Shown one piece after another: positions 1-64,000 of a stretch of 64,000 nt of DNA. Each line of letters begins with the position of its first letter. Position 1 is the first letter of the stretch. Below the pieces are notes generated by a model that had not been told where the DNA came from, made no database searches, and was given only the letters and a program-made list of their open reading frames with translations. Source of the DNA: Candidatus Marinacidobacterales bacterium (lineage in GTDB: Bacteria > Acidobacteriota > Vicinamibacteria > Marinacidobacterales > DATDRI01); contig OZ245365.1 of NCBI GenBank assembly GCA_965226495.1, positions 2,432,001 through 2,496,000 on the forward strand. Reading direction: 5' to 3'. A program made the translations under genes and the position numbers.

Positions 1-123
1 GTTTGGGGGAGGAGGTCCACAAGCGTTAGTTTGCCTTCGACGTTACCTTCTCGGCTCGTTGCCCACATCTCGCACGAAAATCCCTAGAAATCGCCGCCCC
101 GAAAAGGCTATACTTGGCGATTA

Positions 124-360
124 ATGGGGAATTTCGACCGTTCGGATCCTCCGAACTACGAAGAATTCGACGCGGTCAGTCTCTTTTGCCCCACCTGCAA
201 AACGGCGCAGCCCGTGCGACAACGCCTCCTTCTCGCACTACCCGATGGCGAGCTTTACGAGTACAGATGTTCTCACTGCAACACGTCAGTTGGCAAAAAG
301 AAGAACGACGTACCGTTTGGGCTCACACCAAAATCGCTAGTGGATGACGGAGACGCATGA
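124..360 (+). CDS. small zinc-ribbon protein
   Basis: 78 aa with CPTC and CSHC pairs; stop overlaps the next start (ATGA at 357-360). Confidence 0.7.
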   Translation: MGNFDRSDPPNYEEFDAVSLFCPTCKTAQPVRQRLLLALPDGELYEYRCSHCNTSVGKKKNDVPFGLTPKSLVDDGDA

Positions 361-866
361 ATCAGATCTTGGAAAGCTTTTCCTTCGACGCTGAGGAGGG
401 GAGACTAGACCTCCAAGGACTGCGGTATTTACTCATGAGGCCGAGTCTGCTTTCCGAGATCCAGAAAACTCTAGAGGAGCTACTTCCCCAGGAAGTGGGA
501 ACAATCCTTTCCGACGCCGCACAAACCGAGGGACTGGTGCTCGCGAGCCGCCTCAAGGATGTGTTCTCGTATTCGGAAGATCAAGTCTTGAGCTCTCTGG
601 CCTTCATGATGGGGGAATCGGGGTGGGGAGCAGTCTCCGTCCAAATGATCAACGTCGAAACCGCGGAGTTGGTCTTGAAAGTTCACGGATCTCCTTTCGC
701 CGAGGAATACGGTCCGTCGGTGCGGCCGGTTTGCCACCTGCTGCTCGGACTGTTCCGAGGTGCCGGGATGGCCATCTTCGATCGCGAGGTCATCGGTGAG
801 GAGGTGCAGTGTGCTGCCAAGGGCGACGCCGCGTGCCTTCTCGTCGTAAGTGCCAAACCTGCGTGA
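357..866 (+). CDS. stand-alone V4R (vinyl-4-reductase) domain protein
   Basis: GWG motif, then SPFA..PVCH..GLFRG and EVQCAAKGDAAC, typical of V4R. Confidence 0.85.
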   Translation: MNQILESFSFDAEEGRLDLQGLRYLLMRPSLLSEIQKTLEELLPQEVGTILSDAAQTEGLVLASRLKDVFSYSEDQVLSSLAFMMGESGWGAVSVQMINVETAELVLKVHGSPFAEEYGPSVRPVCHLLLGLFRGAGMAIFDREVIGEEVQCAAKGDAACLLVVSAKPA

Positions 867-885
867 GGCTGCCTCACACGTTCAG

Positions 886-2127
886 ATGATAGCCAGCCTC
901 CTCCTTCTTTTCGCTGCCACCCTCGTCCAGCCGGACGTGGAGAAGGTTCTGTCGACTCCAAAGATCGTCAGGGCGATGGAAATCGTGGACGAGAGCAAGG
1001 CCTGGTCCGTCGCCGAGCTCGTCACGCTAACCGAGATCGAGGCACCACCGTTCGAAGAGGATGAGCGGGGCGCGGCCGTGATGGAGCGTTTTCGCAGCCT
1101 CGGGCTTACCGAAGTTTGGAAGGATGAGGAGGGAAATGTCTACGGCGAACGGCCCGGAAGTGGCGACGGTCCGACCGTGGTTCTAGCCGCGCACCTGGAT
1201 ACTGTCTTTCCACGCGGGAGCGTCACCGGCGTCAGGCGAGAAGGAAACTGGATGTTCGCGCCGGGCATCGGAGACAACACCGTCGGGCTGGTCACGATAC
1301 TAACGGTTCTCAAGGCGTTAGAGGAAGCCCAGGTCGAGACCGCCGGGACCCTGATCTTCATGGCAACGGTGGGGGAGGAGGGGAGAGGTGACCTTCGCGG
1401 GGTGAAACATCTTTTCTTGAAAAATCCTCTTCGCGAACGCATCGACATGTTTGTCTCAGTCGATGGCGCCAGCGACGACGATGTCATCCACGAGGCTCTA
1501 GGAAGCAGGCGATACCGCATCACCTACCGCGGACCCGGCGGACATAGCTGGGGAGCCTTCGGGACGCCGAACCCTGGCTTCGCGATGGCTCGTACGTTAG
1601 CGAAACTAGCCGAGCTCGAAGTCTCTAAGAATCCGAAACAAAGTTACAACGTCGGGGTCGTCGGTGGAGGGACGTCTATTAATTCGATCCCCGCCGAGGT
1701 CTGGATGGAGATCGACCTCCGTGGAGAAGACGTCGATATCCTGAAAGAGACAGAAGAGACGTTCCTTCGCTTTGTCGACGAAGGCGTAGCGCGGGAGAAC
1801 GAAGTCCGTTCTCTCACCGGCCCCCTCCGTGCGGAAAAGGAACTGGTGGGAGATCGACCTTCGGGCGAGGTTCCCGTCGATGCCCCGATCGTCCAGACCG
1901 CAGTCGAGGTGACCCGCCTTGTCGTTGGGATCGACGACGTGTCGTTGGTTCGAAGCAGCACCGATTCCAACTTGCCTATTAGCCTGGGAATTCCCGCCAT
2001 CACCATCGGCGGCGGTGGGGAAGGCGCCGATGCGCACGCCCCTGCCGAAGGATTCGACCCCACCGACTGGGAGCGCGGTATCCGCCGGGTGCTGGCCCTC
2101 GCTGTTGCGCTCGTCGGACTTCCTTAG
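886..2127 (+). CDS. exported M20/M25/M40 family metallopeptidase
   Basis: AHLDTV, GIGDN, GEEG, GGHS and STDSN motifs; signal-like N-terminus from ATG 886 (the ORF track starts at 850). Confidence 0.9.
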   Translation: MIASLLLLFAATLVQPDVEKVLSTPKIVRAMEIVDESKAWSVAELVTLTEIEAPPFEEDERGAAVMERFRSLGLTEVWKDEEGNVYGERPGSGDGPTVVLAAHLDTVFPRGSVTGVRREGNWMFAPGIGDNTVGLVTILTVLKALEEAQVETAGTLIFMATVGEEGRGDLRGVKHLFLKNPLRERIDMFVSVDGASDDDVIHEALGSRRYRITYRGPGGHSWGAFGTPNPGFAMARTLAKLAELEVSKNPKQSYNVGVVGGGTSINSIPAEVWMEIDLRGEDVDILKETEETFLRFVDEGVARENEVRSLTGPLRAEKELVGDRPSGEVPVDAPIVQTAVEVTRLVVGIDDVSLVRSSTDSNLPISLGIPAITIGGGGEGADAHAPAEGFDPTDWERGIRRVLALAVALVGLP

Positions 2128-2180
2128 AAGGCGCACCTCGCGCCACTGCCCCACGAAACCGTCGTGCTAGAATATCGATC

Positions 2181-3098
2181 GTGCGCCTGCTAGACGAAGA
2201 CCATCAGCACAAATCCTCTCGCGGCAAATTTGCCGTAGCGGTTGTCGTCGGACTAGCGCTCCTTGCGGGCACCGGTTACTGGTACTCAGGCCTTCCCGAA
2301 ACACCTCCCCGGGTAGCTGAGACGGCCGAGAAACCCGCCCCGAAGCCCAAAGCAACCAAGCCGGCGACGCCCCACAAGGCGGGTCCAACGACGGGCTCTC
2401 TCTCCGTGACGGCGAATGTCGAGGGAGCGACCGTCTATTTGGATGGGAAGGGGATGGGGGAGGTGCCCTATCGTTTAGATGGGGTCGAACCGGGTGCGTA
2501 CGAGATCCGCGTCGCCAAGGAGGGCTACGAAACCTTCGACAAGATGGTGGCCGTCTCGAAGGGGAGAGAGGCCGAGGTCAATGCGATGCTCGCTCTCGAA
2601 CCGGTGCGCTTGAGGGTCGAAAGTGACGTTCCTGGCGCAACGGTCTTTTTGGATCGCAAGTACATTGGAACGACACCGGTTACCATCACCGACGTGGGGC
2701 GCGGCACATACGGGTTAACCGTTTCCGCAGACGGGTACGATATCCACTCGGAAAGCGTCGAGCTCACGACAGGAAGCCGCGATCTCTATGTCCGTTTCAA
2801 AGAGGTGAGGCTCCAAGAGACGGCCAAGGTGGTTCACAAACACAGCTTCGGTTCTTGCGAAGGCACGCTCACCGCTACTCCCAACGGCTTGACCTACGAA
2901 ACGACCAACAACAAGGATGGCTTCTCCGTGCCGTTCTCCGCGCTCGAGACGTTCGAAGTAGACTTCATCGAAAAGAACCTTCAGATCAAGGTGCGCGGCG
3001 GAAGGAAATATAACTTCACCGAAAAGAGTGGAGACGCCGACGTCTTGTTCGTGTTTCACAAGAATGTCGAGACAGCCGAAAAACGGCTCGCCGACTAA
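2181..3098 (+). CDS. membrane-anchored PEGA domain protein
   Basis: N-terminal TM segment and Pro/Lys linker; two PEGA-like repeats (GATVYLDG..GEVP, GATVFLDR..GTTP). Confidence 0.85.
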   Translation: MRLLDEDHQHKSSRGKFAVAVVVGLALLAGTGYWYSGLPETPPRVAETAEKPAPKPKATKPATPHKAGPTTGSLSVTANVEGATVYLDGKGMGEVPYRLDGVEPGAYEIRVAKEGYETFDKMVAVSKGREAEVNAMLALEPVRLRVESDVPGATVFLDRKYIGTTPVTITDVGRGTYGLTVSADGYDIHSESVELTTGSRDLYVRFKEVRLQETAKVVHKHSFGSCEGTLTATPNGLTYETTNNKDGFSVPFSALETFEVDFIEKNLQIKVRGGRKYNFTEKSGDADVLFVFHKNVETAEKRLAD

Positions 3099-3116
3099 TT
3101 AGGAGAGACTCGCCCA

Positions 3117-3644
3117 ATGAAACTGCGTTTTTGCTTCTCGCTCCTTGCCGGTCTGGTCGCAACCGCGGGAGCCCTCGCGCAAACTGAGACCAAAGATCCG
3201 TTAGCGAAAGAAATTCCCAACTACGTACGACCGGCCGACGGCAACGTGGCGTACACGGGGCAACCTCGCGAGGACGGCTTTCAGGCGGTCAAAGACGCCG
3301 GGTTCAAGACCGTCATCAACCTTCGACCGGCCGACGAAATGAACTTTGATGAGAAGAAGGTCGTCGAGGGGCTCGGGATGACGTACGTCAACATCCCGAT
3401 CACGACCCTCTCGATCACCGGAGAAAAGGTCGGCCGCCTCGCGGACCTACTCGGCGATCCGGAGGCGGCACCGATCCTCATGCATTGCGGAAGCTCCAAC
3501 CGCGTCGGGGGCATGTGGTACATCTACCGTGCGCTCTTCACCGGCGCATCCGAAGAAGAAGCCATGGAGGAGGCTACGAAATACGGCCTTCGAAGCGTGA
3601 TGCTCAAGACAATGGTCGAGAGCTACGTCTCTTCCCGCAAGTAA
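3117..3644 (+). CDS. exported protein-tyrosine-phosphatase-like / DUF442 sulfur-transferase domain protein
   Basis: TGQP, GFKTVINLR and HCGSSNR (CX5R-like) motifs; signal peptide; RBS AGGAG. Confidence 0.85.
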   Translation: MKLRFCFSLLAGLVATAGALAQTETKDPLAKEIPNYVRPADGNVAYTGQPREDGFQAVKDAGFKTVINLRPADEMNFDEKKVVEGLGMTYVNIPITTLSITGEKVGRLADLLGDPEAAPILMHCGSSNRVGGMWYIYRALFTGASEEEAMEEATKYGLRSVMLKTMVESYVSSRK

Positions 3645-3661
3645 CCCTTCGCTGGAGCGAT

Positions 3662-3872
3662 CTACTCCTCCAGCATCTGTCCTCGCACCTCGCCACCCGG
3701 GTTATCCAGCGTGTGGACGTTGGCGTAGATGAGACCATCCCGAATGGCTAGGGCGAGAGCGGCGATGTTGTTGACCGGTCGACCAATCGTTTGAGTAGCC
3801 GGGGTTGGAGAGCGCCAGAAGAGCGCCCAAAAAAAGAATCGGGATCAGCGTTGCGAACTGTTTCTTGGTCAT
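3662..3872 (-). pseudogene. internally deleted CHRD-domain exported protein
   Basis: RBS and MTKKQFATLIPILFLGALLALS signal peptide, joined out of frame to GLIYANVHTLDNPGGEVRGQMLEE*, the CHRD C-terminal motif; 211 nt is not a multiple of 3. Confidence 0.7.
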
Positions 3873-3960
3873 CGCTCAAACTCCTACTTCTACGAAATAG
3901 AAGTGAGCTCTACGAAATGCAGCAGCAATTGTCTTCACATTGAAAAAAGAGGGCAGTCCT

Positions 3961-6282
3961 CTAGGTCGTTTCACGCAGATCGAGTGTGAAGCGATAGACG
4001 TTGGTGGCTCCATCAACGCATTCAAGGTGCAGCTGACCGCCCTGCTCCTGGACCAGATGGCGACTCAGGGTGAGGCTCATATCGGCGCCGATTCGGCCGC
4101 CCGCCACCGTGCGGAAATGAGGTTCAAACATACCTTCGAGGGGTGTCGGTAACGGCCTTTCAAATGGTGATTCGATCTCCACCTGGGTAGTTTCGGCGGC
4201 ACTCAAGCTGCTGTTGATTCTAATGGTCTGCCCACTTGCCATTCGCCGGAGAGAGAATTCCAAAACTCCATGAAAAACGTGGATCAAATCGGCAGCCCGG
4301 TAGTGGCGGCGGGTAGCGCGCGGATCCGTGATTCGGGCAATCTCAACGTTTCGCCCAGCGATTTGGTCTTCCAGTATGGCGAGCGCCGTGTCGATGATTT
4401 CGTCAATCGCCATTCGCTTTACTTCAGCTTCGTCGAGGTTGGCAAAACGCCTCAGGTTGGTGACTTGCTGTTCGATTCTACCGATGGCGACACGATCGTT
4501 TTGCAGAGTCGACTGAAAAATGTTCATCGCCGAGGTCAAGTTACCCGAGGCGGCGTCCTTGGAAAGCTTTTGCCAGATCTTTTCATAGATTTGTTTACTA
4601 CTATTGATGACGCCGAGTGGACTATTGATTTCGTGAGCGATACTCGCCGCGACGCGGCCTAGAGTTGCCATCTTCTCCGACTGAACCAATTGATGTTGGG
4701 CGGCCACTAATTCTTCGGTGCGCGCGCTCACAGCTTGCTCGAGCTCCGCCATATTTCTTCGCATCGACGCTTCTCGACGATTCTTGATGACGATATAGGC
4801 GCCAAAGCAGAACAGAAGCAGCGACAGGGTCGTCACTGCCAACGGAAGCGGTCGGCGATAGAAAGGCAGAAAGACATTGACGGTGCGGGCTCGCAGGGTC
4901 TCCCGCCGTCCGAGAGTGTCCTCCGCTTCAAGAATGAGAACGTTACGGCCCTCGCCGAGAGGGATCGTCTGGTCTATCTCCAAAGAATCCGGGGCGTCGC
5001 CGCCTTGCTCGATGAGGAATATCGGATGGACGATCTCCCCGTTGACGGTTACGGTGACGCTTCGAATACCAGCACTCGCCTTGGCACGACCGCGGATGAA
5101 CACCTCTTTCCCCAGAATTCTCTCGTTCTCGACCGGAGCGTCGAAAGTGACGAGAATCCTGTTCAGCGCGCGCTCGGCGCTCTCAATCATCGTCGCCGCT
5201 GCCGCCGCGCGGTAGTGAGTTTGTTTGATCTGAGACAGAGTTCGTATCGCTTCCAGCCATTCTTGCTCTTCAAATAGCGTCTGACCGTCTCTGAAGAACA
5301 CCTCCGCCTGCTGATCTTCGCGTTGCGCGATTTCAGACGCGACGACGCGGTCGGCCAAGAGTCGAGCCTCCTCGTCGCGCGGATTGCTTTCAAGAATTTC
5401 AGAATTAAGACGCCGCGCCTCGGTAAAGCGGCCATTCGCCAAAGCCGCTTGAACTTGCGACAAGATTCTCAATCGATGTTCCCGTTCACGAATCAGATTC
5501 CTTTCTTGCTCTGCCTCCATCCGAAGTCGCCGTTCGATCTCCTCTGCTTGATAACGGGCAACCGAGAGAAGCAGAAGGTCGGCATCGGAATCCGCGGGAA
5601 AGCGACGTAGAACTTCCTGAGCCAGCCCTTTGGCCTCGTCCGGCTGGTCATCATTGAGAGCTTGACGACCTTGCTCGATTAGGTTGAGCCGCCAACGTTC
5701 ATCGATGGCGCGACGGGTTGCGGAGATTTGCGATTGGACCTCCGGGTCGTCTCGCAGCAGAGCATCGGCTTGGAGAAACGCCTCATAGGCAGGTTGCAAT
5801 TCCCCGTCGGCGAATTTCTTCTTGCCGGCGGTTACATACCTCATAGCTTCATCTTTCTGGCGGAGCAAGTTGAGTTGGGCGGCAGCATTCTCACGCAAGG
5901 CCTCTATTTCAGCGCCAAGAGCGACTTCCTTCTTGATCTCGGCGTATTCAATAGAAACGTCAAAGGCAGTTACGGATTCCTCGTAATACTCTGCAGCGTT
6001 GTTTTCGTCACTTTCAGCCAGTCCGTAGAAAGCCTTGCCTAAGTGAAACCACGGGTAATAGGGAATGTAGCGGGTTCCGTAGAGTTTGACGCGGGAGGCC
6101 GGAGTGCGATTGACCTCCAAAGCCATTCGCAACGCTTCGACTGCGCCTTGATAGTTTCGCGATCGGAGAGCCTCGAGACCACTCTCGTAATTGAGATGCC
6201 AGGGGACTTGGGCGCCGGCGAAGGACGATAGACATACCACCGCCAAGATCAACACTTTGGCGTATAGATGTCGATGGCTCAC
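3961..6282 (-). CDS. TPR/Ig-like ectodomain sensor histidine-kinase-like protein with degenerate ATPase domain
   Basis: signal peptide, TPR-like helices, Ig-like beta domain, TM helix, H-box [23 protein letters not shown]; N/G1/G2 boxes degenerate. Confidence 0.85.
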
Positions 6283-6285
6283 TTG

Positions 6286-6903
6286 TTAAAAGTAGATGAC
6301 CAGAGAGGTTTTTAGGGTGAGGCGGCGAGTCTTGAACTCCTGAAAATCCGTCCCGTCGCTGTCGACACGAATGACCTGCTGTCTCCAACCGCCGTACTCC
6401 AAACTCAAGTCAAAAACGAAGGCATCGGTCACGAATCCAACCCCGGCTGTGAGAGCGGTGCCGACGACTTGATCGCCAAAGGATGTGGTGAGTACTCCGT
6501 TTTCGGGATCGACAAGTCTTCGCTCATGGGCACTCACCTGGGGCAGGTTCTTGGCTCCGACTCGAATGGGAATCACCGTCAATCCGTTCACCCAACTCCA
6601 TTCGAATCCGGCTCGCCATTGGTTGAGGTCGGCGCCGCTGTCGCTCAAAGTGTTGACCTCGTCCACCCGTTGGATCGTGAGACTGCCGTCTTCTCCGACG
6701 ATCACATCCGGAGTTCCGAAGACTCGTACTGCCGCATCGCGAAACCGCCGATGCTCGAAATCGGCAGCGACCAACAGGTCACGCCGTGGATTCCAAGCGA
6801 TGCCAATCCCAAGATCGAGAGGGAGATCCAGCACATAGTCGTAGTCGATGCGCATCGTTTGTTCGAGCACCATTCCCTGCAAATCGGCGGTCCGGAATGC
6901 CAA
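6286..6903 (-). pseudogene. C-terminal part of a FadL/OmpP1-like outer-membrane beta-barrel, 5'-truncated
   Basis: amphipathic beta strands, P.RVG motif, C-terminal LVIYF; no signal peptide, and the 5' end abuts the transposase relic. Confidence 0.6.
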
Positions 6904-7038
6904 ATCGGTGTTAATTCCTCCTGTGCCTCGTCAATAACCGTCCACGTTTGAAATCAGAGACTTACGCACCGCTGTCACCCCGGCCGGAGGAGGGGATCGA
7001 CGGATTGAGATTACGGGGAAGAGCCACACTCCGCCGCT

Positions 7039-7896
7039 ATGCTCCATGTTCTCGTATTCCTCGTCTCTCTCGGCGCCCGTGCGATCCGGGCGATGTGTCG
7101 GCGGCGAGCCGACCTCGTGATTGAAAACCTGGCTCTGCGGCAGCAGGTGACAGCGCTCAAACAGGAGCGACCCCGGCCACCGCTCGATGAAACCGACCGA
7201 GCATTCTGGGTCGCGCTGCGGAGCTGGCCGGCATGGGCGAGCCGCTTGGTGATCGTCAACGCCGACACGGTTGCTCGCTGGCATCGAGAACGATTCCGGC
7301 GATACTGGGCGAAGCTCTCGCGCCGTCGTAATCCGAGCCGCCCGCGCATCGACACCGAGATCCGCCGCCTCATCCGGCTTATGGCGCAAGACGGCTGGGG
7401 TGCACCTCGTATCCACGCCGAGCTCACGAAGCTCGGCTTCATCATCTCGGAGAAGACTGTGTCGCGATACATGCCGCGGCTCTCAGCTGAGCCCGACCAA
7501 GTGAAGCGTTGGGTCGCGTTCTTGCGGAACCACAAGGACGACATCGCAGCGATGGATTTATTCACCGTGCCGACAGCGTCGCTTCGACTTCTGTACGGCT
7601 TCTTCGTCATCGAGCACGGCCGGCGCCACATCGTTCACTTCAACGCCACCTTCCATCCGACGTCGGCCTGGGTGATGCAACAACTGCGTGAGGCGTTTCC
7701 TTACGACACCGCGCCGCGATAACTGGTCCTCGACCGCGACCTTGCCCACCACGAGGACCGCTGCCACTTGGGTCTCGACAAAGACACTCCGGACGAGAGA
7801 CCGGTCACGCCACGACCGTCACCCGCGGCGAAGGTAGTGGCGTTGCCTAGAGTGGGTGGCCTTCACCATCGCTACGAGTGGCGGGAAGCTGCGTAG
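7039..7896 (+). pseudogene. integrase-core (rve) transposase relic
   Basis: ENLALRQQ, WGAPRIH, MDLFTV and QQLREAFP motifs; TAA at 7720; in-frame continuation LVLDRD..HLGLDKDTP..VGGLHHRYEW lacks the central catalytic part. Confidence 0.85.
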
Positions 7897-8077
7897 CGCC
7901 GTTCCGGTGGCCAATGTCGCGTGGCCAGAAACCGTGACCGTTCTTGCTTTCCGATCATCTAGCCCGCAGTCGACGTGACGGGCGGCACTGTCTCGCACGC
8001 GTCGACCTTACTTTCTTCTTCGTCGCCGGGCCGCACGAGCCTTTAGTTTCCGCGCCGATTAATAATGACGAACTACA

Positions 8078-8140
8078 ATGCGGAGACTTCGCCGCCCTGA
8101 AAACTCCACCCACTCCGGAGTGACCCACTCCTCTAATGTC
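8078..8140. repeat. 63-bp dispersed copy of an internal segment of the radical SAM gene at 19853-19915
   Basis: manual alignment gives 59/63 identical bases, same orientation. Confidence 0.9.
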
Positions 8141-8314
8141 ACGGGTACGGTTTCCTGCAGAAGCTGCCACGCCCAAGCGCACGGCAAATAGCGGCCTATC
8201 CTTGCTCAATTCCGTAGCGATCGCGTTGGTCGGGTTTTCCGACCAGTCACTTCCCACCGACCCTCCGCCAAACTATCTCCCCCCGGCGGATCTCTAGCTT
8301 TTTCACCTCTGGAC

Positions 8315-9130
8315 TTGCCTGCCCGGCTTGATTTTCCTTATCCTATATCCGTGGCATATCAACAGAAAGCGGCTCCTGCGTTTCAGAAGGGCTGGGCGGT
8401 GTTTCTGGATGTAGACGGAACGCTGGTCGACTTTGTGGAACATCCGGAGCAGTCGAAGGCCGCCCCAAGACTCATCGGTGTTCTGAGGGATCTCCTTGGA
8501 TTGACCAAGGGCGCACTCGCGCTGGTGAGCGGTCGCACCATCGCGAGCGTCGATGCCATCTTCGAGCCGCTGCGCCTTCCGATTGCCGGGCTGCACGGGC
8601 ACGAGCGTCGCGACACGCTCGGACACACCAGCCGGGCCCCGCTGGATGAGAGTGTTCTCTCGAGTGCGAAAGAACGATTCAAGGACTTCGTCGCGGATCA
8701 CCCCGCGACTTTCGTCGAGGAAAAGGGAGCAGGAATCGCGCTCCACTACCGACAAGCACCGAGCGAAGCAGCCGAAGTCGAGAAGCTGGCATCCGAAATT
8801 GAGGGCCAGCTACCTGAACCGTTCTGCGTGCAGCGCGGTAAAATGGTGATCGAGGTACGCTCGTGCCAGTATTCGAAGGGCTCCGCGATCGAGGCATTCA
8901 TGAATGAGCCTTGTTTCGTTGGTAGCACCCCCGTTTTCATCGGCGATGACGCGACCGACGAATACGGTTTCCGATCGGTCAACGAGTATGGCGGCCTTTC
9001 CATCAAGGTAGGGTCGGGGAGTACGGCTGCACGCTTTCGTCTTGATGGGGTAGGAGGAGTCGTGGAGTGGCTCGAAGACTATGTCCACTTTCTGCGAGCG
9101 GCGGACGGAGGGGAAGCGCATGGAGACTGA
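8315..9130 (+). CDS. otsB: trehalose-6-phosphate phosphatase
   Basis: HAD motifs DVDGTL, VSGR, KG.AI and GDDATDE; linked to otsA; true start may be slightly downstream. Confidence 0.93.
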   Translation: MPARLDFPYPISVAYQQKAAPAFQKGWAVFLDVDGTLVDFVEHPEQSKAAPRLIGVLRDLLGLTKGALALVSGRTIASVDAIFEPLRLPIAGLHGHERRDTLGHTSRAPLDESVLSSAKERFKDFVADHPATFVEEKGAGIALHYRQAPSEAAEVEKLASEIEGQLPEPFCVQRGKMVIEVRSCQYSKGSAIEAFMNEPCFVGSTPVFIGDDATDEYGFRSVNEYGGLSIKVGSGSTAARFRLDGVGGVVEWLEDYVHFLRAADGGEAHGD

Positions 9131-10916
9131 TCTGGATCTGGCCCTGGTCGGAAACTGCAGTTTCAGTGCATTGATCGACTCGCGAACGAACGTTGTCTGG
9201 TCCTGTCTGCCGAGGTTCGACAGCGACCCGGTTTTCGATAGCCTACTGTCACGCGATTCCGAGAACGATGACAATCGTGATAGGACCTTTGTCTTCGAAT
9301 TAATTGATTTCGAGCGTTCGGAGCAGGAGTACGTGAAGAACTCCGCAGTGGTGCGTACGCGCCTATTTGATACCCGAGGTGGTGCGGTGGAGATAACAGA
9401 CTTCGCCCCGCGCTTCAAAAAGTTCGGCCGAACGTTCCGGCCGCTCACACTGGTCCGCATGCTCCGCCGCATCGCGGGAAGTCCTCGTGCGAGGATCAAG
9501 CTCAGGCCGACCGTCATCGGCGGTGATGGGCGCCCCGCCATCACCCACGGCAGCAACCACGTTCGCTACGTGATGCCCCGGCATACGCTACGACTGACGA
9601 CCGATGCCTCCATCACGGCGGTTCTCGACGAGATTCCGTTCGTGGTGGAGCAACCCTTGACCTTCATTCTTGGGCCGGACGAGACGCTTCAGGAAGGGGT
9701 GGCCGAGACCGGGCGACAATTCCTGGAGCAAACGCTGGGCTATTGGAACGAATGGGTGCGCTATCTCGGGATTCCATTCGAGTGGCAGAGCGCGGTCATT
9801 CGGGCCGCCATCACGCTGAAGCTGAATTCCTTCGAAGACACCGGCGCTATCGTCGCAGCCATGACCACGTCGATACCCGAGGCCCCGGACAGCAACCGTA
9901 ACTGGGACTATCGATATTGCTGGCTCCGGGACGCTCAGTTCACGGTTGGTGCTTTGAACCGGCTGGGAACGACACAGACCATGGAGCGCTATCTCGGATT
10001 CATCGTCAACGTGGCGGCAGGAAGCGACGACGGAAAGCTCCAGCCGGTCTACGGCATCAATGGGCGGGCGCGCCTCGAGGAGATGGTGATCGAGAGCCTG
10101 CCCGGGTACCGGGGCATGGGACCGGTACGCTTCGGAAACCAGGCCTACCAGCAAGTGCAAAATGACGTCTACGGTGCAGCGGTGCTCGCGGCGACGCACA
10201 TGTTCTTCGATGAACGTCTCGAGAGCCCGGGCGACGAAGCGCTCTTCCAACGGCTGGAGCATCTCGGGGGGCTCGCTTTTCGCGTATTCAGTCAACCCGA
10301 CGCCGGACCATGGGAGCGTCGCACGTCGAACCGCGTCCATACCTACTCGGCCGTCATGTGCTGGGCGGCGTGCGACCGCCTCGGCAAGATCGCGCAGCGA
10401 TTCGGACTCACAAAACGGGCGACGCACTGGAGCCGCAAAGCGCGGAACATGCACGTGACGATCTGCGCGAAATCGTGGAACGAGAAGCTCGGTAGCTTCG
10501 CGGCGAGCTTCGGCGGTAAGGATTTGGACGCCACTCTCCTTCTCCTGCCTGAGCTCGGTTTTGTGGCCGCCTCCGACCCGCGCTTTGTCGGCACTGTCGC
10601 CGCAGTCGAAAAACACCTGCTGAAAGGTGATTTTCTCTTTCGCTACGTGACACCCGACGATTTCGGCCTTCCCGAATCGGCGTTCATCGTTTGCAGTTTC
10701 TGGTACGTCGATGCTCTGCACGCGCTAGGGCGCGAAGAGGAGGCTCGGGCACTATTCGAGAAGCTCCTTTCGTGTCGAAACCGGCACGGCCTGCTCTCGG
10801 AAGATCTCGATCCGCGCACCGGCGAGCTATGGGGAAATTTCCCGCAGACCTACAGCATGGTGGGCTTGATCAACTCAGCGCTCAGACTCAGCAAGTCGTG
10901 GGAGACTGCCTTTTGA
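9120..10916 (+). CDS. glycoside hydrolase family 15 (trehalase/glucoamylase-like)
   Basis: [30 protein letters not shown] and GNFPQ motifs; ATG 9120 follows a GGAGGG RBS. Confidence 0.93.
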   Translation: METDLDLALVGNCSFSALIDSRTNVVWSCLPRFDSDPVFDSLLSRDSENDDNRDRTFVFELIDFERSEQEYVKNSAVVRTRLFDTRGGAVEITDFAPRFKKFGRTFRPLTLVRMLRRIAGSPRARIKLRPTVIGGDGRPAITHGSNHVRYVMPRHTLRLTTDASITAVLDEIPFVVEQPLTFILGPDETLQEGVAETGRQFLEQTLGYWNEWVRYLGIPFEWQSAVIRAAITLKLNSFEDTGAIVAAMTTSIPEAPDSNRNWDYRYCWLRDAQFTVGALNRLGTTQTMERYLGFIVNVAAGSDDGKLQPVYGINGRARLEEMVIESLPGYRGMGPVRFGNQAYQQVQNDVYGAAVLAATHMFFDERLESPGDEALFQRLEHLGGLAFRVFSQPDAGPWERRTSNRVHTYSAVMCWAACDRLGKIAQRFGLTKRATHWSRKARNMHVTICAKSWNEKLGSFAASFGGKDLDATLLLLPELGFVAASDPRFVGTVAAVEKHLLKGDFLFRYVTPDDFGLPESAFIVCSFWYVDALHALGREEEARALFEKLLSCRNRHGLLSEDLDPRTGELWGNFPQTYSMVGLINSALRLSKSWETAF

Positions 10917-12352
10917 GCCGCCTCGTCGTCGTCTCCAATCGCGTTCCGGTGCCGAGCGGAACGCGGGTGCCGCAAGGCGGGCTCGAAACTGGAGTGCTGT
11001 CGGCACTCGAGGCCCAAGGTGGGCTGTGGTTCGGCTGGAGCGGGAAGATTTCCGAAGAGAAGAGGGTTGTGCGCACTCGGTCCGGGAAGGTCGATTTCGC
11101 AACCACCGACCTTTCTCGGAGGGACTATGACGATTACTACCGTGGTTATTCCAATCGCGTAATGTGGCCTCTCCTGCACGCGCGTCTCGAGCGCATGGAC
11201 TACCACCGAAGCTACGAGAACGGATACCGGCGCGCCAACCAGTTCCTGGCGAACGGACTCGTCCCGCTCCTCCGCCCCGACGATACGATTTGGATCCATG
11301 ATTATCACTTGATCCCTTTGGGTATGGTTCTGAGGCGTGCCGGCTGCCGCCAGCGCATCGGCTTTTTCCTGCACACGCCCTTCCCGCCCTCCGATGTGTT
11401 CCGAGCCCTTCCTCACTACCGAACTCTTTTGGAGGAGTTCGTCGCCTACGATCTCGTCGGCTTCCAGACCGACGTGGACCTGTGCGGTTTTGCCAACAGC
11501 GTGGCCGACGGAGTGCCTGGTGTCAAGATGGACAAGCACAGTGTCGTGATCGGAAACCGTCGGATGCTGATGGGTGTATTCCCCATCAGCGTCGACGTGG
11601 ACGATGTGGCAGCTCTGGCAGCCAAAGGACGTTCCTCCCCGTCCGGGCGTCGTCTCGTCTCGAGCCTTCCCGCACGCCAGCTGATCCTCGGCGTCGACCG
11701 CCTCGATTACAGCAAAGGGTTAGTGGAGCGATTTCGTGCCTATGAAAGTTTCCTGGAAGGGCACGCCTCAATGCGCAGGAAGGTCGTCTATCTTCAAATC
11801 GTCCAGCCTTCCCGCGGCGACGTACCGGACTATGAGCAAATGCGGCGCTCCCTCGATACCGCGGCCGGCCAGATCAATGGGCGCTTTGCCGAGTACGACT
11901 GGGTACCGCTGCGTTATCTCTACAGGGGGCTCGCTCGCACTACGATTCTTGGATTTCTATCGATCTCTCGGGTGGGCTTGGTCACGCCTTTCAGAGACGG
12001 AATGAACCTCGTGGCAAAGGAGTTCGTTGCCGCCCAGAGCCCAGAGGATCCGGGCGTTCTGGTGCTCTCCGAGTTGGCCGGAGCTGCCAGAGAGCTCCAA
12101 GCGGCGTTGATCGTCAACCCATACGATATCGATGATGTTGCGGACGGTCTCGCGAGAGCGCTCGATATGCCGCTCGAGGAACGCCGGCAACGCTGGGAGT
12201 CGATGCTGAAGATCCTGAGAACGAGCGACATCCACCGATGGCGCCGGGAGTTCCTGGAGGCGCTCGATCAAGCTCCAGCCAGAACGACGACGCCAGCTCG
12301 ACGCCGAGGAGCCACGAAGCCACGCCGCCCGGACGACTCAAGTGCTTCTTGA
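10913..12352 (+). CDS. otsA: trehalose-6-phosphate synthase
   Basis: [34 protein letters not shown] and DGMNLVAKE motifs; TTG start overlaps the GH15 stop. Confidence 0.95.
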
Positions 12353-12372
12353 ACGACTCGTCGGCCAAGGAG

Positions 12373-14208
12373 CTAGTCTCTCGCGCCCAGGGCGCGGTCA
12401 AGATTAAACGCCGCACTGATCAACGCGAGATGCGTGAATGCCTGCGGGAAGTTCCCCAAGGCCTCGCCACTGAGTCCCGTCTGCTCGGCATAAAGTCCCA
12501 CGTGGTTGGCGTAACCGAGCATCTCTTCGAAGATCACCCGTGCGCGCTCGAGCCGGGTGCGATCGGAGCGACCGGCGCGGGTGAGGGCCTCGACTAACCA
12601 GAAGGTGCAGATATTAAACGTTCCTTCCTCGCCTTTGAGCCCATCGGCGGTTTCCTCCACGTTGTAACGATAGACCAGGCTGTTGGAGAGGAGTCCGCCT
12701 CTGTGTGGAGGTTCCATTGTGGCGTCGATGGTGCGAAGCATCCGCGGATCAGTTGGTGAGACAAAGAACACCAGCGGCATCGTTAGATTGGCCGCATCCA
12801 AGGCATCGCTATTGTAGTGTTGGACGAAGGCATTGCGTTTCTGGTGCCAGCCTTTGGCCATGATCTCCTCATAGATCCGATCACGCACGTCGGTCCAGCG
12901 CTTGCGGTCTGCGGGAAACGAGCGCTTATCGGCCAGTCTCAAGGCGCGATCGACCGCTACCCAACACATGAGCTTGGAATAGACAAAGTGCTGCTGCCCC
13001 CCGCGCACCTCCCAGATGCCCTCATCCTTTCGTTGCCAATTGTCGCACACCCAGTCGGTGAGCCGGCGGAGGTGGAGCCAGAGATCGTACGAGATCGGCT
13101 GCCCGTATTTGTTGAACAGGTACACCGAGTCCATGAGCTCGCCATAGATGTCGAGTTGCATCTGGCCAGAGGCGCCGTTGCCAATGCGCACGGGACGTGA
13201 GCCCTTATAGCCATCCAGGTGATCGAGGATTTCCTCCGTGATCTTTCGCTCTCCGCCGATGCCATACATGATCTGTAGCGACCCGTCTTCAGGGAGCTCA
13301 TGGCAGATCTTCTCGATCGCATCCATGAAGTGCGCCGCCTCTTGAGTGAAACCGATGCGCATCAGAGCGTAGAGCGTAAACGCGGCGTCGCGCACCCAGG
13401 TATAACGGTAGTCCCAGTTGCGCTCCCCGCCGATGCCTTCGGGGAGGCTCGTGGTGGGTGCGGCCACGATGGTCCCGGTGGGTTCGTAGGTCATCAGTTT
13501 CAACACCAGCGCCGAGCGGTGTACCATCTCGCGCCAACGGCCCCGGTACGTGCATTGCGCAAGCCAATGGCGCCAGTAGTCCACAGTCTTCTGGGTCAGC
13601 GCTAACGCCTCGTCTTCGGTCAACAACCCCTTGTGGCCAGTGCCTGGATCGACGCGCCCGAGCACAAATATTGCTGCTTGGCCCTCATCGAGAGTGAACT
13701 CTGCCGTGACCCCGTTACGCTGTTTCTTTAACTTTCGGCGTGTGCCAAGTCCCAGGGTCAGACTGGGTGATTTGAAAACCGCTCCCGTTTCTGTGAGTTC
13801 GGTCGTGTGCTCATCGCGCGCGTAATTGAATGCGGGAAAACACTCCATTCGAAAGGGCATCGTGCCGCGTATACAACGCACAGTGCGCACGAGTTGATGC
13901 CGGTCCTGCCTGTCACGAGGCAGGCCAACGGGCATGAAATCCACCACTTGGCCCACTCCATCCGGGCATAGGAATCGGGTCACAAGCACGTTGGAGTCTG
14001 GCCAGTAGAACTGTTTGTGCGTAGCCCCGTCGGCGAGTGCTGTGATCTTGAAGTGGCCGCCTTTCTGGTCATCGAGAATGGCAGCGAAGACGCTGGGGGA
14101 ATCGAAGCGCGGGAAGCAGAACCAGTCGACCGAGCCATTCATTCCGACGAGTGCGACCGTGTGCAGATCGCCGACGATGCCGTAATCTTCTATGGGTTGG
14201 TAAGCCAT
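12373..14208 (-). CDS. glycoside hydrolase family 15
   Basis: [35 protein letters not shown] and GNFPQAFTH motifs. Confidence 0.93.
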
Positions 14209-14367
14209 GGTGCGACTCCCTTACGTGCGCCTGTGAAAGGCTTTCTTTGTGTTGGATCCGCGACTATGCGGATTGTTTCTGCGATTGAGCCGAGAGGCAC
14301 AGCCTCGCCAGGAACATTATACATGCGTCCGCGCTAAGGACTGAGACGCGCGTTGGCCGGGCCTGGA

Positions 14368-14565
14368 TTACAGATTGATATCTTCGGGAGTATGGTGCCG
14401 TGCGAGGGCCGCTTGCCCCACGCGACGGATCGCCAGCACGAATGCCGCGGTACGTAGATCGAGTTTCTTCTCGCTGGCTACATCTCGTACCGCAGCGTAC
14501 GATCCCCGCATGATCTTTGAAAGCTCGTCGTTCACTCGCTCGAGCTCCCACCGGTACTGCTGAAG
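14368..14565 (-). pseudogene. C-terminal remnant of Glu/Leu/Phe/Val (glutamate) dehydrogenase
   Basis: LQQYRWELERVNDEL..DLRTAAFVLAIRRV resembles the GdhA C-terminus; cut at the IS91-like end. Confidence 0.75.
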
Positions 14566-16149
14566 GATAGGAGAATTCATAACCTGACTGACTGCGCTCG
14601 GCTGCCATTTTCCCGTTTTGGTAGTGATGGTGGCGCCTTATGGCGCGTTGGTGAAGGTAGCAGAAAGTGCACGGGGAAGGCAAAACGAGTTTGGGCAGTT
14701 TTGGGCGGGGGAGTTTGGGCATGAAGCCACAGTTATGCCTTGAGGTGCCAGAGGGAGGGCACCGGGGGGAGTCGCGGAGAAACCGAGGCTAAGGCTGAGG
14801 AGGAGCGCGGGAGTCGGCCTTTCGCTTTTCCAAATGACCCAAGATTTTTCGAATGACCTTCTGCTCGGTGATGAAGGAGATGACGCGGAGGGTGCCTCCA
14901 CACTCACATTTCAAAGGGTCGGTTTGATAGACCCGCTTGATGAGCTGCGCCCAGCTTTTTCTGAGTGCGGCGCGTTTCGGCCAAAGGCGTAGGCGACCGG
15001 CATAGATGGGGTTTTGGAGACAGACGAGCGCATACTGCCGACCTGGGCTCCGAGGTTCGTCCTGGATGTTGGCCGGGCCATCACAAGCCCAGCGACTCAA
15101 GAGACAGTGAGGTTCGTCCTGGATGTTGGTTTCGGGCCGCCCAGCGACTCAAGGGTGAAGTTTGCCTTTTTCCGGTAAGCCCGCGCTTTTGAAGAGTAGG
15201 CCCCGAAATATCTCACCCCGTGTGTTCGAGGCTCGGGGAGCTGGGTGAGGGGACTCGCGCAAGAAACTCGAGTATGTCGAGGGTCTCGCCTTGCGGATGG
15301 GAGGCCAAGGGGTCGTGGTGGGCGCTTTTGCCCTCGTAGAACAGTGTCTTGGCGCCGGGCATCCAATGAATGCGAGACAGACTTACCGGGCACCGCAACA
15401 AGTATCGGCAGAGTCGTTCGAGCCCTTGGGTATCTTGCGGCCATACGGTGGGAGATGCGTCAACGGAGAAGCCGCTACGGCGAAACGAACAGAGCAGCTC
15501 AGCAGCTCAATGCGTTCGTCACTCAAGAGTCCTTTGCTCTTCAGCAAGTGCAATATTTTGTGAGCGAACAACTTCTCGGCAGCGATGGTATCGACATAGG
15601 GGACCGGCAGCCATTGACCTTGCTTATCCCAAAGCCCACGAGAGGCAAGAGCATGCAGGTGAGGATGTAGTTGGATGAGACTTCCAAAGGTCTGTGGTAC
15701 GGCCACGACACCGGGGCGGGCTTTGTCGCCGCCGGCGGTCTCGAGCATCAGCTCCTTGATGGTCTCGTATGCGAGTCGAGCGAGCTCCCCCAGAAGCTCC
15801 CGGTGGCGCATGAAATAAGGTCGTAACATTTTTGGAAGAGTAAACGTCCAAAGACACTGGCATTTTCCACAAGCTCGTCTTTTAGAAAGGCGGCAAAGGA
15901 AGCCGCCCTTTTCGCATCGCACGACGGACAAATCCCTCTTTGTTTGCAGGATAGAGTGAGCAAGCGCTCGCTTCCACATGCATCGCACTTGAGTCTGGCG
16001 AAGCCCGCTTCTGGCACTCCGCAGTCTAGGTAGCGGGCGACCGCCGCATCGTAAAACCCTCTCCAGAAACCATAGCGACGCTCGAATCGCTCCTCCCAAA
16101 GGCCCTTCAGCGTCTCGTAGTGAACCTCCAGAGAACAATCCGCCGGCAC
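14565..16149 (-). mobile_element. degenerate IS91/ISCR-family rolling-circle element
   Basis: frameshifted pieces: Zn domain YLDCG..CDAC..SCKQRGICPSC, HUH motif HPHLHAL, VRYFGAYS, LKCECGGTLRVISFI; oriIS-like end TGAATTCTCCTATCC at 14565-14579 on the minus strand. Confidence 0.88.
15052..15153. repeat. imperfect tandem duplication inside the IS91 transposase
   Basis: gaggttcgtcctggatgttgg at 15052 and 15109; gcccagcgactcaag at 15087 and 15139. Confidence 0.85.
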
Positions 16150-16224
16150 GTCGCTCGACTCGTCGCCGCGGCTTGAGGTTCCCTTGGACAGCGAGTACGC
16201 TTAACGGACGTCGGGAGGCCAGCC

Positions 16225-16401
16225 ATGATGACAATTCCCGTGGTCGCCGCCCTGATCGCGGTGGCCGCTGGCGCGCGAATCGTCGAGGAGATGACGCCGG
16301 AGGCAATCGACGAAGCGATTCGGGAAGGCAAGAAGTCGTACTACTCGGTGGAATGCGACGTCGAGTTGGATCCGGAATACGCCCTGGCCTGGGGATGGTG
16401 A
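16225..16401 (+). CDS. short hypothetical ORF, possibly a chimeric remnant
   Basis: GGGAGG RBS; MMTIPVVAALIAVAAG signal-like start; ends in TPR-like ELDPEYALAW. Confidence 0.35.
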   Translation: MMTIPVVAALIAVAAGARIVEEMTPEAIDEAIREGKKSYYSVECDVELDPEYALAWGW

Positions 16402-16534
16402 TCCTAATTCGACTATGGAGGAGGGGTAGAACTATTTGTTTGAAATATTGACCCGAAAGAGATGTTGCAAGAGTCACGAAGCAGCGGAGGTGTCATAAGC
16501 TTGCCCGTCTGAACCTGCCTAAAAGGACCGTAAA

Positions 16535-17929
16535 ATGAACGAACTCGCCAAGAAGATTCCCCGGCTCCAACTGTGTTTCGTGATTGGCCTTGGTCTGATG
16601 TCAAATGCAATGGGGCAGACTGGTGGCGCTGCTTCAGTAGGAGCGAGCCGTCCAAATATAGTTTTTATGCTGGTTGATAACGTTGGATGGGGTGACATTG
16701 GTATCTATGGCGGAGGGATTTTGCGTGGCGCCCCGACACCGCGCCTGGACAAGTTGGCTTCGGAGGGTTTACAGCTGTTGAATTTCAACACCGAGCCTTT
16801 CTGTGTTCCCAGCCGCTCGGCATTGATGAGTGGACGCCTTGCCATCCGTACCCGTACAACTAGTGGTAGTGCCTTACCTAAATCTGAAATTACGATTGCT
16901 GATTTGCTTTCCGGTGCTGATTACGACACCGCCATTTTTGGCAAGTGGCACTTGGGGCAGCGGGAAGGGTTGTATCCAACAGATAGGGGATTTGACGAGT
17001 GGTACGGAATACCCGTGTCGTCGGCCACCGCAATGTTTGAAACCCAGTTCCAATACGACCCAAATTTGGCGCCAATGGAGATGGTATTGAGCTCACAAAG
17101 AGGCGATATGCCCGATGAGGTGAAAATCTACGATCAAAATGCCCGGCGAGAGATAGATGGTGAATTGGTACAGAAGGCGATTTCTTTCATGGCTGGAAGC
17201 GTCAAGAAGGGAAACCCATTTTTTCTCTATTTGCCATTTACACAAACTCACATGCCAACCTTGCCCCATCCTGACTTTAGTGGCAAAACCGGAAATGGAG
17301 ACTACGCTGACGCGTTGGCTGAGATGGATTTTCGCGCGGGTCAAATACTGGATGCGATTGATGATCTAAGAATAAGAGCAAATACGGTCGTGATTTGGGC
17401 TAGCGACAATGGTCCATCTGCCCGATCTCCCCATGGGACGGCCGGATATTGGAGAGGCCGTGTTCACCAAGCGCTGGAAGGCAGCATTCGAACACCATTC
17501 ATTATGCGTTGGCCTGGAAAAATCAAGCCGAGGAGTGTGAACAATGAAATAGTCCACATTGCCGACATGATGCCAACTCTGGCGCGTGTTGCTGATTATC
17601 AGTTGCCTAACGATAGAGTAATCGATGGTATTGACCAGTTGGATTTTTTGATTGGAAAGCAAGAACAATCCAACAGAGATGGATTTCCAATATATGGTAA
17701 CAACAATCAGCTATGGGCCTACAAATGGAAGAATTGGAAGATGCACTTTGTCAGATATCAAGACAGCTGGAATGTAGCGCAGTCTGTCAGGCCAGATAAC
17801 ACAGCTCCAGGTATTTACAATTTGCTAATTGATCCAAAAGAAGAACACTCTATGAGTCTAGATTATTGGTGGGTGGGAACCGTCATTGAGAAGAAGATGA
17901 AACAGTTTAATGCTACGCTCAATCAATAA
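16535..17929 (+). CDS. exported arylsulfatase (Cys-type formylglycine sulfatase)
   Basis: PNIVFMLVDNVG, CVPSRSALMSG, GKWHLG and SDNG motifs; visibly AT-richer than its neighbours. Confidence 0.92.
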   Translation: MNELAKKIPRLQLCFVIGLGLMSNAMGQTGGAASVGASRPNIVFMLVDNVGWGDIGIYGGGILRGAPTPRLDKLASEGLQLLNFNTEPFCVPSRSALMSGRLAIRTRTTSGSALPKSEITIADLLSGADYDTAIFGKWHLGQREGLYPTDRGFDEWYGIPVSSATAMFETQFQYDPNLAPMEMVLSSQRGDMPDEVKIYDQNARREIDGELVQKAISFMAGSVKKGNPFFLYLPFTQTHMPTLPHPDFSGKTGNGDYADALAEMDFRAGQILDAIDDLRIRANTVVIWASDNGPSARSPHGTAGYWRGRVHQALEGSIRTPFIMRWPGKIKPRSVNNEIVHIADMMPTLARVADYQLPNDRVIDGIDQLDFLIGKQEQSNRDGFPIYGNNNQLWAYKWKNWKMHFVRYQDSWNVAQSVRPDNTAPGIYNLLIDPKEEHSMSLDYWWVGTVIEKKMKQFNATLNQ

Positions 17930-18163
17930 TGGTGCTAATCACTGGCTCGCAGAACTCGCGAATCTAGCGCAGTCGAGCGACGTCCATTCGCGTTGACTCA
18001 TTGAAGAATTGCCTTTCGTTCTTCTGGAAGGGAGCCAATTGGTGGCAAGCGCCGAACGCATTCCCTCGTAATCTGGCCGAGCCCCCTCTGAAAAGCTTCG
18101 TAATCGCCAGACGAATGACTTCCGAGCGGCTTAGACCTAGCTCTCGCGTCTTTCGATTGAGCG

Positions 18164-18327
18164 GATCTTCAGGGAGATCTGTTTGCTCCGGTGGCGGATG
18201 AGCGGTTCGACGTGGTGCTCTTCAACCCCCCTTACTTTCGTGGCGAGCCGAGGGATCTCAGCGATCACGCGTGGCGGAGCGCGACCTCATCAATGAGATC
18301 CTATGTTTGCACCGAGCGTGGCGCTAG
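18164..18327 (+). pseudogene. HemK2/MTQ2-like methyltransferase remnant
   Basis: GDLFAPVADERFDVVLFNPPY motif, then an out-of-frame RDLINEILCL tail; no N-terminus. Confidence 0.65.
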
Positions 18328-18360
18328 AAGGCTGTACCAACGAAGTGGGTACCACCTCGT

Positions 18361-19617
18361 TTACCTCTCCCCCGACCGCGGGGGAGAGGTCGTCCGCCGA
18401 AGGCGGGCGGGTGAGGGGGCTAGTGCATAGCGGCGATGAAGTCCAGTATCGATTTCATTGTTACAATCCACTAGAGCCCGCGCCTCGCCTTGGCTCGAAA
18501 GCTCCGTGTAGACCAAGCCCAGCCGTTCGACGGTATCCCGAAGCGAGTAGTCTTGCTCCACCCGCAAGCGTGCCGCCTCACCCATCGCCCGGAGTCTGTC
18601 GCGATCGGGCAGCAAGCGTCGTAGGGCTTGAGCAAGGGCGTCGACGTCGCCCACCGGGAGGGCCACCGAAGCTGGCTCTAGGTCCGGTACGACTCCGACC
18701 CTCGTGCCGATAGTGGCGCGTCCGCAGGCGGCGGCCTCTTGCGTCACCCATTCCTGTCCTTCGTGAAGGGAGCTCATCACACAAAGATCGGCGGCCCGGT
18801 AGTAAGCAGGGAGATGGTGGTGGGGCACGGCGCCGTGAAAGTGCACCCTCGCCCGAATCCCTAGCGCGCTCGCGAGCCGCTCGAGAGTGTCTCGCAACGG
18901 GCCTTCCCCGACGAGGTGGAGCACCGCGTCCGGGATGCTCGGAGTGACTTTCTCAAAAGCCCGGAGCAATGACTCCTGACCTTTGACCGGCACCAGAGAG
19001 GCCACGTGAAGGAGCTTGATGCCACCTTCGAGGGGTGAAGGCTCACCCGCTTTCGAAGCCGGGTGGAAGCGTTCGAGATCGACACCAATGGGAAGCCACG
19101 TCGTTCTGGCCGCACAAGGCTTAGCCAGCCGAGCCAAATGACTCGAGCCCACGCTCACCAGGCTCGCCCGTTCGAGGGCGACTTTCGCCAGGCGTCGATT
19201 AATGCGGCTAAGCCCCCCTCCGTAGCCGATCTCGGGATAAGAGACGAGCTCACCACCGAGGAGGGTGACGAGGGATGGAACGCCAAGCCATCGACCGGCT
19301 TGCACCGCCACCCACCCGGGCTCGTCCGCCCAGAAGGCATGCAGAACGTCGAAGGGACGGCGTCGGTGCTCGCGGCCCAGTGTTGCGAGGGCACGCGCGA
19401 GGAGCGGGAACTTCCGAAGGCCTTCGACCCGAGCCCCGCCGAGGGCATGAACCTCGGCTCCAAAGACGGAGTAGCGTTTCCGTTCGTACGGATAGCGCAG
19501 GGAGACAACGCGGACCCGATGTCGCTCACCGAGACGACGGATCAGGCTCGCGAGCGCCGGAATGCACCAGTCCTCTTCGCTGGCGCTGAAACCGGGAAGG
19601 ACCACTCCTACGTTCAT
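18361..19617 (-). CDS. glycosyltransferase family 4
   Basis: GT-B motifs PVKGQ, VGEGPLR, YRAADL..SS.HEG..EAAACG. Confidence 0.9.
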   Translation of the reverse strand: MNVGVVLPGFSASEEDWCIPALASLIRRLGERHRVRVVSLRYPYERKRYSVFGAEVHALGGARVEGLRKFPLLARALATLGREHRRRPFDVLHAFWADEPGWVAVQAGRWLGVPSLVTLLGGELVSYPEIGYGGGLSRINRRLAKVALERASLVSVGSSHLARLAKPCAARTTWLPIGVDLERFHPASKAGEPSPLEGGIKLLHVASLVPVKGQESLLRAFEKVTPSIPDAVLHLVGEGPLRDTLERLASALGIRARVHFHGAVPHHHLPAYYRAADLCVMSSLHEGQEWVTQEAAACGRATIGTRVGVVPDLEPASVALPVGDVDALAQALRRLLPDRDRLRAMGEAARLRVEQDYSLRDTVERLGLVYTELSSQGEARALVDCNNEIDTGLHRRYALAPSPARLRRTTSPPRSGER

Positions 19618-19626
19618 CTCTGATTG

Positions 19627-21105
19627 TCAAAAACCGCTCGTCTCGGGGCGCCGGTAGGAGACGAGCTTGTGGAGGGCGCGAAGCTCGAGGGGATGATGGT
19701 AGAAGCGGAGGTGATAGCGCCAGGCGCTCACACTCCGCAACAGCCAGCGTTTCGGGCCGCCGAGATGCTTGTCGGTGGCGGTGGGGTAATAGGCATTGAG
19801 CACACTCTCGAAATTCCAGACCTTCCGACGAAGCGAGCTTCGAAGCCAAGGCATGCGGAGACTTCGCCGCCCTGAAAACTCTACCCACTTCGGAGAGACC
19901 CACTCCTCTAACGTCTTTGGAAAGCCGAATCCCTGCTCTCGTGCCTCGTCGTACAACTCCCCGGAAAGGGGCACCGGAGTGTAGAGGTAGAGGACGATCT
20001 CTGCCCGGGGATTTACTTTCTTGAGACGAAGGATGAACTGCATCGTCTGCTCGGCATCCGCCTCGGGCTCGGGTGGATTGCCCAACATGAAGGAGAACTC
20101 GGGAACGATGTCGAGCTCGGCCATCTTTTGCGCAATCTCGAGGGTTTTCTCCGCGCTAGCGCTTCCACCCTTGTTCATGCGACGAAGCACTTCGTCCGAG
20201 CCCGACTCGGCTCCCAGAAAAACCATGCGCAGCCCGCTTTCGCGCATCAGACGCCACGAGCGTCCGGAGTAACGGAGCAAGGTATCGATGCGTGCCTCTC
20301 CCCACCAACCGATACCCAGGTCCAAGATCCGCTCGGCGAATTCCGCCGTTCGCGCCTCGTCCACGAAGAAGTTGTTGTCGTAGAACTCCACCGCATCCGC
20401 ACCAAGCTCTCGGACGAGTCTTCGAGTGACCCTAGCGGTTCGTTCCGCCGATTGCGCGAGCCAACGTCCCTCCACCATGTTGACGACGGCGCAGAAGTTG
20501 CACGTAAAGGGGCAGCCGTAGCTCGAGTGGTGGGGTAGCGTACGTTGGCCCATGAAGGTAGGCCGGATGTAGCGCTCCATCGGAACCCGATGATAGGGAA
20601 AGTCGGGGAGCTCTTCGGGAGAGGGGACTTCCGGAAGGGGACTCACGTGGAGACTCCCATCCGTTTCGACAAAGGCCAGTCCGGGAATTTTGGGGAGACG
20701 TTCTTCATCCCCCTCGTCCAAGGCCTCGAGCAACTGGGGGAAAGCAAGCTCCGCGTGTCCACGAACAACGTAGTCGACGACGGAAGAGCGCAAACAGACC
20801 TCGTAGTGCTGAGTTGGAAAATAGCCGCCCCAGACGATCACCAAGTGCGGGTGCTCCTTCTTGAGCGCCCTGGCTAGAGGGAAGGCTCGAGTCAGTTGCG
20901 GCCCCGGCATGACGGTCATAGCCAAAACGGTACGTTCCTCTTTACGAATGAGCTCATCGAGGACCCTGAATGGATCGGACTCCAAGTTGCCATCCACGAC
21001 ACGATATTCGCGCGTGCCCTCGAGCACCGCGCCGAGGGCGAGAAGCGACATGGGAACAACGGGTTTCTTCGTCGCGCTACTCGGCGGGTTGTAAAGAAGC
21101 AACAT
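19627..21105 (-). CDS. cobalamin-binding radical SAM protein
   Basis: N-terminal B12-binding domain (WGGYFPT, VVRGHAE); CPFTCNFC; DNNF; GAESGS. Confidence 0.92.
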   Translation of the reverse strand: MLLLYNPPSSATKKPVVPMSLLALGAVLEGTREYRVVDGNLESDPFRVLDELIRKEERTVLAMTVMPGPQLTRAFPLARALKKEHPHLVIVWGGYFPTQHYEVCLRSSVVDYVVRGHAELAFPQLLEALDEGDEERLPKIPGLAFVETDGSLHVSPLPEVPSPEELPDFPYHRVPMERYIRPTFMGQRTLPHHSSYGCPFTCNFCAVVNMVEGRWLAQSAERTARVTRRLVRELGADAVEFYDNNFFVDEARTAEFAERILDLGIGWWGEARIDTLLRYSGRSWRLMRESGLRMVFLGAESGSDEVLRRMNKGGSASAEKTLEIAQKMAELDIVPEFSFMLGNPPEPEADAEQTMQFILRLKKVNPRAEIVLYLYTPVPLSGELYDEAREQGFGFPKTLEEWVSPKWVEFSGRRSLRMPWLRSSLRRKVWNFESVLNAYYPTATDKHLGGPKRWLLRSVSAWRYHLRFYHHPLELRALHKLVSYRRPETSGF

Positions 21106-21109
21106 GTTC

Positions 21110-22471
21110 TCAGCTCACGCTCTCGGCGGCCAAGCTCTCTCCGCCGAGGGGATTCGGCGAGTGCCATGCCGCTCGACAGCGCTTGAAGATGACGAACCCG
21201 GGAATGAGCGTCAGAACGACGAGAGCAAGAAAACCGCCGGTCATGCCCAGAGCGCCGTAGTGTCTTCCCAGAAGGCTCAAGAAAACAACCGCCGTCCCGG
21301 CCTCAATGACGGACAGAATCAAGAAGGGCTCTTTCTTGTGAGCCCGCAAGTAGCTTCCGAAGGCAAAGCGCAGTTGCTGCAGGATGACGGCCAACAGAAG
21401 GAGGCCGGTCTCGAGTGGCGGCAAGAAGCGAAAAGCCAGAGGAATTCCGAAAAAACGCCCGGCATAGAGTGCCATCCAATAACCGCCGGCGCCCAGAGTG
21501 ACAACCAGAAGGGAGATGAGCGTGGCGCGCCAGAAAACGTCGTCCAGAGTTCGGTAGTGGCGTCGCGCGGCGGCCATCGCGAAGGTCGGCACCTTCGTCG
21601 CCACCACCGCAAAGGCGACCGAAGAGATGCCGGCGGCGACGGAGAGGGTCATTCCCATCTGGCCGGCCACACTCGGGCCATGAAAGGCAAACAGGACCGG
21701 TGTAAAGAGGGAGAAAACGAAATAGCCGCCCAACCAGCTTACGGCGAACTTCCATTGGAGTGGCCACACCTCTTGCTTCCACGAGATGGCTGTCTCTTGA
21801 GCCTCCCCCCATTCGCGCCAGAGCTTCCGAAAGAATCCGAGCTCCTCGCGGGTGAGTCCCCAAACTCCCATGAGAACCGTGGCGACTCTCGCAATGGGGA
21901 CGGCCCAGAGACCACCACCCGCCAAAATAGCGAGCCAGCTCGCCCATCGGCTTACAACGGCTTGGCCCAATCGAAGGCGATACACTTCGTGGACTCGATT
22001 GATGCCCTCCAGAATGCTGAGAAGGGGGGTCAGCAAAACGCTCGCTCCCGTGGCCAGACAGGCCGCCCACCAAACGAGCTGCCAACGCATAGGGGATGCG
22101 CTCCCGGCGGAAAAGGTCTCGAAGTACAGACTTCCGCCGATGCCGAGCGCGAGGAAGAGGATGACGGCAACGGCCCGGTACCAACGAAGGGCGAGGCGGG
22201 AAAGACTCGCGAGACGGGCTTCGGCCCGCCGCCGTACGTCGGGCGAGCCTTCCGAATCGATGCGAGCCCACTCGTGGCTCGCGAACTGTTGGACCACGCT
22301 GCCGAAGCCGAGCTCGACAAGCGTTTCCAAGGTGAGCAAGCTCGCGAAGGTGTAATAGTAGCCTTGAAGCTCCGGAGAAAAGAAACCTCCCACCAAAAAA
22401 ATTGTGACGAGCCCCGCGGCGCTCCCCCACACTCGATTCGCCATGGCATAGAGAGTGGCTTTCCCGAACAT
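21110..22471 (-). CDS. Wzx-like polysaccharide flippase
   Basis: about 12 hydrophobic segments; QGYYYTF..ELGF motif; glycan-cluster context. Confidence 0.75.
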   Translation of the reverse strand: MFGKATLYAMANRVWGSAAGLVTIFLVGGFFSPELQGYYYTFASLLTLETLVELGFGSVVQQFASHEWARIDSEGSPDVRRRAEARLASLSRLALRWYRAVAVILFLALGIGGSLYFETFSAGSASPMRWQLVWWAACLATGASVLLTPLLSILEGINRVHEVYRLRLGQAVVSRWASWLAILAGGGLWAVPIARVATVLMGVWGLTREELGFFRKLWREWGEAQETAISWKQEVWPLQWKFAVSWLGGYFVFSLFTPVLFAFHGPSVAGQMGMTLSVAAGISSVAFAVVATKVPTFAMAAARRHYRTLDDVFWRATLISLLVVTLGAGGYWMALYAGRFFGIPLAFRFLPPLETGLLLLAVILQQLRFAFGSYLRAHKKEPFLILSVIEAGTAVVFLSLLGRHYGALGMTGGFLALVVLTLIPGFVIFKRCRAAWHSPNPLGGESLAAESVS

Positions 22472-23538
22472 CAGTTACCTTCGGAGTCGGGGCGGAGGAG
22501 AGAGAATGCCATCTCTGCCACGGGTCTCGGTTCGTAGCGAGTCAAGCAGTGCACGTCTCCGTAACGGCAAGTCGCTTCCATGCAAGAGCCACACGAGAGA
22601 TCGCCGGAATGAAGGCAGAGGGTGCGCTCGCCGAGGGGCCGCGACCAGTCACCGCGGCTCGAGCCGAACAAAGCCAACGTCGGCACTCCCGACACCCAGG
22701 CCATGTGCATAAGGCCGGAGTCCTCCGAGAGTACCAGGTCGGCCTTCTGCACGATGGAGAAGGCTTCGTCGGGCGTCGTTCGTGCTACCAGGTTGAGAGC
22801 TCGCCCGGCGAGCGCGCCCTCGATGAAGGAGGCCTTCGCTTTCATGGTGTCGAGACCGAGAAGTAGAAACTGTGTGGGAGTGGAGTCGAGAGACTCCCAC
22901 GCCCGAGCAAAGTCCACCCAGCTCTGAAGCGGCCAGTTTCTGGTGGCAAAGGCCCCCGCCGGATTCAGCACCACCAGGCGGTGGTCTTCGCGCCAACCCG
23001 CTTCCTCAAGCACTCTCAGCGCCGCTTCTGCCCCGCGGGTGGGCAGATCCGTATTCAGTCGAACCGGACCGAGTCCCGCGGCTTCGATGGTGTGTCGGGT
23101 CCGCTCGCCGGCCGATCGCGGGCTCGTCTTGTCGAAGCGGCTCCAAGCGTGAGGGCGCAGGCATCTCGTGACAAACCGACTGATCTCGTTGTTCTGGAGA
23201 TCGAGTACGACATCGTAGCGCGACCGAAGCAACTGCGGAAGCAGGCGGGCGCTCGCAAACCATTGTCTTTTGAAATTCCTCCCTCCGCCGATGGTACGAA
23301 CCCGTTCGAAAAGCTCCAGGTTTTTCGGGATGGCTCCCGTCTCTTCTCGCGTGAGCAGATCGATGGCCGTCTGCGGATAAAGACGCTTGAGATCGTTGAG
23401 ATAAGGGAGTGTGATAGTCACGTCCCCCAAGGCCTGGAGGCGGATGGCCAAGATGTGGCGAGGCGGCTGCGAGGCCGTCCAGGCCCGGGCGGGGATGCTC
23501 GCATCTTCTATTAGCGGCATCAGCGCCTTGGGCGACAT
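22471..23538 (-). CDS. glycosyltransferase family 9 (heptosyltransferase-like)
   Basis: IRLQALGDV, NPAG..RNWP, DSGLMHMA and LFGSS motifs; C-terminal Cys cluster. Confidence 0.9.
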   Translation of the reverse strand: MSPKALMPLIEDASIPARAWTASQPPRHILAIRLQALGDVTITLPYLNDLKRLYPQTAIDLLTREETGAIPKNLELFERVRTIGGGRNFKRQWFASARLLPQLLRSRYDVVLDLQNNEISRFVTRCLRPHAWSRFDKTSPRSAGERTRHTIEAAGLGPVRLNTDLPTRGAEAALRVLEEAGWREDHRLVVLNPAGAFATRNWPLQSWVDFARAWESLDSTPTQFLLLGLDTMKAKASFIEGALAGRALNLVARTTPDEAFSIVQKADLVLSEDSGLMHMAWVSGVPTLALFGSSRGDWSRPLGERTLCLHSGDLSCGSCMEATCRYGDVHCLTRYEPRPVAEMAFSLLRPDSEGN

Positions 23539-24365
23539 CAGCGCCGCCTCATCTGCAGCATGTAGTGGTCGCCGAAGTAGCGAAAGGGCCAGACGTCGCT
23601 AATCATTCGCTCCGCCCGTCCGAGTGAACGGAGGAGACGTCTTCCGTACCGCCTCGACTCGATGGCCCTGGACCAAAGGGAAGACGACCACAGGGAAGAC
23701 GGTAGCACCAACCCCAAAGCGCTCACGCGCTCCAGCCGGAAGAAAGGGGCGAACACTTTCATGAGCTCGGACGGCCAGGGGTAGGTGACACGAACCCGCT
23801 CGTCCCCCACGCGGGCCAACGTGCCATCTTTACTTAGACGCCGAACCGCCCGCTTTGGCTCGCCACGAAGCAGATGGTAACTGAGATCCCAGAGGCAAGC
23901 CGGTCCCATGACGACAAGGAGCACCGGGGCATCGGGGCGCATCCAGCGTCCGAGCGCGTCGGCGAGGGGCTCGAGGTCACGGACGCAGTTGAGACCGCCG
24001 AAGTTGGAGAAAGCGCCATCGAAGCTCGCTGGATGAAAAGGCCCCTCCGGCGCTTCGAGGTTGAGCTCGGCAAAACGAATCTCCGCCGCCTCCGCGCCAA
24101 GCTGTGCGCTCGCTTTGTCCTCGGCCCTTTGGAGCATGCGCGGGGATCCGTCGGTGGCGGTGACAAGAACACCTTGGGCTGCCAGCCAACAGGCGTCTTC
24201 GCCGGTTCCACAGTTGAGCTCGAGGACGTGGCTGCCACCGGTGAACAGAAGGGAAAGCCGCTCCCATACGAGCCCGCGGAGCTCGCGGCCGAGACTGGTG
24301 TTGGTGAAGGTCTGGTCGTAGCTCGCCGCCATTTTGTCGAACGCGGAGGTTCCCGTCGCGATCAA
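23538..24365 (-). CDS. class I SAM-dependent methyltransferase
   Basis: VLELNCGTGED and FDGAFSNFGGLNC motifs; TTG start overlaps the upstream stop (the ORF track starts at 24509). Confidence 0.88.
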   Translation of the reverse strand: MIATGTSAFDKMAASYDQTFTNTSLGRELRGLVWERLSLLFTGGSHVLELNCGTGEDACWLAAQGVLVTATDGSPRMLQRAEDKASAQLGAEAAEIRFAELNLEAPEGPFHPASFDGAFSNFGGLNCVRDLEPLADALGRWMRPDAPVLLVVMGPACLWDLSYHLLRGEPKRAVRRLSKDGTLARVGDERVRVTYPWPSELMKVFAPFFRLERVSALGLVLPSSLWSSSLWSRAIESRRYGRRLLRSLGRAERMISDVWPFRYFGDHYMLQMRRR

Positions 24366-25765
24366 GTCTCCATCTCCCTTCGAGTAAGAGCCATGCCCAG
24401 TCGCCCTCGCGCCCAGTTGCCGCCGCTCTTCATCAATCGGGCCAGACCTGTCAGGTTCTTGGAAGGAGATTGAAGCTCCTTGTGGAAACGGGCCTCGTTC
24501 ACCATCCACCGCATGGCGGACTCGTAGTAACGGCGGGAGTGTCTTCCAGCGATGGTGAGGTCCCGGTCGGTGCGCGACTCCCAGTCCGTCCTCGCGAGGA
24601 GCCGATCGCTCACTTTGTCGTAGTAACCCGTTCCTTTAATAGGATAGGCGACGGTGGTGAGGACGATGTCGGGGCTGGCTTCCTTGAGGTGCTCCACGGT
24701 CGCCTTCAGGTCCTCCTCGGTTTCGCCTTCGTAGCCCACCATCAGGAACATCCCGACTTCGATACCGTGACGCTGGCAAAGTCGTGTCACGGCCCGCACT
24801 TGCTCGGCCCGCACGCCGCGCCCCATGGCATCGAGGATACGTTGGCTCCCCGACTCGGAGCCGATCCAGATGCGGAAGCAGCCCATCCGGGTCAAGGTCT
24901 CGACCAGCTCTTCGTTCAACCGGTCCGCCCTCGAGATGCACTCGAAAGGCAAACGGATTTCCCGCTTCGAGAGCTCCCGAGCGAAAGCGACGGTCCAAGA
25001 GGGTTTGATTGTGAAGACGTCGGCGGCGTACCAGAGCTGGTCGGGACGATAGCGTTCTTGGATGAGCTCTACTTCATCGGCGACGCCCTCGGGTGAACGG
25101 CGTCGATGCGTCTTCCCGTAGACGGAGTGGCTGCACCAATCGCAGTGATACGGACAGCCACGCGCACAGATGAGGGAGACCGACCCGTATCCGTGGTGGC
25201 GACGCCAGGCGTCGAGGTAAGCCTCGAGGTCGATGGCGTCTCGGTCGGGCATGGGGAGGCTGTCCAAATCCGCGATCATCGGCCGTGGTGGCGTACGCTC
25301 CACCCGTCCTTCCTCGTTTCGGAAGACAATGGACCGGACGTGGGAGAGTCGATGGGGAGAGCCGGTCGAGAGCTCCCGAACGAGCTCCTCCATCGTTTCC
25401 TCGCCTTCCCCAACGACGATGACATCGGCACCGTGAGAAAGGTATTCCTCGGCATAGAAGGGCGGCTCCGGTCCACCCAGAACGACCCGGGCCCCCGCGC
25501 CCTTTGCCGCCTGCACCATCGAAAGGACGCGGAGTTTCGTCATGAGGTTGCAGTAGAGGCCCACGACGGAGGGACGCTCTTGCTCGAGCTGGTCGGAGAA
25601 CTCCTCGGGTCTTCGGAACGTCGAGTCGAAGACGGAGACGGAGAAGCCGCGGCGCTTCAAGTAGGCCGAAAGGTAGAGGATGCCAAGGGGAGGATGGGGC
25701 TTCATGATCTTCCGCTCGTGGGCGTCCTCCTCGAGGTAGTACCCGTGAGCCAGGAGCACATCCAT
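24362..25765 (-). CDS. cobalamin-binding radical SAM protein
   Basis: PPLGILYL, GGPEP, GEGEET, RGCPYHCDWC, DVF and GSESGS motifs; start at MDVLLAHG. Confidence 0.92.
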   Translation of the reverse strand: MDVLLAHGYYLEEDAHERKIMKPHPPLGILYLSAYLKRRGFSVSVFDSTFRRPEEFSDQLEQERPSVVGLYCNLMTKLRVLSMVQAAKGAGARVVLGGPEPPFYAEEYLSHGADVIVVGEGEETMEELVRELSTGSPHRLSHVRSIVFRNEEGRVERTPPRPMIADLDSLPMPDRDAIDLEAYLDAWRRHHGYGSVSLICARGCPYHCDWCSHSVYGKTHRRRSPEGVADEVELIQERYRPDQLWYAADVFTIKPSWTVAFARELSKREIRLPFECISRADRLNEELVETLTRMGCFRIWIGSESGSQRILDAMGRGVRAEQVRAVTRLCQRHGIEVGMFLMVGYEGETEEDLKATVEHLKEASPDIVLTTVAYPIKGTGYYDKVSDRLLARTDWESRTDRDLTIAGRHSRRYYESAMRWMVNEARFHKELQSPSKNLTGLARLMKSGGNWARGRLGMALTRREMET

Positions 25766-25770
25766 ACCGA

Positions 25771-26820
25771 CTATCTCCCGACGATGGGCCCGGGCTCCGG
25801 CCAGAGGCGGCCCAGAACGAGGGCTCGCGGAGGTTTCCACATGGGGCAGACGCAGGTCCGGCACTCTCGCCTCTCTCCGGTTCGGATTTCGCGTCTCAAG
25901 CTGACGAATTCACGGCTGTTCAGAGCAGAAGAGATCGAAGCGCCCTTTGCACCGGCGACCCCCGGTATGAAGTGACACGGCTGGAGCTCACCATTGGCGC
26001 GCACGACGGCGGAAAAACGGGGGGCGTTGCAGCGCACCGGCGGGAAGCTCCCTACGCCGCAAAGAGCGGAGAAGTACTGATGTAGGTGCCATAGTTTCTC
26101 GGCGCTTTCGGCAATGAAACCGCTTTCCAGCTCATCCGCGAAGTCCGTCTCGAAGTTGGTGAGGATCTTCGAGAATTGCGGGAGGTCTTCGGGACGGAGA
26201 GCCCCTCGCCAAGGCTCGCCGCTGGGCTCACGGGAGAAAGCGAGCTCGCTCGCCACGTCTACGCCCAAAAAAGAGATCTCCTTCACCTCGAGCTCCTTGG
26301 CAAGGCGCACCATGGCCGGCATCTCGTGGTAGTTCTGCCTCTGAATGGTGGAGCGAATGGAGACCCAGACACCCCGTTTCAACAACGCCCGGATGCCCGT
26401 CAGAACCTCGTGGAATGCGTTGACACCCCGAATCGCCTGGTAGGTGTCAGGCTCGGCGCCATCCAGAGACACCGTAACCCGATCGCAGAGATCGGCCACC
26501 GCGGCGACATGGTTTTTCAAAGAAAGCCCTGCCGTCAGAAGCCAAACCCTGAGCCCGACCTCTCGGAACGCGCTGGCCACATCTTGCCACCGAGAGTGAA
26601 ACAAGACCTCGCCCCCCGTCAGCAGTACCGCCTCGGTTCCCGCGTCTCGAAGCTCCTTCGCCATGGAGTGCGCCCGCTCCACATCCAGCTCCGAAGTTCC
26701 GTGCTTCCAGAAGTCGCAGGTGATACAGCGAGAGTTGCAGCGCTCCGTGACGTAGACGATGGCGAGAGGGAGTCGATGGATCCCGTCGCCGAAGAAGTTG
26801 AGAGCCGTGGCCAGTCTCAC
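25771..26820 (-). CDS. radical SAM protein with SPASM/twitch domain
   Basis: CNSRCITC, LTGGE, VSLDG; C-terminal CNAP..NGELQPC..CRTCVC. Confidence 0.9.
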   Translation of the reverse strand: MRLATALNFFGDGIHRLPLAIVYVTERCNSRCITCDFWKHGTSELDVERAHSMAKELRDAGTEAVLLTGGEVLFHSRWQDVASAFREVGLRVWLLTAGLSLKNHVAAVADLCDRVTVSLDGAEPDTYQAIRGVNAFHEVLTGIRALLKRGVWVSIRSTIQRQNYHEMPAMVRLAKELEVKEISFLGVDVASELAFSREPSGEPWRGALRPEDLPQFSKILTNFETDFADELESGFIAESAEKLWHLHQYFSALCGVGSFPPVRCNAPRFSAVVRANGELQPCHFIPGVAGAKGASISSALNSREFVSLRREIRTGERRECRTCVCPMWKPPRALVLGRLWPEPGPIVGR

Positions 26821-28526
26821 GACGTAGCCTCAACGTGAATGAGGGCGGCAGAGCTGCCCAGCAGGATCCAGAAAGCCAGATAGATAGATGTAGATTCTAG
26901 AAGGTAGTCGAACACCCCGTGAATCAAGAAACCCGCTAGCGAGCACGACACGACCAGGGCGACAAGAGCGACAGAATTGACAGGGGACTCCGCGCTCGAA
27001 ACCACCACGCGACGAAGCCCCCAAAGCGCGCTCGCTACCAACGAGAAAAAAATCACCGCCCCCACGAGGCCTGTCGTTGCCAAAGTTTCCAGATAAAGGC
27101 TGTTCGAAAACGTCCGTGTATCCCAAGTGCTTCTCCCCGCTGCGGGTCCGTAGGACCAACGGAAGTTGTCCGGTCCGATACCGAGGATGGGGTTGTCTTT
27201 GAAAAGGGTGAGGGCAAGACCCCAGAGCTCCCATCGGCCGGGTCGCCAGGCTTCTCGAGCGAGACGATCTCTCACATCCTCGGGACGGGGCAGCTCGGAA
27301 AAGCCGTCTTCTTCACCGACGAGTACCCTCACCGGGCTGCCGAGCCCCGCTTTGTCCGAGAACCAGAGCTTGTCGGCGTGCACCATGTCCCAGATCAAAA
27401 TGTATCGCCCCCGCCCGGCCGATACGCTCACCGAGGCGCGCACAACGACCGTCTCATCTGGTGCGACGGCTCTCGGGAGCGGCGTCCTCTCGCCTTCGAT
27501 GGGTAGCGGATCGAGAGAGCCGTCCTCCTTGGCGACGAACCAGCGGTAGGAAAGGTAAACGGGCTCGTCCCCTTCGGATCCCCAGGTGGTCTTCCCCGTG
27601 TTTCGAACGCCGACCATCGTGGTCGCGAGTCCGCCGGGCTCCAGTTCGAGCTCCTGCTCGACGGGTTGGAGCGACGCGCGGTACCAACCTCCGTCTCCTT
27701 CGCTCGCTGCGCGCCAGCGAAAGGTGGGCACATCGAAGGTCACGATCAGGGCAAGTAGGAGGAACGCGATTTCGAAGCGGCCGATGCGTCCCGTTGCTGG
27801 GTGTCCCCGTCGCCAAAGCCAGAGCCATAACAGCGCCGTCGCTCCCAACGCGCCCAGGAGGGCTCCCCGCGAGTAGGTGAACAGTATCGCCGTGAACATG
27901 ATGAGAGCGGTCGCCGAGGCGAGGGCGATCGAACGACGGGAGGCATTGTCTCTTGCCACGAAGAACAGTGCCGCGGGAAGGGTGAGCACGAGAAAGCCGG
28001 CAGCGGTGTTGGGGTAGGGGAAGGTCGCGGCAATGCGAGCCGTTCCTCCCACTTCGAAGTTGTGCTCCCGGAAGGGAGCGAGGAGCGCCTCTATGCTCGG
28101 CAAGGAGACGACCTCCAGCAGGCCCACCGATGCGGTGAAGAGTCCCGCCGCAGCGAAACTGCCGAGGAGAAGTGAAGCCGCGCTCATTCTAGTCGAGCGC
28201 ACAAGGGCCCAGGCGGTGAGGGCAAAGGCGGCGACGCCGGCAGCGACCCGAAGAGTGGCCTTTAAGGGGAGGGAACGCGGTGGCTCGGCCCAGTAGGTCG
28301 ACAGAAGACAGGCGACCAAAAAGGCGACGGCAAACCCCATTAGGGGCATGGCGATTTTCAGACCGCCGGCTCGCGGGAAAAGAAGCAGACCTGCGGTAAC
28401 CGCGAAGAGGATTGCCGCCGAAAACTCGAGGAAGCTGAGCTCGAAGCCCAGGATCGCGAAGAGTGGACTCATCGGCTCAAAGGGCAGAAGGAGGACGAGC
28501 AAACAGATCGAGGTGAGCGCTGCCAT
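26817..28526 (-). CDS. O-antigen ligase/Wzy_C-like membrane protein with an inserted Ig-like (NBR1-like) domain
   Basis: TFPYPN..AG, TYSRGA, PILGIGPDNF and GFLIHGVFDY motifs; soluble insert RNTGKTTW..LSYRW..WDMV; ATG 28526 overlaps the upstream stop. Confidence 0.85.
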   Translation of the reverse strand: MAALTSICLLVLLLPFEPMSPLFAILGFELSFLEFSAAILFAVTAGLLLFPRAGGLKIAMPLMGFAVAFLVACLLSTYWAEPPRSLPLKATLRVAAGVAAFALTAWALVRSTRMSAASLLLGSFAAAGLFTASVGLLEVVSLPSIEALLAPFREHNFEVGGTARIAATFPYPNTAAGFLVLTLPAALFFVARDNASRRSIALASATALIMFTAILFTYSRGALLGALGATALLWLWLWRRGHPATGRIGRFEIAFLLLALIVTFDVPTFRWRAASEGDGGWYRASLQPVEQELELEPGGLATTMVGVRNTGKTTWGSEGDEPVYLSYRWFVAKEDGSLDPLPIEGERTPLPRAVAPDETVVVRASVSVSAGRGRYILIWDMVHADKLWFSDKAGLGSPVRVLVGEEDGFSELPRPEDVRDRLAREAWRPGRWELWGLALTLFKDNPILGIGPDNFRWSYGPAAGRSTWDTRTFSNSLYLETLATTGLVGAVIFFSLVASALWGLRRVVVSSAESPVNSVALVALVVSCSLAGFLIHGVFDYLLESTSIYLAFWILLGSSAALIHVEATS

Positions 28527-31500
28527 TACTTCTTCTCGGCGATGAAGACCGGGAACCTGGCCGGAGTATGGAGGCCCCTCATCCAACAATAGGTCCTTCG
28601 GAGCGTGCGCGTCACCCCTTCGAAGGGTATCTGCCATCGTGCTCGGAAGCCAGTGCGCTCCAATAGAGTCGAGAACTCCTCGAAGACGAGGAAGCCCGCG
28701 TGGGTCCGGTCGAGGTCGAGGGCGTAGCGTTTCTGGCACTCGCGCTCCTGTCTTCTCACCATGGCCAGACCGGCCGCTTCGTCTTCGTAGGTGGGGCTGT
28801 CCAGTATGAGAAAGAGACCCCCAGGGCGCAGCAGGCGGTAGGCTTCTTGAACGGGGCGGGATAATCTTTCCGCATAATGAATGGAGCCGTTGGCAACGAC
28901 GAGGTCGAACTGCGCGCCTTCGAGAGCAAGCGCCTCCATGTCCGCGCGAGCCCGCGTCACCCGAGCCCGCCACGGTAGGCCGTTGCTCCCGTAGCGATCG
29001 AGAGCCCCGAGCCCGTCCTCTTCGTCCAGTGAGATGTCCGTGGCGAGGACGAAGTGTCCTTTTTCCGCCATGCGGCGGGAGAGCCAACCGTTGCCGGCGC
29101 CGAGCTCCAGGATCCTCGAGGCCCTCTTGTCACACTCGTCGGCCTTCTTCACCTCGGGGAAGTGTGATTCGATGGTTTGCATCGCAAGGGAATAACTGCG
29201 CGCTCTGAGCCTCCAAATGGAGCGGTGGCGTCCACTGTGATCCTTGAAAGGTAAGTCCCGGTAGTACTCTTCGGCACCACCCCAGCCTTCGGCGCGGCGG
29301 AGCTTGCGGTAAGTTTGCAGAAAAGGAGTGAGCTCGCGTCTTCTCTTTTCGCGAAGGAGGGGTAGGATCCCGTTTTCTCCTTCGAAACGCCGGCCCTCGA
29401 CAGGACAGTGGAGATCGGCCCCCGCGGTGAAGGCGGAGGCTCCACACTCTGGGCAGAGAAGCTGCCACGTGACCTTGCCGTTTCCCTCGCGCGCGGGTTC
29501 CTCAACCTGCGACGCGGGTTCGCTATCCGGCCGCTCACGGGCGAGCATCGTCTCGATCTGTCCGGCGAGCTCCTCTCCGTGATCCTTGAAATGGAGCTTG
29601 ATGGCATTACTCGTGAGCCTCACCGAATTGGGGCTACCGGCTCGCGCACATTGTCGGTGCCAGTGGGTGCCAAGAACGAGGCGGCCCATTTTCTCCATCA
29701 ACCAGCCACCGCCCAGGGAAAGGAGTCCCTCGAGAAGGAAGGACCCCGCTTCGGGCTCTTCCTCTGGGATCGGCTCGAGCTCACGGAAGCTCTCCCAGAA
29801 GTTGGCAAAAACGTTGGCTCCCCAATCGTTGGCGCGCACGAAACGGTAGTAGGTCGTCCGTCCGGCCAGGGGACGTAGGCTCAGGATTTGATTCGCGGTG
29901 AAGGGATCTCGGTCCGGAAGCGCCAAGCCGTCTTCCCCGAGCACGTAGTTCAGGCAAATCGTGCGCCGGAGTCCGAGGGCCTTCATGCACAGGAAGAGAA
30001 AGAAGCTCACCGCCCAGGTTCTGCCTTTGGCCGTTATCAGAAACAGATCGATGTCTCCGTCGGAGGCGTTCCGGTGTGCCGTGGCTCCCGAAAGGGCGAC
30101 CATACGCACGAAGGGCGTCTTCCGAATGAGTGTGAGGATGCGCCGGTGCCTGGTCAGAAGTTCTTCGGTCAATTGCTCGTTCGTGCGCCGCTTCTGAACC
30201 GTATGTCCCTTGCCCTTCAAGAAATAGAAAGGCGGCGAGCTTTCCACATGCCTCCGAACGTCGGGATGGGACTCGAGAAGTCCTGCGAGCTCCTGCCGAG
30301 GGAGGGGGACGCCCATCAGAGCCCGACGGATCTCCGAAAACTTCATCGGGTAATCGAAACGCGTCCCATAGGAAATGGTGTCCACCACCGCCCGCGCCTT
30401 GCGAGCGGTCGAGTGATCTTCGTTTCCCTTCCCGACGCCGCGCACCGTGGAGCGCTCGAGGGCCTCCTCGTACACGGCGATGGTCTCCCGCGCCGTTCGC
30501 TCCCAGGAAAAGGAGCGGGCACGCGCCAGACCCGCGGCCACCCGCCGCTCCCGTTCGCCGGCGTCGGAGAGACCGTGCTCCATGGCCTCCTTCATCCCGT
30601 CGACGTCGACGGGGTCGACGAGGAGCGCCGCCCCGGCGGTGATTTCCGTGAGCGAGGACGTGTTCGATGTGAGGACGGGAACGCCGCTGGCCATCGCCTC
30701 GAGCACCGGGAGCCCGAAGCCCTCATAGAGTGAGGGGTAGACGAAGAGCTCCGCATGGGAGTAGAGCGCCGGAAGATCCTCTTCCTCCACGTAGCCAAGC
30801 CGGCGCACGCGGTCTCGGAGACCGAGCTTCTCGATGGCCTGAAGAAGTTGAGGTGCGTGCCAACCCAGATCGCCCGCCAGATAGAACCGATAGTCGGAAA
30901 AGCGGGGCGCGAGTCGAGAAAAGGCGGTGAGGGTGCGCACTAGATTCTTCCTCGGCTCGAGGGTTCCCACATAGAGGATGTAGGGCTTCTGCAACCGATA
31001 ACGCCGGGCGATCGTCTCAAAGCTGCTCGCGTCGGTGCGCGGCCGGAACTGAGTGTCGGCGGCGTGAGGAATGACGCGGATCTTGCTCTTCGGGAGCTTG
31101 TACAAACGAGCCAGATCGTCCCGCGCCGATTGCGAGGGAGTAATGATGAGACGCGCCTTTCTTGCAATCGTGGGCATGAGACTCGACGTCAGGGCCCGCT
31201 TGCGCCAAGGATGGAACTTGGCCATGAGCTGCAGCGTCATGTCGTGAAAGGTGACGACGAAGGGAGTCTCGCCGAGCGCGGGGGCCAGAAAGTTCGTGAA
31301 GTGGCAGAGGTCGGGCCGGGACGCCTTGAGGAGGAGTGGCAGAAGGCTCTGCATCCAGACGCTCCGCAAGGGAAACTGACTCCCTTGTGGTTGGTGCGTC
31401 CGCGGAATCGAGCTCATGGCCACCGGCCGGTTAGAGAGAAGGAGAACCTCGTCGATGGGGTTTGCTGGACCGTCGACTTCGGTGAGTCGCTCGAGAAGGC

Positions 31501-31567
31501 GCCACGTGTAGTACCCGACGCCAGTCTTGTTCCCTCGGAGTGTCGTGGCGTCGAACCCCAGTAGCAT
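28526..31567 (-). CDS. fusion protein: GT4 glycosyltransferase + Pol-beta-like nucleotidyltransferase + SAM methyltransferase
   Basis: GTLEPRKN and EGFGLPVLEAM (GT4); VALSGATAH..DGDIDLF (NTase); CPEC; ILELGAGNGW (MTase); one 1013-aa frame. Confidence 0.85.
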   Translation of the reverse strand: MLLGFDATTLRGNKTGVGYYTWRLLERLTEVDGPANPIDEVLLLSNRPVAMSSIPRTHQPQGSQFPLRSVWMQSLLPLLLKASRPDLCHFTNFLAPALGETPFVVTFHDMTLQLMAKFHPWRKRALTSSLMPTIARKARLIITPSQSARDDLARLYKLPKSKIRVIPHAADTQFRPRTDASSFETIARRYRLQKPYILYVGTLEPRKNLVRTLTAFSRLAPRFSDYRFYLAGDLGWHAPQLLQAIEKLGLRDRVRRLGYVEEEDLPALYSHAELFVYPSLYEGFGLPVLEAMASGVPVLTSNTSSLTEITAGAALLVDPVDVDGMKEAMEHGLSDAGERERRVAAGLARARSFSWERTARETIAVYEEALERSTVRGVGKGNEDHSTARKARAVVDTISYGTRFDYPMKFSEIRRALMGVPLPRQELAGLLESHPDVRRHVESSPPFYFLKGKGHTVQKRRTNEQLTEELLTRHRRILTLIRKTPFVRMVALSGATAHRNASDGDIDLFLITAKGRTWAVSFFLFLCMKALGLRRTICLNYVLGEDGLALPDRDPFTANQILSLRPLAGRTTYYRFVRANDWGANVFANFWESFRELEPIPEEEPEAGSFLLEGLLSLGGGWLMEKMGRLVLGTHWHRQCARAGSPNSVRLTSNAIKLHFKDHGEELAGQIETMLARERPDSEPASQVEEPAREGNGKVTWQLLCPECGASAFTAGADLHCPVEGRRFEGENGILPLLREKRRRELTPFLQTYRKLRRAEGWGGAEEYYRDLPFKDHSGRHRSIWRLRARSYSLAMQTIESHFPEVKKADECDKRASRILELGAGNGWLSRRMAEKGHFVLATDISLDEEDGLGALDRYGSNGLPWRARVTRARADMEALALEGAQFDLVVANGSIHYAERLSRPVQEAYRLLRPGGLFLILDSPTYEDEAAGLAMVRRQERECQKRYALDLDRTHAGFLVFEEFSTLLERTGFRARWQIPFEGVTRTLRRTYCWMRGLHTPARFPVFIAEKK

Positions 31568-31582
31568 GTCGAAGGTCCTTCC

Positions 31583-33064
31583 TCAGAGTGGCCCTTGCTC
31601 CGCAGAACGTTCCGTGCTGTGGGGGTCGTCGGTAGGCGAGAGGGGCGAGCCGCGAAGCATTCCGCATCGGTAGGCCGCCACTATCAACGACCCATAGATG
31701 ATTATCCCCGCGGGAAGCTTTAGAGGCAAGGGGGCGTCTAAGTGGAGAATCGAGATCGCCATGATCAAACTCGCCGCCAAAGATGAAGCAACGACACCCG
31801 CCATGACGGATAAGGGAAAGAGTCGACGATGGGGGAGGAGAGTGACGAGGGCGAGGCTCCATTCGGCGCCGGCGACCGCACCGGCGGCGCCCACCGCGCC
31901 GTATCGTGGAATGAGAACGAGGTCGAGCAGAATACCGACCGTGAGACGGACGGTCATGCAACCCACCAGGTAGCGCATTCGCCCGGAGACGATAAGCAGA
32001 TGGGTCGTCAGGGCGTTCATGAAGACTGCGACCAGGGCGACGGCCAGAAAGGTGAGCGGCCGTGCTGCCTCGGTGAAACCTTCCCCGAAAAGAAAGCCGA
32101 TGATGGGCCCGGCGAGCGCGAAAAGACCGGTGGCCGCGGGTATGGCGACAAGCAGGAGAATCGTCAGCACGAAACGACTCAAGGAAGGGAAGCCCCTCTG
32201 TCCGAAGCGAGCGGCGAGAAGGGGAAAGCTGCCGGCGACGATGCCACCAGAGAGGACGAACATCGCTTCGAAGAGGCGAAAGGCGCTCGCAAATATCCCG
32301 GCATCGGTGGCACCGCGAAGAGCCGCCAGAATCAAAAGATCCGCTCTCAGATAGACGATGGTGATGGCCGCGCTGACGGCGAGAGGTAGGCTCGCCTGGT
32401 AAAGTCCTCTCACTTCCAGCCAATCGGGGCGGAACGAGGTTCGCCTCCAGGCCTTCGCCATCCAAGCGAGCGCCAACCAGAGCCCGGGTGCGGCTCCGAG
32501 GACGAGGGCGAGGGCGATGCCTTCGAGCCCGGCGTTGCCGCGAATGGCGATCAGAGCACCCGCCAGCAGGCCCAGGCGGAGTACGGTGAGGACGATTCCC
32601 TCTCGAGCGATGCGACCACGGCTGCGAAGGATCACCCCGAAGAGCTCGATCCAAGAGACAAGGAGCGACACTGCCAGTAGGAGCCACAGCAATCGGACGT
32701 TCGTCGAGAGAATCGGTGACGCGGAAACAGCCGCGAACCCACCAATGAGTAAAGCCGAGACGAGCGCTTTAGCTGCCACAGCGCTCGCGACGACTCGCGG
32801 CTCCCACGTTTTCGCGAGCGAGCGGAGCGTCACGATGTGCAGTCCCAGATCCGTCACCTGTGCGAGCATCCAGGCGACGTACCAGGCGACCGCGTAGATG
32901 CCGTAACCTTGAGCGCCTAGGTTTCTCGCCAGCAAGATGGAGAGCAGTAGGGTTAACGAGCGGGACGCGACATCCCAGAAGACTTTCCCGATGCTAGCGG
33001 TAAAAGCGTTTCGCAGAAGATTTGATGTATCTGCCTCGCCGGTGCCTGCGGTGGTGTCCGGCAT
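31583..33064 (-). CDS. Wzx/MATE-like oligosaccharide flippase
   Basis: LARNLGAQGYG, DLG, YLRADLLIL and LIPRYGAVGAA motifs; many TM helices. Confidence 0.88.
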   Translation of the reverse strand: MPDTTAGTGEADTSNLLRNAFTASIGKVFWDVASRSLTLLLSILLARNLGAQGYGIYAVAWYVAWMLAQVTDLGLHIVTLRSLAKTWEPRVVASAVAAKALVSALLIGGFAAVSASPILSTNVRLLWLLLAVSLLVSWIELFGVILRSRGRIAREGIVLTVLRLGLLAGALIAIRGNAGLEGIALALVLGAAPGLWLALAWMAKAWRRTSFRPDWLEVRGLYQASLPLAVSAAITIVYLRADLLILAALRGATDAGIFASAFRLFEAMFVLSGGIVAGSFPLLAARFGQRGFPSLSRFVLTILLLVAIPAATGLFALAGPIIGFLFGEGFTEAARPLTFLAVALVAVFMNALTTHLLIVSGRMRYLVGCMTVRLTVGILLDLVLIPRYGAVGAAGAVAGAEWSLALVTLLPHRRLFPLSVMAGVVASSLAASLIMAISILHLDAPLPLKLPAGIIIYGSLIVAAYRCGMLRGSPLSPTDDPHSTERSAEQGPL

Positions 33065-33117
33065 CTTGGTGCTTCGGAGAGGGAAGTGCCAACTTGCCTG
33101 CCTCATCGAGCCGCGGG

Positions 33118-34581
33118 TTAGGCCGCCCGAAGAGCCGGGTTTTCTCGACGGGATAGGACCTTCAAGCGCAAACGTCCGGTGGCGAGCCCCAGGGCGTGCC
33201 GCACGACCCTCAGCAAGCTCGCCGGACTACGACAGTTGGCTAGCTCTTTCCTCAAGCGGAACTCGCGGTGCATGACCGAGTACAGCGTAGGATAGAACTC
33301 CGGCACATAGGTGCCGCGAAACATTAGCTCGAGGTCGTCGCTATGGGACCAGTTGGTCTTTGCCCCCAGCTCCTCCTTAACGCGATCGTAGAACGGGGTA
33401 CCCGGAAGAGGATAGCTGATGGAGATCCCGATATCGTCGGGACGAGCCTCCCGCACCAAATCGAGCGTCTTTTCGATATCGGACCAGTCCTCACCCGGGT
33501 AGCCAAATTGCAGGAAGTAACAAATGCGGATGCCCCGGGCACGCAGCAGTCGCGTGGCTTGGAAGATCTGCTCGACGCTGGTGCCCTTTTCCATGGCGTC
33601 TAGAATTTTTTGGGAACCGCTTTCCGCACCGACCCAAACGCTCTCGCACCCGGCGCTTGCCAGAGCCCGCGCCGTTTTCTCGTTGATGAGATCCACCCGG
33701 GCCTGGATCTTGAACGGCGTCGCGCAATCGAGCGCCTCGACTTCGGAGGCGAACTCCTCCACCCATTTGGGATGGAGACCGAAGATGTCGTCAGCGAACC
33801 AAATTTGATCCGGCTTGACCTCGCGCTTCAGCCACGCCATCTCTTGCGCGACGTTCGCGGGCGATCGCATGTTGTAGCGTTGTCCGTAAATGGGCTTCGC
33901 GCACCAGTTGCAGTGGTACGGGCAGCCCCTGGTGGTCACCATGCTGACGGAGAAATAATCGTGTCGTTTCAGCCAGGCGCGACGGTACCGAGTAACGTCC
34001 ACCAGATCCCAGGCGGGGAAGGGAAGTGCGTCCAGGGTCTTGATGAAACCCCGCGCTGGAGTTTTCAGAATACCGCCGTCCCGACCGAGAAAGGCGAGTC
34101 CGTGGACCTGGTTGATTCCCGTCGTTTTGCCACCATTCGCGAGCTCGCTCGCCAGCTCGGCCAAGGTTTCTTCCCCCTCTCCCAAAAGGGCGAAATCGAT
34201 ATGGGCGCCGAGGTATTGTTCAAGATGATCGGTGGCGTCGGAGCCGTTCACCACCACCCAAGCCCCTGCCTTCTTGGCCAAACGCGCCTTTTCCAGTGCG
34301 GCTTCGCGCATGTTGGTGAGGCACATCTTCGAGAGATAGTTGAAGTTGTCTTCGTAGATGGCAACGAGATCGGGACGGAACCGCTCGAGATCCGACTGGT
34401 ACTCGCGGTGGCCGGAGGCCAGCATCGAATCCGAGAGAAACACCTCGTGCCCGGATTCGCGGAGGAAAGACGCCGCGTAGAGGGTCCCCAAAGGCGGGTA
34501 AGGCTCTAGAATCTTCGCTTGTTTCGGGTCGAGCTCGAGCTGATAGGCCGGCGAGAAGAGGACCCTCATGCTAAATGCCAT
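33118..34581 (-). CDS. cobalamin-binding radical SAM protein
   Basis: PPLGTLYAA, GEGEET, RGCPYHCNWC, DDIF and GAESGS motifs; start 34581 or 34569. Confidence 0.92.
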   Translation of the reverse strand: MAFSMRVLFSPAYQLELDPKQAKILEPYPPLGTLYAASFLRESGHEVFLSDSMLASGHREYQSDLERFRPDLVAIYEDNFNYLSKMCLTNMREAALEKARLAKKAGAWVVVNGSDATDHLEQYLGAHIDFALLGEGEETLAELASELANGGKTTGINQVHGLAFLGRDGGILKTPARGFIKTLDALPFPAWDLVDVTRYRRAWLKRHDYFSVSMVTTRGCPYHCNWCAKPIYGQRYNMRSPANVAQEMAWLKREVKPDQIWFADDIFGLHPKWVEEFASEVEALDCATPFKIQARVDLINEKTARALASAGCESVWVGAESGSQKILDAMEKGTSVEQIFQATRLLRARGIRICYFLQFGYPGEDWSDIEKTLDLVREARPDDIGISISYPLPGTPFYDRVKEELGAKTNWSHSDDLELMFRGTYVPEFYPTLYSVMHREFRLRKELANCRSPASLLRVVRHALGLATGRLRLKVLSRRENPALRAA

Positions 34582-34858
34582 AGTATCACGCGGTTCACGT
34601 GGCCCGCCGTGAGCCCAGGGAGCTCCGTGGTCCCATGCCAGATACGCCCCTTGCCATATATAATGATGAGCGAGGGGAGACCACACCCTACGGTCTTCTT
34701 TAAGAGCCGATGATTCTCCCATCCCAGCGCTTAGAATGCCCTAGCCATGGGCGGCGCGCTGTTAGGTCCTTGACAGTGCTTGCACCGGCACTTTGCTAAC
34801 GTCGACCCGGATTTCAACAGCGCGAGGCACGGCGCGATTTCGGAGGAGGGTTGGATAC

Positions 34859-35767
34859 ATGAGTTCAAAGATTGCGAGGGCACTGTTCGGGGCCATTACG
34901 GCTCTCATCTTGAGCGTCGGGCCCGCGGCAGCCCAAGACATCATCGAGGGATCCGAAGAGCTGCGTTTCGACCGCACCGAAGCCTGGGCCATGAAGTACT
35001 TTGCCTCAGTCGGCATATTTACAGGCTTTGGCGTTCCCCCGGCACTAGAACCGGGCGCCATTGTGCTCGGGTTCGAGGGCGGCTGGATTCCTTCGGTGAG
35101 CGACGACAAGCGTCGTGTCGGTTTCAACGGGACGAAACTAGAGGATCTCAATAAATTGTCGTTCTTCGGCCGACTTCGCGTAACCATTGGTTTGCCCAGC
35201 AACACGTCCGTAACTCTGGGTTACGTTCCGCCGGTGAAATTGGGAGGCATCAAGCCCAATCTATTCGCTGCGGACGTGGGCCGCCCCTTCGCGTTGTCGG
35301 GAAACTGGCGACTGGGACTCCGTGGCTACGGCCAGTTCGGCACCATCGAGGGTGATTTCACGTGCGACAAGGACACCGTGGAAGCGGGTCCGGACCCGGA
35401 GCGCAATCCCTTCTTTTGTGAGCAGGTGTCGAATGACGATTACAAGCAGCGCGTGCTCGGAGGGGAGGTGACTTTGGGGTACGCAAGCGGGGGTTGGGCG
35501 CCCTACTTCGGGTTGGGCGTCAATTATCTCGACTTGGAGTTCGAGGTGAACGCTCAATACTCCGGGTTCATCGACCGAAGCTCGCTCCTCACCGACGGAG
35601 TGACTTATTCGCTGACCTCCGGCGTGAAGTATTCCTTCGCTCAAAAATGGGAGATCGCGGGAGAGGTCTTCTACACCTGGCTTGGCGTGACACGTCCCCC
35701 GAACACCGCGAGCCAGAACGATGGACTCTTCAACGTGCGCGGCCTCGTCACGTACCGCTTACGCTAG
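34859..35767 (+). CDS. exported outer-membrane beta-barrel-like protein
   Basis: GGAGGAGG RBS; signal peptide ending AAAQ; alternating aromatic beta strands; ends VTYRLR. Confidence 0.7.
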   Translation: MSSKIARALFGAITALILSVGPAAAQDIIEGSEELRFDRTEAWAMKYFASVGIFTGFGVPPALEPGAIVLGFEGGWIPSVSDDKRRVGFNGTKLEDLNKLSFFGRLRVTIGLPSNTSVTLGYVPPVKLGGIKPNLFAADVGRPFALSGNWRLGLRGYGQFGTIEGDFTCDKDTVEAGPDPERNPFFCEQVSNDDYKQRVLGGEVTLGYASGGWAPYFGLGVNYLDLEFEVNAQYSGFIDRSSLLTDGVTYSLTSGVKYSFAQKWEIAGEVFYTWLGVTRPPNTASQNDGLFNVRGLVTYRLR

Positions 35768-35901
35768 TCGCGGGGGAGAGCGTAAGTCGCCTTAACACGG
35801 TTTCCGCTCTTCGACGGAATCGCACTGCCGCCTTGCGGTTGTCGCAACGAATGTAGTCGAGCGCCCACGTCCCAAGGCGACCAGAGCAGAGCCGCCCCCA
35901 T

Positions 35902-36236
35902 TCACGAATCGAGGGCGAAACTCAGTGCCTCGCAGGTCCGATCGAGTTTCTCTCGCGTCAAGGTCGTGATGAGGGATCCGATTTTGCCATTCGCCACAGT
36001 CTGGACGTGGTCGAGGTTGACCGCGCAGTCGCGGGCCATGCCGTCTTTCTGTGTCAGGAACACCTCCGAGGGAATGTCCCGAACGGAATGTCCCGAACGG
36101 CGGAGGTGATTGGCGCAATGGTAACCTCCCCGAGGAAATCCAGCGCCGAATCGCGGGTGAGGACCAGGACCGGTCGCTTCTTGTCAGGTCTCCGAAACTT
36201 GTACCATCGAACCTCGCCGCGCCTCAGTCGGGCCAT
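35902..36236 (-). pseudogene. mazF: MazF/PemK toxin, frameshifted by a 14-bp tandem duplication
   Basis: RGEVRW..KRPVLVL..APIT..NLDHVQTV; ggaatgtcccgaac twice at 36071-36098; removing one copy restores a 106-aa frame. Confidence 0.88.
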
Positions 36237-36454
36237 ACCTGCTCGCCCTCCCAGACGTCGAACTCCTGCGGCTTAACGGGATGGCGTTGGTAGCCGGCGT
36301 GATGTTGTTCCTCCAGCTCCCGCTCCCGGAGCCGCGTTAGCGCCAGACGGAGAGCTTTTCGTGCAAAGCCTGATCGTGTTGTGCCGAGCCGCTTGGCTGC
36401 CTCATCCACAGCCTGGACAAGTTCTTCATCGAGAGTCATTTGGACCGTTTTCAC
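36224..36454 (-). CDS. ribbon-helix-helix (CopG) antitoxin
   Basis: MKTVQMTLDEELVQAVD..TRSGFAR; overlaps the toxin gene. Confidence 0.85.
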   Translation of the reverse strand: MKTVQMTLDEELVQAVDEAAKRLGTTRSGFARKALRLALTRLRERELEEQHHAGYQRHPVKPQEFDVWEGEQVWPD

Positions 36455-36472
36455 CTGGCGCCCTCTCTGGAG

Positions 36473-36490
36473 TAGCTATCCCGATAGCTA
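36473..36490. promoter_or_regulatory. palindromic operator upstream of TA pair 1
   Basis: TAGCTATC-CC-GATAGCTA perfect inverted repeat 19 bp upstream of the antitoxin start. Confidence 0.55.
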
Positions 36491-36565
36491 GTATAACCAA
36501 CATCGTGGTCCACATCAACCGTGAAGACTGACCCCGCAGACGAGTTTCCCTCAAAAGAGCGTTGG

Positions 36566-36919
36566 CTAGCAGTGTTCGGGCTCGATATCGAAGATCAGGG
36601 CGATGGCCTTCTTGACGCGGTCTAGCTCTTCACCACTCAGGGTTCCGAGTTTCTTGATGAAGCAGCCATGGCTGAGGGCTCTGATTTGAAAACAATCTAC
36701 CGCGGACTTCTTCCTAAGGCCGTGTCTTGGCCCGGGCGTTATGGTGAGAAAGAAGGGATTCTTCTCCCAGCGTTGCCTCCATGCGGTTACCGGCACGACG
36801 ATAGCCAGAGGAAGGTTCTTCGCGTGACCGGGATTGAGTATGACCACCGGCCGAGATTTCTGGATCTCATCCCCAATCGTTGGGTCGAGATTTGCCTGGT
36901 ATAGGTCACCGGTCCTCAA
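36566..36919 (-). CDS. mazF: MazF/PemK family toxin
   Basis: GDLY..LDPTIGDEIQKSRPVVI..VVPVT..DCFQIRAL. Confidence 0.9.
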   Translation of the reverse strand: MRTGDLYQANLDPTIGDEIQKSRPVVILNPGHAKNLPLAIVVPVTAWRQRWEKNPFFLTITPGPRHGLRKKSAVDCFQIRALSHGCFIKKLGTLSGEELDRVKKAIALIFDIEPEHC

Positions 36920-37145
36920 ACGGTTCTCCCGCTATGGACTCAAAGACGTCCTCGTGACCCTCCGCGTAGCCTTCCATCGCCTTCTGTCGCTCGAGCTCAC
37001 GGAGCTTTCTCTTGTCGGCCCGGATCTTCTCGCGGATCGCTGCACGCATGTACTCGCTCTTGCTCCCATACTCGAGGGTTTCACAGACCCTATCGATGAA
37101 CTCGAGATCTTCCGGCTCCAGCTGCACCTTCTGTGTGAGTTTCAT
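36906..37145 (-). CDS. RHH-type antitoxin
   Basis: SKSEYMRAAIR motif; overlaps the mazF start; ATG at 37145. Confidence 0.75.
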   Translation of the reverse strand: MKLTQKVQLEPEDLEFIDRVCETLEYGSKSEYMRAAIREKIRADKRKLRELERQKAMEGYAEGHEDVFESIAGEPFEDR

Positions 37146-37169
37146 GGCTTTAAAAGAATAGCACAGATA

Positions 37170-37188
37170 GGGCCTAATTACTAGGCCC
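37170..37188. promoter_or_regulatory. palindromic operator upstream of TA pair 2
   Basis: GGGCCTA-ATTAC-TAGGCCC inverted repeat upstream of the antitoxin. Confidence 0.5.
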
Positions 37189-37289
37189 ACTAATGTGTAC
37201 TTTTATTGGGACGATCAAATTGGCCCGATCGCCGCGCGGGTTTGCCTGGCGGTCTATTTAAACGGACTTCGAAGCACGATGCTGACGAC

Positions 37290-37508
37290 TATTGTGAAGC
37301 GCTACGTGGTATTGAACGAGCTGAAGACCGAGGGGTTATTCTAGACTACGCCCTCGGCGGCGCGGTGGCCGCGCTTTTCTACATTGAGCCGATCGAAACC
37401 CACGACCTGGACGTCTTCATCTCCCTGCCACAAATACGCAATAGCAAGGGGTACGTGCCAGATCAAAACCACGTCGTTGTCGAGGGAGTTCCTGGAAGAC
37501 CCTCGTAG
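37290..37508 (+). pseudogene. nucleotidyltransferase-like protein remnant
   Basis: GVILDYALGGAVA..PIETHDLDVF (GG..DxD); truncated and colliding with the parE remnant. Confidence 0.55.
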
Positions 37509-37678
37509 ACTTCATCGTAGAGTCGCCCTAGCTCAGGCTTCTTGGCAAGCCTGTTGAAGGCGCGATTGAGAGCGCGTACGTACGTCTGAGCTTGCTCGAG
37601 GCCCCAAGTTTCCGCCGTGTAAGCCCAAATGCCGTCTAGGTCGGCGCGGGCCTTCGGCCGGAGAGCGAAATTAAGCAC
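37463..37678 (-). pseudogene. parE: ParE toxin, 3'-truncated
   Basis: ARADLDGIWAYTAETWGLEQAQTY..PELGR; similarity ends after YEGL. Confidence 0.8.
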
Positions 37679-37921
37679 GCTTTCGGTCGAGCGTTTTGTC
37701 CGCGATGAATGCCTCTACGTCGAACGGTTCCGCCGGGCCACTTTCCAAGCCTTCTTCGATCGCGGCCCGCAGCGCCGTTAGTTTAGCCTCGCGTTCCTCA
37801 AGGAGCCGCAGCCCGGCCCGGACGACTTCGCTCGCGTTGCCGTAACGTCCCTTGGAAAGAGCTGTTCCTCCAGGAACTCGGCGAAGTGTTCGCCAAGCGC
37901 GATACTCGTGTTCTTCCCCAC
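37671..37921 (-). pseudogene. parD: ParD antitoxin, +2 frameshift
   Basis: MGKNTSIALGEHFAEFLEEQ then, in another frame, SKGRYGNASEVVRAGLRLLE..EGLESG. Confidence 0.85.
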
Positions 37922-38135
37922 GTGATTCCCCCCGCTCTGTACCAATAGATACTGTCTCTTGGTAGTCTCGAAAGTTCAATTCCCGGCAAATCGGTCTCCT
38001 TGGCGCGAATGACGCAACCCCATCCCTAAGGAAGCGTGGTTCCCGTGCAGAAGCCGCAGGCGTGTGTCTTCGCGACAGCGTATTTAACATAATACATCTT
38101 ATCGGACCTTGGATTGTAGGGCGCAATATGCAAAA

Positions 38136-38460
38136 TGTCGGGTTTTCGCAACTTAGAAATGTCGGTTTTCAGGCATCCTTGTCGGGCCTGAGGCCGACAT
38201 GGGAGGATGCGAGGACCCTGACCATGAGCGTGAAGGAGCTGGATCGGGTTGAGTTATTGCGCCGAGTGATCGGGAGACGGACGACGCAGTGGCAAGGGGC
38301 TGCTCAACTTGGGCTTAGCCTCCGCCAGTTGAAGGATTGTGCCGGGCGTTGCGCCGGCAAGGAGCCTCCGGGCTGGTGTCGCGTAAGCGTGGGTGTCCCA
38401 GCAACCGAAAGCTTCCGGCGGGACTTCGCGAACATGTGCTGAGCCTGGTCCGGCTCACAC
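38136..38460 (+). mobile_element. ISNCY-like transposase 5' remnant with its left end
   Basis: MSVKELDR..AAQLGLSLRQ..GLVSRKRG.PSNR (frameshifted); repeated aatgtcgg(g)tttt end motifs upstream. Confidence 0.65.
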
Positions 38461-38553
38461 TGACCTCCCCTTGAAGCGACTGACGGAGAAAGTGCTTCTA
38501 TTGCGAGCGGACCTGGATTGGTCTACTCCACCGGACCGGGGTAGTGCCCTGGA

Positions 38554-38720
38554 CTATGGTTGCGACGGACTCGGAGGAACCCGGAGGGGCGTGAATTCTT
38601 TAAGAAGAGTCCCGGGAGGGCGGACGTCGCGGAGAAGGTGTTCCGATCGCAAGCGAACCAGCGTATCGCCTCCGGCCGATTCCAAGTAATAGACGTCCTT
38701 CGGATCGACCGGCACTTGGT
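38554..38720 (-). pseudogene. LytTR DNA-binding domain remnant
   Basis: VDPKDVYYLESAGGDTLVRLRS. Confidence 0.55.
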
Positions 38721-38739
38721 GGAACTCAGAGACGCTTAG

Positions 38740-39020
38740 GGCCTCATCCCGCCAATAACGATACCCCAACCTCAAATTGACAAGCTGATCGAATGGTCTG
38801 TATTCTGTTTGTAACTCTAAATACTTCCACAATCCATGAAAACCACGACTGACGGGAACGTGGACGTTAAGCGTCCTGACGAAGTCGAACTGCTCCGCGA
38901 GGCCCTGAACGACCTGTCGGACCTGCCAAATGGCTTGGCATCCGGCCTGCTGGATCTTCTCAACAAGAAGGACGACAAACATCGCGCCGCGTCAATACGT
39001 GAGTTGATCGAGGAGTTCGC
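38740..39020 (+). repeat. diverged direct repeat, copy 1 (promoter plus small ORF)
   Basis: aligns with 46128-46408; the encoded proteins are 55/63 identical. Confidence 0.9.
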
Positions 39021-39114
39021 CAGGCGCATTTCGAGTACTCCGTTCTCCTTTGGCTTCGCCACCGGGCGCCAATCTTCCCGGTCGTGCTCTATCTCCAAGG
39101 CGGAGAAGGCCTGA
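38836..39114 (+). CDS. paralog of the 64-aa protein at 46224 with a read-through tail
   Basis: first 63 aa match 46224..46418; the tail comes from an unrelated Rpn-like fragment in another frame. Confidence 0.6.
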   Translation: MKTTTDGNVDVKRPDEVELLREALNDLSDLPNGLASGLLDLLNKKDDKHRAASIRELIEEFARRISSTPFSFGFATGRQSSRSCSISKAEKA

Positions 39115-39240
39115 CAGACGAAGAGTACCAAGTGAGTCTCTTCGGACGGGAGCTCTTCCGGTTTCGTTATGCCAGCGTGGGGCTGGCACATCTTCTGGCT
39201 GAGGAGTATCTTGAAAGCGGACCCCTCGGGGTGGCACTCT
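39027..39240 (+). pseudogene. Rpn/YhgA-like PD-(D/E)xK protein internal fragment
   Basis: FEYSVLLWLRHRAPIFPVVLYLQGG..FGRELFRFRYASVGL; cut by IS3. Confidence 0.6.
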
Positions 39241-40618
39241 TGTTCTAGTTCAGTTGAAACGTGACACCAACCGGCTCCAAGATAAGGAGCCCAGAGGAGT
39301 CACAGATGAGCCATCAAACCCGCCGAAAGTTCAGCGCCGAGGAAAAGGCCGCGTTGCTGCGCCAGCACCTTGTGGACAAGAAGCCCGTGTCGGACGTGTG
39401 CGACGAGCACGGCATCCAGCCGAGCGTGTTCTACAACGGGCAGGAGGAAAGGCTCGCGCGCGAGATCGAATCGTTGAGGGCAAAGCTCGCGAAGAAGGAC
39501 AACGTGATCGCGGAGGTGTCGGAAGAGTTTGTACGCCTAAAAAAAGAACTTGGGGAGCCCTGACGGGTCGCTGGGTCCCCCCCGATACCCGAGACGAGGT
39601 CGTGGACTTCGTGACGAAGTGGTCGGCTACAACCGAGCTGCCGGCGACGCGGTTCGCAGCGTGGTTGGGTGTCGCCCGTGGAAAATACTACGCGTGGAAA
39701 GACCACTACGGCCGCGCCCACGAGCATAACGGCAAGATTCCGCGAGATCACTGGATCGAAGCGCGGGAGCGAGAGGCGATCCTCGACTACTTCGATGCCC
39801 ATCCCCTCGACGGCTATCGTCGCCTAAGCTTCATGATGCTCGACGAGGATGTCGTCGCCGTGAGCCCGTCGACGGCGTTCCGGACGCTGCGGGACGCGGG
39901 CCGTCTCGATCGCTTCAATGGTCGGCCATCGAAGAAGGGTAGCGGATTCGTGCAGCCTGACGGGGCTCACAAGCACTGGCATATCGACATCTCGTACCTC
40001 AACCTCGCCGGGACCTTCTACTATCTGTGCTCGATTCTCGACGGCTACAGCCGTTTCATTGTCCATTGGGAAATCCGCGAGTCGATGAAGGAGTCCGAAG
40101 TCGAGACCATCCTGCAGCGAGCACGCGAGAAGTTTCCCGATGCTCGCCCTCGCATCATCAGCGACAACGGACCGCAGTTCATCGCTCGCGACTTCAAGGC
40201 GTTCATTCGACTCTCAGGCATGACCCACGTTCGAACCGCACCCTACTACCCGCAGTCCAACGGCAAGATCGAGGCGTGGCACAAGACGCTCAAAACCACG
40301 ACCATCCGGCCCAATGCTCCAGCGTCCGTCGACGACGCCCGTCGCCTCGTCGCGTCCTTCGTCACCTACTACAACGACAAGCGTCTTCACAGCGCCACAG
40401 GCTACATCGCACCCGCCGACAAGCTCGCTGGCCGAGAACACATCATCTGGACCCAACGCGATGCTAAGCTCGAGGCGGCTCGCGAGCTTCGACGTCAACG
40501 CCGCGCTCAACTCCGGGAGATACCAGCGTGATCGTCCGTTTCAACAGCCTCAGTCCAACACGTGTTCGACTGCGTTATCCTGCTAACCGCAATGTCGCGT
40601 TCCCGCTGAACCAATACA
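39241..40618 (+). mobile_element. IS3-family element (orfA internally deleted, orfB intact)
   Basis: 26-bp imperfect TG..CA inverted repeats; A7G slippery site at 39539; DDE motifs WHIDI, SDNGPQF, NGKIE; no target-site duplication seen. Confidence 0.92.
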
Positions 40619-41452
40619 CTGTGGGGACGACACCGTTGGGAATTGTGGTAGCCGCTTCGAGGTAGTCTTCGTGTACTGCCAGGCTGAGGTGGGGATAGCT
40701 CGTAAACGAGCCACGTTTTGGCCGGTCAGCCAGCGATAGAAAGTCCCAAACTCCCCTTTCACCGCGACCCGTGATCGCGCTGCGCCCCGGAGCGACAGGG
40801 TCAACACCTAAGCTCTTGAGCGACTTGTCCTTCCGAAATTCCCCCATTGCGAGGTTGAGCAGCCGCTTGCCCTCCCCGTAGGTATATGGGTTGTCGGCTG
40901 AGAACTGGAATCCGTCGAACATGGTTAACGTTCCTTCCGTTAGATACTGCTCGCGAGCCAAACGCACCTCGGCGGCTGAAGATAAGCCCGCAGCCGTTCG
41001 CCCCACTCGCTCCGCGTGGTGTCTTTTCCAAGCCATTCGTACAACCCAGACCAAGTCAGGTGGATTGCTCGCTTGACGCGCACATCAGCCTTGGTGAGAA
41101 CTACTCGTGTAACTCGGTCAAACCCGCGGCGGCGCAGGGTCTGCTCGTGACGTGCAAGCTGGTCTTCGGTCAGGGGCGCCTGAACCTCGCTCTCGATCAG
41201 TAGGCACCACGCAGCTCCGTCATGGATGACGATATCCGGCAATCCCTTACGCTCGACCTCTTCCTCGGGTTCGGGTGGGTCGCCGGGGAGGCTTTGCTCA
41301 TCGATCAGTAGCTTCCCGTCGCGACCTGGCGGCTTCACGCCAATCCACGCGAGAAACCCTCCGAGGAGTGCTCGATCCTCGTGCAAAGAGACCGCCAGAG
41401 CATGGCTTAGCCGATTCTCAGGCTGGTTGTATTGGTCGAATAGGTTTCGCAT
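40619..41452 (-). pseudogene. PD-(D/E)xK nuclease-like protein, frameshifted and truncated by IS3
   Basis: ENRLSHAL..LPDIVI..LLIESEV; frame change near 40975; 3' end cut at the IS end. Confidence 0.55.
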
Positions 41453-41462
41453 CTTCGGAGAT

Positions 41463-42488
41463 TCAAGGTCGGCCGTTGATAGCAGTCTCGAGGTCAGCCA
41501 ATGTCTCCATCAGTTTGTCGAAATCGGGCGGCTCGTCGAAGAACATTTCGCTCATTTTTCCATAGTCCGCTCTCAGCTCTGCGGCCAGGCGATCATGGGG
41601 CACGAGCCTGAGGGTCCCCGGACGAGCCTCGTCGTACTTGGCCCAAGCCGAGCGAAAGAATCGACGTTTGTGCTCCGCTACTGCGAGGAGGAGGTCCAGG
41701 TCCCGCAATGCCCTCTCCCGTACGTCGCTAAGGGCGAGCATGGCGAGATCATAGTAATGTCGCGATTTTCGTTCATTAGCGCTCGCCTTCCCTACCCTAT
41801 GGTACTCGGCGTGCAAGATCGTAGCCTTCTCCCAAAATGTTCGCTCGGCCTCCAATGTATTGACCGAAGAGACAGCACGGCTAAAGGAGTCAGGGAACAC
41901 CTCAGCCGTGTACGGTCTGATTTCGTAAACCTGCGCAGGCCAATGATCCGACCGGGCTCCGAATTCGAGTTGCACCGCGGGCTCAACGTAGGAGGAGCTC
42001 CCAGGATCTACGGCTGAAGGTATTGCAGGATAAGAGAATACAACCAGAAGGGGCCGTTCGCTATCGATCTCCAGACGCCAGGAAGAGGAGTCTCCGAGCA
42101 CTTCTAAGAAGATCGACTTGAGGTTGGGTACAAGGCGGTCCCGCAAATAGGCGATCGCTTCGACTTGTAACTCGTCGAGGAGTCTTTCCGTTTCCTTCCC
42201 GCTAGGCGCATTCGCTGGGTCTCGCTCGTCCCGAAAACCGAAATCGTGGCGATCCAAAGACAAGTCGATGTCTTCAGAGAACCTATTGATGACTCCGAAG
42301 ACCTTCGAAAGTGAAGTTCCACCCTTGAACAATAGAGAGGGAGGTTCTTGCCGTTCCTGGAAGAGCTTGCTCAGTGTCCAGCAGACCCAAAAGTCTTTTT
42401 CGATGATCGCGTCATCAAGGTTGCGGCGATTGGCTGTTTCCCGGCAAAGCTCCGCACGCTCTTGAGCCGCGCGGGCTATCCCATCCAC
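41463..42488 (-). CDS. abiEii: AbiEii/AbiGii nucleotidyltransferase toxin (type IV TA)
   Basis: IEKDFWV, LFKGGTSLSK, RFSEDIDL, RTFWEK and SRHYYD motifs. Confidence 0.93.
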   Translation of the reverse strand: MDGIARAAQERAELCRETANRRNLDDAIIEKDFWVCWTLSKLFQERQEPPSLLFKGGTSLSKVFGVINRFSEDIDLSLDRHDFGFRDERDPANAPSGKETERLLDELQVEAIAYLRDRLVPNLKSIFLEVLGDSSSWRLEIDSERPLLVVFSYPAIPSAVDPGSSSYVEPAVQLEFGARSDHWPAQVYEIRPYTAEVFPDSFSRAVSSVNTLEAERTFWEKATILHAEYHRVGKASANERKSRHYYDLAMLALSDVRERALRDLDLLLAVAEHKRRFFRSAWAKYDEARPGTLRLVPHDRLAAELRADYGKMSEMFFDEPPDFDKLMETLADLETAINGRP

Positions 42489-42501
42489 ACGCTATTCCTT
42501 A

Positions 42502-43098
42502 TTAGGTGCCCGCAATTTGCCTGATCACCTCTCGTGTCCAGTCCGGAGCACGGGCTACATAACGCTTGAGGTCTTTTTTCTGCTGAGGGGACAAGACCTT
42601 CCGTAGTTTGATAATGGTGTCGTCTCGCACCTGGTCTTTCCCGAAGTAGCGCAAGGCCTGGAACACAGTTCCGGACGGCAGACCGGCACCAACCAGATTT
42701 CTCTTAGAAGCGTGGCGGAGTGAAATGCTCTGATTGCCAATCTTGATCGTTCGGGATGGGCCGTCCGTTAGATAGACAACCTTCGCCGGGACCTGATCCG
42801 TGAGGCCCAGAGTATTCGCTGCTCGAGCGCCTGTAATTTGAATCTTGCTGCCAGTTTGTCGAGCCATTGCCTGAGCAACAACGATGGGAGCGGGCGACAG
42901 CAACCCCAGGCTCTTGCTGGTTTTGGGGTAGTCATATAGCCCCCAATTGAGCCGGCGGATCACCCCCTTACGGGCGAGACGAGAGAGCGTCTGATCGACC
43001 GCAGCACGACTCCCGATATCAAGGAAGTCTTTGGCAGAAAACACACTTCCCCGTCCCTTGTGTTGGATCCGTTGAAGAAGGCTTTTGCTGACAGTCAC
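42502..43098 (-). CDS. abiEi: AbiEi-type antitoxin (DUF6088-like)
   Basis: wHTH AVDQTLSRL..GLY; ANTLGLTDQVP..YLTDG; directly upstream of abiEii. Confidence 0.88.
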   Translation of the reverse strand: MTVSKSLLQRIQHKGRGSVFSAKDFLDIGSRAAVDQTLSRLARKGVIRRLNWGLYDYPKTSKSLGLLSPAPIVVAQAMARQTGSKIQITGARAANTLGLTDQVPAKVVYLTDGPSRTIKIGNQSISLRHASKRNLVGAGLPSGTVFQALRYFGKDQVRDDTIIKLRKVLSPQQKKDLKRYVARAPDWTREVIRQIAGT

Positions 43099-43112
43099 TT
43101 TCCTTGATCTCC

Positions 43113-43149
43113 TGTCAGAAATTATACCCTATATTTCTGACAAATGGAA
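43113..43149 (-). promoter_or_regulatory. abiE promoter with overlapping inverted-repeat operator
   Basis: TGTCAGAAAT-N10-ATTTCTGACA (43113-43142) overlaps a minus-strand TATAAT (43121-43126); TTCCAT lies 17 bp upstream. Confidence 0.7.
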
Positions 43150-43253
43150 GTCCAATCCTGCGGCCTTCCGCTGCAGTATAGATACTGGAGCTGAAGGAGT
43201 AAGCCCTCAGGTTAACCCATTCCTTGGCAACTACTTACGTCTGATTCTCGTCA

Positions 43254-43291
43254 ACGGTAACCCAGTACTATGTAGACTACCGGGTTACCGT
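43254..43291. promoter_or_regulatory. inverted-repeat operator of the divergent AbiEi-like gene
   Basis: ACGGTAACCC..GGGTTACCGT immediately before ATG 43293. Confidence 0.6.
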
Positions 43292-43292
43292 C

Positions 43293-45896
43293 ATGCCAAG
43301 GTTCCAATGACCCCCGATCCTTAGGCCGGTCTCTTCCGACCATCATCAGTTACTTTAGCTCCCTCCCCCAACGTGTTTTCACACTTCTGCGGTGCTCCAG
43401 GAAAAACAGGGCGAGTGGGAAGTCACTGGTGGCGTCGGATCAGAGCAGTTTACTCAATTCCTTTTCTTGAACAGTGTGCCCTTCACAACGTGGAGCTTAA
43501 ATTCCCCCACGCGAAGCACCGTCGCCTCGTCTGGGGCGAGGCCGACACTCTTCCATTTCAGCTCGCCCTATCGATCCAACCAGGATCCTACCGGCCTCAC
43601 GGCTCTGGGATGCCCATTCATGGGTTGACCAAGTCTCCTGGGGCCACCGTGTACGCCAACCGGAATCGACGTGGCTTTCAGCAGAATAGCTCGCGGGAGC
43701 TCCCAGGTCGCTCGTTATGGCCGACCGGAGCGTGTCAACAACATTGAGACACCCGGGAGCTGCATTTAGTGAGCCTCGATTGGTGTCAGGAGGCTCGTGA
43801 CGTGGTTTTTGTCCACGTCTGCCTGGATCGAGATCTCGTTACGTGGAGCGGAAAAAGGGGGGACCCCAGGTATGGACCACCCGGAGAAAGTGGTTCCTAG
43901 GCGATCCTCGCGCGTCTTTTTCTCAGGTGGAGGGTTGATCCAAGCCTGAGACGGCAAAACAGGGGGTTGAGGTCTTCCACGGACGAAGCGTTCGGGATGA
44001 GCCCGATGAGCGGCGAGGAGCGTGTGTCGGCGAGCCGCGTTGAGTTGTTCGGCGCGACCCTGATGAACGACGGCCGGTGTCATGAGACCGATTCCCGAGT
44101 GCCGGTGTTCGTAGTTGTAGTAGTCGAAGAAGTTGCGGGAGAACAGGCGAGCATCTTCGATGGAGCCGAAACGACGCGGGAACTGGGGGCAATACTTCAG
44201 CGTCTTGAACTGAGACTCGGAGTAGGGATTGTCGTTCGAGACGTGAGGTCGGGAGTGAGTCTTGGTCACGCCGAGATCGGCCAGGAGCAAGGCGACGGAC
44301 TTGCTTCGCATCGAGCTGCCCCGATCCGCGTGGATGGTGAGCTGGCCTGGTTCAATGCCTTGCTTGCGACAGCTCTCGCCGATGAGACGACGAGCGAGCT
44401 CGGCGCTTTCTCGGTGAGCCAGCATCCAGCCCGTCACGTAGCGGGAGAAGATGTCCAGGATGACGTAGAGGTAGTAGTAGGTCCACTTGACCGGACCACG
44501 AAGTTTCGTGATGTCCCACGACCAAACCTGGTTCGGGGTTTCGGCCAACAGCTCCGGCTTGCGGTAGTTCGGATGGCGCAGCTGGTTCCGGCGTTCTCGG
44601 ACTTCTCCGTGCTCCGACAATATCCGATACATCGTGCGGATCGAGCAGTAGTAGGTTCCCTCGTCCAGAAGCGTGGCCCACATTTCGGCGGGCGCCTTGT
44701 CGACAAACTGCTCGGAGTGCAAGGCGCCGAGCACCTGCTCTCGCTCGGTTTCGCCAAGGGCTCGGTGGGGCCGAGGGCGACGCTTCGGTCTGGACGTCAC
44801 CGGCCGACGACGACGATACAGCGTAGAACGAACGACTCCCAGGGCCTCACACGCTTCCGCTGTCTGTCCAATCCGTCCCGCCAGCTCCTCGGCCGCCGCC
44901 ATCAATCGTTCTCGTCGCTGTCGGGCGGATTCAGGGGGATCCCCAGGAGCTCGGAGGCTTTTTTTTGGATCTCGAGCATCGTCTCCACCCGAGCGAGGCG
45001 ACGCTTCAGTCGCGTGTTCTCGCGCGCGAGTTCCTTGACTCGAGGATCCTCGACCTTGCCCTTTCGTCCCCGCTTGATTGCGGCGAGCCCGACCCGGGAA
45101 TCGTTGACGGTACCGAGCGATCACCTCCCGACCCTTCTTCAGCCCTTGCTCGTAGCTGTTCGCATGGAACGACTCAAGGATGGCCCGATGTTCTCGAGGC
45201 GGTGCTTCTGGCAATCTCATCCCGCTGGCGACGCCAACTCGACAGGAGCGACGAGTACAGTCCTTCTCGACGCAGAAGCGCTCCCACATCGCCATCGCCC
45301 TTGCAGGCATCCGCTTCACGCAGTATCCGCAGCTTGTACTCCGCGGTAAAGCGTCGACGCTTCGCTTGTTCACTCACTTCGGGATCCGGGGCCACCACTG
45401 CTTCGCGGCGGGCGGGCTCTACAGTCGCCCTTCCGGCTCCTTCCGACCCCGCCAAGTTCGTCTTCTCAGTCAACAGACTCATTCATGATCCTCCTCCGCC
45501 TTCCACACTAATTTCAAGGGGCGGAGTGTCTCAAGCATGTTGGCACGGAGGGGACATCGAATTTGCTTACTATCCGGCAAGAACACCAACCAACTCGCCG
45601 TGAAAGAGACCAGGCTGCCCGACGGAGTTATTGTGACGGTAACGGATCTCGAACGCACCCTCGTAGATATCGTCGTACGGCCGGCCTATTCCGGAGGGAT
45701 TGCAAAAGTGCTGGAAGCCTACCGTGCTGCGTCGAAAAGGGTATCCGTTACGCGTCTTGCAACGCTGTTGACCCGACTCGACCACGCCTATCCCTATAGA
45801 CAGGCCGTCGGGTTCTGCCTAGAAGCAAGTGGCGGGTTTACGTCGAAAGAGCTCCAAAGAATGGCGTTTGCACTACCCTCGGCTGATCAACCGTAA
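43293..45896 (+). pseudogene. second AbiEi-family antitoxin, degraded and split by IS3
   Basis: LALSIQPGSY.PH..M.IHGLT before the IS; TDLERTLVDIVVRPAYSGG..YPYRQAVGFCLE after it. Confidence 0.65.
43726..45552 (-). mobile_element. IS3-family element
   Basis: 22-bp imperfect IRs at 43731 and 45526; orfA RRRFTAEYKLRIL; A8G slippery site near 44960; orfB VWSWDIT, HADRG, NDNPYSE. Confidence 0.92.
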
Positions 45897-46127
45897 GCGA
45901 TCCTCTAAGACCAAGGCTTCCGCACAGTGAAATGCTCGGGCAACAGACAGCGGGGCTTTAGAACGAGTACGGATTCGAGCTGCTCAACAAGTCCGACCGG
46001 GCCGGTGAGAGAACGGCATCTTCGCGCCCGGTGAAGCTGACGGTCGCCTTCGGCAACCGCTTTTGTTGGTCGAAAACCTGTTCGTGAAGAGATGCTCCCG
46101 TGTCTCAAGCGAACGCCTGGCTAGTTT

Positions 46128-46408
46128 GGCCTCATCCCACCAATACGATACCCAAAACCTTAAATTGACAAGCTGATCAGAAGGTCTGTATTCTACTTGT
46201 AACTCTAAAACCTTCCACACTCAATGAAAACCACGACTGACGGGAACGTGGACGTTAAGTGTCCTGACGAGGTGGAACTCCTCCGCGAGGCCCTCGACGA
46301 CCTCTCGGACTTGCCACATGGTTTGGCATCCGGTCTACTGGAGCTTCTCACTAATAAGGACGACAAACATCGCCCCACGTCGATACGTGAGCTCATCGAG
46401 GAGTTCGC
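46128..46408 (+). repeat. diverged direct repeat, copy 2
   Basis: aligns with 38740-39020. Confidence 0.9.
46165..46194 (+). promoter_or_regulatory. sigma70-type promoter of the defence operon
   Basis: TTGACA-N18-TATTCT; both boxes also conserved in copy 1 (38777-38806). Confidence 0.7.
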
Positions 46409-46418
46409 TCGTGAGTGA
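46224..46418 (+). CDS. 64-aa acidic helical protein, first gene of the operon
   Basis: overlaps the ATPase start (GTGAGTGA); differences from its paralog include many synonymous changes. Confidence 0.75.
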   Translation: MKTTTDGNVDVKCPDEVELLREALDDLSDLPHGLASGLLELLTNKDDKHRPTSIRELIEEFARE

Positions 46419-48726
46419 GCGCCTGCATCGCCTCGCCATGAAGGCCTTCCGGGGTGTCCCTGGTGAGCTAGTTGTCGACTTTGGCGAAGGCCAAAGCATG
46501 GCGGTCTTCGGTGACAACGGCACTGGGAAGAGCACGATCGCGGATGCCCTCGAGTGGTATTTCACCGGGCAGATCGAGCTTCTAACTCACGAGGGGCGCC
46601 AACACGCCATCCGGAACGTGACGCATGGCGACGACGACGCTACGGTCGTTGAGGTCGCGACGAATGGCTCCTTGGGTGGTGAGATCACGTGCAAGGACGG
46701 GGCTGCCGCCAATATCTCTGAGTTATCACGGAGGGAAACTCTCCTCCTGCGCGGCCGGACCTTGGCGGATTTCATTAACAAGACCAAGTCGGAGAAGTGG
46801 AAAGCTTTGGCGGAGATTCTCGGCCTCGAGGAAATTGAAGGGCTCCGCCAGGATCTCCAGCGGGCACACAATGATCTTCGAAAGGATGCGAAGGCCGCCG
46901 AGACGGAATTCAAGGCTTGTTGCGAGAGTCTTGGTCTCTCAGCAAAGGAGTCAGCAGAAGATACTCTCCTTGCCAAGATACGAGAGGCTTGCGACAAAGT
47001 GGGCATTTCCCCACCGTCTTCGCTTCAGGACGTGGCCGACGAGACCTGGTACCCATCGGGTGCCTCCAACGGCAATCCATCAGATCGTGCGACGGGCGTT
47101 CAGGGGCTCAATACTGCACTGAAGAGTCTGCCGGCTCCGGCATTCGACATGTCAGCTGTCGAGGAGTGGAACGGACTGCTCTCTTCTGCTCAGGCGGCGG
47201 ACGTAGCACGGTTCCGCTTACTGAAGGAGGCGGATAACTTGCTGCAGAGCTCGCCCGACGGCTCGGCGTGCCCGCTCTGCGGTCAACCGATTCCAAGAGA
47301 GAAACTCGTCCTGCAGGTAAGAGAAGCCGTCACGGGACTTCAAGAAGCGGCTGAGGAGCTCGAGGGTCGAAGGAGTGACCTCCAGCATGTCATCGATGAG
47401 CTCTCGGATGCAGAAAGCCGGCGTCAGACACTTATGGAACGCGGCGGAGTGCTGGAGCTCTCCTTTGCGCAGCTGCCATCCGACCCGAGAGACGCAGTGC
47501 GCGCATCCCTTCGGGAAAGAAAGCCCGTCGATCCAGCCGCTCTTACGAACTTCGAGCAAAACCTCATCCAATGGGACGGCGCAGCAAGACAGCTATGCCA
47601 GGATGCATCTCCACCGTCGTCCGAGACAGAGCAGGATGCCATCCTGGAGCTCGCGAGTCTCTGCGAGAAATCAAAGGTGTGGACGCGGGCCAAAGGTAAC
47701 GCCGCGCGTCTGCAGAAGGCTAGAGGTTTTGCAGACAAAATCCTCAAGGCTTACCAGAAGCGGCAGAAAACCTACCTGTCCAAGATACTCAAAGAAATCT
47801 CCGGTCGCGTCGCCGATATCTACGAGAAACTCCATCCGGGCGAGGGTCTCACTGGGATCGCCGTAGAGCCCTGGACCGCCAAAGGCATTGAGTTGGCGAT
47901 CGACTTTCACGGCACGCGCCAGCGGCCACCTCACGGGGTTTTGAGCGAGTCCCATCTCAACTCGCTGGCTATCGCACTCTTTCTAGCGATGGCTGAAACC
48001 TTCAATCAGAAGTTGGGTTTTCTCGTTCTCGACGACGTCGTGAACAGCTTTGACCTCGAGCATCGCGGCCAGTTAGCAAGCCTTCTCGCCAACGAATTCT
48101 CCGACTGGCAGCTCATCGTCCTGACGCACGACCATCTGTTTTTTGAACAGCTTGTGCGGCGAGCCCCCGCCTGGAAGAAGCTTGAGTTCACGTCCTGGAG
48201 TCATGAGGAGGGTCCTCGGACGACTCGTTATGAAACCGGCGGGATGTTGGCCAAAGCGCGGAAGTGTCTCGAAGACGACGACCTGACCGGGGCCGCGACC
48301 AAGGCCCGACGAGCTCTAGAGGAATTGCTCCAGGAGGTCTGTCAGGGAATTGCTGCTCCCCTGCCCTTCCGCCGTGGTGCAGGCAACGACCGGAGGGAGA
48401 TCGTCGAGCTCTTTTCCGGGTTGCGTAGGGGCCTCGACAAGTACGCAAAGCAAATGTTTCGAGAATTGAAGCCTCTGCTCGCGGATCTGGAAGCGGATGT
48501 TCAAGTGGCCCTCAACGTTGAGGCACACGCTAGCCAAGGCAAAGCCGCGACTAGTGAGGTCAGAGTCGCGCTTGAGCGGATCGGGCAACTGGATGACGTT
48601 TGGTCGTGCCCCTCGTGCCAGACCCGAATCTGGCTCATCGGTACGCCACAGTCGGCGATGTGCAAGTGCGGAAAGGGTCGTTATCCACCGGTCCCGGTCC
48701 CCGAGGCCCAGTCTGCCAACAAATAG
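46411..48726 (+). CDS. Rad50/SMC-like ABC ATPase with zinc hook and HEPN-like C-terminus (RloC-like architecture)
   Basis: Walker A GDNGTGKS; coiled coils around CPLC; signature LSESH; Walker B LVLDD; LTHD; C-terminal ARRALEELL..NVEAH and CPSC..CKC. Confidence 0.82.
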   Translation: MSERLHRLAMKAFRGVPGELVVDFGEGQSMAVFGDNGTGKSTIADALEWYFTGQIELLTHEGRQHAIRNVTHGDDDATVVEVATNGSLGGEITCKDGAAANISELSRRETLLLRGRTLADFINKTKSEKWKALAEILGLEEIEGLRQDLQRAHNDLRKDAKAAETEFKACCESLGLSAKESAEDTLLAKIREACDKVGISPPSSLQDVADETWYPSGASNGNPSDRATGVQGLNTALKSLPAPAFDMSAVEEWNGLLSSAQAADVARFRLLKEADNLLQSSPDGSACPLCGQPIPREKLVLQVREAVTGLQEAAEELEGRRSDLQHVIDELSDAESRRQTLMERGGVLELSFAQLPSDPRDAVRASLRERKPVDPAALTNFEQNLIQWDGAARQLCQDASPPSSETEQDAILELASLCEKSKVWTRAKGNAARLQKARGFADKILKAYQKRQKTYLSKILKEISGRVADIYEKLHPGEGLTGIAVEPWTAKGIELAIDFHGTRQRPPHGVLSESHLNSLAIALFLAMAETFNQKLGFLVLDDVVNSFDLEHRGQLASLLANEFSDWQLIVLTHDHLFFEQLVRRAPAWKKLEFTSWSHEEGPRTTRYETGGMLAKARKCLEDDDLTGAATKARRALEELLQEVCQGIAAPLPFRRGAGNDRREIVELFSGLRRGLDKYAKQMFRELKPLLADLEADVQVALNVEAHASQGKAATSEVRVALERIGQLDDVWSCPSCQTRIWLIGTPQSAMCKCGKGRYPPVPVPEAQSANK

Positions 48727-48796
48727 ACGGTGCGTGTTGCAGGAGATGCACCGTTGACGCGAACTCTTCTTTTGTTGATGTCTTGAAGGAGGCGAA

Positions 48797-51106
48797 GTGC
48801 GAGCTGACCCACTAACGCTAACGGCGGTCTTTGGCAAGGACGTTCGGTACGTCGTCCCCATGTTTCAGCGACCATATGTTTGGAACATGAAGGAGCACTG
48901 GGAGCCTCTCTGGGATGACATTCGGGGTGTCACTGAGCGGGTAGAGGATGCCAGGGTAAAAGCGGCAGCAACGGGGGAACAAGACGCCGCACCACCACAC
49001 TTCCTTGGTGCTATCGTTCTGGAGCTGATGCACACCGGGAGTGGCGCGATCGAAACCCGCAGCGTGATTGACGGGCAGCAGCGTTTGACGACGCTACAAG
49101 TTTTCATCGCCGCCGCGAAGGCGACTGCTGACTCCTTCGGGCTGGAGCAACAGGGACGTCTCCTGGGCAAGCTCCTCCTAAACGATCCCGACCTAGTCCA
49201 TGAGCCCGACCATGAGTTCAAAGTCTGGCCGACAAACTCAGACCGCGACGCCTTCAGAGCCGTGATGGGCGAGGAGCCGCTGTCCGCGCTTCCCCAAACG
49301 GCGTCCATGAAGCTGGGGACAACGATGCAATACTTCAAGAGCGTCGTTGATACGTGGGCGCGTGAAGTACCTGAGGACGAGCGCGAGGCACGTTTCTCCG
49401 CGTTGGTGTCAACCCTGCGCGCGCATATCAAGGTGGTCGCGATTGACTTGGATCTAGAGGACAATGCTCAGGTCATCTTCGAAACCTTGAACGCGCGCGG
49501 AACGCCTCTGCAGGCAGCGGATCTGATCAAAAACCTGTTGTTCCAGCGCGCCGATAAAGAAGGGGCAACGGTCGACGTTCTCTACGAGAAGCACTGGGCG
49601 CCATTCGATCGGGAGTCGTGGCGACGAGAGGTCCGCCAGGGGCGGTTGATGCGGCCTACGCTCGATGTGTTTCTCAGCCACTGGCTTGCGATGGTGAAGG
49701 AGCATGAGACCCTCATTCACCAACTCTATCCAGCGCTCCGGGACTACGTGAACAGCTCAGGCTTGCGCGCCGCAGAAGTCATGGCGGATCTGTCGCGATC
49801 GTCTGGGATCTATCTCGAGATGCAGCAATACCCGCGGCGAAGCGCGGAGGGTCAGTTCTTCTATCGCCAAACCCTCATGGACACTACGACCACGGTGTCT
49901 CTTTTGTTGTACCTTTTCCGGCTTGGCGCAGACGAGTTCCTACCAGCACGCCGAGCAAAAGCACTCAAGGTTCTGGAAAGCTATCTCGTGCGCCGTATGC
50001 TGTGTCGGCTCACCGGGAAGTCCTACAACCAGATATTCCTCGCCCTCCTCGCCGAAGTGAAGAAACGACCGGCATCCGCTGATATCGTGTTCGTGGAGTT
50101 CTTTCAGCGCCAGGGAGGCGAGAGCCGATCATGGCCGACCGATGCCGAGGTCCGGGACAGCATCTCGTCGACGCCGCTGTACACGGCTCTTTCTAGAAGC
50201 CGCGTTCGGCTGGTTCTGGAAGCGCTTGAACAGGCGATGCGAACCGACCTCAGTGAGAACGCTCAAGCTGACTCGGTCCTCACCATCGAACATCTCCTTC
50301 CGCAAAACTGGAAGGAGCACTGGCCTTTGCCAGCCGATGTGGATCCGGAACTCGGCGCTGTAACCCGGGACAAAATCAAGCACACCCTGGGCAACCTGAC
50401 GCTGGTCACAGGCAAGCTCAACAGCGTGGAATCCAACCGTGGCTGGACGGAAAAGAAGGAAGCCCTTCGCGAACACAGCGTTCTGCGTATGAACTTGCGC
50501 CTCTTGAAGGATGACCCAGCCGCGTGGGACGAGCGATCGATCACGGCGCGTAGCGCGGAGCTCGCGGAGATGGTCCTGCAGCTATGGCCTGGCCCTGACT
50601 CAACCTTGTGGCAGCAAGCGCCGAGCGCCTCGACCCTCGCTAGTGGGCAAGAGCGCGTTGCTGAATCCCCGGCGCCGGTGACCTCATCGGTCAATGACGC
50701 GCCAAAAACGGCCGACGAGCTCGTCCGGATGGTGATTGAAACGCGCGCTCCTGTGGGCGTGGGGCGGATGCTCGCGGAGGCGCTCGTGGGCGAGCTACAG
50801 TCGTGGTCTGAAGTGCTCGCCAAACCCGGAGAGACCACGAAGACGGAGGATGGCCTGACGAACTACATCATGCTGCATCGTCGGAAGTCGGGCGTCGGGT
50901 CATTCCTTTACGTTCGGCCCAAGGCCGACCACGTGCGCCTCGACTTCCGGCTGCCTCGCGAGTACGCCGACGGTCACGCGCATGCCGTCGGGCGCGACGT
51001 ATCCGCTCGTAATATTTACCAAGTCCGGATGCGGCTGAAATCCTTGGACGATGTACCCGAGGCCCTTGATCTGGCGCGAGCCGCGTTCGAAAACGCGGGC
51101 GGCTAG
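48797..51106 (+). CDS. gmrSD: GmrSD-type modification-dependent restriction endonuclease (DUF262+DUF1524) with an extra C-terminal domain
   Basis: FQRPYVW, DGQQRLTT, FETLNARG, IEHLLPQ and LGNLTL..N motifs. Confidence 0.9.
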   Translation: MRADPLTLTAVFGKDVRYVVPMFQRPYVWNMKEHWEPLWDDIRGVTERVEDARVKAAATGEQDAAPPHFLGAIVLELMHTGSGAIETRSVIDGQQRLTTLQVFIAAAKATADSFGLEQQGRLLGKLLLNDPDLVHEPDHEFKVWPTNSDRDAFRAVMGEEPLSALPQTASMKLGTTMQYFKSVVDTWAREVPEDEREARFSALVSTLRAHIKVVAIDLDLEDNAQVIFETLNARGTPLQAADLIKNLLFQRADKEGATVDVLYEKHWAPFDRESWRREVRQGRLMRPTLDVFLSHWLAMVKEHETLIHQLYPALRDYVNSSGLRAAEVMADLSRSSGIYLEMQQYPRRSAEGQFFYRQTLMDTTTTVSLLLYLFRLGADEFLPARRAKALKVLESYLVRRMLCRLTGKSYNQIFLALLAEVKKRPASADIVFVEFFQRQGGESRSWPTDAEVRDSISSTPLYTALSRSRVRLVLEALEQAMRTDLSENAQADSVLTIEHLLPQNWKEHWPLPADVDPELGAVTRDKIKHTLGNLTLVTGKLNSVESNRGWTEKKEALREHSVLRMNLRLLKDDPAAWDERSITARSAELAEMVLQLWPGPDSTLWQQAPSASTLASGQERVAESPAPVTSSVNDAPKTADELVRMVIETRAPVGVGRMLAEALVGELQSWSEVLAKPGETTKTEDGLTNYIMLHRRKSGVGSFLYVRPKADHVRLDFRLPREYADGHAHAVGRDVSARNIYQVRMRLKSLDDVPEALDLARAAFENAGG

Positions 51107-51161
51107 CAAGGGTCGGGCGCAGCCCGAACCCGAGGAATCACTGCAGAGATAGGAGAGCCAA

Positions 51162-52019
51162 ATGGCAGCTCGTCCCAAGGACTTGAACGGACACCTGGCT
51201 CTCTACCCCTATCTACAGAAGGAGCTTCCGAACGAGGATTACTGGCTATTTCAAATGCTGGCCTCGCGACTTGTGACCGCGTTTGGCATCTGGCTACCTA
51301 AGGAGGTCTACGCCCGCTTTCCAATATTGCTTCCCCATGTCATTCGCGCCGAGTCCGCCAATGGAGGAGGGAAAGCAGAAACCTCGGGTTCTCCTGATAA
51401 GAACGGGTACCTGCTGGACACTAACATCCTGATCAGAAATCTAGTCAAATCTCTTCCTTTCGATTCGCCACGAAGTCATTATCAGGGCCGTCGCATCGGC
51501 AGCGCACCTGGATGGGTGGCTGCACACGTGTGGCAAGTCAGGGAAGACGGGCAACGACCGACTCGCCATCACGTCACGAACTCCTTCGTGCCCAATCTCG
51601 TTTGGTTACCCAAAACTCTCGCGACACTCAGTGACCACAACCCGTTTGTTCAACAATATCTTCAGGCGCTCTCGCACAAGATCTATTCTGGGGTAGAGCA
51701 GCGTCAGGCCATGAAGAAAATCACGGCAAATGCGTGGCGCCAGTTGGAGATTCCGGAGATTCCTCCAGATGGACTGCCGGATCCCTCCAAGCTTAACTAC
51801 TTTGCGCTAGATGATGTTTGGCTTCAGAAACTGAGGTCAGGCGTCGCTGACGTTTTGAAGTCTCTTGAGCGCACCTCTCGCCGTAAGGAACCCGTCGAAA
51901 CCCTCCTACCTAAGAGATATCGAGATGGGCTGCGAGAGCTTGGGGGCAAAGCGACTGTTGAAATCCGTGCTTGGCTCAAGGAGTATCGTGACGCACTAGA
52001 TAGTGCGGCTCGGCCGTAG
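51162..52019 (+). CDS. hypothetical protein, possible HNH-like nuclease
   Basis: GGAG RBS; WVAAHVW..NSFVPNLVWLP..SDH resembles a beta-beta-alpha-metal motif. Confidence 0.6.
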   Translation: MAARPKDLNGHLALYPYLQKELPNEDYWLFQMLASRLVTAFGIWLPKEVYARFPILLPHVIRAESANGGGKAETSGSPDKNGYLLDTNILIRNLVKSLPFDSPRSHYQGRRIGSAPGWVAAHVWQVREDGQRPTRHHVTNSFVPNLVWLPKTLATLSDHNPFVQQYLQALSHKIYSGVEQRQAMKKITANAWRQLEIPEIPPDGLPDPSKLNYFALDDVWLQKLRSGVADVLKSLERTSRRKEPVETLLPKRYRDGLRELGGKATVEIRAWLKEYRDALDSAARP

Positions 52020-52045
52020 CGACTACAAGGGCTCCTGCCTCGGGC

Positions 52046-52972
52046 TCACGAACCAGCACCCTCGTGCAGCTGCTCCGCATAAGCCACAATCTGGTCGCGC
52101 ACGGCTAACTTGCCGCGCCAGGATTTGGGAATCCCCTCCTCCCCGTAGTAGGCACCCGCGAGTTGGCCATAGACCGCGCCCGTTGTATCGGCGTCGTCAC
52201 CGAGATTGACAGCAAGTAGACATCCGTCTTGGAAAGACTCGCTCTGATGAAAGGCCCAAAGGGCCGCTTCGAGGGAACGGACCACATAGCCGGTACCTTG
52301 GATCTGCAGTGTTTCTTTGCTCTTGAAGGAACCTGCGGCGATCTCATCAATCTCGCGGATTAAATGGCGCTTGTCCCAGAGGCCGGGCACGGGAGTGTAG
52401 CGCTCCGAGAGCAACTGGTCTTTCGACTCGCCCGAGAGGGCGCCGACTAGCAAAGCGCCCAAATAACGACAAGCATCGATGCAGACCACGGTGCCATGAG
52501 TTGTTCGGGAGCTCTCCCCGGCTTTCTCGATGGCCCCTCGGGGATCGCGGGAATAGAACATTGGCACCGGTGCGAGGCGCATGATCGAGCCGTTCCCTGC
52601 TGACATCTCTTCCTGGCCGCCCGGGTATGGCTCTCGAGTCTTTTCAAACCGGTGGAGTGCCGCGCGGACGGTGCCGCCAATGTCGAAACAGCGACCGTTA
52701 CTGCTGAGGTATCCCTCTCGGTACCACCTTACGTAGCGCTCGAGTTGATCGATGGGGTCGAACCCCTTTGTTTCAATCAGGCTATCGGCGAGGCAGAGCG
52801 CCATCGACGTGTCGTCGGTCCACTCCCCAGGCTTGAGGTCGAAGGGCCCACCTCCGATGATGTCGTCGATGGGTTCGAAGGAATCTGGACTCCTGAACTC
52901 AAGGGTTGTCCCTAAGGCGTCCCCGACGGCAAGGCCGAGGAGACAGCCGCGATAGCGAGCGTTCGCATCCAT
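52046..52972 (-). CDS. ADP-ribosylglycohydrolase (DraG/ARH family)
   Basis: [21 protein letters not shown] and GDDADTT motifs. Confidence 0.93.
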
Positions 52973-53034
52973 AACTCAGGGCCTACTGACGGGCTGAGTC
53001 TTCTTGGCTCCGAAATCCTTCTTCCCCTGCGCGA

Positions 53035-53370
53035 TCAATCGTACAGGACCGCGCCCTCACCGGTGTCCTCCAGCCGCGTAGAGCGGCACTTCGGGCACCG
53101 GGGATTGGCCCGGACGGTGAAGCTTCCGCCACATCGGCAGGACCCTGCGACGCGTTGGAACCTTCGCTCTTCGTTTCGGACCCTCCGCTTGTAGGCTTCC
53201 ACGCTCATACGCTCACCCCGATAGTTGTCTATGCGGATTTGGTTGTAGGCAACGGACTTCTCCTTTCCGCACCGGGTGCAATGGAGGAGCTGGAATGTGA
53301 TGCCTCCGCCCACGTTGATTTCGCAACGGTGCCCGCACTCCTTACACGCTACCTGGTAGCTCCTCCCCAT
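53035..53370 (-). CDS. small multi-cysteine zinc-binding protein
   Basis: CKEC, CTRC, CRC and CPKC; AGGAGG RBS. Confidence 0.7.
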   Translation of the reverse strand: MGRSYQVACKECGHRCEINVGGGITFQLLHCTRCGKEKSVAYNQIRIDNYRGERMSVEAYKRRVRNEERRFQRVAGSCRCGGSFTVRANPRCPKCRSTRLEDTGEGAVLYD

Positions 53371-53702
53371 TTGCGTCCTCCTGCGGATCCCAACCGAAAC
53401 GATTTCTCTGAAACAAGTGCGCTAGGCCTAATTCTGTGGTTTCCACAATTGTGGAGGACAATCGGAGATTTGGCAAAACCGGCCGTCATTGAACGTGGTT
53501 GCCAATCTCAGCCTCGCCAGACGGGACCGCCAGACCCTGTTGAGCGTCAAGATGTGTCGTTGCCAACAACAACCTAACCGGACGCGGGTCCGGAGCGAGT
53601 ACCCAAAAGTAACACTTCACTCTTCGCGCCTATCGCGAAATCTCCCGGCCATTCGAGGGAGGACAGCGGGTCCCAATTTCGTCTCTCTTTTGAGAGAAGG
53701 CG

Positions 53703-53807
53703 ATGGGACACGACCAGCTCTTCAAAGCGATTCTGGAGAAGTTCTTCAAGGACTTCCTGGAGATCAGTTTGCTGGAGCACGAGGGGTTGGGCTACGGCCG
53801 TGCTTAG
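53703..53807 (+). pseudogene. Rpn/YhgA-like protein N-terminal fragment
   Basis: MGHDQLFKAILEKFFKDFLE, then unrelated sequence and a stop. Confidence 0.6.
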
Positions 53808-53939
53808 CGAATTCACAACAACCGTGCTCATCTGTGCGGTTGCCCTCCTTGTCGGCAGCGTCGGTTCTTTATTTCTCGTACGTGTTTCCCTGGGCTCGGA
53901 GTCCGAGGTAGAAGAGCTTCGCTACCGACGAAACGTATG

Positions 53940-54033
53940 GCATGTCAGGCCTGAGGCCTCTCCGGACGGACGCTTTCTCGCCTTCGCGGCCATGACCTTT
54001 TCGGCCAACGTTTGGATGATTGAGGGTTTCTAG
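53940..54033 (+). pseudogene. C-terminal remnant of a TolB-like propeller/kinase gene
   Basis: PEASPDGRFLAF..ANVWMIEGF*, 3 nt before the next kinase start. Confidence 0.5.
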
Positions 54034-54036
54034 AAG

Positions 54037-56640
54037 ATGCCCCTCGCGTCCGGCGCTCGACTCGGCCAATACCAGATCGTCGAACCCATTGGTGCGGGCG
54101 GAATGGGAGAGGTTTATCGCGCGCGAGACACAAAGCTCGAGCGTGAAGTCGCTATCAAAGTCCTACCTGATGAGCTCTCGAAAGATGCCGAACGGCTTTC
54201 GAGATTCGAAAGAGAAGCCAAGCTCCTCGCCGCGCTTAACCACCCGAACGTTGCGACGCTCTACGGGTTCGAAGACGGTTATCTGGTCATGGAGCTGGTC
54301 GAGGGTGACACCCTTGCGGAGCAGATCGCGCGTGGCCCGATTTCCGTGGATGAGGCCCTACCTCTATTTATACAGATTGCCGAAGGACTCGAAGCGGCGC
54401 ACGAAAAAGGCATCATTCATCGGGACCTGAAGCCGGCGAACATCAAGGTCACGCCAGAGGGCAAAGTCAAGATCCTCGACTTCGGGCTGGCCAAGGCCTT
54501 CGCGCCGCCGGAGGCTGAGGTCGATGATTCATCACAATCCCCCACCCTAACCAGAGGCACCGCGCTCGGTGCGATCATGGGTACGGCTTCTTACATGTCC
54601 CCCGAGCAAGCTCGCGGTAAATCGGTCGACAAGCGGACGGACATCTGGGCCTTCGGGTGCTGCCTCTACGAAGCGCTCACCGGAAGGAAAGCATTCCGTG
54701 GCGAGAACGCCTCCGATATCATCGCCAGGGTCATCGAGCGCGAGCCACAATGGCGTCTCCTACCGCCAGAAACGAGCCCCAAGCTGAGAGAACTGCTCGC
54801 ACGTTGCCTGGAAAAGGACCGCCGCCTTCGAAAGCAATCGATTGGAGACACGAGGACCGATCTCGAGCGGATGGGCGACGAGCCCGGCAGCCCGGTCTCC
54901 GAACCGCCCGAGCGAGTACAAGCATATGGCTTCGCGCTCGTCGCTTTTGCGGGCGGTGTCGTCGGCTCTCTTCTCACGCTACTTGTCTTGTGGAGCGTGC
55001 GGTCGAACCCATCGGCCGAAACGATCCGAACGAGCATCAATTTGCCTTCAGGGCAGACGTTCAACGGCCTGAACCCCACGGCCGTCGTCAATGTCTCCGC
55101 CGACGGGCGCGACGTGGTCTATGCCTCAGAAGGAAACTCATTCAAAGAGTTGTACGGCAAATCCACTATGGACTTCGAACCGGGCCCGATCGAAGGCACC
55201 GAAGGCGGGCAGCATCCCTTCTACTCACCCGACGGTCGTTGGATCGCCTTCTTTGCCGATGGCGAACTCCGCCGGGTACCGCACGAAGGTGGTGCTCACG
55301 TACACCTCGCGACGGCGTCCCGCTTCTGGGAGGGCACATGGACCGATCGCGATACCATCCTGTACGGGGGACGCGGCGGAATCGTCGAGATACCCGCCGA
55401 CGGGGGTGAACCGGTGTCGCTTTCCCGGATCGGCGCCGGTGTCACCGCCCACCGCCGCCCACAGCTCCTCCCCGGGGGACGCCACGTCTTGTTGACGATT
55501 ATCATGGAGAACCGCCAGGCCGTGGCTCTACTCGATCTGAATTCTGGATCGATCCACGAGCTTTTCGAAGGCGCGGGTGCTCGATATGCCGAGTCGGGGC
55601 ACCTGGTGTTCGGCCGTGGCAGCTCTCTCTGGGCAGTGCCGTTCGACGGAAATCGGATGGAGATCGCGGGGCAGGAGGCACCAGTTCTCCCGAGTGTCCA
55701 ACGGGATGGATTCGGCACACCGCAGTTCGGCTTGAGCCGCGACGGCACGTTGGTCTACGTTCCGGCCGGACTCGGTACGGAGGGCGAGCTCGTCCTGGCC
55801 GATCGAGCCGGCCAGATCACGCGTCGGCTCCGAAAGCTTTCGGCAGCGGCGTAGATCCCGAGCTTGTCTCCAGATGGCCGGCAGTTGTTGATGGGAATTC
55901 AGGACGCGGTAACCGCAGAGCCCGCGGTCTGGCTGTTCGACCTCGCACGCGGAGGTGGCGGTGCGCAGCTCGTGGGAGGCAGCATGCCGTTCTGGCGCCC
56001 CGACGGTGAGGAATTCGCCTACGCCGGGCTCGGCGGGGAGGTGAAGGCGCGGCAGGTAGATGGCTCCGACGCACCAGAGCTTCTATATCGACCAGAGTAC
56101 TTCACCTGGCCGACCTCGTGGTCGCCCGACGGCCGTTGGCTGGCTGTCACGGAATTTCGGCCTGACACTGGCGCCGACGCACTCGCCGTGTCGACCGACG
56201 ACCCCCAAGAAAGGATCGGTATTGCTTCGACGATTCGCTTTGAGGGCTTTCCCATGTTCTCGCCGGACGGCAAATGGGTCGCTCACACAGCAATTCGCAA
56301 TGGCCTGGAAGACGTCTACGTGAAGGGCTTCCCGGAGGGTGGAAGCTACAAGATCTCGAACAGCGGCGGTACGCGACCGATCTGGAATCGGAAAGGCGAT
56401 GCCATCTACTACACCCTTGGCAACAAAGTGATGTTCGTCGAGGTCGACACGGCCGACGGGTTCAGCTCGTCTCTGCCTCGAGAACTATTCGAAGGTCCGT
56501 ACCGGGCCTTCAACTTCGATGTTTCCCCCGATGGGCAAACCTTAGTGATGGTCGCGTATGATCCGTCGGTCCGTCCGCGGGTTCACTTGGTGCAGAATTG
56601 GTTCGAGGAGTTGAAGCGCCTCGCCCCCACGGATAACTAG
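54037..56640 (+). pseudogene. Ser/Thr protein kinase with TolB-like (PD40) beta-propeller; in-frame TAG at 55852
   Basis: GAGGMG, VAIK, HRDLKPAN and DFG motifs; TM; SPDG repeats continue in the same frame after the stop to QNWFEELKR. Confidence 0.88.
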
Positions 56641-56642
56641 TC

Positions 56643-56724
56643 ATGCCTCTTTCTTCTGGCGCTCGACTCGGGCAGTACGAAATCATCGAGCCCATTGGTG
56701 CGGGCGGAATGGGAGAGGTTTATC
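56643..56724 (+). pseudogene. N-terminal remnant of a further Ser/Thr kinase
   Basis: MPLSSGARLGQYEIIEPIGAGGMGEVY, near-identical to the start at 54037. Confidence 0.75.
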
Positions 56725-56836
56725 ACGTGCGCAGACGAAAGAGAGTCCAATGACACCGGCGCCGATCCCTACGACTTCGGACATCGCGAGGAGTTCTCAG
56801 AGCCTGCTTTTGCGGTCAAGGCAACGTTTAGCACTA

Positions 56837-58195
56837 TCAGTCGACAATTGACTGATACGCCAGGACTCGAAGTTGGTCATGAATCCTGTATCTGTTTTGC
56901 CAGGACGCAAGCTGGGTCATGACGATAACAATCAGCTCTTCTTGAGGGTCTGCCCAAAAATAGGTGCCAAATGCGCCCCCCCAGAAGTACGCCCCCAACG
57001 AGCCCGGTGTTCCCAATTCAACTAGGTCGGTTACGACTCCTAAGTGGAGGCCGTACCCATAGCTTCCGACTCCCCGTCGGACCGGCGGAAATCTACTGAT
57101 GTGATCCACCGTCATCAACTCCACAGTCTTACGGCTGAGAAGCCTGTTGTCGTCCAGCTCGCCCATGTTGAGCAGCATTTGACCAAAACGGGCGTAATCA
57201 GCGGCTGTAGAAACAAGACCGCCCCGGGGAATGAGATAGCGCCTGGGACCATGAATGAAAGAACTTGTGCTTGGCGAGTCAGCTAGTTTCAGTCCTTCCT
57301 CACTCTGGGAATAGACTGAAGTGAAGCGCGATGCCTTCTCCTCCGGAAGAAAAAAGTAAGTATCCTCCATTCCCAGACGTGAGAATATCCGCTCCTCGAA
57401 AAACTCGTCCAAAGGCATGCCCGAGACAACCTCAACCAGATAACCTAGAACATCGGATGACCAGTTGTATCCCCACTGGGTACCCGGTTGAAAGCTGAGC
57501 GGCAACGTTGCCAGTATCTTCACCGAGTCTGCGAGAGACATATCGGGATGCGGCTGGCAGGTCTCGGGTCGAAGGAAGGGCTCAAGTTTCTCCTGGAAGA
57601 GATCTGCAGTGAGCCATCTTTTGTCCTGAGACGTAATTCCGGAAGTATGAGTCAGTAGATCCATGATTGTGATCTCTCGCTTCGCGGGCACGGTTATGAA
57701 CTTTGCACCGCCTTTATCTCCGGGTGGCGGGGGGACGGCCACCTTGGGATTCCGGAATTCTGGAATAAACTTCGATATGGGGTCGGACAGCAGGAAATGC
57801 CCTTCCTCGAACAGCATCATGACGGCAACGGCGGTAATCGGTTTCGTCATCGAGGCAATCCGAAATATGGCATCTGTGCTTATTGGATTACGGGTTTCCA
57901 GTTCCTTCATTCCCAACGCATCCAGATACGCAATTCTCCCCCGCCGCGCGATCAAGATCACGGCCCCGGGAATCTCTTGACGGTCTATGAATCCCTCAAT
58001 AACCGGGCGAATCCGCGCTAGCCGTTCTGCGGACAATCCAACCTCCTCCGGCTTCGCATGAGGCATACCCGGTGTTTTCGCCCTGACATTGTCGGAAACG
58101 GTGAGGAAACTCAGCAGCGCGACTGCCAATAAACTGCGAGTAATTGCCCTTGGCCTTTTTGACATAGTCTGAGCGAACCTCACTTTTGCTGACAT
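56837..58195 (-). CDS. exported serine hydrolase, beta-lactamase class C-like family
   Basis: IASMTK (SxxK), LLTHTSG, PGTQWGY and WGGAFGT motifs; signal peptide. Confidence 0.9.
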   Translation of the reverse strand: MSAKVRFAQTMSKRPRAITRSLLAVALLSFLTVSDNVRAKTPGMPHAKPEEVGLSAERLARIRPVIEGFIDRQEIPGAVILIARRGRIAYLDALGMKELETRNPISTDAIFRIASMTKPITAVAVMMLFEEGHFLLSDPISKFIPEFRNPKVAVPPPPGDKGGAKFITVPAKREITIMDLLTHTSGITSQDKRWLTADLFQEKLEPFLRPETCQPHPDMSLADSVKILATLPLSFQPGTQWGYNWSSDVLGYLVEVVSGMPLDEFFEERIFSRLGMEDTYFFLPEEKASRFTSVYSQSEEGLKLADSPSTSSFIHGPRRYLIPRGGLVSTAADYARFGQMLLNMGELDDNRLLSRKTVELMTVDHISRFPPVRRGVGSYGYGLHLGVVTDLVELGTPGSLGAYFWGGAFGTYFWADPQEELIVIVMTQLASWQNRYRIHDQLRVLAYQSIVD

Positions 58196-58226
58196 GGACC
58201 ACTTTGTTTAACAGAATGTCAGCCGC

Positions 58227-59375
58227 TTAAACCGACCAGATCTCTGACAGCACTCGCTTGAAGTTTCCTCCCAGGATGCCTTCGATGTCAGAATCGCTGT
58301 AATTGCGCCGTATCAGTCCCTCCGTAAGATCGTAAGTGCGTTTCCAGTGATCAAGTCCTTCGATCGTGGGTTTCTCCCGAAATTGATAGGCGGCGGCGTC
58401 CGGATGGCCGCCCGTGAGCTTATTGAGCGTTTCAGCAGTCCAACTGGTTGGGCCTTCCAGATCCAGATCACTGCCGACCCCAAGATATTCAACACCGACA
58501 AGCTTCTTCACATAATCAAAATGATCCAAAGCATGCTCAATAGTCGTTGGCTCCTTATCGCGCACGAAATTCCTGACATATACGATGCCCATCACTCCAC
58601 CAACGGCAGCCATCTTGCGAATGGCCTCGTCGGTCTTGCAACGGGGATGACCCGGCACGAGCGCGCGGCAAGTTGCGTGCGTGATCAATACGGGTTTCTT
58701 TGAGAACTCAAAAGCGTCCAGCGTCGTTTGATCGCCGCAGTGTGCTACATCGACCGCCATCCCAACTTTATTCATACGCTCGACAATCGCTATTCCGAAG
58801 TTACTCAGCCCACAATCCTTCCTCTCGGTCGATCCACTGCCAATCATATTCTGAGAATTGTAGGTCAATTGAGCGACGCGAAGCCCGAGGCTATGGAATA
58901 GGTTGACGTCATCCACTCTCTTGAAAGGATGCCTCTGAAGCCCCAGGAGGACCCCGAATTTGCCGGACTCTTTGACGCGGTTGAGATCCTCGGTGCTGTC
59001 AATTCGCATGAAAAACCGATCGTGGTTGGCAAGAAATCCATTCCAGTTCGTAAAAAAAGGCAATCCCCCACCGCCGGCAATGTTGAAAACGGTGAACCCC
59101 GAGTCTCTAAATCGTTCCCAATCTTCATTCGTGAAACTCTCTGGGTCGCGAAACCATCTCTCCGTAGTGCTTGTGTTATACGTAAGAGGAGAGCACATGT
59201 CGATCACGAATGACCGTTCGACGAGATCTATGGCCCGCGAGGAATACGTGCTTTCCGATCCTGCGAAGAGTTGATAGTTCCCGAGATTGATCATGGGAGT
59301 GCCCAGAAGCGCCCCAGTGGTTCCTCCCATGAGCTTTAGAGCACCCCTGCGTGTCATCTTCCTCTTTTTTCTCAT
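58227..59375 (-). CDS. Tat-exported membrane dipeptidase (M19)
   Basis: TRRGALK Tat motif; QLTYN, DVAHC, ITH, GSD and GGNFKRV motifs. Confidence 0.9.
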   Translation of the reverse strand: MRKKRKMTRRGALKLMGGTTGALLGTPMINLGNYQLFAGSESTYSSRAIDLVERSFVIDMCSPLTYNTSTTERWFRDPESFTNEDWERFRDSGFTVFNIAGGGGLPFFTNWNGFLANHDRFFMRIDSTEDLNRVKESGKFGVLLGLQRHPFKRVDDVNLFHSLGLRVAQLTYNSQNMIGSGSTERKDCGLSNFGIAIVERMNKVGMAVDVAHCGDQTTLDAFEFSKKPVLITHATCRALVPGHPRCKTDEAIRKMAAVGGVMGIVYVRNFVRDKEPTTIEHALDHFDYVKKLVGVEYLGVGSDLDLEGPTSWTAETLNKLTGGHPDAAAYQFREKPTIEGLDHWKRTYDLTEGLIRRNYSDSDIEGILGGNFKRVLSEIWSV

Positions 59376-59655
59376 TCGACAAAACCTCCTTCTGTCGCCT
59401 TGGGACGGCCGCTACGTTGCCCGGGCCGTTGACCCGATCGGTGTGTGAACCGCCGGCGACCATGGGACGTGACGTAGCCGCCGCTAGCAAGGGCAGGGCG
59501 AGACATGGCCGGTCTGCTTGTCACCTACCCGGTAGCCATAGTTATCATGCTATCGGTTCAGGCGCAGCTGGGCTAGAGGAGCCGTACGTCATCGACCAAA
59601 ACTCGACCTTGAAACCGATCTGGATCTCACGACCCGGGAACGGTCCCACCAGGAC

Positions 59656-59895
59656 TCATTCCACCTCAACCATGACGCGCTCGATCGTCCCCGTGAACGC
59701 GAATGGCGGTTCGTAAGTCCAGCTCACCGGTGAGCCCCAGTCCTCGCCGACATCCAGGGTCTCGTCATAGGTGAAGAGCGTCGGCACCGTCTTGTCGATT
59801 CGTCCCTCGGCCACCTGAGTGCCGTTGAGGGACAGGGTGCCCTTCCCTCCCCTTCCTCGGCCGCCTCCGTCGTAAGCGAAGTCGAACCGTGACGA
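59656..59895 (-). pseudogene. arylsulfatase C-terminal domain remnant
   Basis: FAYDGGG..GTLSLNG..ETLDVGEDWGSPVS..PFAFTGTI. Confidence 0.7.
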
Positions 59896-59941
59896 CGAGT
59901 AGGCGGTCCGGGGGCTTGGCAAAGAGACGTTCCTGAACCCG

Positions 59942-61987
59942 CTAGATTATGTCCAGCAATTGCCGGGCTGCTCTTTCGCCTTCTTCTACAGCAATAAACC
60001 AGGCCTGTATGCCAGCCAGTTCGGTGTGTCCAAAGGAGACACGACCGTAGCCCTGGCGAACGATATCACGAGCTACCGGTTTTCCATTTTTCCCGAAATA
60101 GAAACCAGGCTGAGGAGAAACAGCACCATGGCCCCATCGGTTTGCAATTATGCCTGCTATGTCTCTATCCGCATCAAAGCCATGGCTGGCGAACATTGTA
60201 GTCAGCTGCTGTCGAATGTTGTTTTCTATGTCCGCATAGGACATGTTGAACAATCTATTCCGTGCGACAATACATCGCTCCTTTAACGGCATCCCGGAAT
60301 GGGATGAAACACCAAAGAACGGAATATAGAAAGTCAGCATTACCGGCTTATCAGGGTGCAGAGGCGAATGTTCGCCATTTACAATCATCGGAGCGCGCAT
60401 GTCGGCGTACCAGCCAAATCCTTCAAACCATCTGGCAGCCGTTATGCCCAGCTTTTCCATAAATCGCCAATGCCTCAAAGCGACATTTACATTCAGACAT
60501 GGTGCATGATGAAACTGATCCATTGCGGAAATCAGCGTGGATGGTGCATCCCTTAGGACATACTTATTCATCCATTGTCCGCTGGCCATTACTACTCCCT
60601 TGGCTTTAACACGGTATACCTTGTCATTCTTAAGATATAGCACCTCTACTGCTGACGATGATGCGGGAGTACCAACGTGACGCACATCGAGAACAGTTGC
60701 TCCCAGGCGTAGTCGGACGTCTTGACCAGAGCGATCCAGATTATCCTGATTGACCGACCCAAACAGTATGTCACTCATGTTGTGTCGGACGTCTTGACCA
60801 GAGCGATCCAGATTAATTGACCGACCCAAACAGTATGTCACTCATGTTGTGGAATGGCTTCAGGGATCATTTTCTTAACGATATGACGAAGAATTCCTGT
60901 ATTCCCACCAGGGAAACTACCAGCCTCGACAGGAACGTCGATTTTAGGCCTGGACACGGCTTTTGAAAGCAATGCACCCACACCAATTCTTGGGAAGGAA
61001 TGATCAACACCATAGTATGCAGTCGTGACATCACAACCCATTGTTCCACCGGTGAAATACATAGGATCTAAGAAATCGAGGACGCCATCATGTTTTACGC
61101 CAACTACTTTCTGCAAATACTCCTTATAGGTCATACTATCCAGCCATTGCTCCCAGTTTTCGGGAACAGCCCCCTCCCACCTGGAAGTCCCTGACCTTGA
61201 TGAGATCGCGTTTCAAATCCGAAGAGAAGGGCAGATCGCGAAGATCATTTAGCCAGGGATCGACAGCCCAGGTATTCGCATTTCCTTTTACCGGATCATC
61301 AAAGAAATAACCCACATTGGCAATATGTCCACTCTCCAGACGTGGAGTAGTAAAGTTATCCTGACCAAATTTCAATGGCTTGTTGGTGCCTTCGACTTTG
61401 TGATGCCACTTTAACTCATCATCGTTTGCAGGCAATCCCACTTCATACCAAATCGGGTGATTCAGACCAAGCTTCTCCGCCGATGAGGCCGGCCAGGCAA
61501 AGGCGTTCGAGCCCTGGGATCCATATAACCGATAGCCGTCTACCTCCATATCATTTCGCCTGGCTTCGCCACCAAACATATTTTGATTATCGATTACCAG
61601 ACAATTATGTTTACCGGTTTTTTGAACTGTAAAGGCCGCAGTTAAACCAGAAAATCCACCTCCTACTACTACTACATCGACTTCACCCACCTCATGTATC
61701 ACCCCATGCTTCTTCCAATGGCCATCACGTAGTGAATGAGCAGCATTAACCACATCATGTGTATCACCATTTGCTGAAGCGTAATCACCAATACCCCCCG
61801 GTCCGGTCCAGGTCTCGTCCAGTAATTTGTATGACCTATTTTTTGCTGAGCCGACTCTTTGAGCATTTGCGGGTGCCTGCATGCTCAGTAATGCCGCACC
61901 CGCTCCGAGCAAGGTGCCGCCGACAAAATCGCGACGCGTTATTTTTCTGGTCGGATTGCGTGTCTTAGTTTCTTTTTTTTCAGTCAT
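59942..61987 (-). pseudogene. Tat-exported FAD oxidoreductase, spermidine-dehydrogenase-like, frameshifted
   Basis: ITRRDFVGG; VVVGGGFSGL; FGGEARRN; FPGGN; NRWGH; frameshift near 61180 and duplication at 60712-60850; AT-richer. Confidence 0.8.
60712..60850. repeat. tandem duplication (72 bp + 67 bp)
   Basis: gtcggacgtcttgaccagagcgatccagatta..catgttgt twice; the second copy lacks tcctg. Confidence 0.92.
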
Positions 61988-62019
61988 ACTCTTGATCTCC
62001 TTCCAATAACGTTCCTCGA

Positions 62020-62160
62020 TCTTGATCTCGGCAACGATGGAGAAAGAGCGGTTCTTGATGTCGATCGCCCCTGTTCCGTCATGCGAGAGATGTCGGGCCC
62101 GTAAACGGCTTTGTTTCCGGTCGCGAGTTGTGGTCCTGGTCGGGCCGCTGCGGCGCCAAC
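62020..62160 (-). pseudogene. arylsulfatase internal remnant
   Basis: AVYGPDISRMTEQG / AIDIKNRSFSIVAEI resembles the segment just before the sulfatase C-terminal domain. Confidence 0.55.
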
Positions 62161-62192
62161 CGCCCGCCACTTAACCAAGCTTCGGTTCCACG

Positions 62193-62672
62193 CTACTCGA
62201 GCCGTTCGGCAACAAACCAGTTTCCCGTGACAAAGGTGAGCGTCAACTCGTCCCCGTCAAGCGCGTACGTTCCGGTCTCCGGCTCGCCTGTCGGGGGTTG
62301 CTGGATTGGGGAAACCTTGTCACCGGGGCGAATGGCGCTCGCGATCATCACCTTGTACGTCACTTTGTTCCCTGGCCCCATGGTGTATGTTCCCGCGTCG
62401 ACAGTGAGATCGGACAACTCACGTTCCTCGAGCTGGAAGCTCACGTTGATGGAAAAGTGCTTCTCGGTAAATATAAGAATACCCTTGGCCGCATAGTCTT
62501 TGCCTTGGAAATGGTAGGTGACCATGTTCCAGACGCCGCGGAGGTCGTTCCCCGATCCCTGCGCTCCGCCCTCGAGCATTCCGAAACATGGCAGGGCAAA
62601 ACTGGCCCACAGGATGGTGACCAGCGTCGCCTTGACAAGTCGCCTCATTGTGCGTTCCCTGTCGTGATCCAT
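62193..62672 (-). CDS. exported lipocalin-like domain protein
   Basis: GGAGGGG RBS; signal peptide; LRGVW; GTYALDGDELTL. Confidence 0.65.
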   Translation of the reverse strand: MDHDRERTMRRLVKATLVTILWASFALPCFGMLEGGAQGSGNDLRGVWNMVTYHFQGKDYAAKGILIFTEKHFSINVSFQLEERELSDLTVDAGTYTMGPGNKVTYKVMIASAIRPGDKVSPIQQPPTGEPETGTYALDGDELTLTFVTGNWFVAERLE

Positions 62673-62737
62673 GTCCCCTCCTTTCGATGAAGCTAGATAA
62701 CACCCTCCGTGACCAAGAGTCAAAATCGTCTCGTGCT

Positions 62738-62998
62738 CAAAACAGCTGGCACTTCATAGATGAGCTGGTAGAGGGGGGCAAACAATTCGACATGATGTTC
62801 TACCCCATGCGCAAGCACGGCATATCCGACCGTCCGGCGCGCTCGCCCAAGGATGCCCAGTACTTCCTCAAGTGGATCGATCGGGTGCTGGAGCTTCTCG
62901 AGGCCTCGGACGCGTTCGATACCCCGGCGCAGAAACGAGAGGTTCTTGGCGTTTGGCGAGAAGCCCGCAGTGTTTACGCAGGGCTCGCCGCCGAGTGA
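62738..62998 (+). pseudogene. chimeric remnant: S9 (DPP IV) peptidase C-terminus joined to a metallohydrolase-like C-terminus
   Basis: QNS..IDELVEGGKQFDMMFYP..KHGI, then SPKDAQYFLKWID..ARSVY. Confidence 0.5.
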
Positions 62999-63060
62999 AC
63001 ACAGCCACTCTACCCGTCCCGCAAAGCACCGACTCTGATGGCGCGGAGGATGTTTGAGGC

Positions 63061-63106
63061 CGTTACCTTTAGTTACTCGGTCCAGAACGAGTAACCAAAG
63101 GTAGCG
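63061..63106. terminator. 19-bp-arm hairpin between convergent genes
   Basis: cgttacctttagttactcg / cgagtaaccaaaggtagcg with 2 mismatches and an 8-nt loop; no clear U tract. Confidence 0.45.
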
Positions 63107-63129
63107 ACCTACACGCGGGGTGACGTCCG

Positions 63130-64000
63130 TCAGGGACTGAGCTCGCTAGCCTTTCGTCTGTATGCCACCCGCCCACCGACCATCGCCATCTCGACTTCCA
63201 GAGATCGGATGTCCGCCTCCCGGCAAGTCATGATGTCATCCGATAGGACCACCAGGTCGGCAAGCTTGCCGGGCTCGATAGAGCCGTTGATGTCCTCTTC
63301 GAAGTTGAGGAATGCGTTGTTGAGAGTCATGACGCGCAGAGCCTCTTCTCGGGTTATCTCCTGTTCGGCACCGAACACTCCTCCGCTGATCGTATCTCGC
63401 GTGACGAAGTGATAGATGACGGTCATAGGCGGGTAAGGGATCACGGGAGAATCCGTCCCTCCGGCCACGTGAACACCTTGGTCCAGGTAGAACCGCATGG
63501 GAGTCGTCCAGTCGGCGCGCTTTCGTCCCCAATACTTCTCAAGGCTGGGACCGGCGACGTAGAGATGGTGCTGCGCGGAGACGAAAAGGCCGAGTTTCTT
63601 GATACGTGAGATCTGATCCTCTGCTGGGAGGAAGGCGTGCTCGATACCCCATCGGCGACCGACAATGGACGTCTCCGAATGGGCGGCCTCGTACCCGTCC
63701 AGGACTAGGTCGATGGCGGCGTCCCCGACGGCGTGCGTGGCGACGCGCCAGCCGAGCTCGTTCAACGTCTTGACGATGGACGATGGCGTGGTAGTTTTCC
63801 GTGGGCATCGTCTGAACGCCACGGAACGTCCCGCCCTTGCCCCACGGCTCGGCGTAGGGCTCCCGCAACAAAGCCCCTTCGAAACCACCATCCACGAGAA
63901 GCTTGACTCCGACGATGCGAAGCTCGTGATCCCCCTCGTCGGGTTGGACGCCCCAACCGGTAACGATGTCTTCCACCTCCTCGGGGTTGGTGTCCGGTGG
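63130..64000 (-). pseudogene. amidohydrolase-3 (YtcJ-like), partial at the window edge, frameshifted by a 7-bp duplication
   Basis: VKLLVDGG, THAVGDAA, IEHA, GTDSP and GSIEPGKLAD motifs; gacgatg twice at 63772-63785. Confidence 0.85.

Follow-up and report, generated by a model that had tools for sequence, protein, structure and literature searches.

The 64,000-nucleotide stretch of DNA analysed here (the window) carries an operon that probably belongs to a widespread family of uncharacterised gene clusters, whose conserved tailoring cassette is set inside lipid-linked glycan assembly and export machinery. The gene context supports a pathway, other than the characterised ones, in which radical SAM enzymes tailor a glycan or glycolipid. 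The author of an earlier note on this DNA had likewise known of no characterised pathway with this composition; a literature search found no paper describing such a locus, and none of the 11 operon genes reached a curated NCBIfam cut-off, including those of the BchE, HpnJ, HpnR and PhpK models.

Organization of the operon

As evident from open reading frames and Pfam matches, the 11 genes are intact and co-oriented on the minus strand at 18361-34581, in the order rSAM1, Wzx1, a 1013-aa fusion, a Wzy_C protein, a SPASM-type radical SAM enzyme, rSAM2, a methyltransferase, GT9, Wzx2, rSAM3 and GT4b (Table 1). With refined starts, the successive junctions are +11, +15, -1 (TAATG), -4 (GTGA), +5, -4 (TTGA), -1, -1, +4 and +9 bp (range -4 to +15); the gene order and tight spacing described in the earlier note were confirmed. 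The start of the Wzy_C gene was placed at the TAATG overlap, and the TTG start of the methyltransferase at 24365 overlaps the rSAM2 stop and is preceded by GGAG. The rSAM1 reading frame is open to 34722, and orthologue alignments begin at residue 48-52. Pfam found no initiating phosphoglycosyltransferase, chain-length regulator (Wzz/PCP) or outer-membrane exporter (OPX) among the 11 operon proteins, the set searched, so that parts of a classical Wzx/Wzy pathway are missing from the operon.

Table 1. Features of the operon and its downstream end, with window coordinates and the match on which each assignment is based.
Feature	Coordinates	Strand	Basis
rSAM1, B12-binding radical SAM, first gene	33118-34581	-	PF02310 46.6 bits, PF04055 81.7 bits
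Wzx1, MOP-family (Polysacc_synt) flippase	31583-33106	-	PF01943 51.7 bits (cut-off 28.2)
Triple fusion GT4-X-methyltransferase, 1013 aa	28526-31567	-	Pfam GT4 116.7 bits, Methyltransf_11 53.5 bits
GT4 part of fusion, residues 55-343	~30428-31567	-	Pfam
X domain, probable winged helix + nucleotidyltransferase (NTase) fold	~29453-30415	-	Fold model
Cys4 ribbon + class I methyltransferase part of fusion (methyltransferase residues 813-975)	~28526-29407	-	Pfam
Wzy_C membrane protein (polymerase, ligase or O-oligosaccharyltransferase type)	26817-28526	-	PF04932 57.8 bits (cut-off 31.7)
SPASM/twitch-like radical SAM, Cys-rich C-terminus	25771-26820	-	PF04055 71.9 bits
rSAM2, B12-binding radical SAM	24362-25765	-	PF02310 82.4 bits, PF04055 78.3 bits
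Class I SAM methyltransferase, rSAM2 partner	23538-24365	-	Methyltransf_25 44.8 bits
GT9 (heptosyltransferase-like) glycosyltransferase	22471-23538	-	PF01075 75.4 bits (cut-off 22)
Wzx2, second flippase-like membrane protein	21110-22471	-	NF041503 'O-unit flippase-like' 91 bits
rSAM3, B12-binding radical SAM, optional module	19627-21105	-	PF02310 52.4 bits, PF04055 53.3 bits
GT4b, family 4 glycosyltransferase, last gene	18361-19617	-	PF00534 101.5 bits
MTS/HemK-type methyltransferase relic, 37 aa	18170-18280	+	tblastn

Radical SAM enzymes and the stand-alone methyltransferase

The earlier proposal of four radical SAM enzymes, three of them of the B12 type, was borne out at the domain level: PF04055 was found in all four and PF02310 in rSAM1-3, which lie above both cut-offs (29.5 and 32.1 bits, respectively). 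Judged from sequence, rSAM1-3 each carry an N-terminal cobalamin-binding domain and a radical SAM core and are predicted class B members; their CxxxCxxC motifs are CPYHCNWC, CPYHCDWC and CPFTCNFC, respectively. rSAM1 and rSAM2 are 38% identical to each other. Orthologues of rSAM1 are 65-70% identical in nine same-order genomes and 52-58% identical in Chloroflexota, those of rSAM2 are 55-61% identical, and Chloroflexota counterparts of rSAM3 are 56-67% identical.

The three B12-binding enzymes scored 147, 145 and 120 bits with the NCBIfam model for BchE (cut-off 481), 145, 135 and 98 with HpnJ (578), 99, 109 and 55 with HpnR (650), 111, 109 and 69 with PhpK (600), and 122, 122 and 55 with TIGR04072 ('lipid biosynthesis B12-binding rSAM', 360). 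With all scores under the cut-offs, membership of the HpnJ, HpnR, BchE, PhpK and ladderane-type equivalogs was ruled out. The enzymes fall outside HpnP/HpnR/HpnJ, BchE and the other curated families, the best score being about 145 bits against cut-offs of 480-650. One of the two refuting conditions set in the earlier note, clustering with enzymes of an unrelated known pathway (HpnP/HpnR, BchE/Q/R), was thus not borne out.

Among solved structures, the best match to both rSAM1 (88.5 bits) and rSAM2 (64.1 bits) was 9CCB, described in a review as the peptide glutamine C-methyltransferase QCMT/MgmA (PMC12931638). The best match to rSAM3 was AprD4 (6FD2; 50.9 bits), which ranked second for rSAM1 and rSAM2; the NCBIfam AprD4 model gave 60-73 bits against a cut-off of 500. 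Cobalamin binding and methyl transfer by rSAM1-3 are predictions; AprD4, a solved relative with the B12-binding domain, is a dehydratase. The SPASM enzyme scored 21.2 bits with PF13186, marginally under the cut-off of 21.5, and two Chloroflexota relatives (34-39% identical) scored 51.8 bits. Its best solved relative was BlsE (7VOB; 62.5 bits), and the NCBIfam BlsE model gave 60 bits against a cut-off of 400. That rSAM3 and the SPASM enzyme have carbohydrate-modifying enzymes as their nearest solved relatives favours the glycan reading, whereas the peptide methyltransferase that best matches rSAM1 and rSAM2 counts against it. C-methylation would be the likely chemistry, and sugar dehydration or decarboxylation is possible.

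The fused protein and its X domain

Residues ~380-800 of the 1013-aa protein had no Pfam match. The nucleotidyltransferase that the earlier note had placed here is invisible to Pfam, but its modelled fold and the conserved G..DxD motif speak for it. X was modelled by AF2 with a pLDDT of 86; its core could be superimposed on ANT(4') (6NLT; Z 7.7, rmsd 3.1, 109 residues), and X matched the MNT antitoxin MntA (Foldseek probability 0.99, E 0.013), both at a level that the tool rates as common. On the strength of the model, X is likely a winged helix joined to a nucleotidyltransferase fold. In the motif hG[GS]...DxD, G110, D121 and D123 were invariant in 30 of 30 sequences. Residue 176, which we assume from its position to be the third acidic residue of a Pol-beta-fold nucleotidyltransferase, was E in 28 of the 29 other aligned X proteins and Q in the window and all six same-order relatives; two near-invariant arginines are also missing from this lineage. 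Because of Q176 in seven of seven lineage members and the missing arginines, X of the window's lineage may not be catalytic, which weighs against the main reading.

The X family comprises 7,111 cluster representatives, and PF01909 is present in just 11-25% of the members of related Atlas clusters. In all six relatives compared, the methyltransferase part is a separate reading frame, and 29 of 31 database relatives are GT4-X proteins of ~700 aa. Among the top 150 X relatives, all five long forms are fused to glycan enzymes (three to GT4, one to GT2 and one to Wzy_C).

Glycosyltransferases, flippases and the Wzy_C protein

Wzx1 contains ~13 hydrophobic segments and Wzx2 ~10. Wzx2 had no Pfam match and aligned with positions 4-406 of the 429 in NF041503 (91 bits, E 8e-26), under the cut-off of 300. 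In the Wzy_C protein, hydrophobic segments at 1-264 and 486-565 enclose a soluble insert of ~220 aa. The Wzy_C domain is common to PglL, WaaL and Wzy, and the protein is predicted to be a polymerase, a ligase or an oligosaccharyltransferase, three activities that sequence does not separate. The GT9 protein stayed under the cut-offs of the heptosyltransferase equivalogs (TIGR02193, 87 vs 185 bits; TIGR02195, 86 vs 135; TIGR02201, 64 vs 170). By tblastn, 3 of 80 reference-genome loci have GT9: two are acidobacterial, and the third, at 24% identity, carries the label Bacteroidota. No locus labelled Chloroflexota had a match. The final ~38 residues of GT4b have no orthologue counterpart; full-length alignments (four of five relatives) stop at query residue 370-380.

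Conservation and genomic context

Collinear clusters were present in five same-order genomes, and two further clusters were collinear as far as the contig end, with proteins just 47-70% identical. The arrangement is therefore not due to chance. Among the six complete clusters, the SPASM-rSAM2-methyltransferase block was found only in the window and G034, and rSAM3 in four (the window, G034, G022 and G028), being missing from the collinear G030 and G024 clusters. From this patchy distribution it seems that the rSAM modules give rise to glycans of differing structure. The core module of the cassette is X with rSAM1; the second is rSAM2 with the class I methyltransferase, joined in the window by the SPASM-type enzyme; and the third is rSAM3, accompanied in relatives by an MTS methyltransferase that is broken in the window. 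Beside the G034 cluster lies a gene for a PMT_2/TMEM260-like GT-C protein with TPR repeats.

Reference genomes hold at least 558 rSAM1 relatives, mostly in Chloroflexota. In the best 80 reference-genome loci, tblastn found X in 58, rSAM2 in 30, rSAM3 in 24 and the methyltransferase in 33. In 50 of 76 loci, the end of X is at most 700 bp upstream of rSAM1. Where a locus has an rSAM2 orthologue, this lies no further than 3.5 kb downstream of rSAM1 in 29 of 30 cases, and the methyltransferase follows rSAM2 within 1 kb in 13 of 27 loci. In some relatives, rSAM1 occurs by itself. Of 300 other Acidobacteriota, 19 had both rSAM1 and X, 11 only rSAM1, 6 only X and 264 neither, a co-occurrence that the test overstates because related genomes are not independent.

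The 39 rSAM1 loci with at least 8 kb on either side (full-flank loci) were scanned by HMM. Wzx was found in 21, Wzy_C in 18, GT4 in 23 and GT2 in 10; 30 loci held at least one glycan gene, and 22 held genes of two or more classes. The window's own 6.34-Mb genome contains 6 Wzx, 7 Wzy_C, 44 GT4 and 13 GT2 genes in total (HMM). The other refuting condition in the earlier note, that these radical SAM genes would not co-occur with glycosyltransferase and flippase genes in other genomes, was thus not borne out either. Against a glycan cassette, the rSAM gene had no glycan gene within 10 kb in 9 of the 39. Pfam matched Wzx, Wzy_C, GT4, GT2 or PMT genes in all five scanned Chloroflexota loci, which were chosen from among loci rich in tblastn matches; two Chloroflexota loci have PMT-like genes. 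Seven of the eight tblastn-poorest loci were scanned with Pfam, and two held nothing glycan-related and two just X or rSAM2. Of 18 acidobacterial loci outside the order, eight had no GT4, Wzx or Wzy_C by HMM, one of them having GT1 and GT87 by Pfam. Four of these eight are 'batteries', in which 3-5 B12-binding radical SAM enzymes are joined by a SPASM enzyme and methyltransferases; in the one to which Pfam was applied (L108), NTP_transf_5 and HPr-kinase-like genes were also present.

Comparison with known systems

Wzx/Wzy O-antigen, EPS and PglL-type loci likewise unite GT4 and GT9 enzymes, MOP-type flippases and Wzy_C in one operon. The present operon differs in its two flippases, four radical SAM genes and nucleotidyltransferase-like domain and in having no initiating phosphoglycosyltransferase, Wzz or exporter; we know of no radical SAM genes or nucleotidyltransferase-like domain in classical loci of this type. 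The class B methyltransferases (QCMT/MgmA 9CCB; TsrM, CysS, TokK, OxsB) have the same B12-binding and CxxxCxxC core, but the similarity to QCMT is distant, and QCMT acts on a protein, whereas the operon context is glycan assembly. AprD4, the diol dehydratase of aminoglycoside 3'-deoxygenation, and BlsE, a cytosylglucuronate (nucleoside-sugar) decarboxylase, use radical SAM chemistry on sugars, as is proposed here; however, the scores are low, and both enzymes work in antibiotic pathways and not in surface glycan loci.

The HpnI/HpnK/HpnJ hopanoid head-group pathway follows the same logic, as HpnJ, a B12-type radical SAM enzyme, remodels a lipid-linked sugar. HpnJ and BchE were the top NCBIfam matches, yet scores of 97-147 bits stood against cut-offs of 481-650, and the operon contains no hopanoid or chlorophyll genes. 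The closest functional precedents known to us are MoeK5 (moenomycin) and GenK/GenD1 (gentamicin), in which a cobalamin radical SAM enzyme methylates a sugar carbon, in the case of MoeK5 on a lipid-linked glycan. They belong to secondary-metabolite pathways with a single radical SAM enzyme each, compared with four in the operon. The Pol-beta-type ANT(4') and MNT proteins share the fold core and G..DxD motif with X, which differs in its own N-terminal winged helix, its C-terminal helical part and the absence of a Pfam match. ANT enzymes adenylylate sugar hydroxyls.

Proposed pathway and alternative explanations

In the pathway that we propose, GT4, GT4b and GT9 would work at the cytoplasmic face and assemble an oligosaccharide on a lipid, and the radical SAM enzymes and methyltransferases would tailor the glycan there, a site chosen because these enzymes depend on SAM and a reductant. 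The three B12 enzymes would most likely methylate unactivated carbons, and the SPASM enzyme would most likely carry out a BlsE-like sugar redox reaction or decarboxylation. X may nucleotidylate or phospho-transfer onto a sugar, or just dock the sugar. The two Wzx-type flippases would then move the product or products across the inner membrane, and the Wzy_C protein would polymerise the product or ligate it to a final acceptor (LPS core, protein or polymer). The order of these steps, tailoring in the cytoplasm and the C-methylation itself are inferences. The surface glycan or glycolipid with radical tailoring put forward in the earlier note agrees with the gene context, but its iterative C-methylation or branched sugar is conjectural: the nearest solved relatives are mixed, and 9 of 39 full-flank and 7-8 of 18 further acidobacterial loci have no glycan genes nearby. 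Tentatively, the X-rSAM1 pair with optional rSAM modules may form a cross-phylum pathway for an undescribed surface-glycan modification: either a sugar that is C-methylated, branched or carbocyclic, or a substituent linked through a nucleotidyl or phospho group. If true, cobalamin-dependent radical SAM chemistry would be seen for the first time in envelope polysaccharide biosynthesis, and X would represent a new family of glycan-modifying enzymes, one that counts 7,111 cluster representatives and lacks a Pfam model.

The GT4 enzymes might instead glycosylate a diacylglycerol-type or other lipid, with Wzx flipping the glycolipid and the B12-binding enzymes performing mid-chain methylation, C-C coupling or an HpnJ-like contraction of a head-group sugar. 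Such a glycolipid or membrane-lipid pathway is in keeping with the missing initiating phosphoglycosyltransferase, the battery-type loci without glycan genes, low-score GT4 matches to GlcN-PG synthase (60 bits), IagA/BgsA (56) and MGlcDAG synthase (36), and the place of HpnJ (145 bits) and TIGR04072 (121 bits) among the top NCBIfam matches. We regard it as unlikely: those NCBIfam scores are far under the cut-offs of 360-578, no acyl, ACP or isoprenoid genes were seen in the operon or the Pfam-scanned loci, and Wzy_C, GT9 and the fusions of X to GT2, GT4 and Wzy_C indicate oligo- or polysaccharide assembly. General O-linked protein glycosylation, in which Wzy_C would be a PglL-type oligosaccharyltransferase placing the glycan on envelope proteins and not on LPS or capsule, is a variant of the main reading with another acceptor and does not exclude it. 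The domain shared with PglL, weak GT4 matches to PglJ and PglH, and the PMT-type genes at the G034 cluster and two Chloroflexota loci point this way; however, the three Wzy_C activities are inseparable by sequence and GT9 is typical of LPS inner-core enzymes, and we consider this variant quite improbable.

It is very improbable that the B12-binding and SPASM enzymes modify a ribosomal peptide that is then glycosylated and exported, as in a RiPP-like pathway. Junctions of at most 15 bp leave no space for a precursor gene within the operon, and peptidase, leader-binding and ABC export genes are absent from the 11. The peptide C-methyltransferase closest to rSAM1 and rSAM2 would fit this pathway, as would the frequent role of SPASM enzymes as peptide maturases, the matches to ApyD (110-128 bits) and the TIGR03975 RiPP methyltransferases (72-90 bits), and the HPr-kinase-like and NTP_transf_5 genes at two related acidobacterial loci, which we take to be genes of the kind found in lasso-peptide clusters; yet the RiPP family scores are all far under their cut-offs, and the fusion partners of X are GT2, GT4 and Wzy_C. 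That a polysaccharide locus on a mobile island happens to carry the radical SAM genes without any functional tie is scarcely credible. The region is strain-specific, with transposases, toxin-antitoxin and defence genes, and rSAM1 is alone in some relatives, but chance juxtaposition is already contradicted by collinearity at 47-70% protein identity, by the full-flank context and its repetition across phyla, by overlapping stop and start codons, by domain fusions and by the matching phylogenetic profile.

Surroundings of the operon

The HemK-like relic that the earlier note had seen at the end of the operon is real, but it lies on the plus strand; its 37 residues match positions 174-210 of an intact MTS methyltransferase (L096:12955-13785; tblastn) at 81% identity. 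In G034, the MTS methyltransferase copy is intact and convergent to GT4b. Pfam identified a sulfatase and a Y2 transposase beside the relic, and the GC content is 0.508 at 16-18 kb of the window. The relic is what is left of a gene convergent to GT4b, truncated at its 5' side by the low-GC sulfatase and transposase insertion.

The operon is located within a strain-specific island with transposases, toxin-antitoxin and defence genes. A PF20706 match and this setting prompted a comparison with PADLOC system proteins, which gave weak generic matches only (radical SAM core to pVip, 51 bits; methyltransferase to mad2, 47-50 bits). The whole 6.34-Mb genome had no match to CobD/CbiB and contains one cobalamin riboswitch.

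Gene organization of the operon

Eleven ORFs run head to tail on the minus strand of the window, from 34581 down to 18361, and their Pfam assignments matched exactly the gene order given in the earlier note, which had proposed from the sequence alone an operon for a radical-SAM-tailored surface glycan or glycolipid. Pfam matches were obtained for 10 of the 11 proteins; the exception was the flippase-like protein Wzx2. Among the families listed, none of the 11 proteins reached a curated NCBIfam cut-off, and the best NCBIfam matches of the three B12-binding radical SAM enzymes (rSAM1, rSAM2 and rSAM3) were BchE and HpnJ, which have cut-offs of 481 and 578 and were matched at 98-147 bits. The ten junctions from rSAM1 to GT4b, for which starts were picked by orthologue alignments and start-codon context, measured +11, +15, -1, -4, +5, -4, -1, -1, +4 and +9 bp. 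We also found that the C-terminus of GT4b carried approximately 38 additional residues compared with its orthologues. A scan of the operon for promoters and terminators gave counts near the shuffled level (3 vs 2.5 and 19 vs 16.1), and an Rfam scan of the whole window returned zero matches.

Features of the window (nucleotide positions) and of the X domain (residues)
Feature	Position	Strand	Assignment
rSAM1	33118-34581	-	B12-binding radical SAM (Pfam)
Wzx1	31583-33106	-	Polysacc_synt flippase (Pfam)
GT4-X-MT	28526-31567	-	1013 aa; N-terminal GT4, C-terminal class I methyltransferase (Pfam)
Wzy_C	26817-28526	-	Wzy_C membrane protein (Pfam)
SPASM rSAM	25771-26820	-	radical SAM enzyme, SPASM-like tail (Pfam)
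rSAM2	24362-25765	-	second B12-radical SAM (Pfam)
MT	23538-24365	-	class I methyltransferase (Pfam)
GT9	22471-23538	-	GT9 enzyme (Pfam)
Wzx2	21110-22471	-	second flippase-like membrane protein; NCBIfam match below cut-off
rSAM3	19627-21105	-	third B12-radical SAM (Pfam)
GT4b	18361-19617	-	second GT4 (Pfam)
HemK-like relic	18170-18280	+	MTS-type methyltransferase fragment (tblastn)
Sulfatase	16535-17929		low-GC stretch, adjoins transposase (Pfam)
Y2 transposase	15383-16477
MazF/PemK	36566-36919
ParD	37671-38126
rve insertion sequence	39254-40531
AbiEii	41463-42488
rve insertion sequence	43766-45373
SMC-like ATPase + GmrSD-type nuclease	46318-51106
X, winged helix	1-72		AlphaFold model
X, nucleotidyltransferase core	82-198		AlphaFold model
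X, C-terminal part			helical; AlphaFold model

The HemK-like methyltransferase relic that had been placed at the end of the gene series was real, although it lay on the opposite strand, convergent to the operon. Its 37 residues aligned with the central part of an MTS-type methyltransferase at 81% identity, and its counterpart in the sister-family genome G034 is an intact MTS methyltransferase gene convergent to GT4b. In the window, the 5' part of the gene is replaced by a low-GC stretch (0.508 vs approximately 0.6 around it) with the sulfatase and transposase genes, and the MTS gene appears to have been cut off by this insertion. The G034 flank (L100:7103-13007, strand convergent to the cluster) contained a PMT_2/TMEM260-like GT-C protein with TPR repeats, followed by a 404-aa and an 812-aa protein without a Pfam match and then the intact MTS gene; the ancestral cluster may also have included the GT-C, 404-aa and 812-aa proteins, which the window would then have lost.

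Conservation of the cluster within the order

All seven genomes from the same family as the window lacked an rSAM1 orthologue (best E 1e-41; G007 among them is unpublished), and orthologues with 61-70% identity were present in 9 of 17 sister-family genomes, a patchy distribution that marks the operon as accessory. Five of these nine genomes (G034, G022, G028, G030 and G024) carried a collinear cluster in the order rSAM1, Wzx1, GT4-X, methyltransferase, a ligase-sized gap, GT9, Wzx2 and GT4b, and the gap was confirmed as a Wzy_C gene in G034 and G030. G032 and G038 were collinear as far as the contig end, and G008 and G016 carried rSAM1 without the rest of the cluster.

The radical SAM genes were distributed as modules. 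Within the order, the SPASM-rSAM2-methyltransferase block was present only in the window and G034, and rSAM3 was present in G034, G022 and G028 and absent in G030 and G024. In G028, rSAM3 and a SPASM-like gene followed GT4b, rather than rSAM3 preceding it. Additionally, rSAM1 lay in two frames in G016 (L018/L050) and G028 (L014), and the G028 GT9 and GT4b were each matched as two pieces; either the cluster is decaying in these genomes or the splits are indel errors of assembly.

Since the methyltransferase was in a different frame from GT4-X in all six relatives that have both parts, the triple fusion is particular to the window's genome. Among 31 database relatives of GT4-X-MT, one was a 100% identical copy of 1009 aa, one was a 625-aa form from a close relative, and the remaining 29 were GT4-X proteins of 619-711 aa. 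The source names of the GT4-X relatives read 'glycosyltransferase involved in cell wall biosynthesis'.

Distribution and gene neighbourhoods of rSAM1

A profile search of reference contigs, with one genome per species, gave at least 599 pattern matches to rSAM1 and at least 558 confirmed relatives, of which the best 80 loci, all from MAG-type records, were analysed. These relatives were strongly conserved, with 51-59% identity to the window's enzyme and a mean column identity of 67% over 30 sequences, and their source annotations were of a generic or automated kind ('B12-binding domain-containing radical SAM protein', 'YgiQ', 'BchE-like cyclase'). A tree rooted on rSAM2 was built from 77 of the 80 loci (three with a match that was split or shorter than 400 aa were left out), the window and four same-order sequences. 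The 77 loci comprised 66 Chloroflexota, two Thermomicrobiota, six Acidobacteriota, two Bacteroidota and one without a phylum name. The window clade (8 rows, support 99) was placed beside, not within, a Chloroflexota-dominated clade (73 rows, support 98), with long branches meeting at the rSAM2 root.

When the window proteins were used as tblastn queries (E <=1e-8), we found among the 80 loci X in 58, a class I methyltransferase in 33, rSAM2 in 30, rSAM3 in 24, the GT4 domain in 23, GT4b in 13, the Wzy_C protein in 12 and the SPASM enzyme in 8; Wzx1, GT9 and Wzx2 were matched in 4, 3 and 1, respectively. Because the export genes are too diverged for tblastn, HMMs from Pfam-verified seeds were applied to the 39 loci that have 8 kb or more of flank on each side. 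Wzx (MOP-type flippase) was detected in 21 of these, Wzy_C (ligase/polymerase-type membrane protein) in 18, GT4 in 23 and GT2 in 10; 30 loci contained at least one glycan-assembly gene, 22 contained at least two classes, and nine contained none. The same HMMs found 6 Wzx, 7 Wzy_C, 44 GT4 and 13 GT2 genes across the window's entire 6.34-Mb genome, so that a random 20-kb stretch would hold Wzx or Wzy_C only approximately 2% of the time.

Pfam confirmed glycan-assembly genes in all five loci that were chosen as tblastn-rich. Eight of the tblastn-poorest loci were also picked, and among the seven scanned with Pfam, a divergent Wzx adjoined rSAM1 in two, X was accompanied by GT4, a methyltransferase and another B12-rSAM gene in one, one had X alone, one had rSAM2 alone, and two had nothing related. 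GT4, Wzx or Wzy_C was found by HMM in 10 of 18 acidobacterial loci outside the window's order, and a further one of the 18 (L109) contained GT1- and GT87-type transferases by Pfam.

In four of these 18 loci, which belong to another acidobacterial family (L107, L108, L112 and L114), a SPASM enzyme was encoded together with three to five B12-rSAM genes and two to three methyltransferases, one of them an amidohydrolase fusion, in a compact battery, and glycan genes were absent for approximately 9 kb around it. NTP_transf_5, HPr-kinase-like and NusG-like genes were close by in L108, the battery locus scanned with Pfam. The batteries may draw on the same enzyme families for another pathway; the rSAM1 copies of these acidobacterial loci were more distant (49-51% identity) and may form a separate subfamily.

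Peptidoglycan-related genes (VanW with PG_binding_4, LysM, Peptidase_M23, SH3_3 and MurJ) recurred within 10 kb of rSAM1 in the Chloroflexota loci L096, L027, L036, L044, L063, L081 and L023; this recurrence may reflect conserved synteny in the region, or it may hint at a wall-associated product.

The X domain and its association with rSAM1

The approximately 320 residues between the GT4 and methyltransferase domains of the fusion protein (X) had no Pfam match, even at E 0.01. In Chloroflexota, X is a free-standing gene of approximately 300 aa. In 50 of 76 loci compared by tblastn, the X gene was co-oriented with rSAM1 and ended no further than 700 bp upstream of it; three more loci were cut by contig ends. 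The stop codon of X often overlapped the rSAM1 start. We examined co-occurrence in a sample of 300 other Acidobacteriota (rSAM1 E <=1e-120, X E <=1e-15) and found both in 19 genomes, rSAM1 only in 11, X only in 6 and neither in 264, giving an odds ratio of 76, the significance of which is overstated because related genomes are not independent. An exhaustive profile search for X gave 7,111 cluster representatives at E <=0.001 and 3,510 at <=1e-30. Among the 150 best relatives, each of the five long proteins was a fusion of X to a glycan enzyme (GT2-X, GT4-X twice, X-GT4 and Wzy_C-X).

The AlphaFold model of X (pLDDT 86.4, pTM 0.82) had a winged helix, a nucleotidyltransferase core and a helical C-terminal part. 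The best VIA-align match of the core was ANT(4') 6NLT (Z 7.7, rmsd 3.1, 109 residues), and the best Foldseek match was to MNT antitoxins (probability 0.99, E 0.013, TM 0.22-0.47); since these values are at a level that the tool calls common, the predicted nucleotidyltransferase fold is likely and not proven. The X profile matched only MNT among PDB sequences (E 0.08), and hhalign revealed no relation of X to an NTP_transf_5 protein (probability 0.07). A complex prediction for X and rSAM1, run without controls, scored 0.00 and speaks neither for nor against binding. An alignment of 30 X sequences showed G110, D121, D123, W134, C154, N156 and other residues to be invariant. In the window's lineage, E176 was replaced by Q in 7 of 7 members, whereas E was present in 28 of 29 others, and two near-invariant arginines were also lost; judged from the alignment, this X is a variant form.

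Enzyme chemistry and proposed pathway

Among solved structures, rSAM1 and rSAM2 were closest to 9CCB, described in two articles as the glutamine C-methyltransferase of methyl-coenzyme M reductase (PMC12931638; PMC11796369). The next nearest, which was the best match of rSAM3, was the sugar diol dehydratase AprD4, and the nearest solved relative of the SPASM enzyme was the nucleoside-sugar decarboxylase BlsE. Methylation is the commonest activity of the class; because the nearest solved relatives are 9CCB, AprD4 and BlsE, it is putative for these proteins. The window's genome contains 13 B12-rSAM-like genes and a sole cobalamin riboswitch (G000:C1:1225523-1225734, 96.6 bits), and CobD/CbiB, the one biosynthesis family searched, had no match in this 94.8%-complete genome. 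The presence of the riboswitch and the absence of a CobD/CbiB match suggest that the cell imports corrinoid, on which the 13 genes probably depend.

Our analysis demonstrated the gene content, tight gene coupling and modular conservation of the locus and linked X and rSAM1 to glycan-assembly genes. In the proposed pathway, GT4, GT4b and GT9 would build an oligosaccharide on a lipid at the inner membrane face. The radical SAM enzymes and SAM methyltransferases would tailor it there, a placement based on their need for SAM and low-potential electrons. X would add or handle a nucleotidyl or phospho group, and in the window's lineage it would perhaps serve only in substrate docking. The two flippases would export one or two lipid-linked products, which the Wzy_C protein would polymerise or ligate outside. 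Pfam revealed no initiating phosphoglycosyltransferase among the 11 proteins, so either the first step would be encoded elsewhere or the acceptor would not be undecaprenyl phosphate. A reading of the operon as a defence system was rejected, as comparison with PADLOC gave weak generic matches only.

Established examples of radical SAM and cobalamin chemistry come from antibiotics, cofactors, lipids and peptides. Full-text searching found no paper on a cluster of this kind, and a 2026 review of B12-radical SAM enzymes contained zero occurrences of polysaccharide, glycan, glycosyl, capsul- or lipid (PMC12931638). We rate the locus as a glycan locus whose radical SAM and nucleotidyltransferase tailoring cassette is unprecedented, and there is a substantial chance that its chemistry is of a new kind. 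Joining three B12-radical SAM enzymes to Wzx, Wzy_C and glycosyltransferase genes in hundreds of Chloroflexota and Acidobacteriota genomes, the cassette suggests that a class of envelope glycan modification has gone unrecognised and provides a first functional handle on the large unnamed nucleotidyltransferase-like family of X. Both phyla are abundant in soil, sediment and wastewater and are hard to culture. The modular gain and loss of radical SAM genes constitutes a natural experiment, in which glycans can be compared among carriers that have one, two or three modules.

Genomic setting

The window spans positions 2432001-2496000 of one 6.34-Mb contig. Synteny with the same-genus genome G002 (95% DNA identity over 8230-14258) ended at 14258, and the approximately 40 kb beyond (14300-54600) contained the operon together with transposase, toxin-antitoxin and nuclease genes. 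To the right of the operon, matches to G002 were only insertion-sequence copies and scattered genes, and no right border was found when 34700-64000 was compared with this genome. By gene content and synteny, the region that starts to the right of 14258 and holds the operon is an accessory island.

Two repeats were also observed. A stretch of approximately 820 bp at 6920-7740 (and 7748-7900), which covers two ORFs without a Pfam match (7011-7631, minus strand; 7039-7722, plus strand), had dozens of copies with 80-81% identity in G002, G034 and G001 and looks like a high-copy element common to two families of the order. A 91-bp segment at 45095-45185, beside the rve transposase gene, had many 99-100% identical copies in the same-genus genomes G001 and G002 and may be an insertion-sequence end or a MITE-like repeat.
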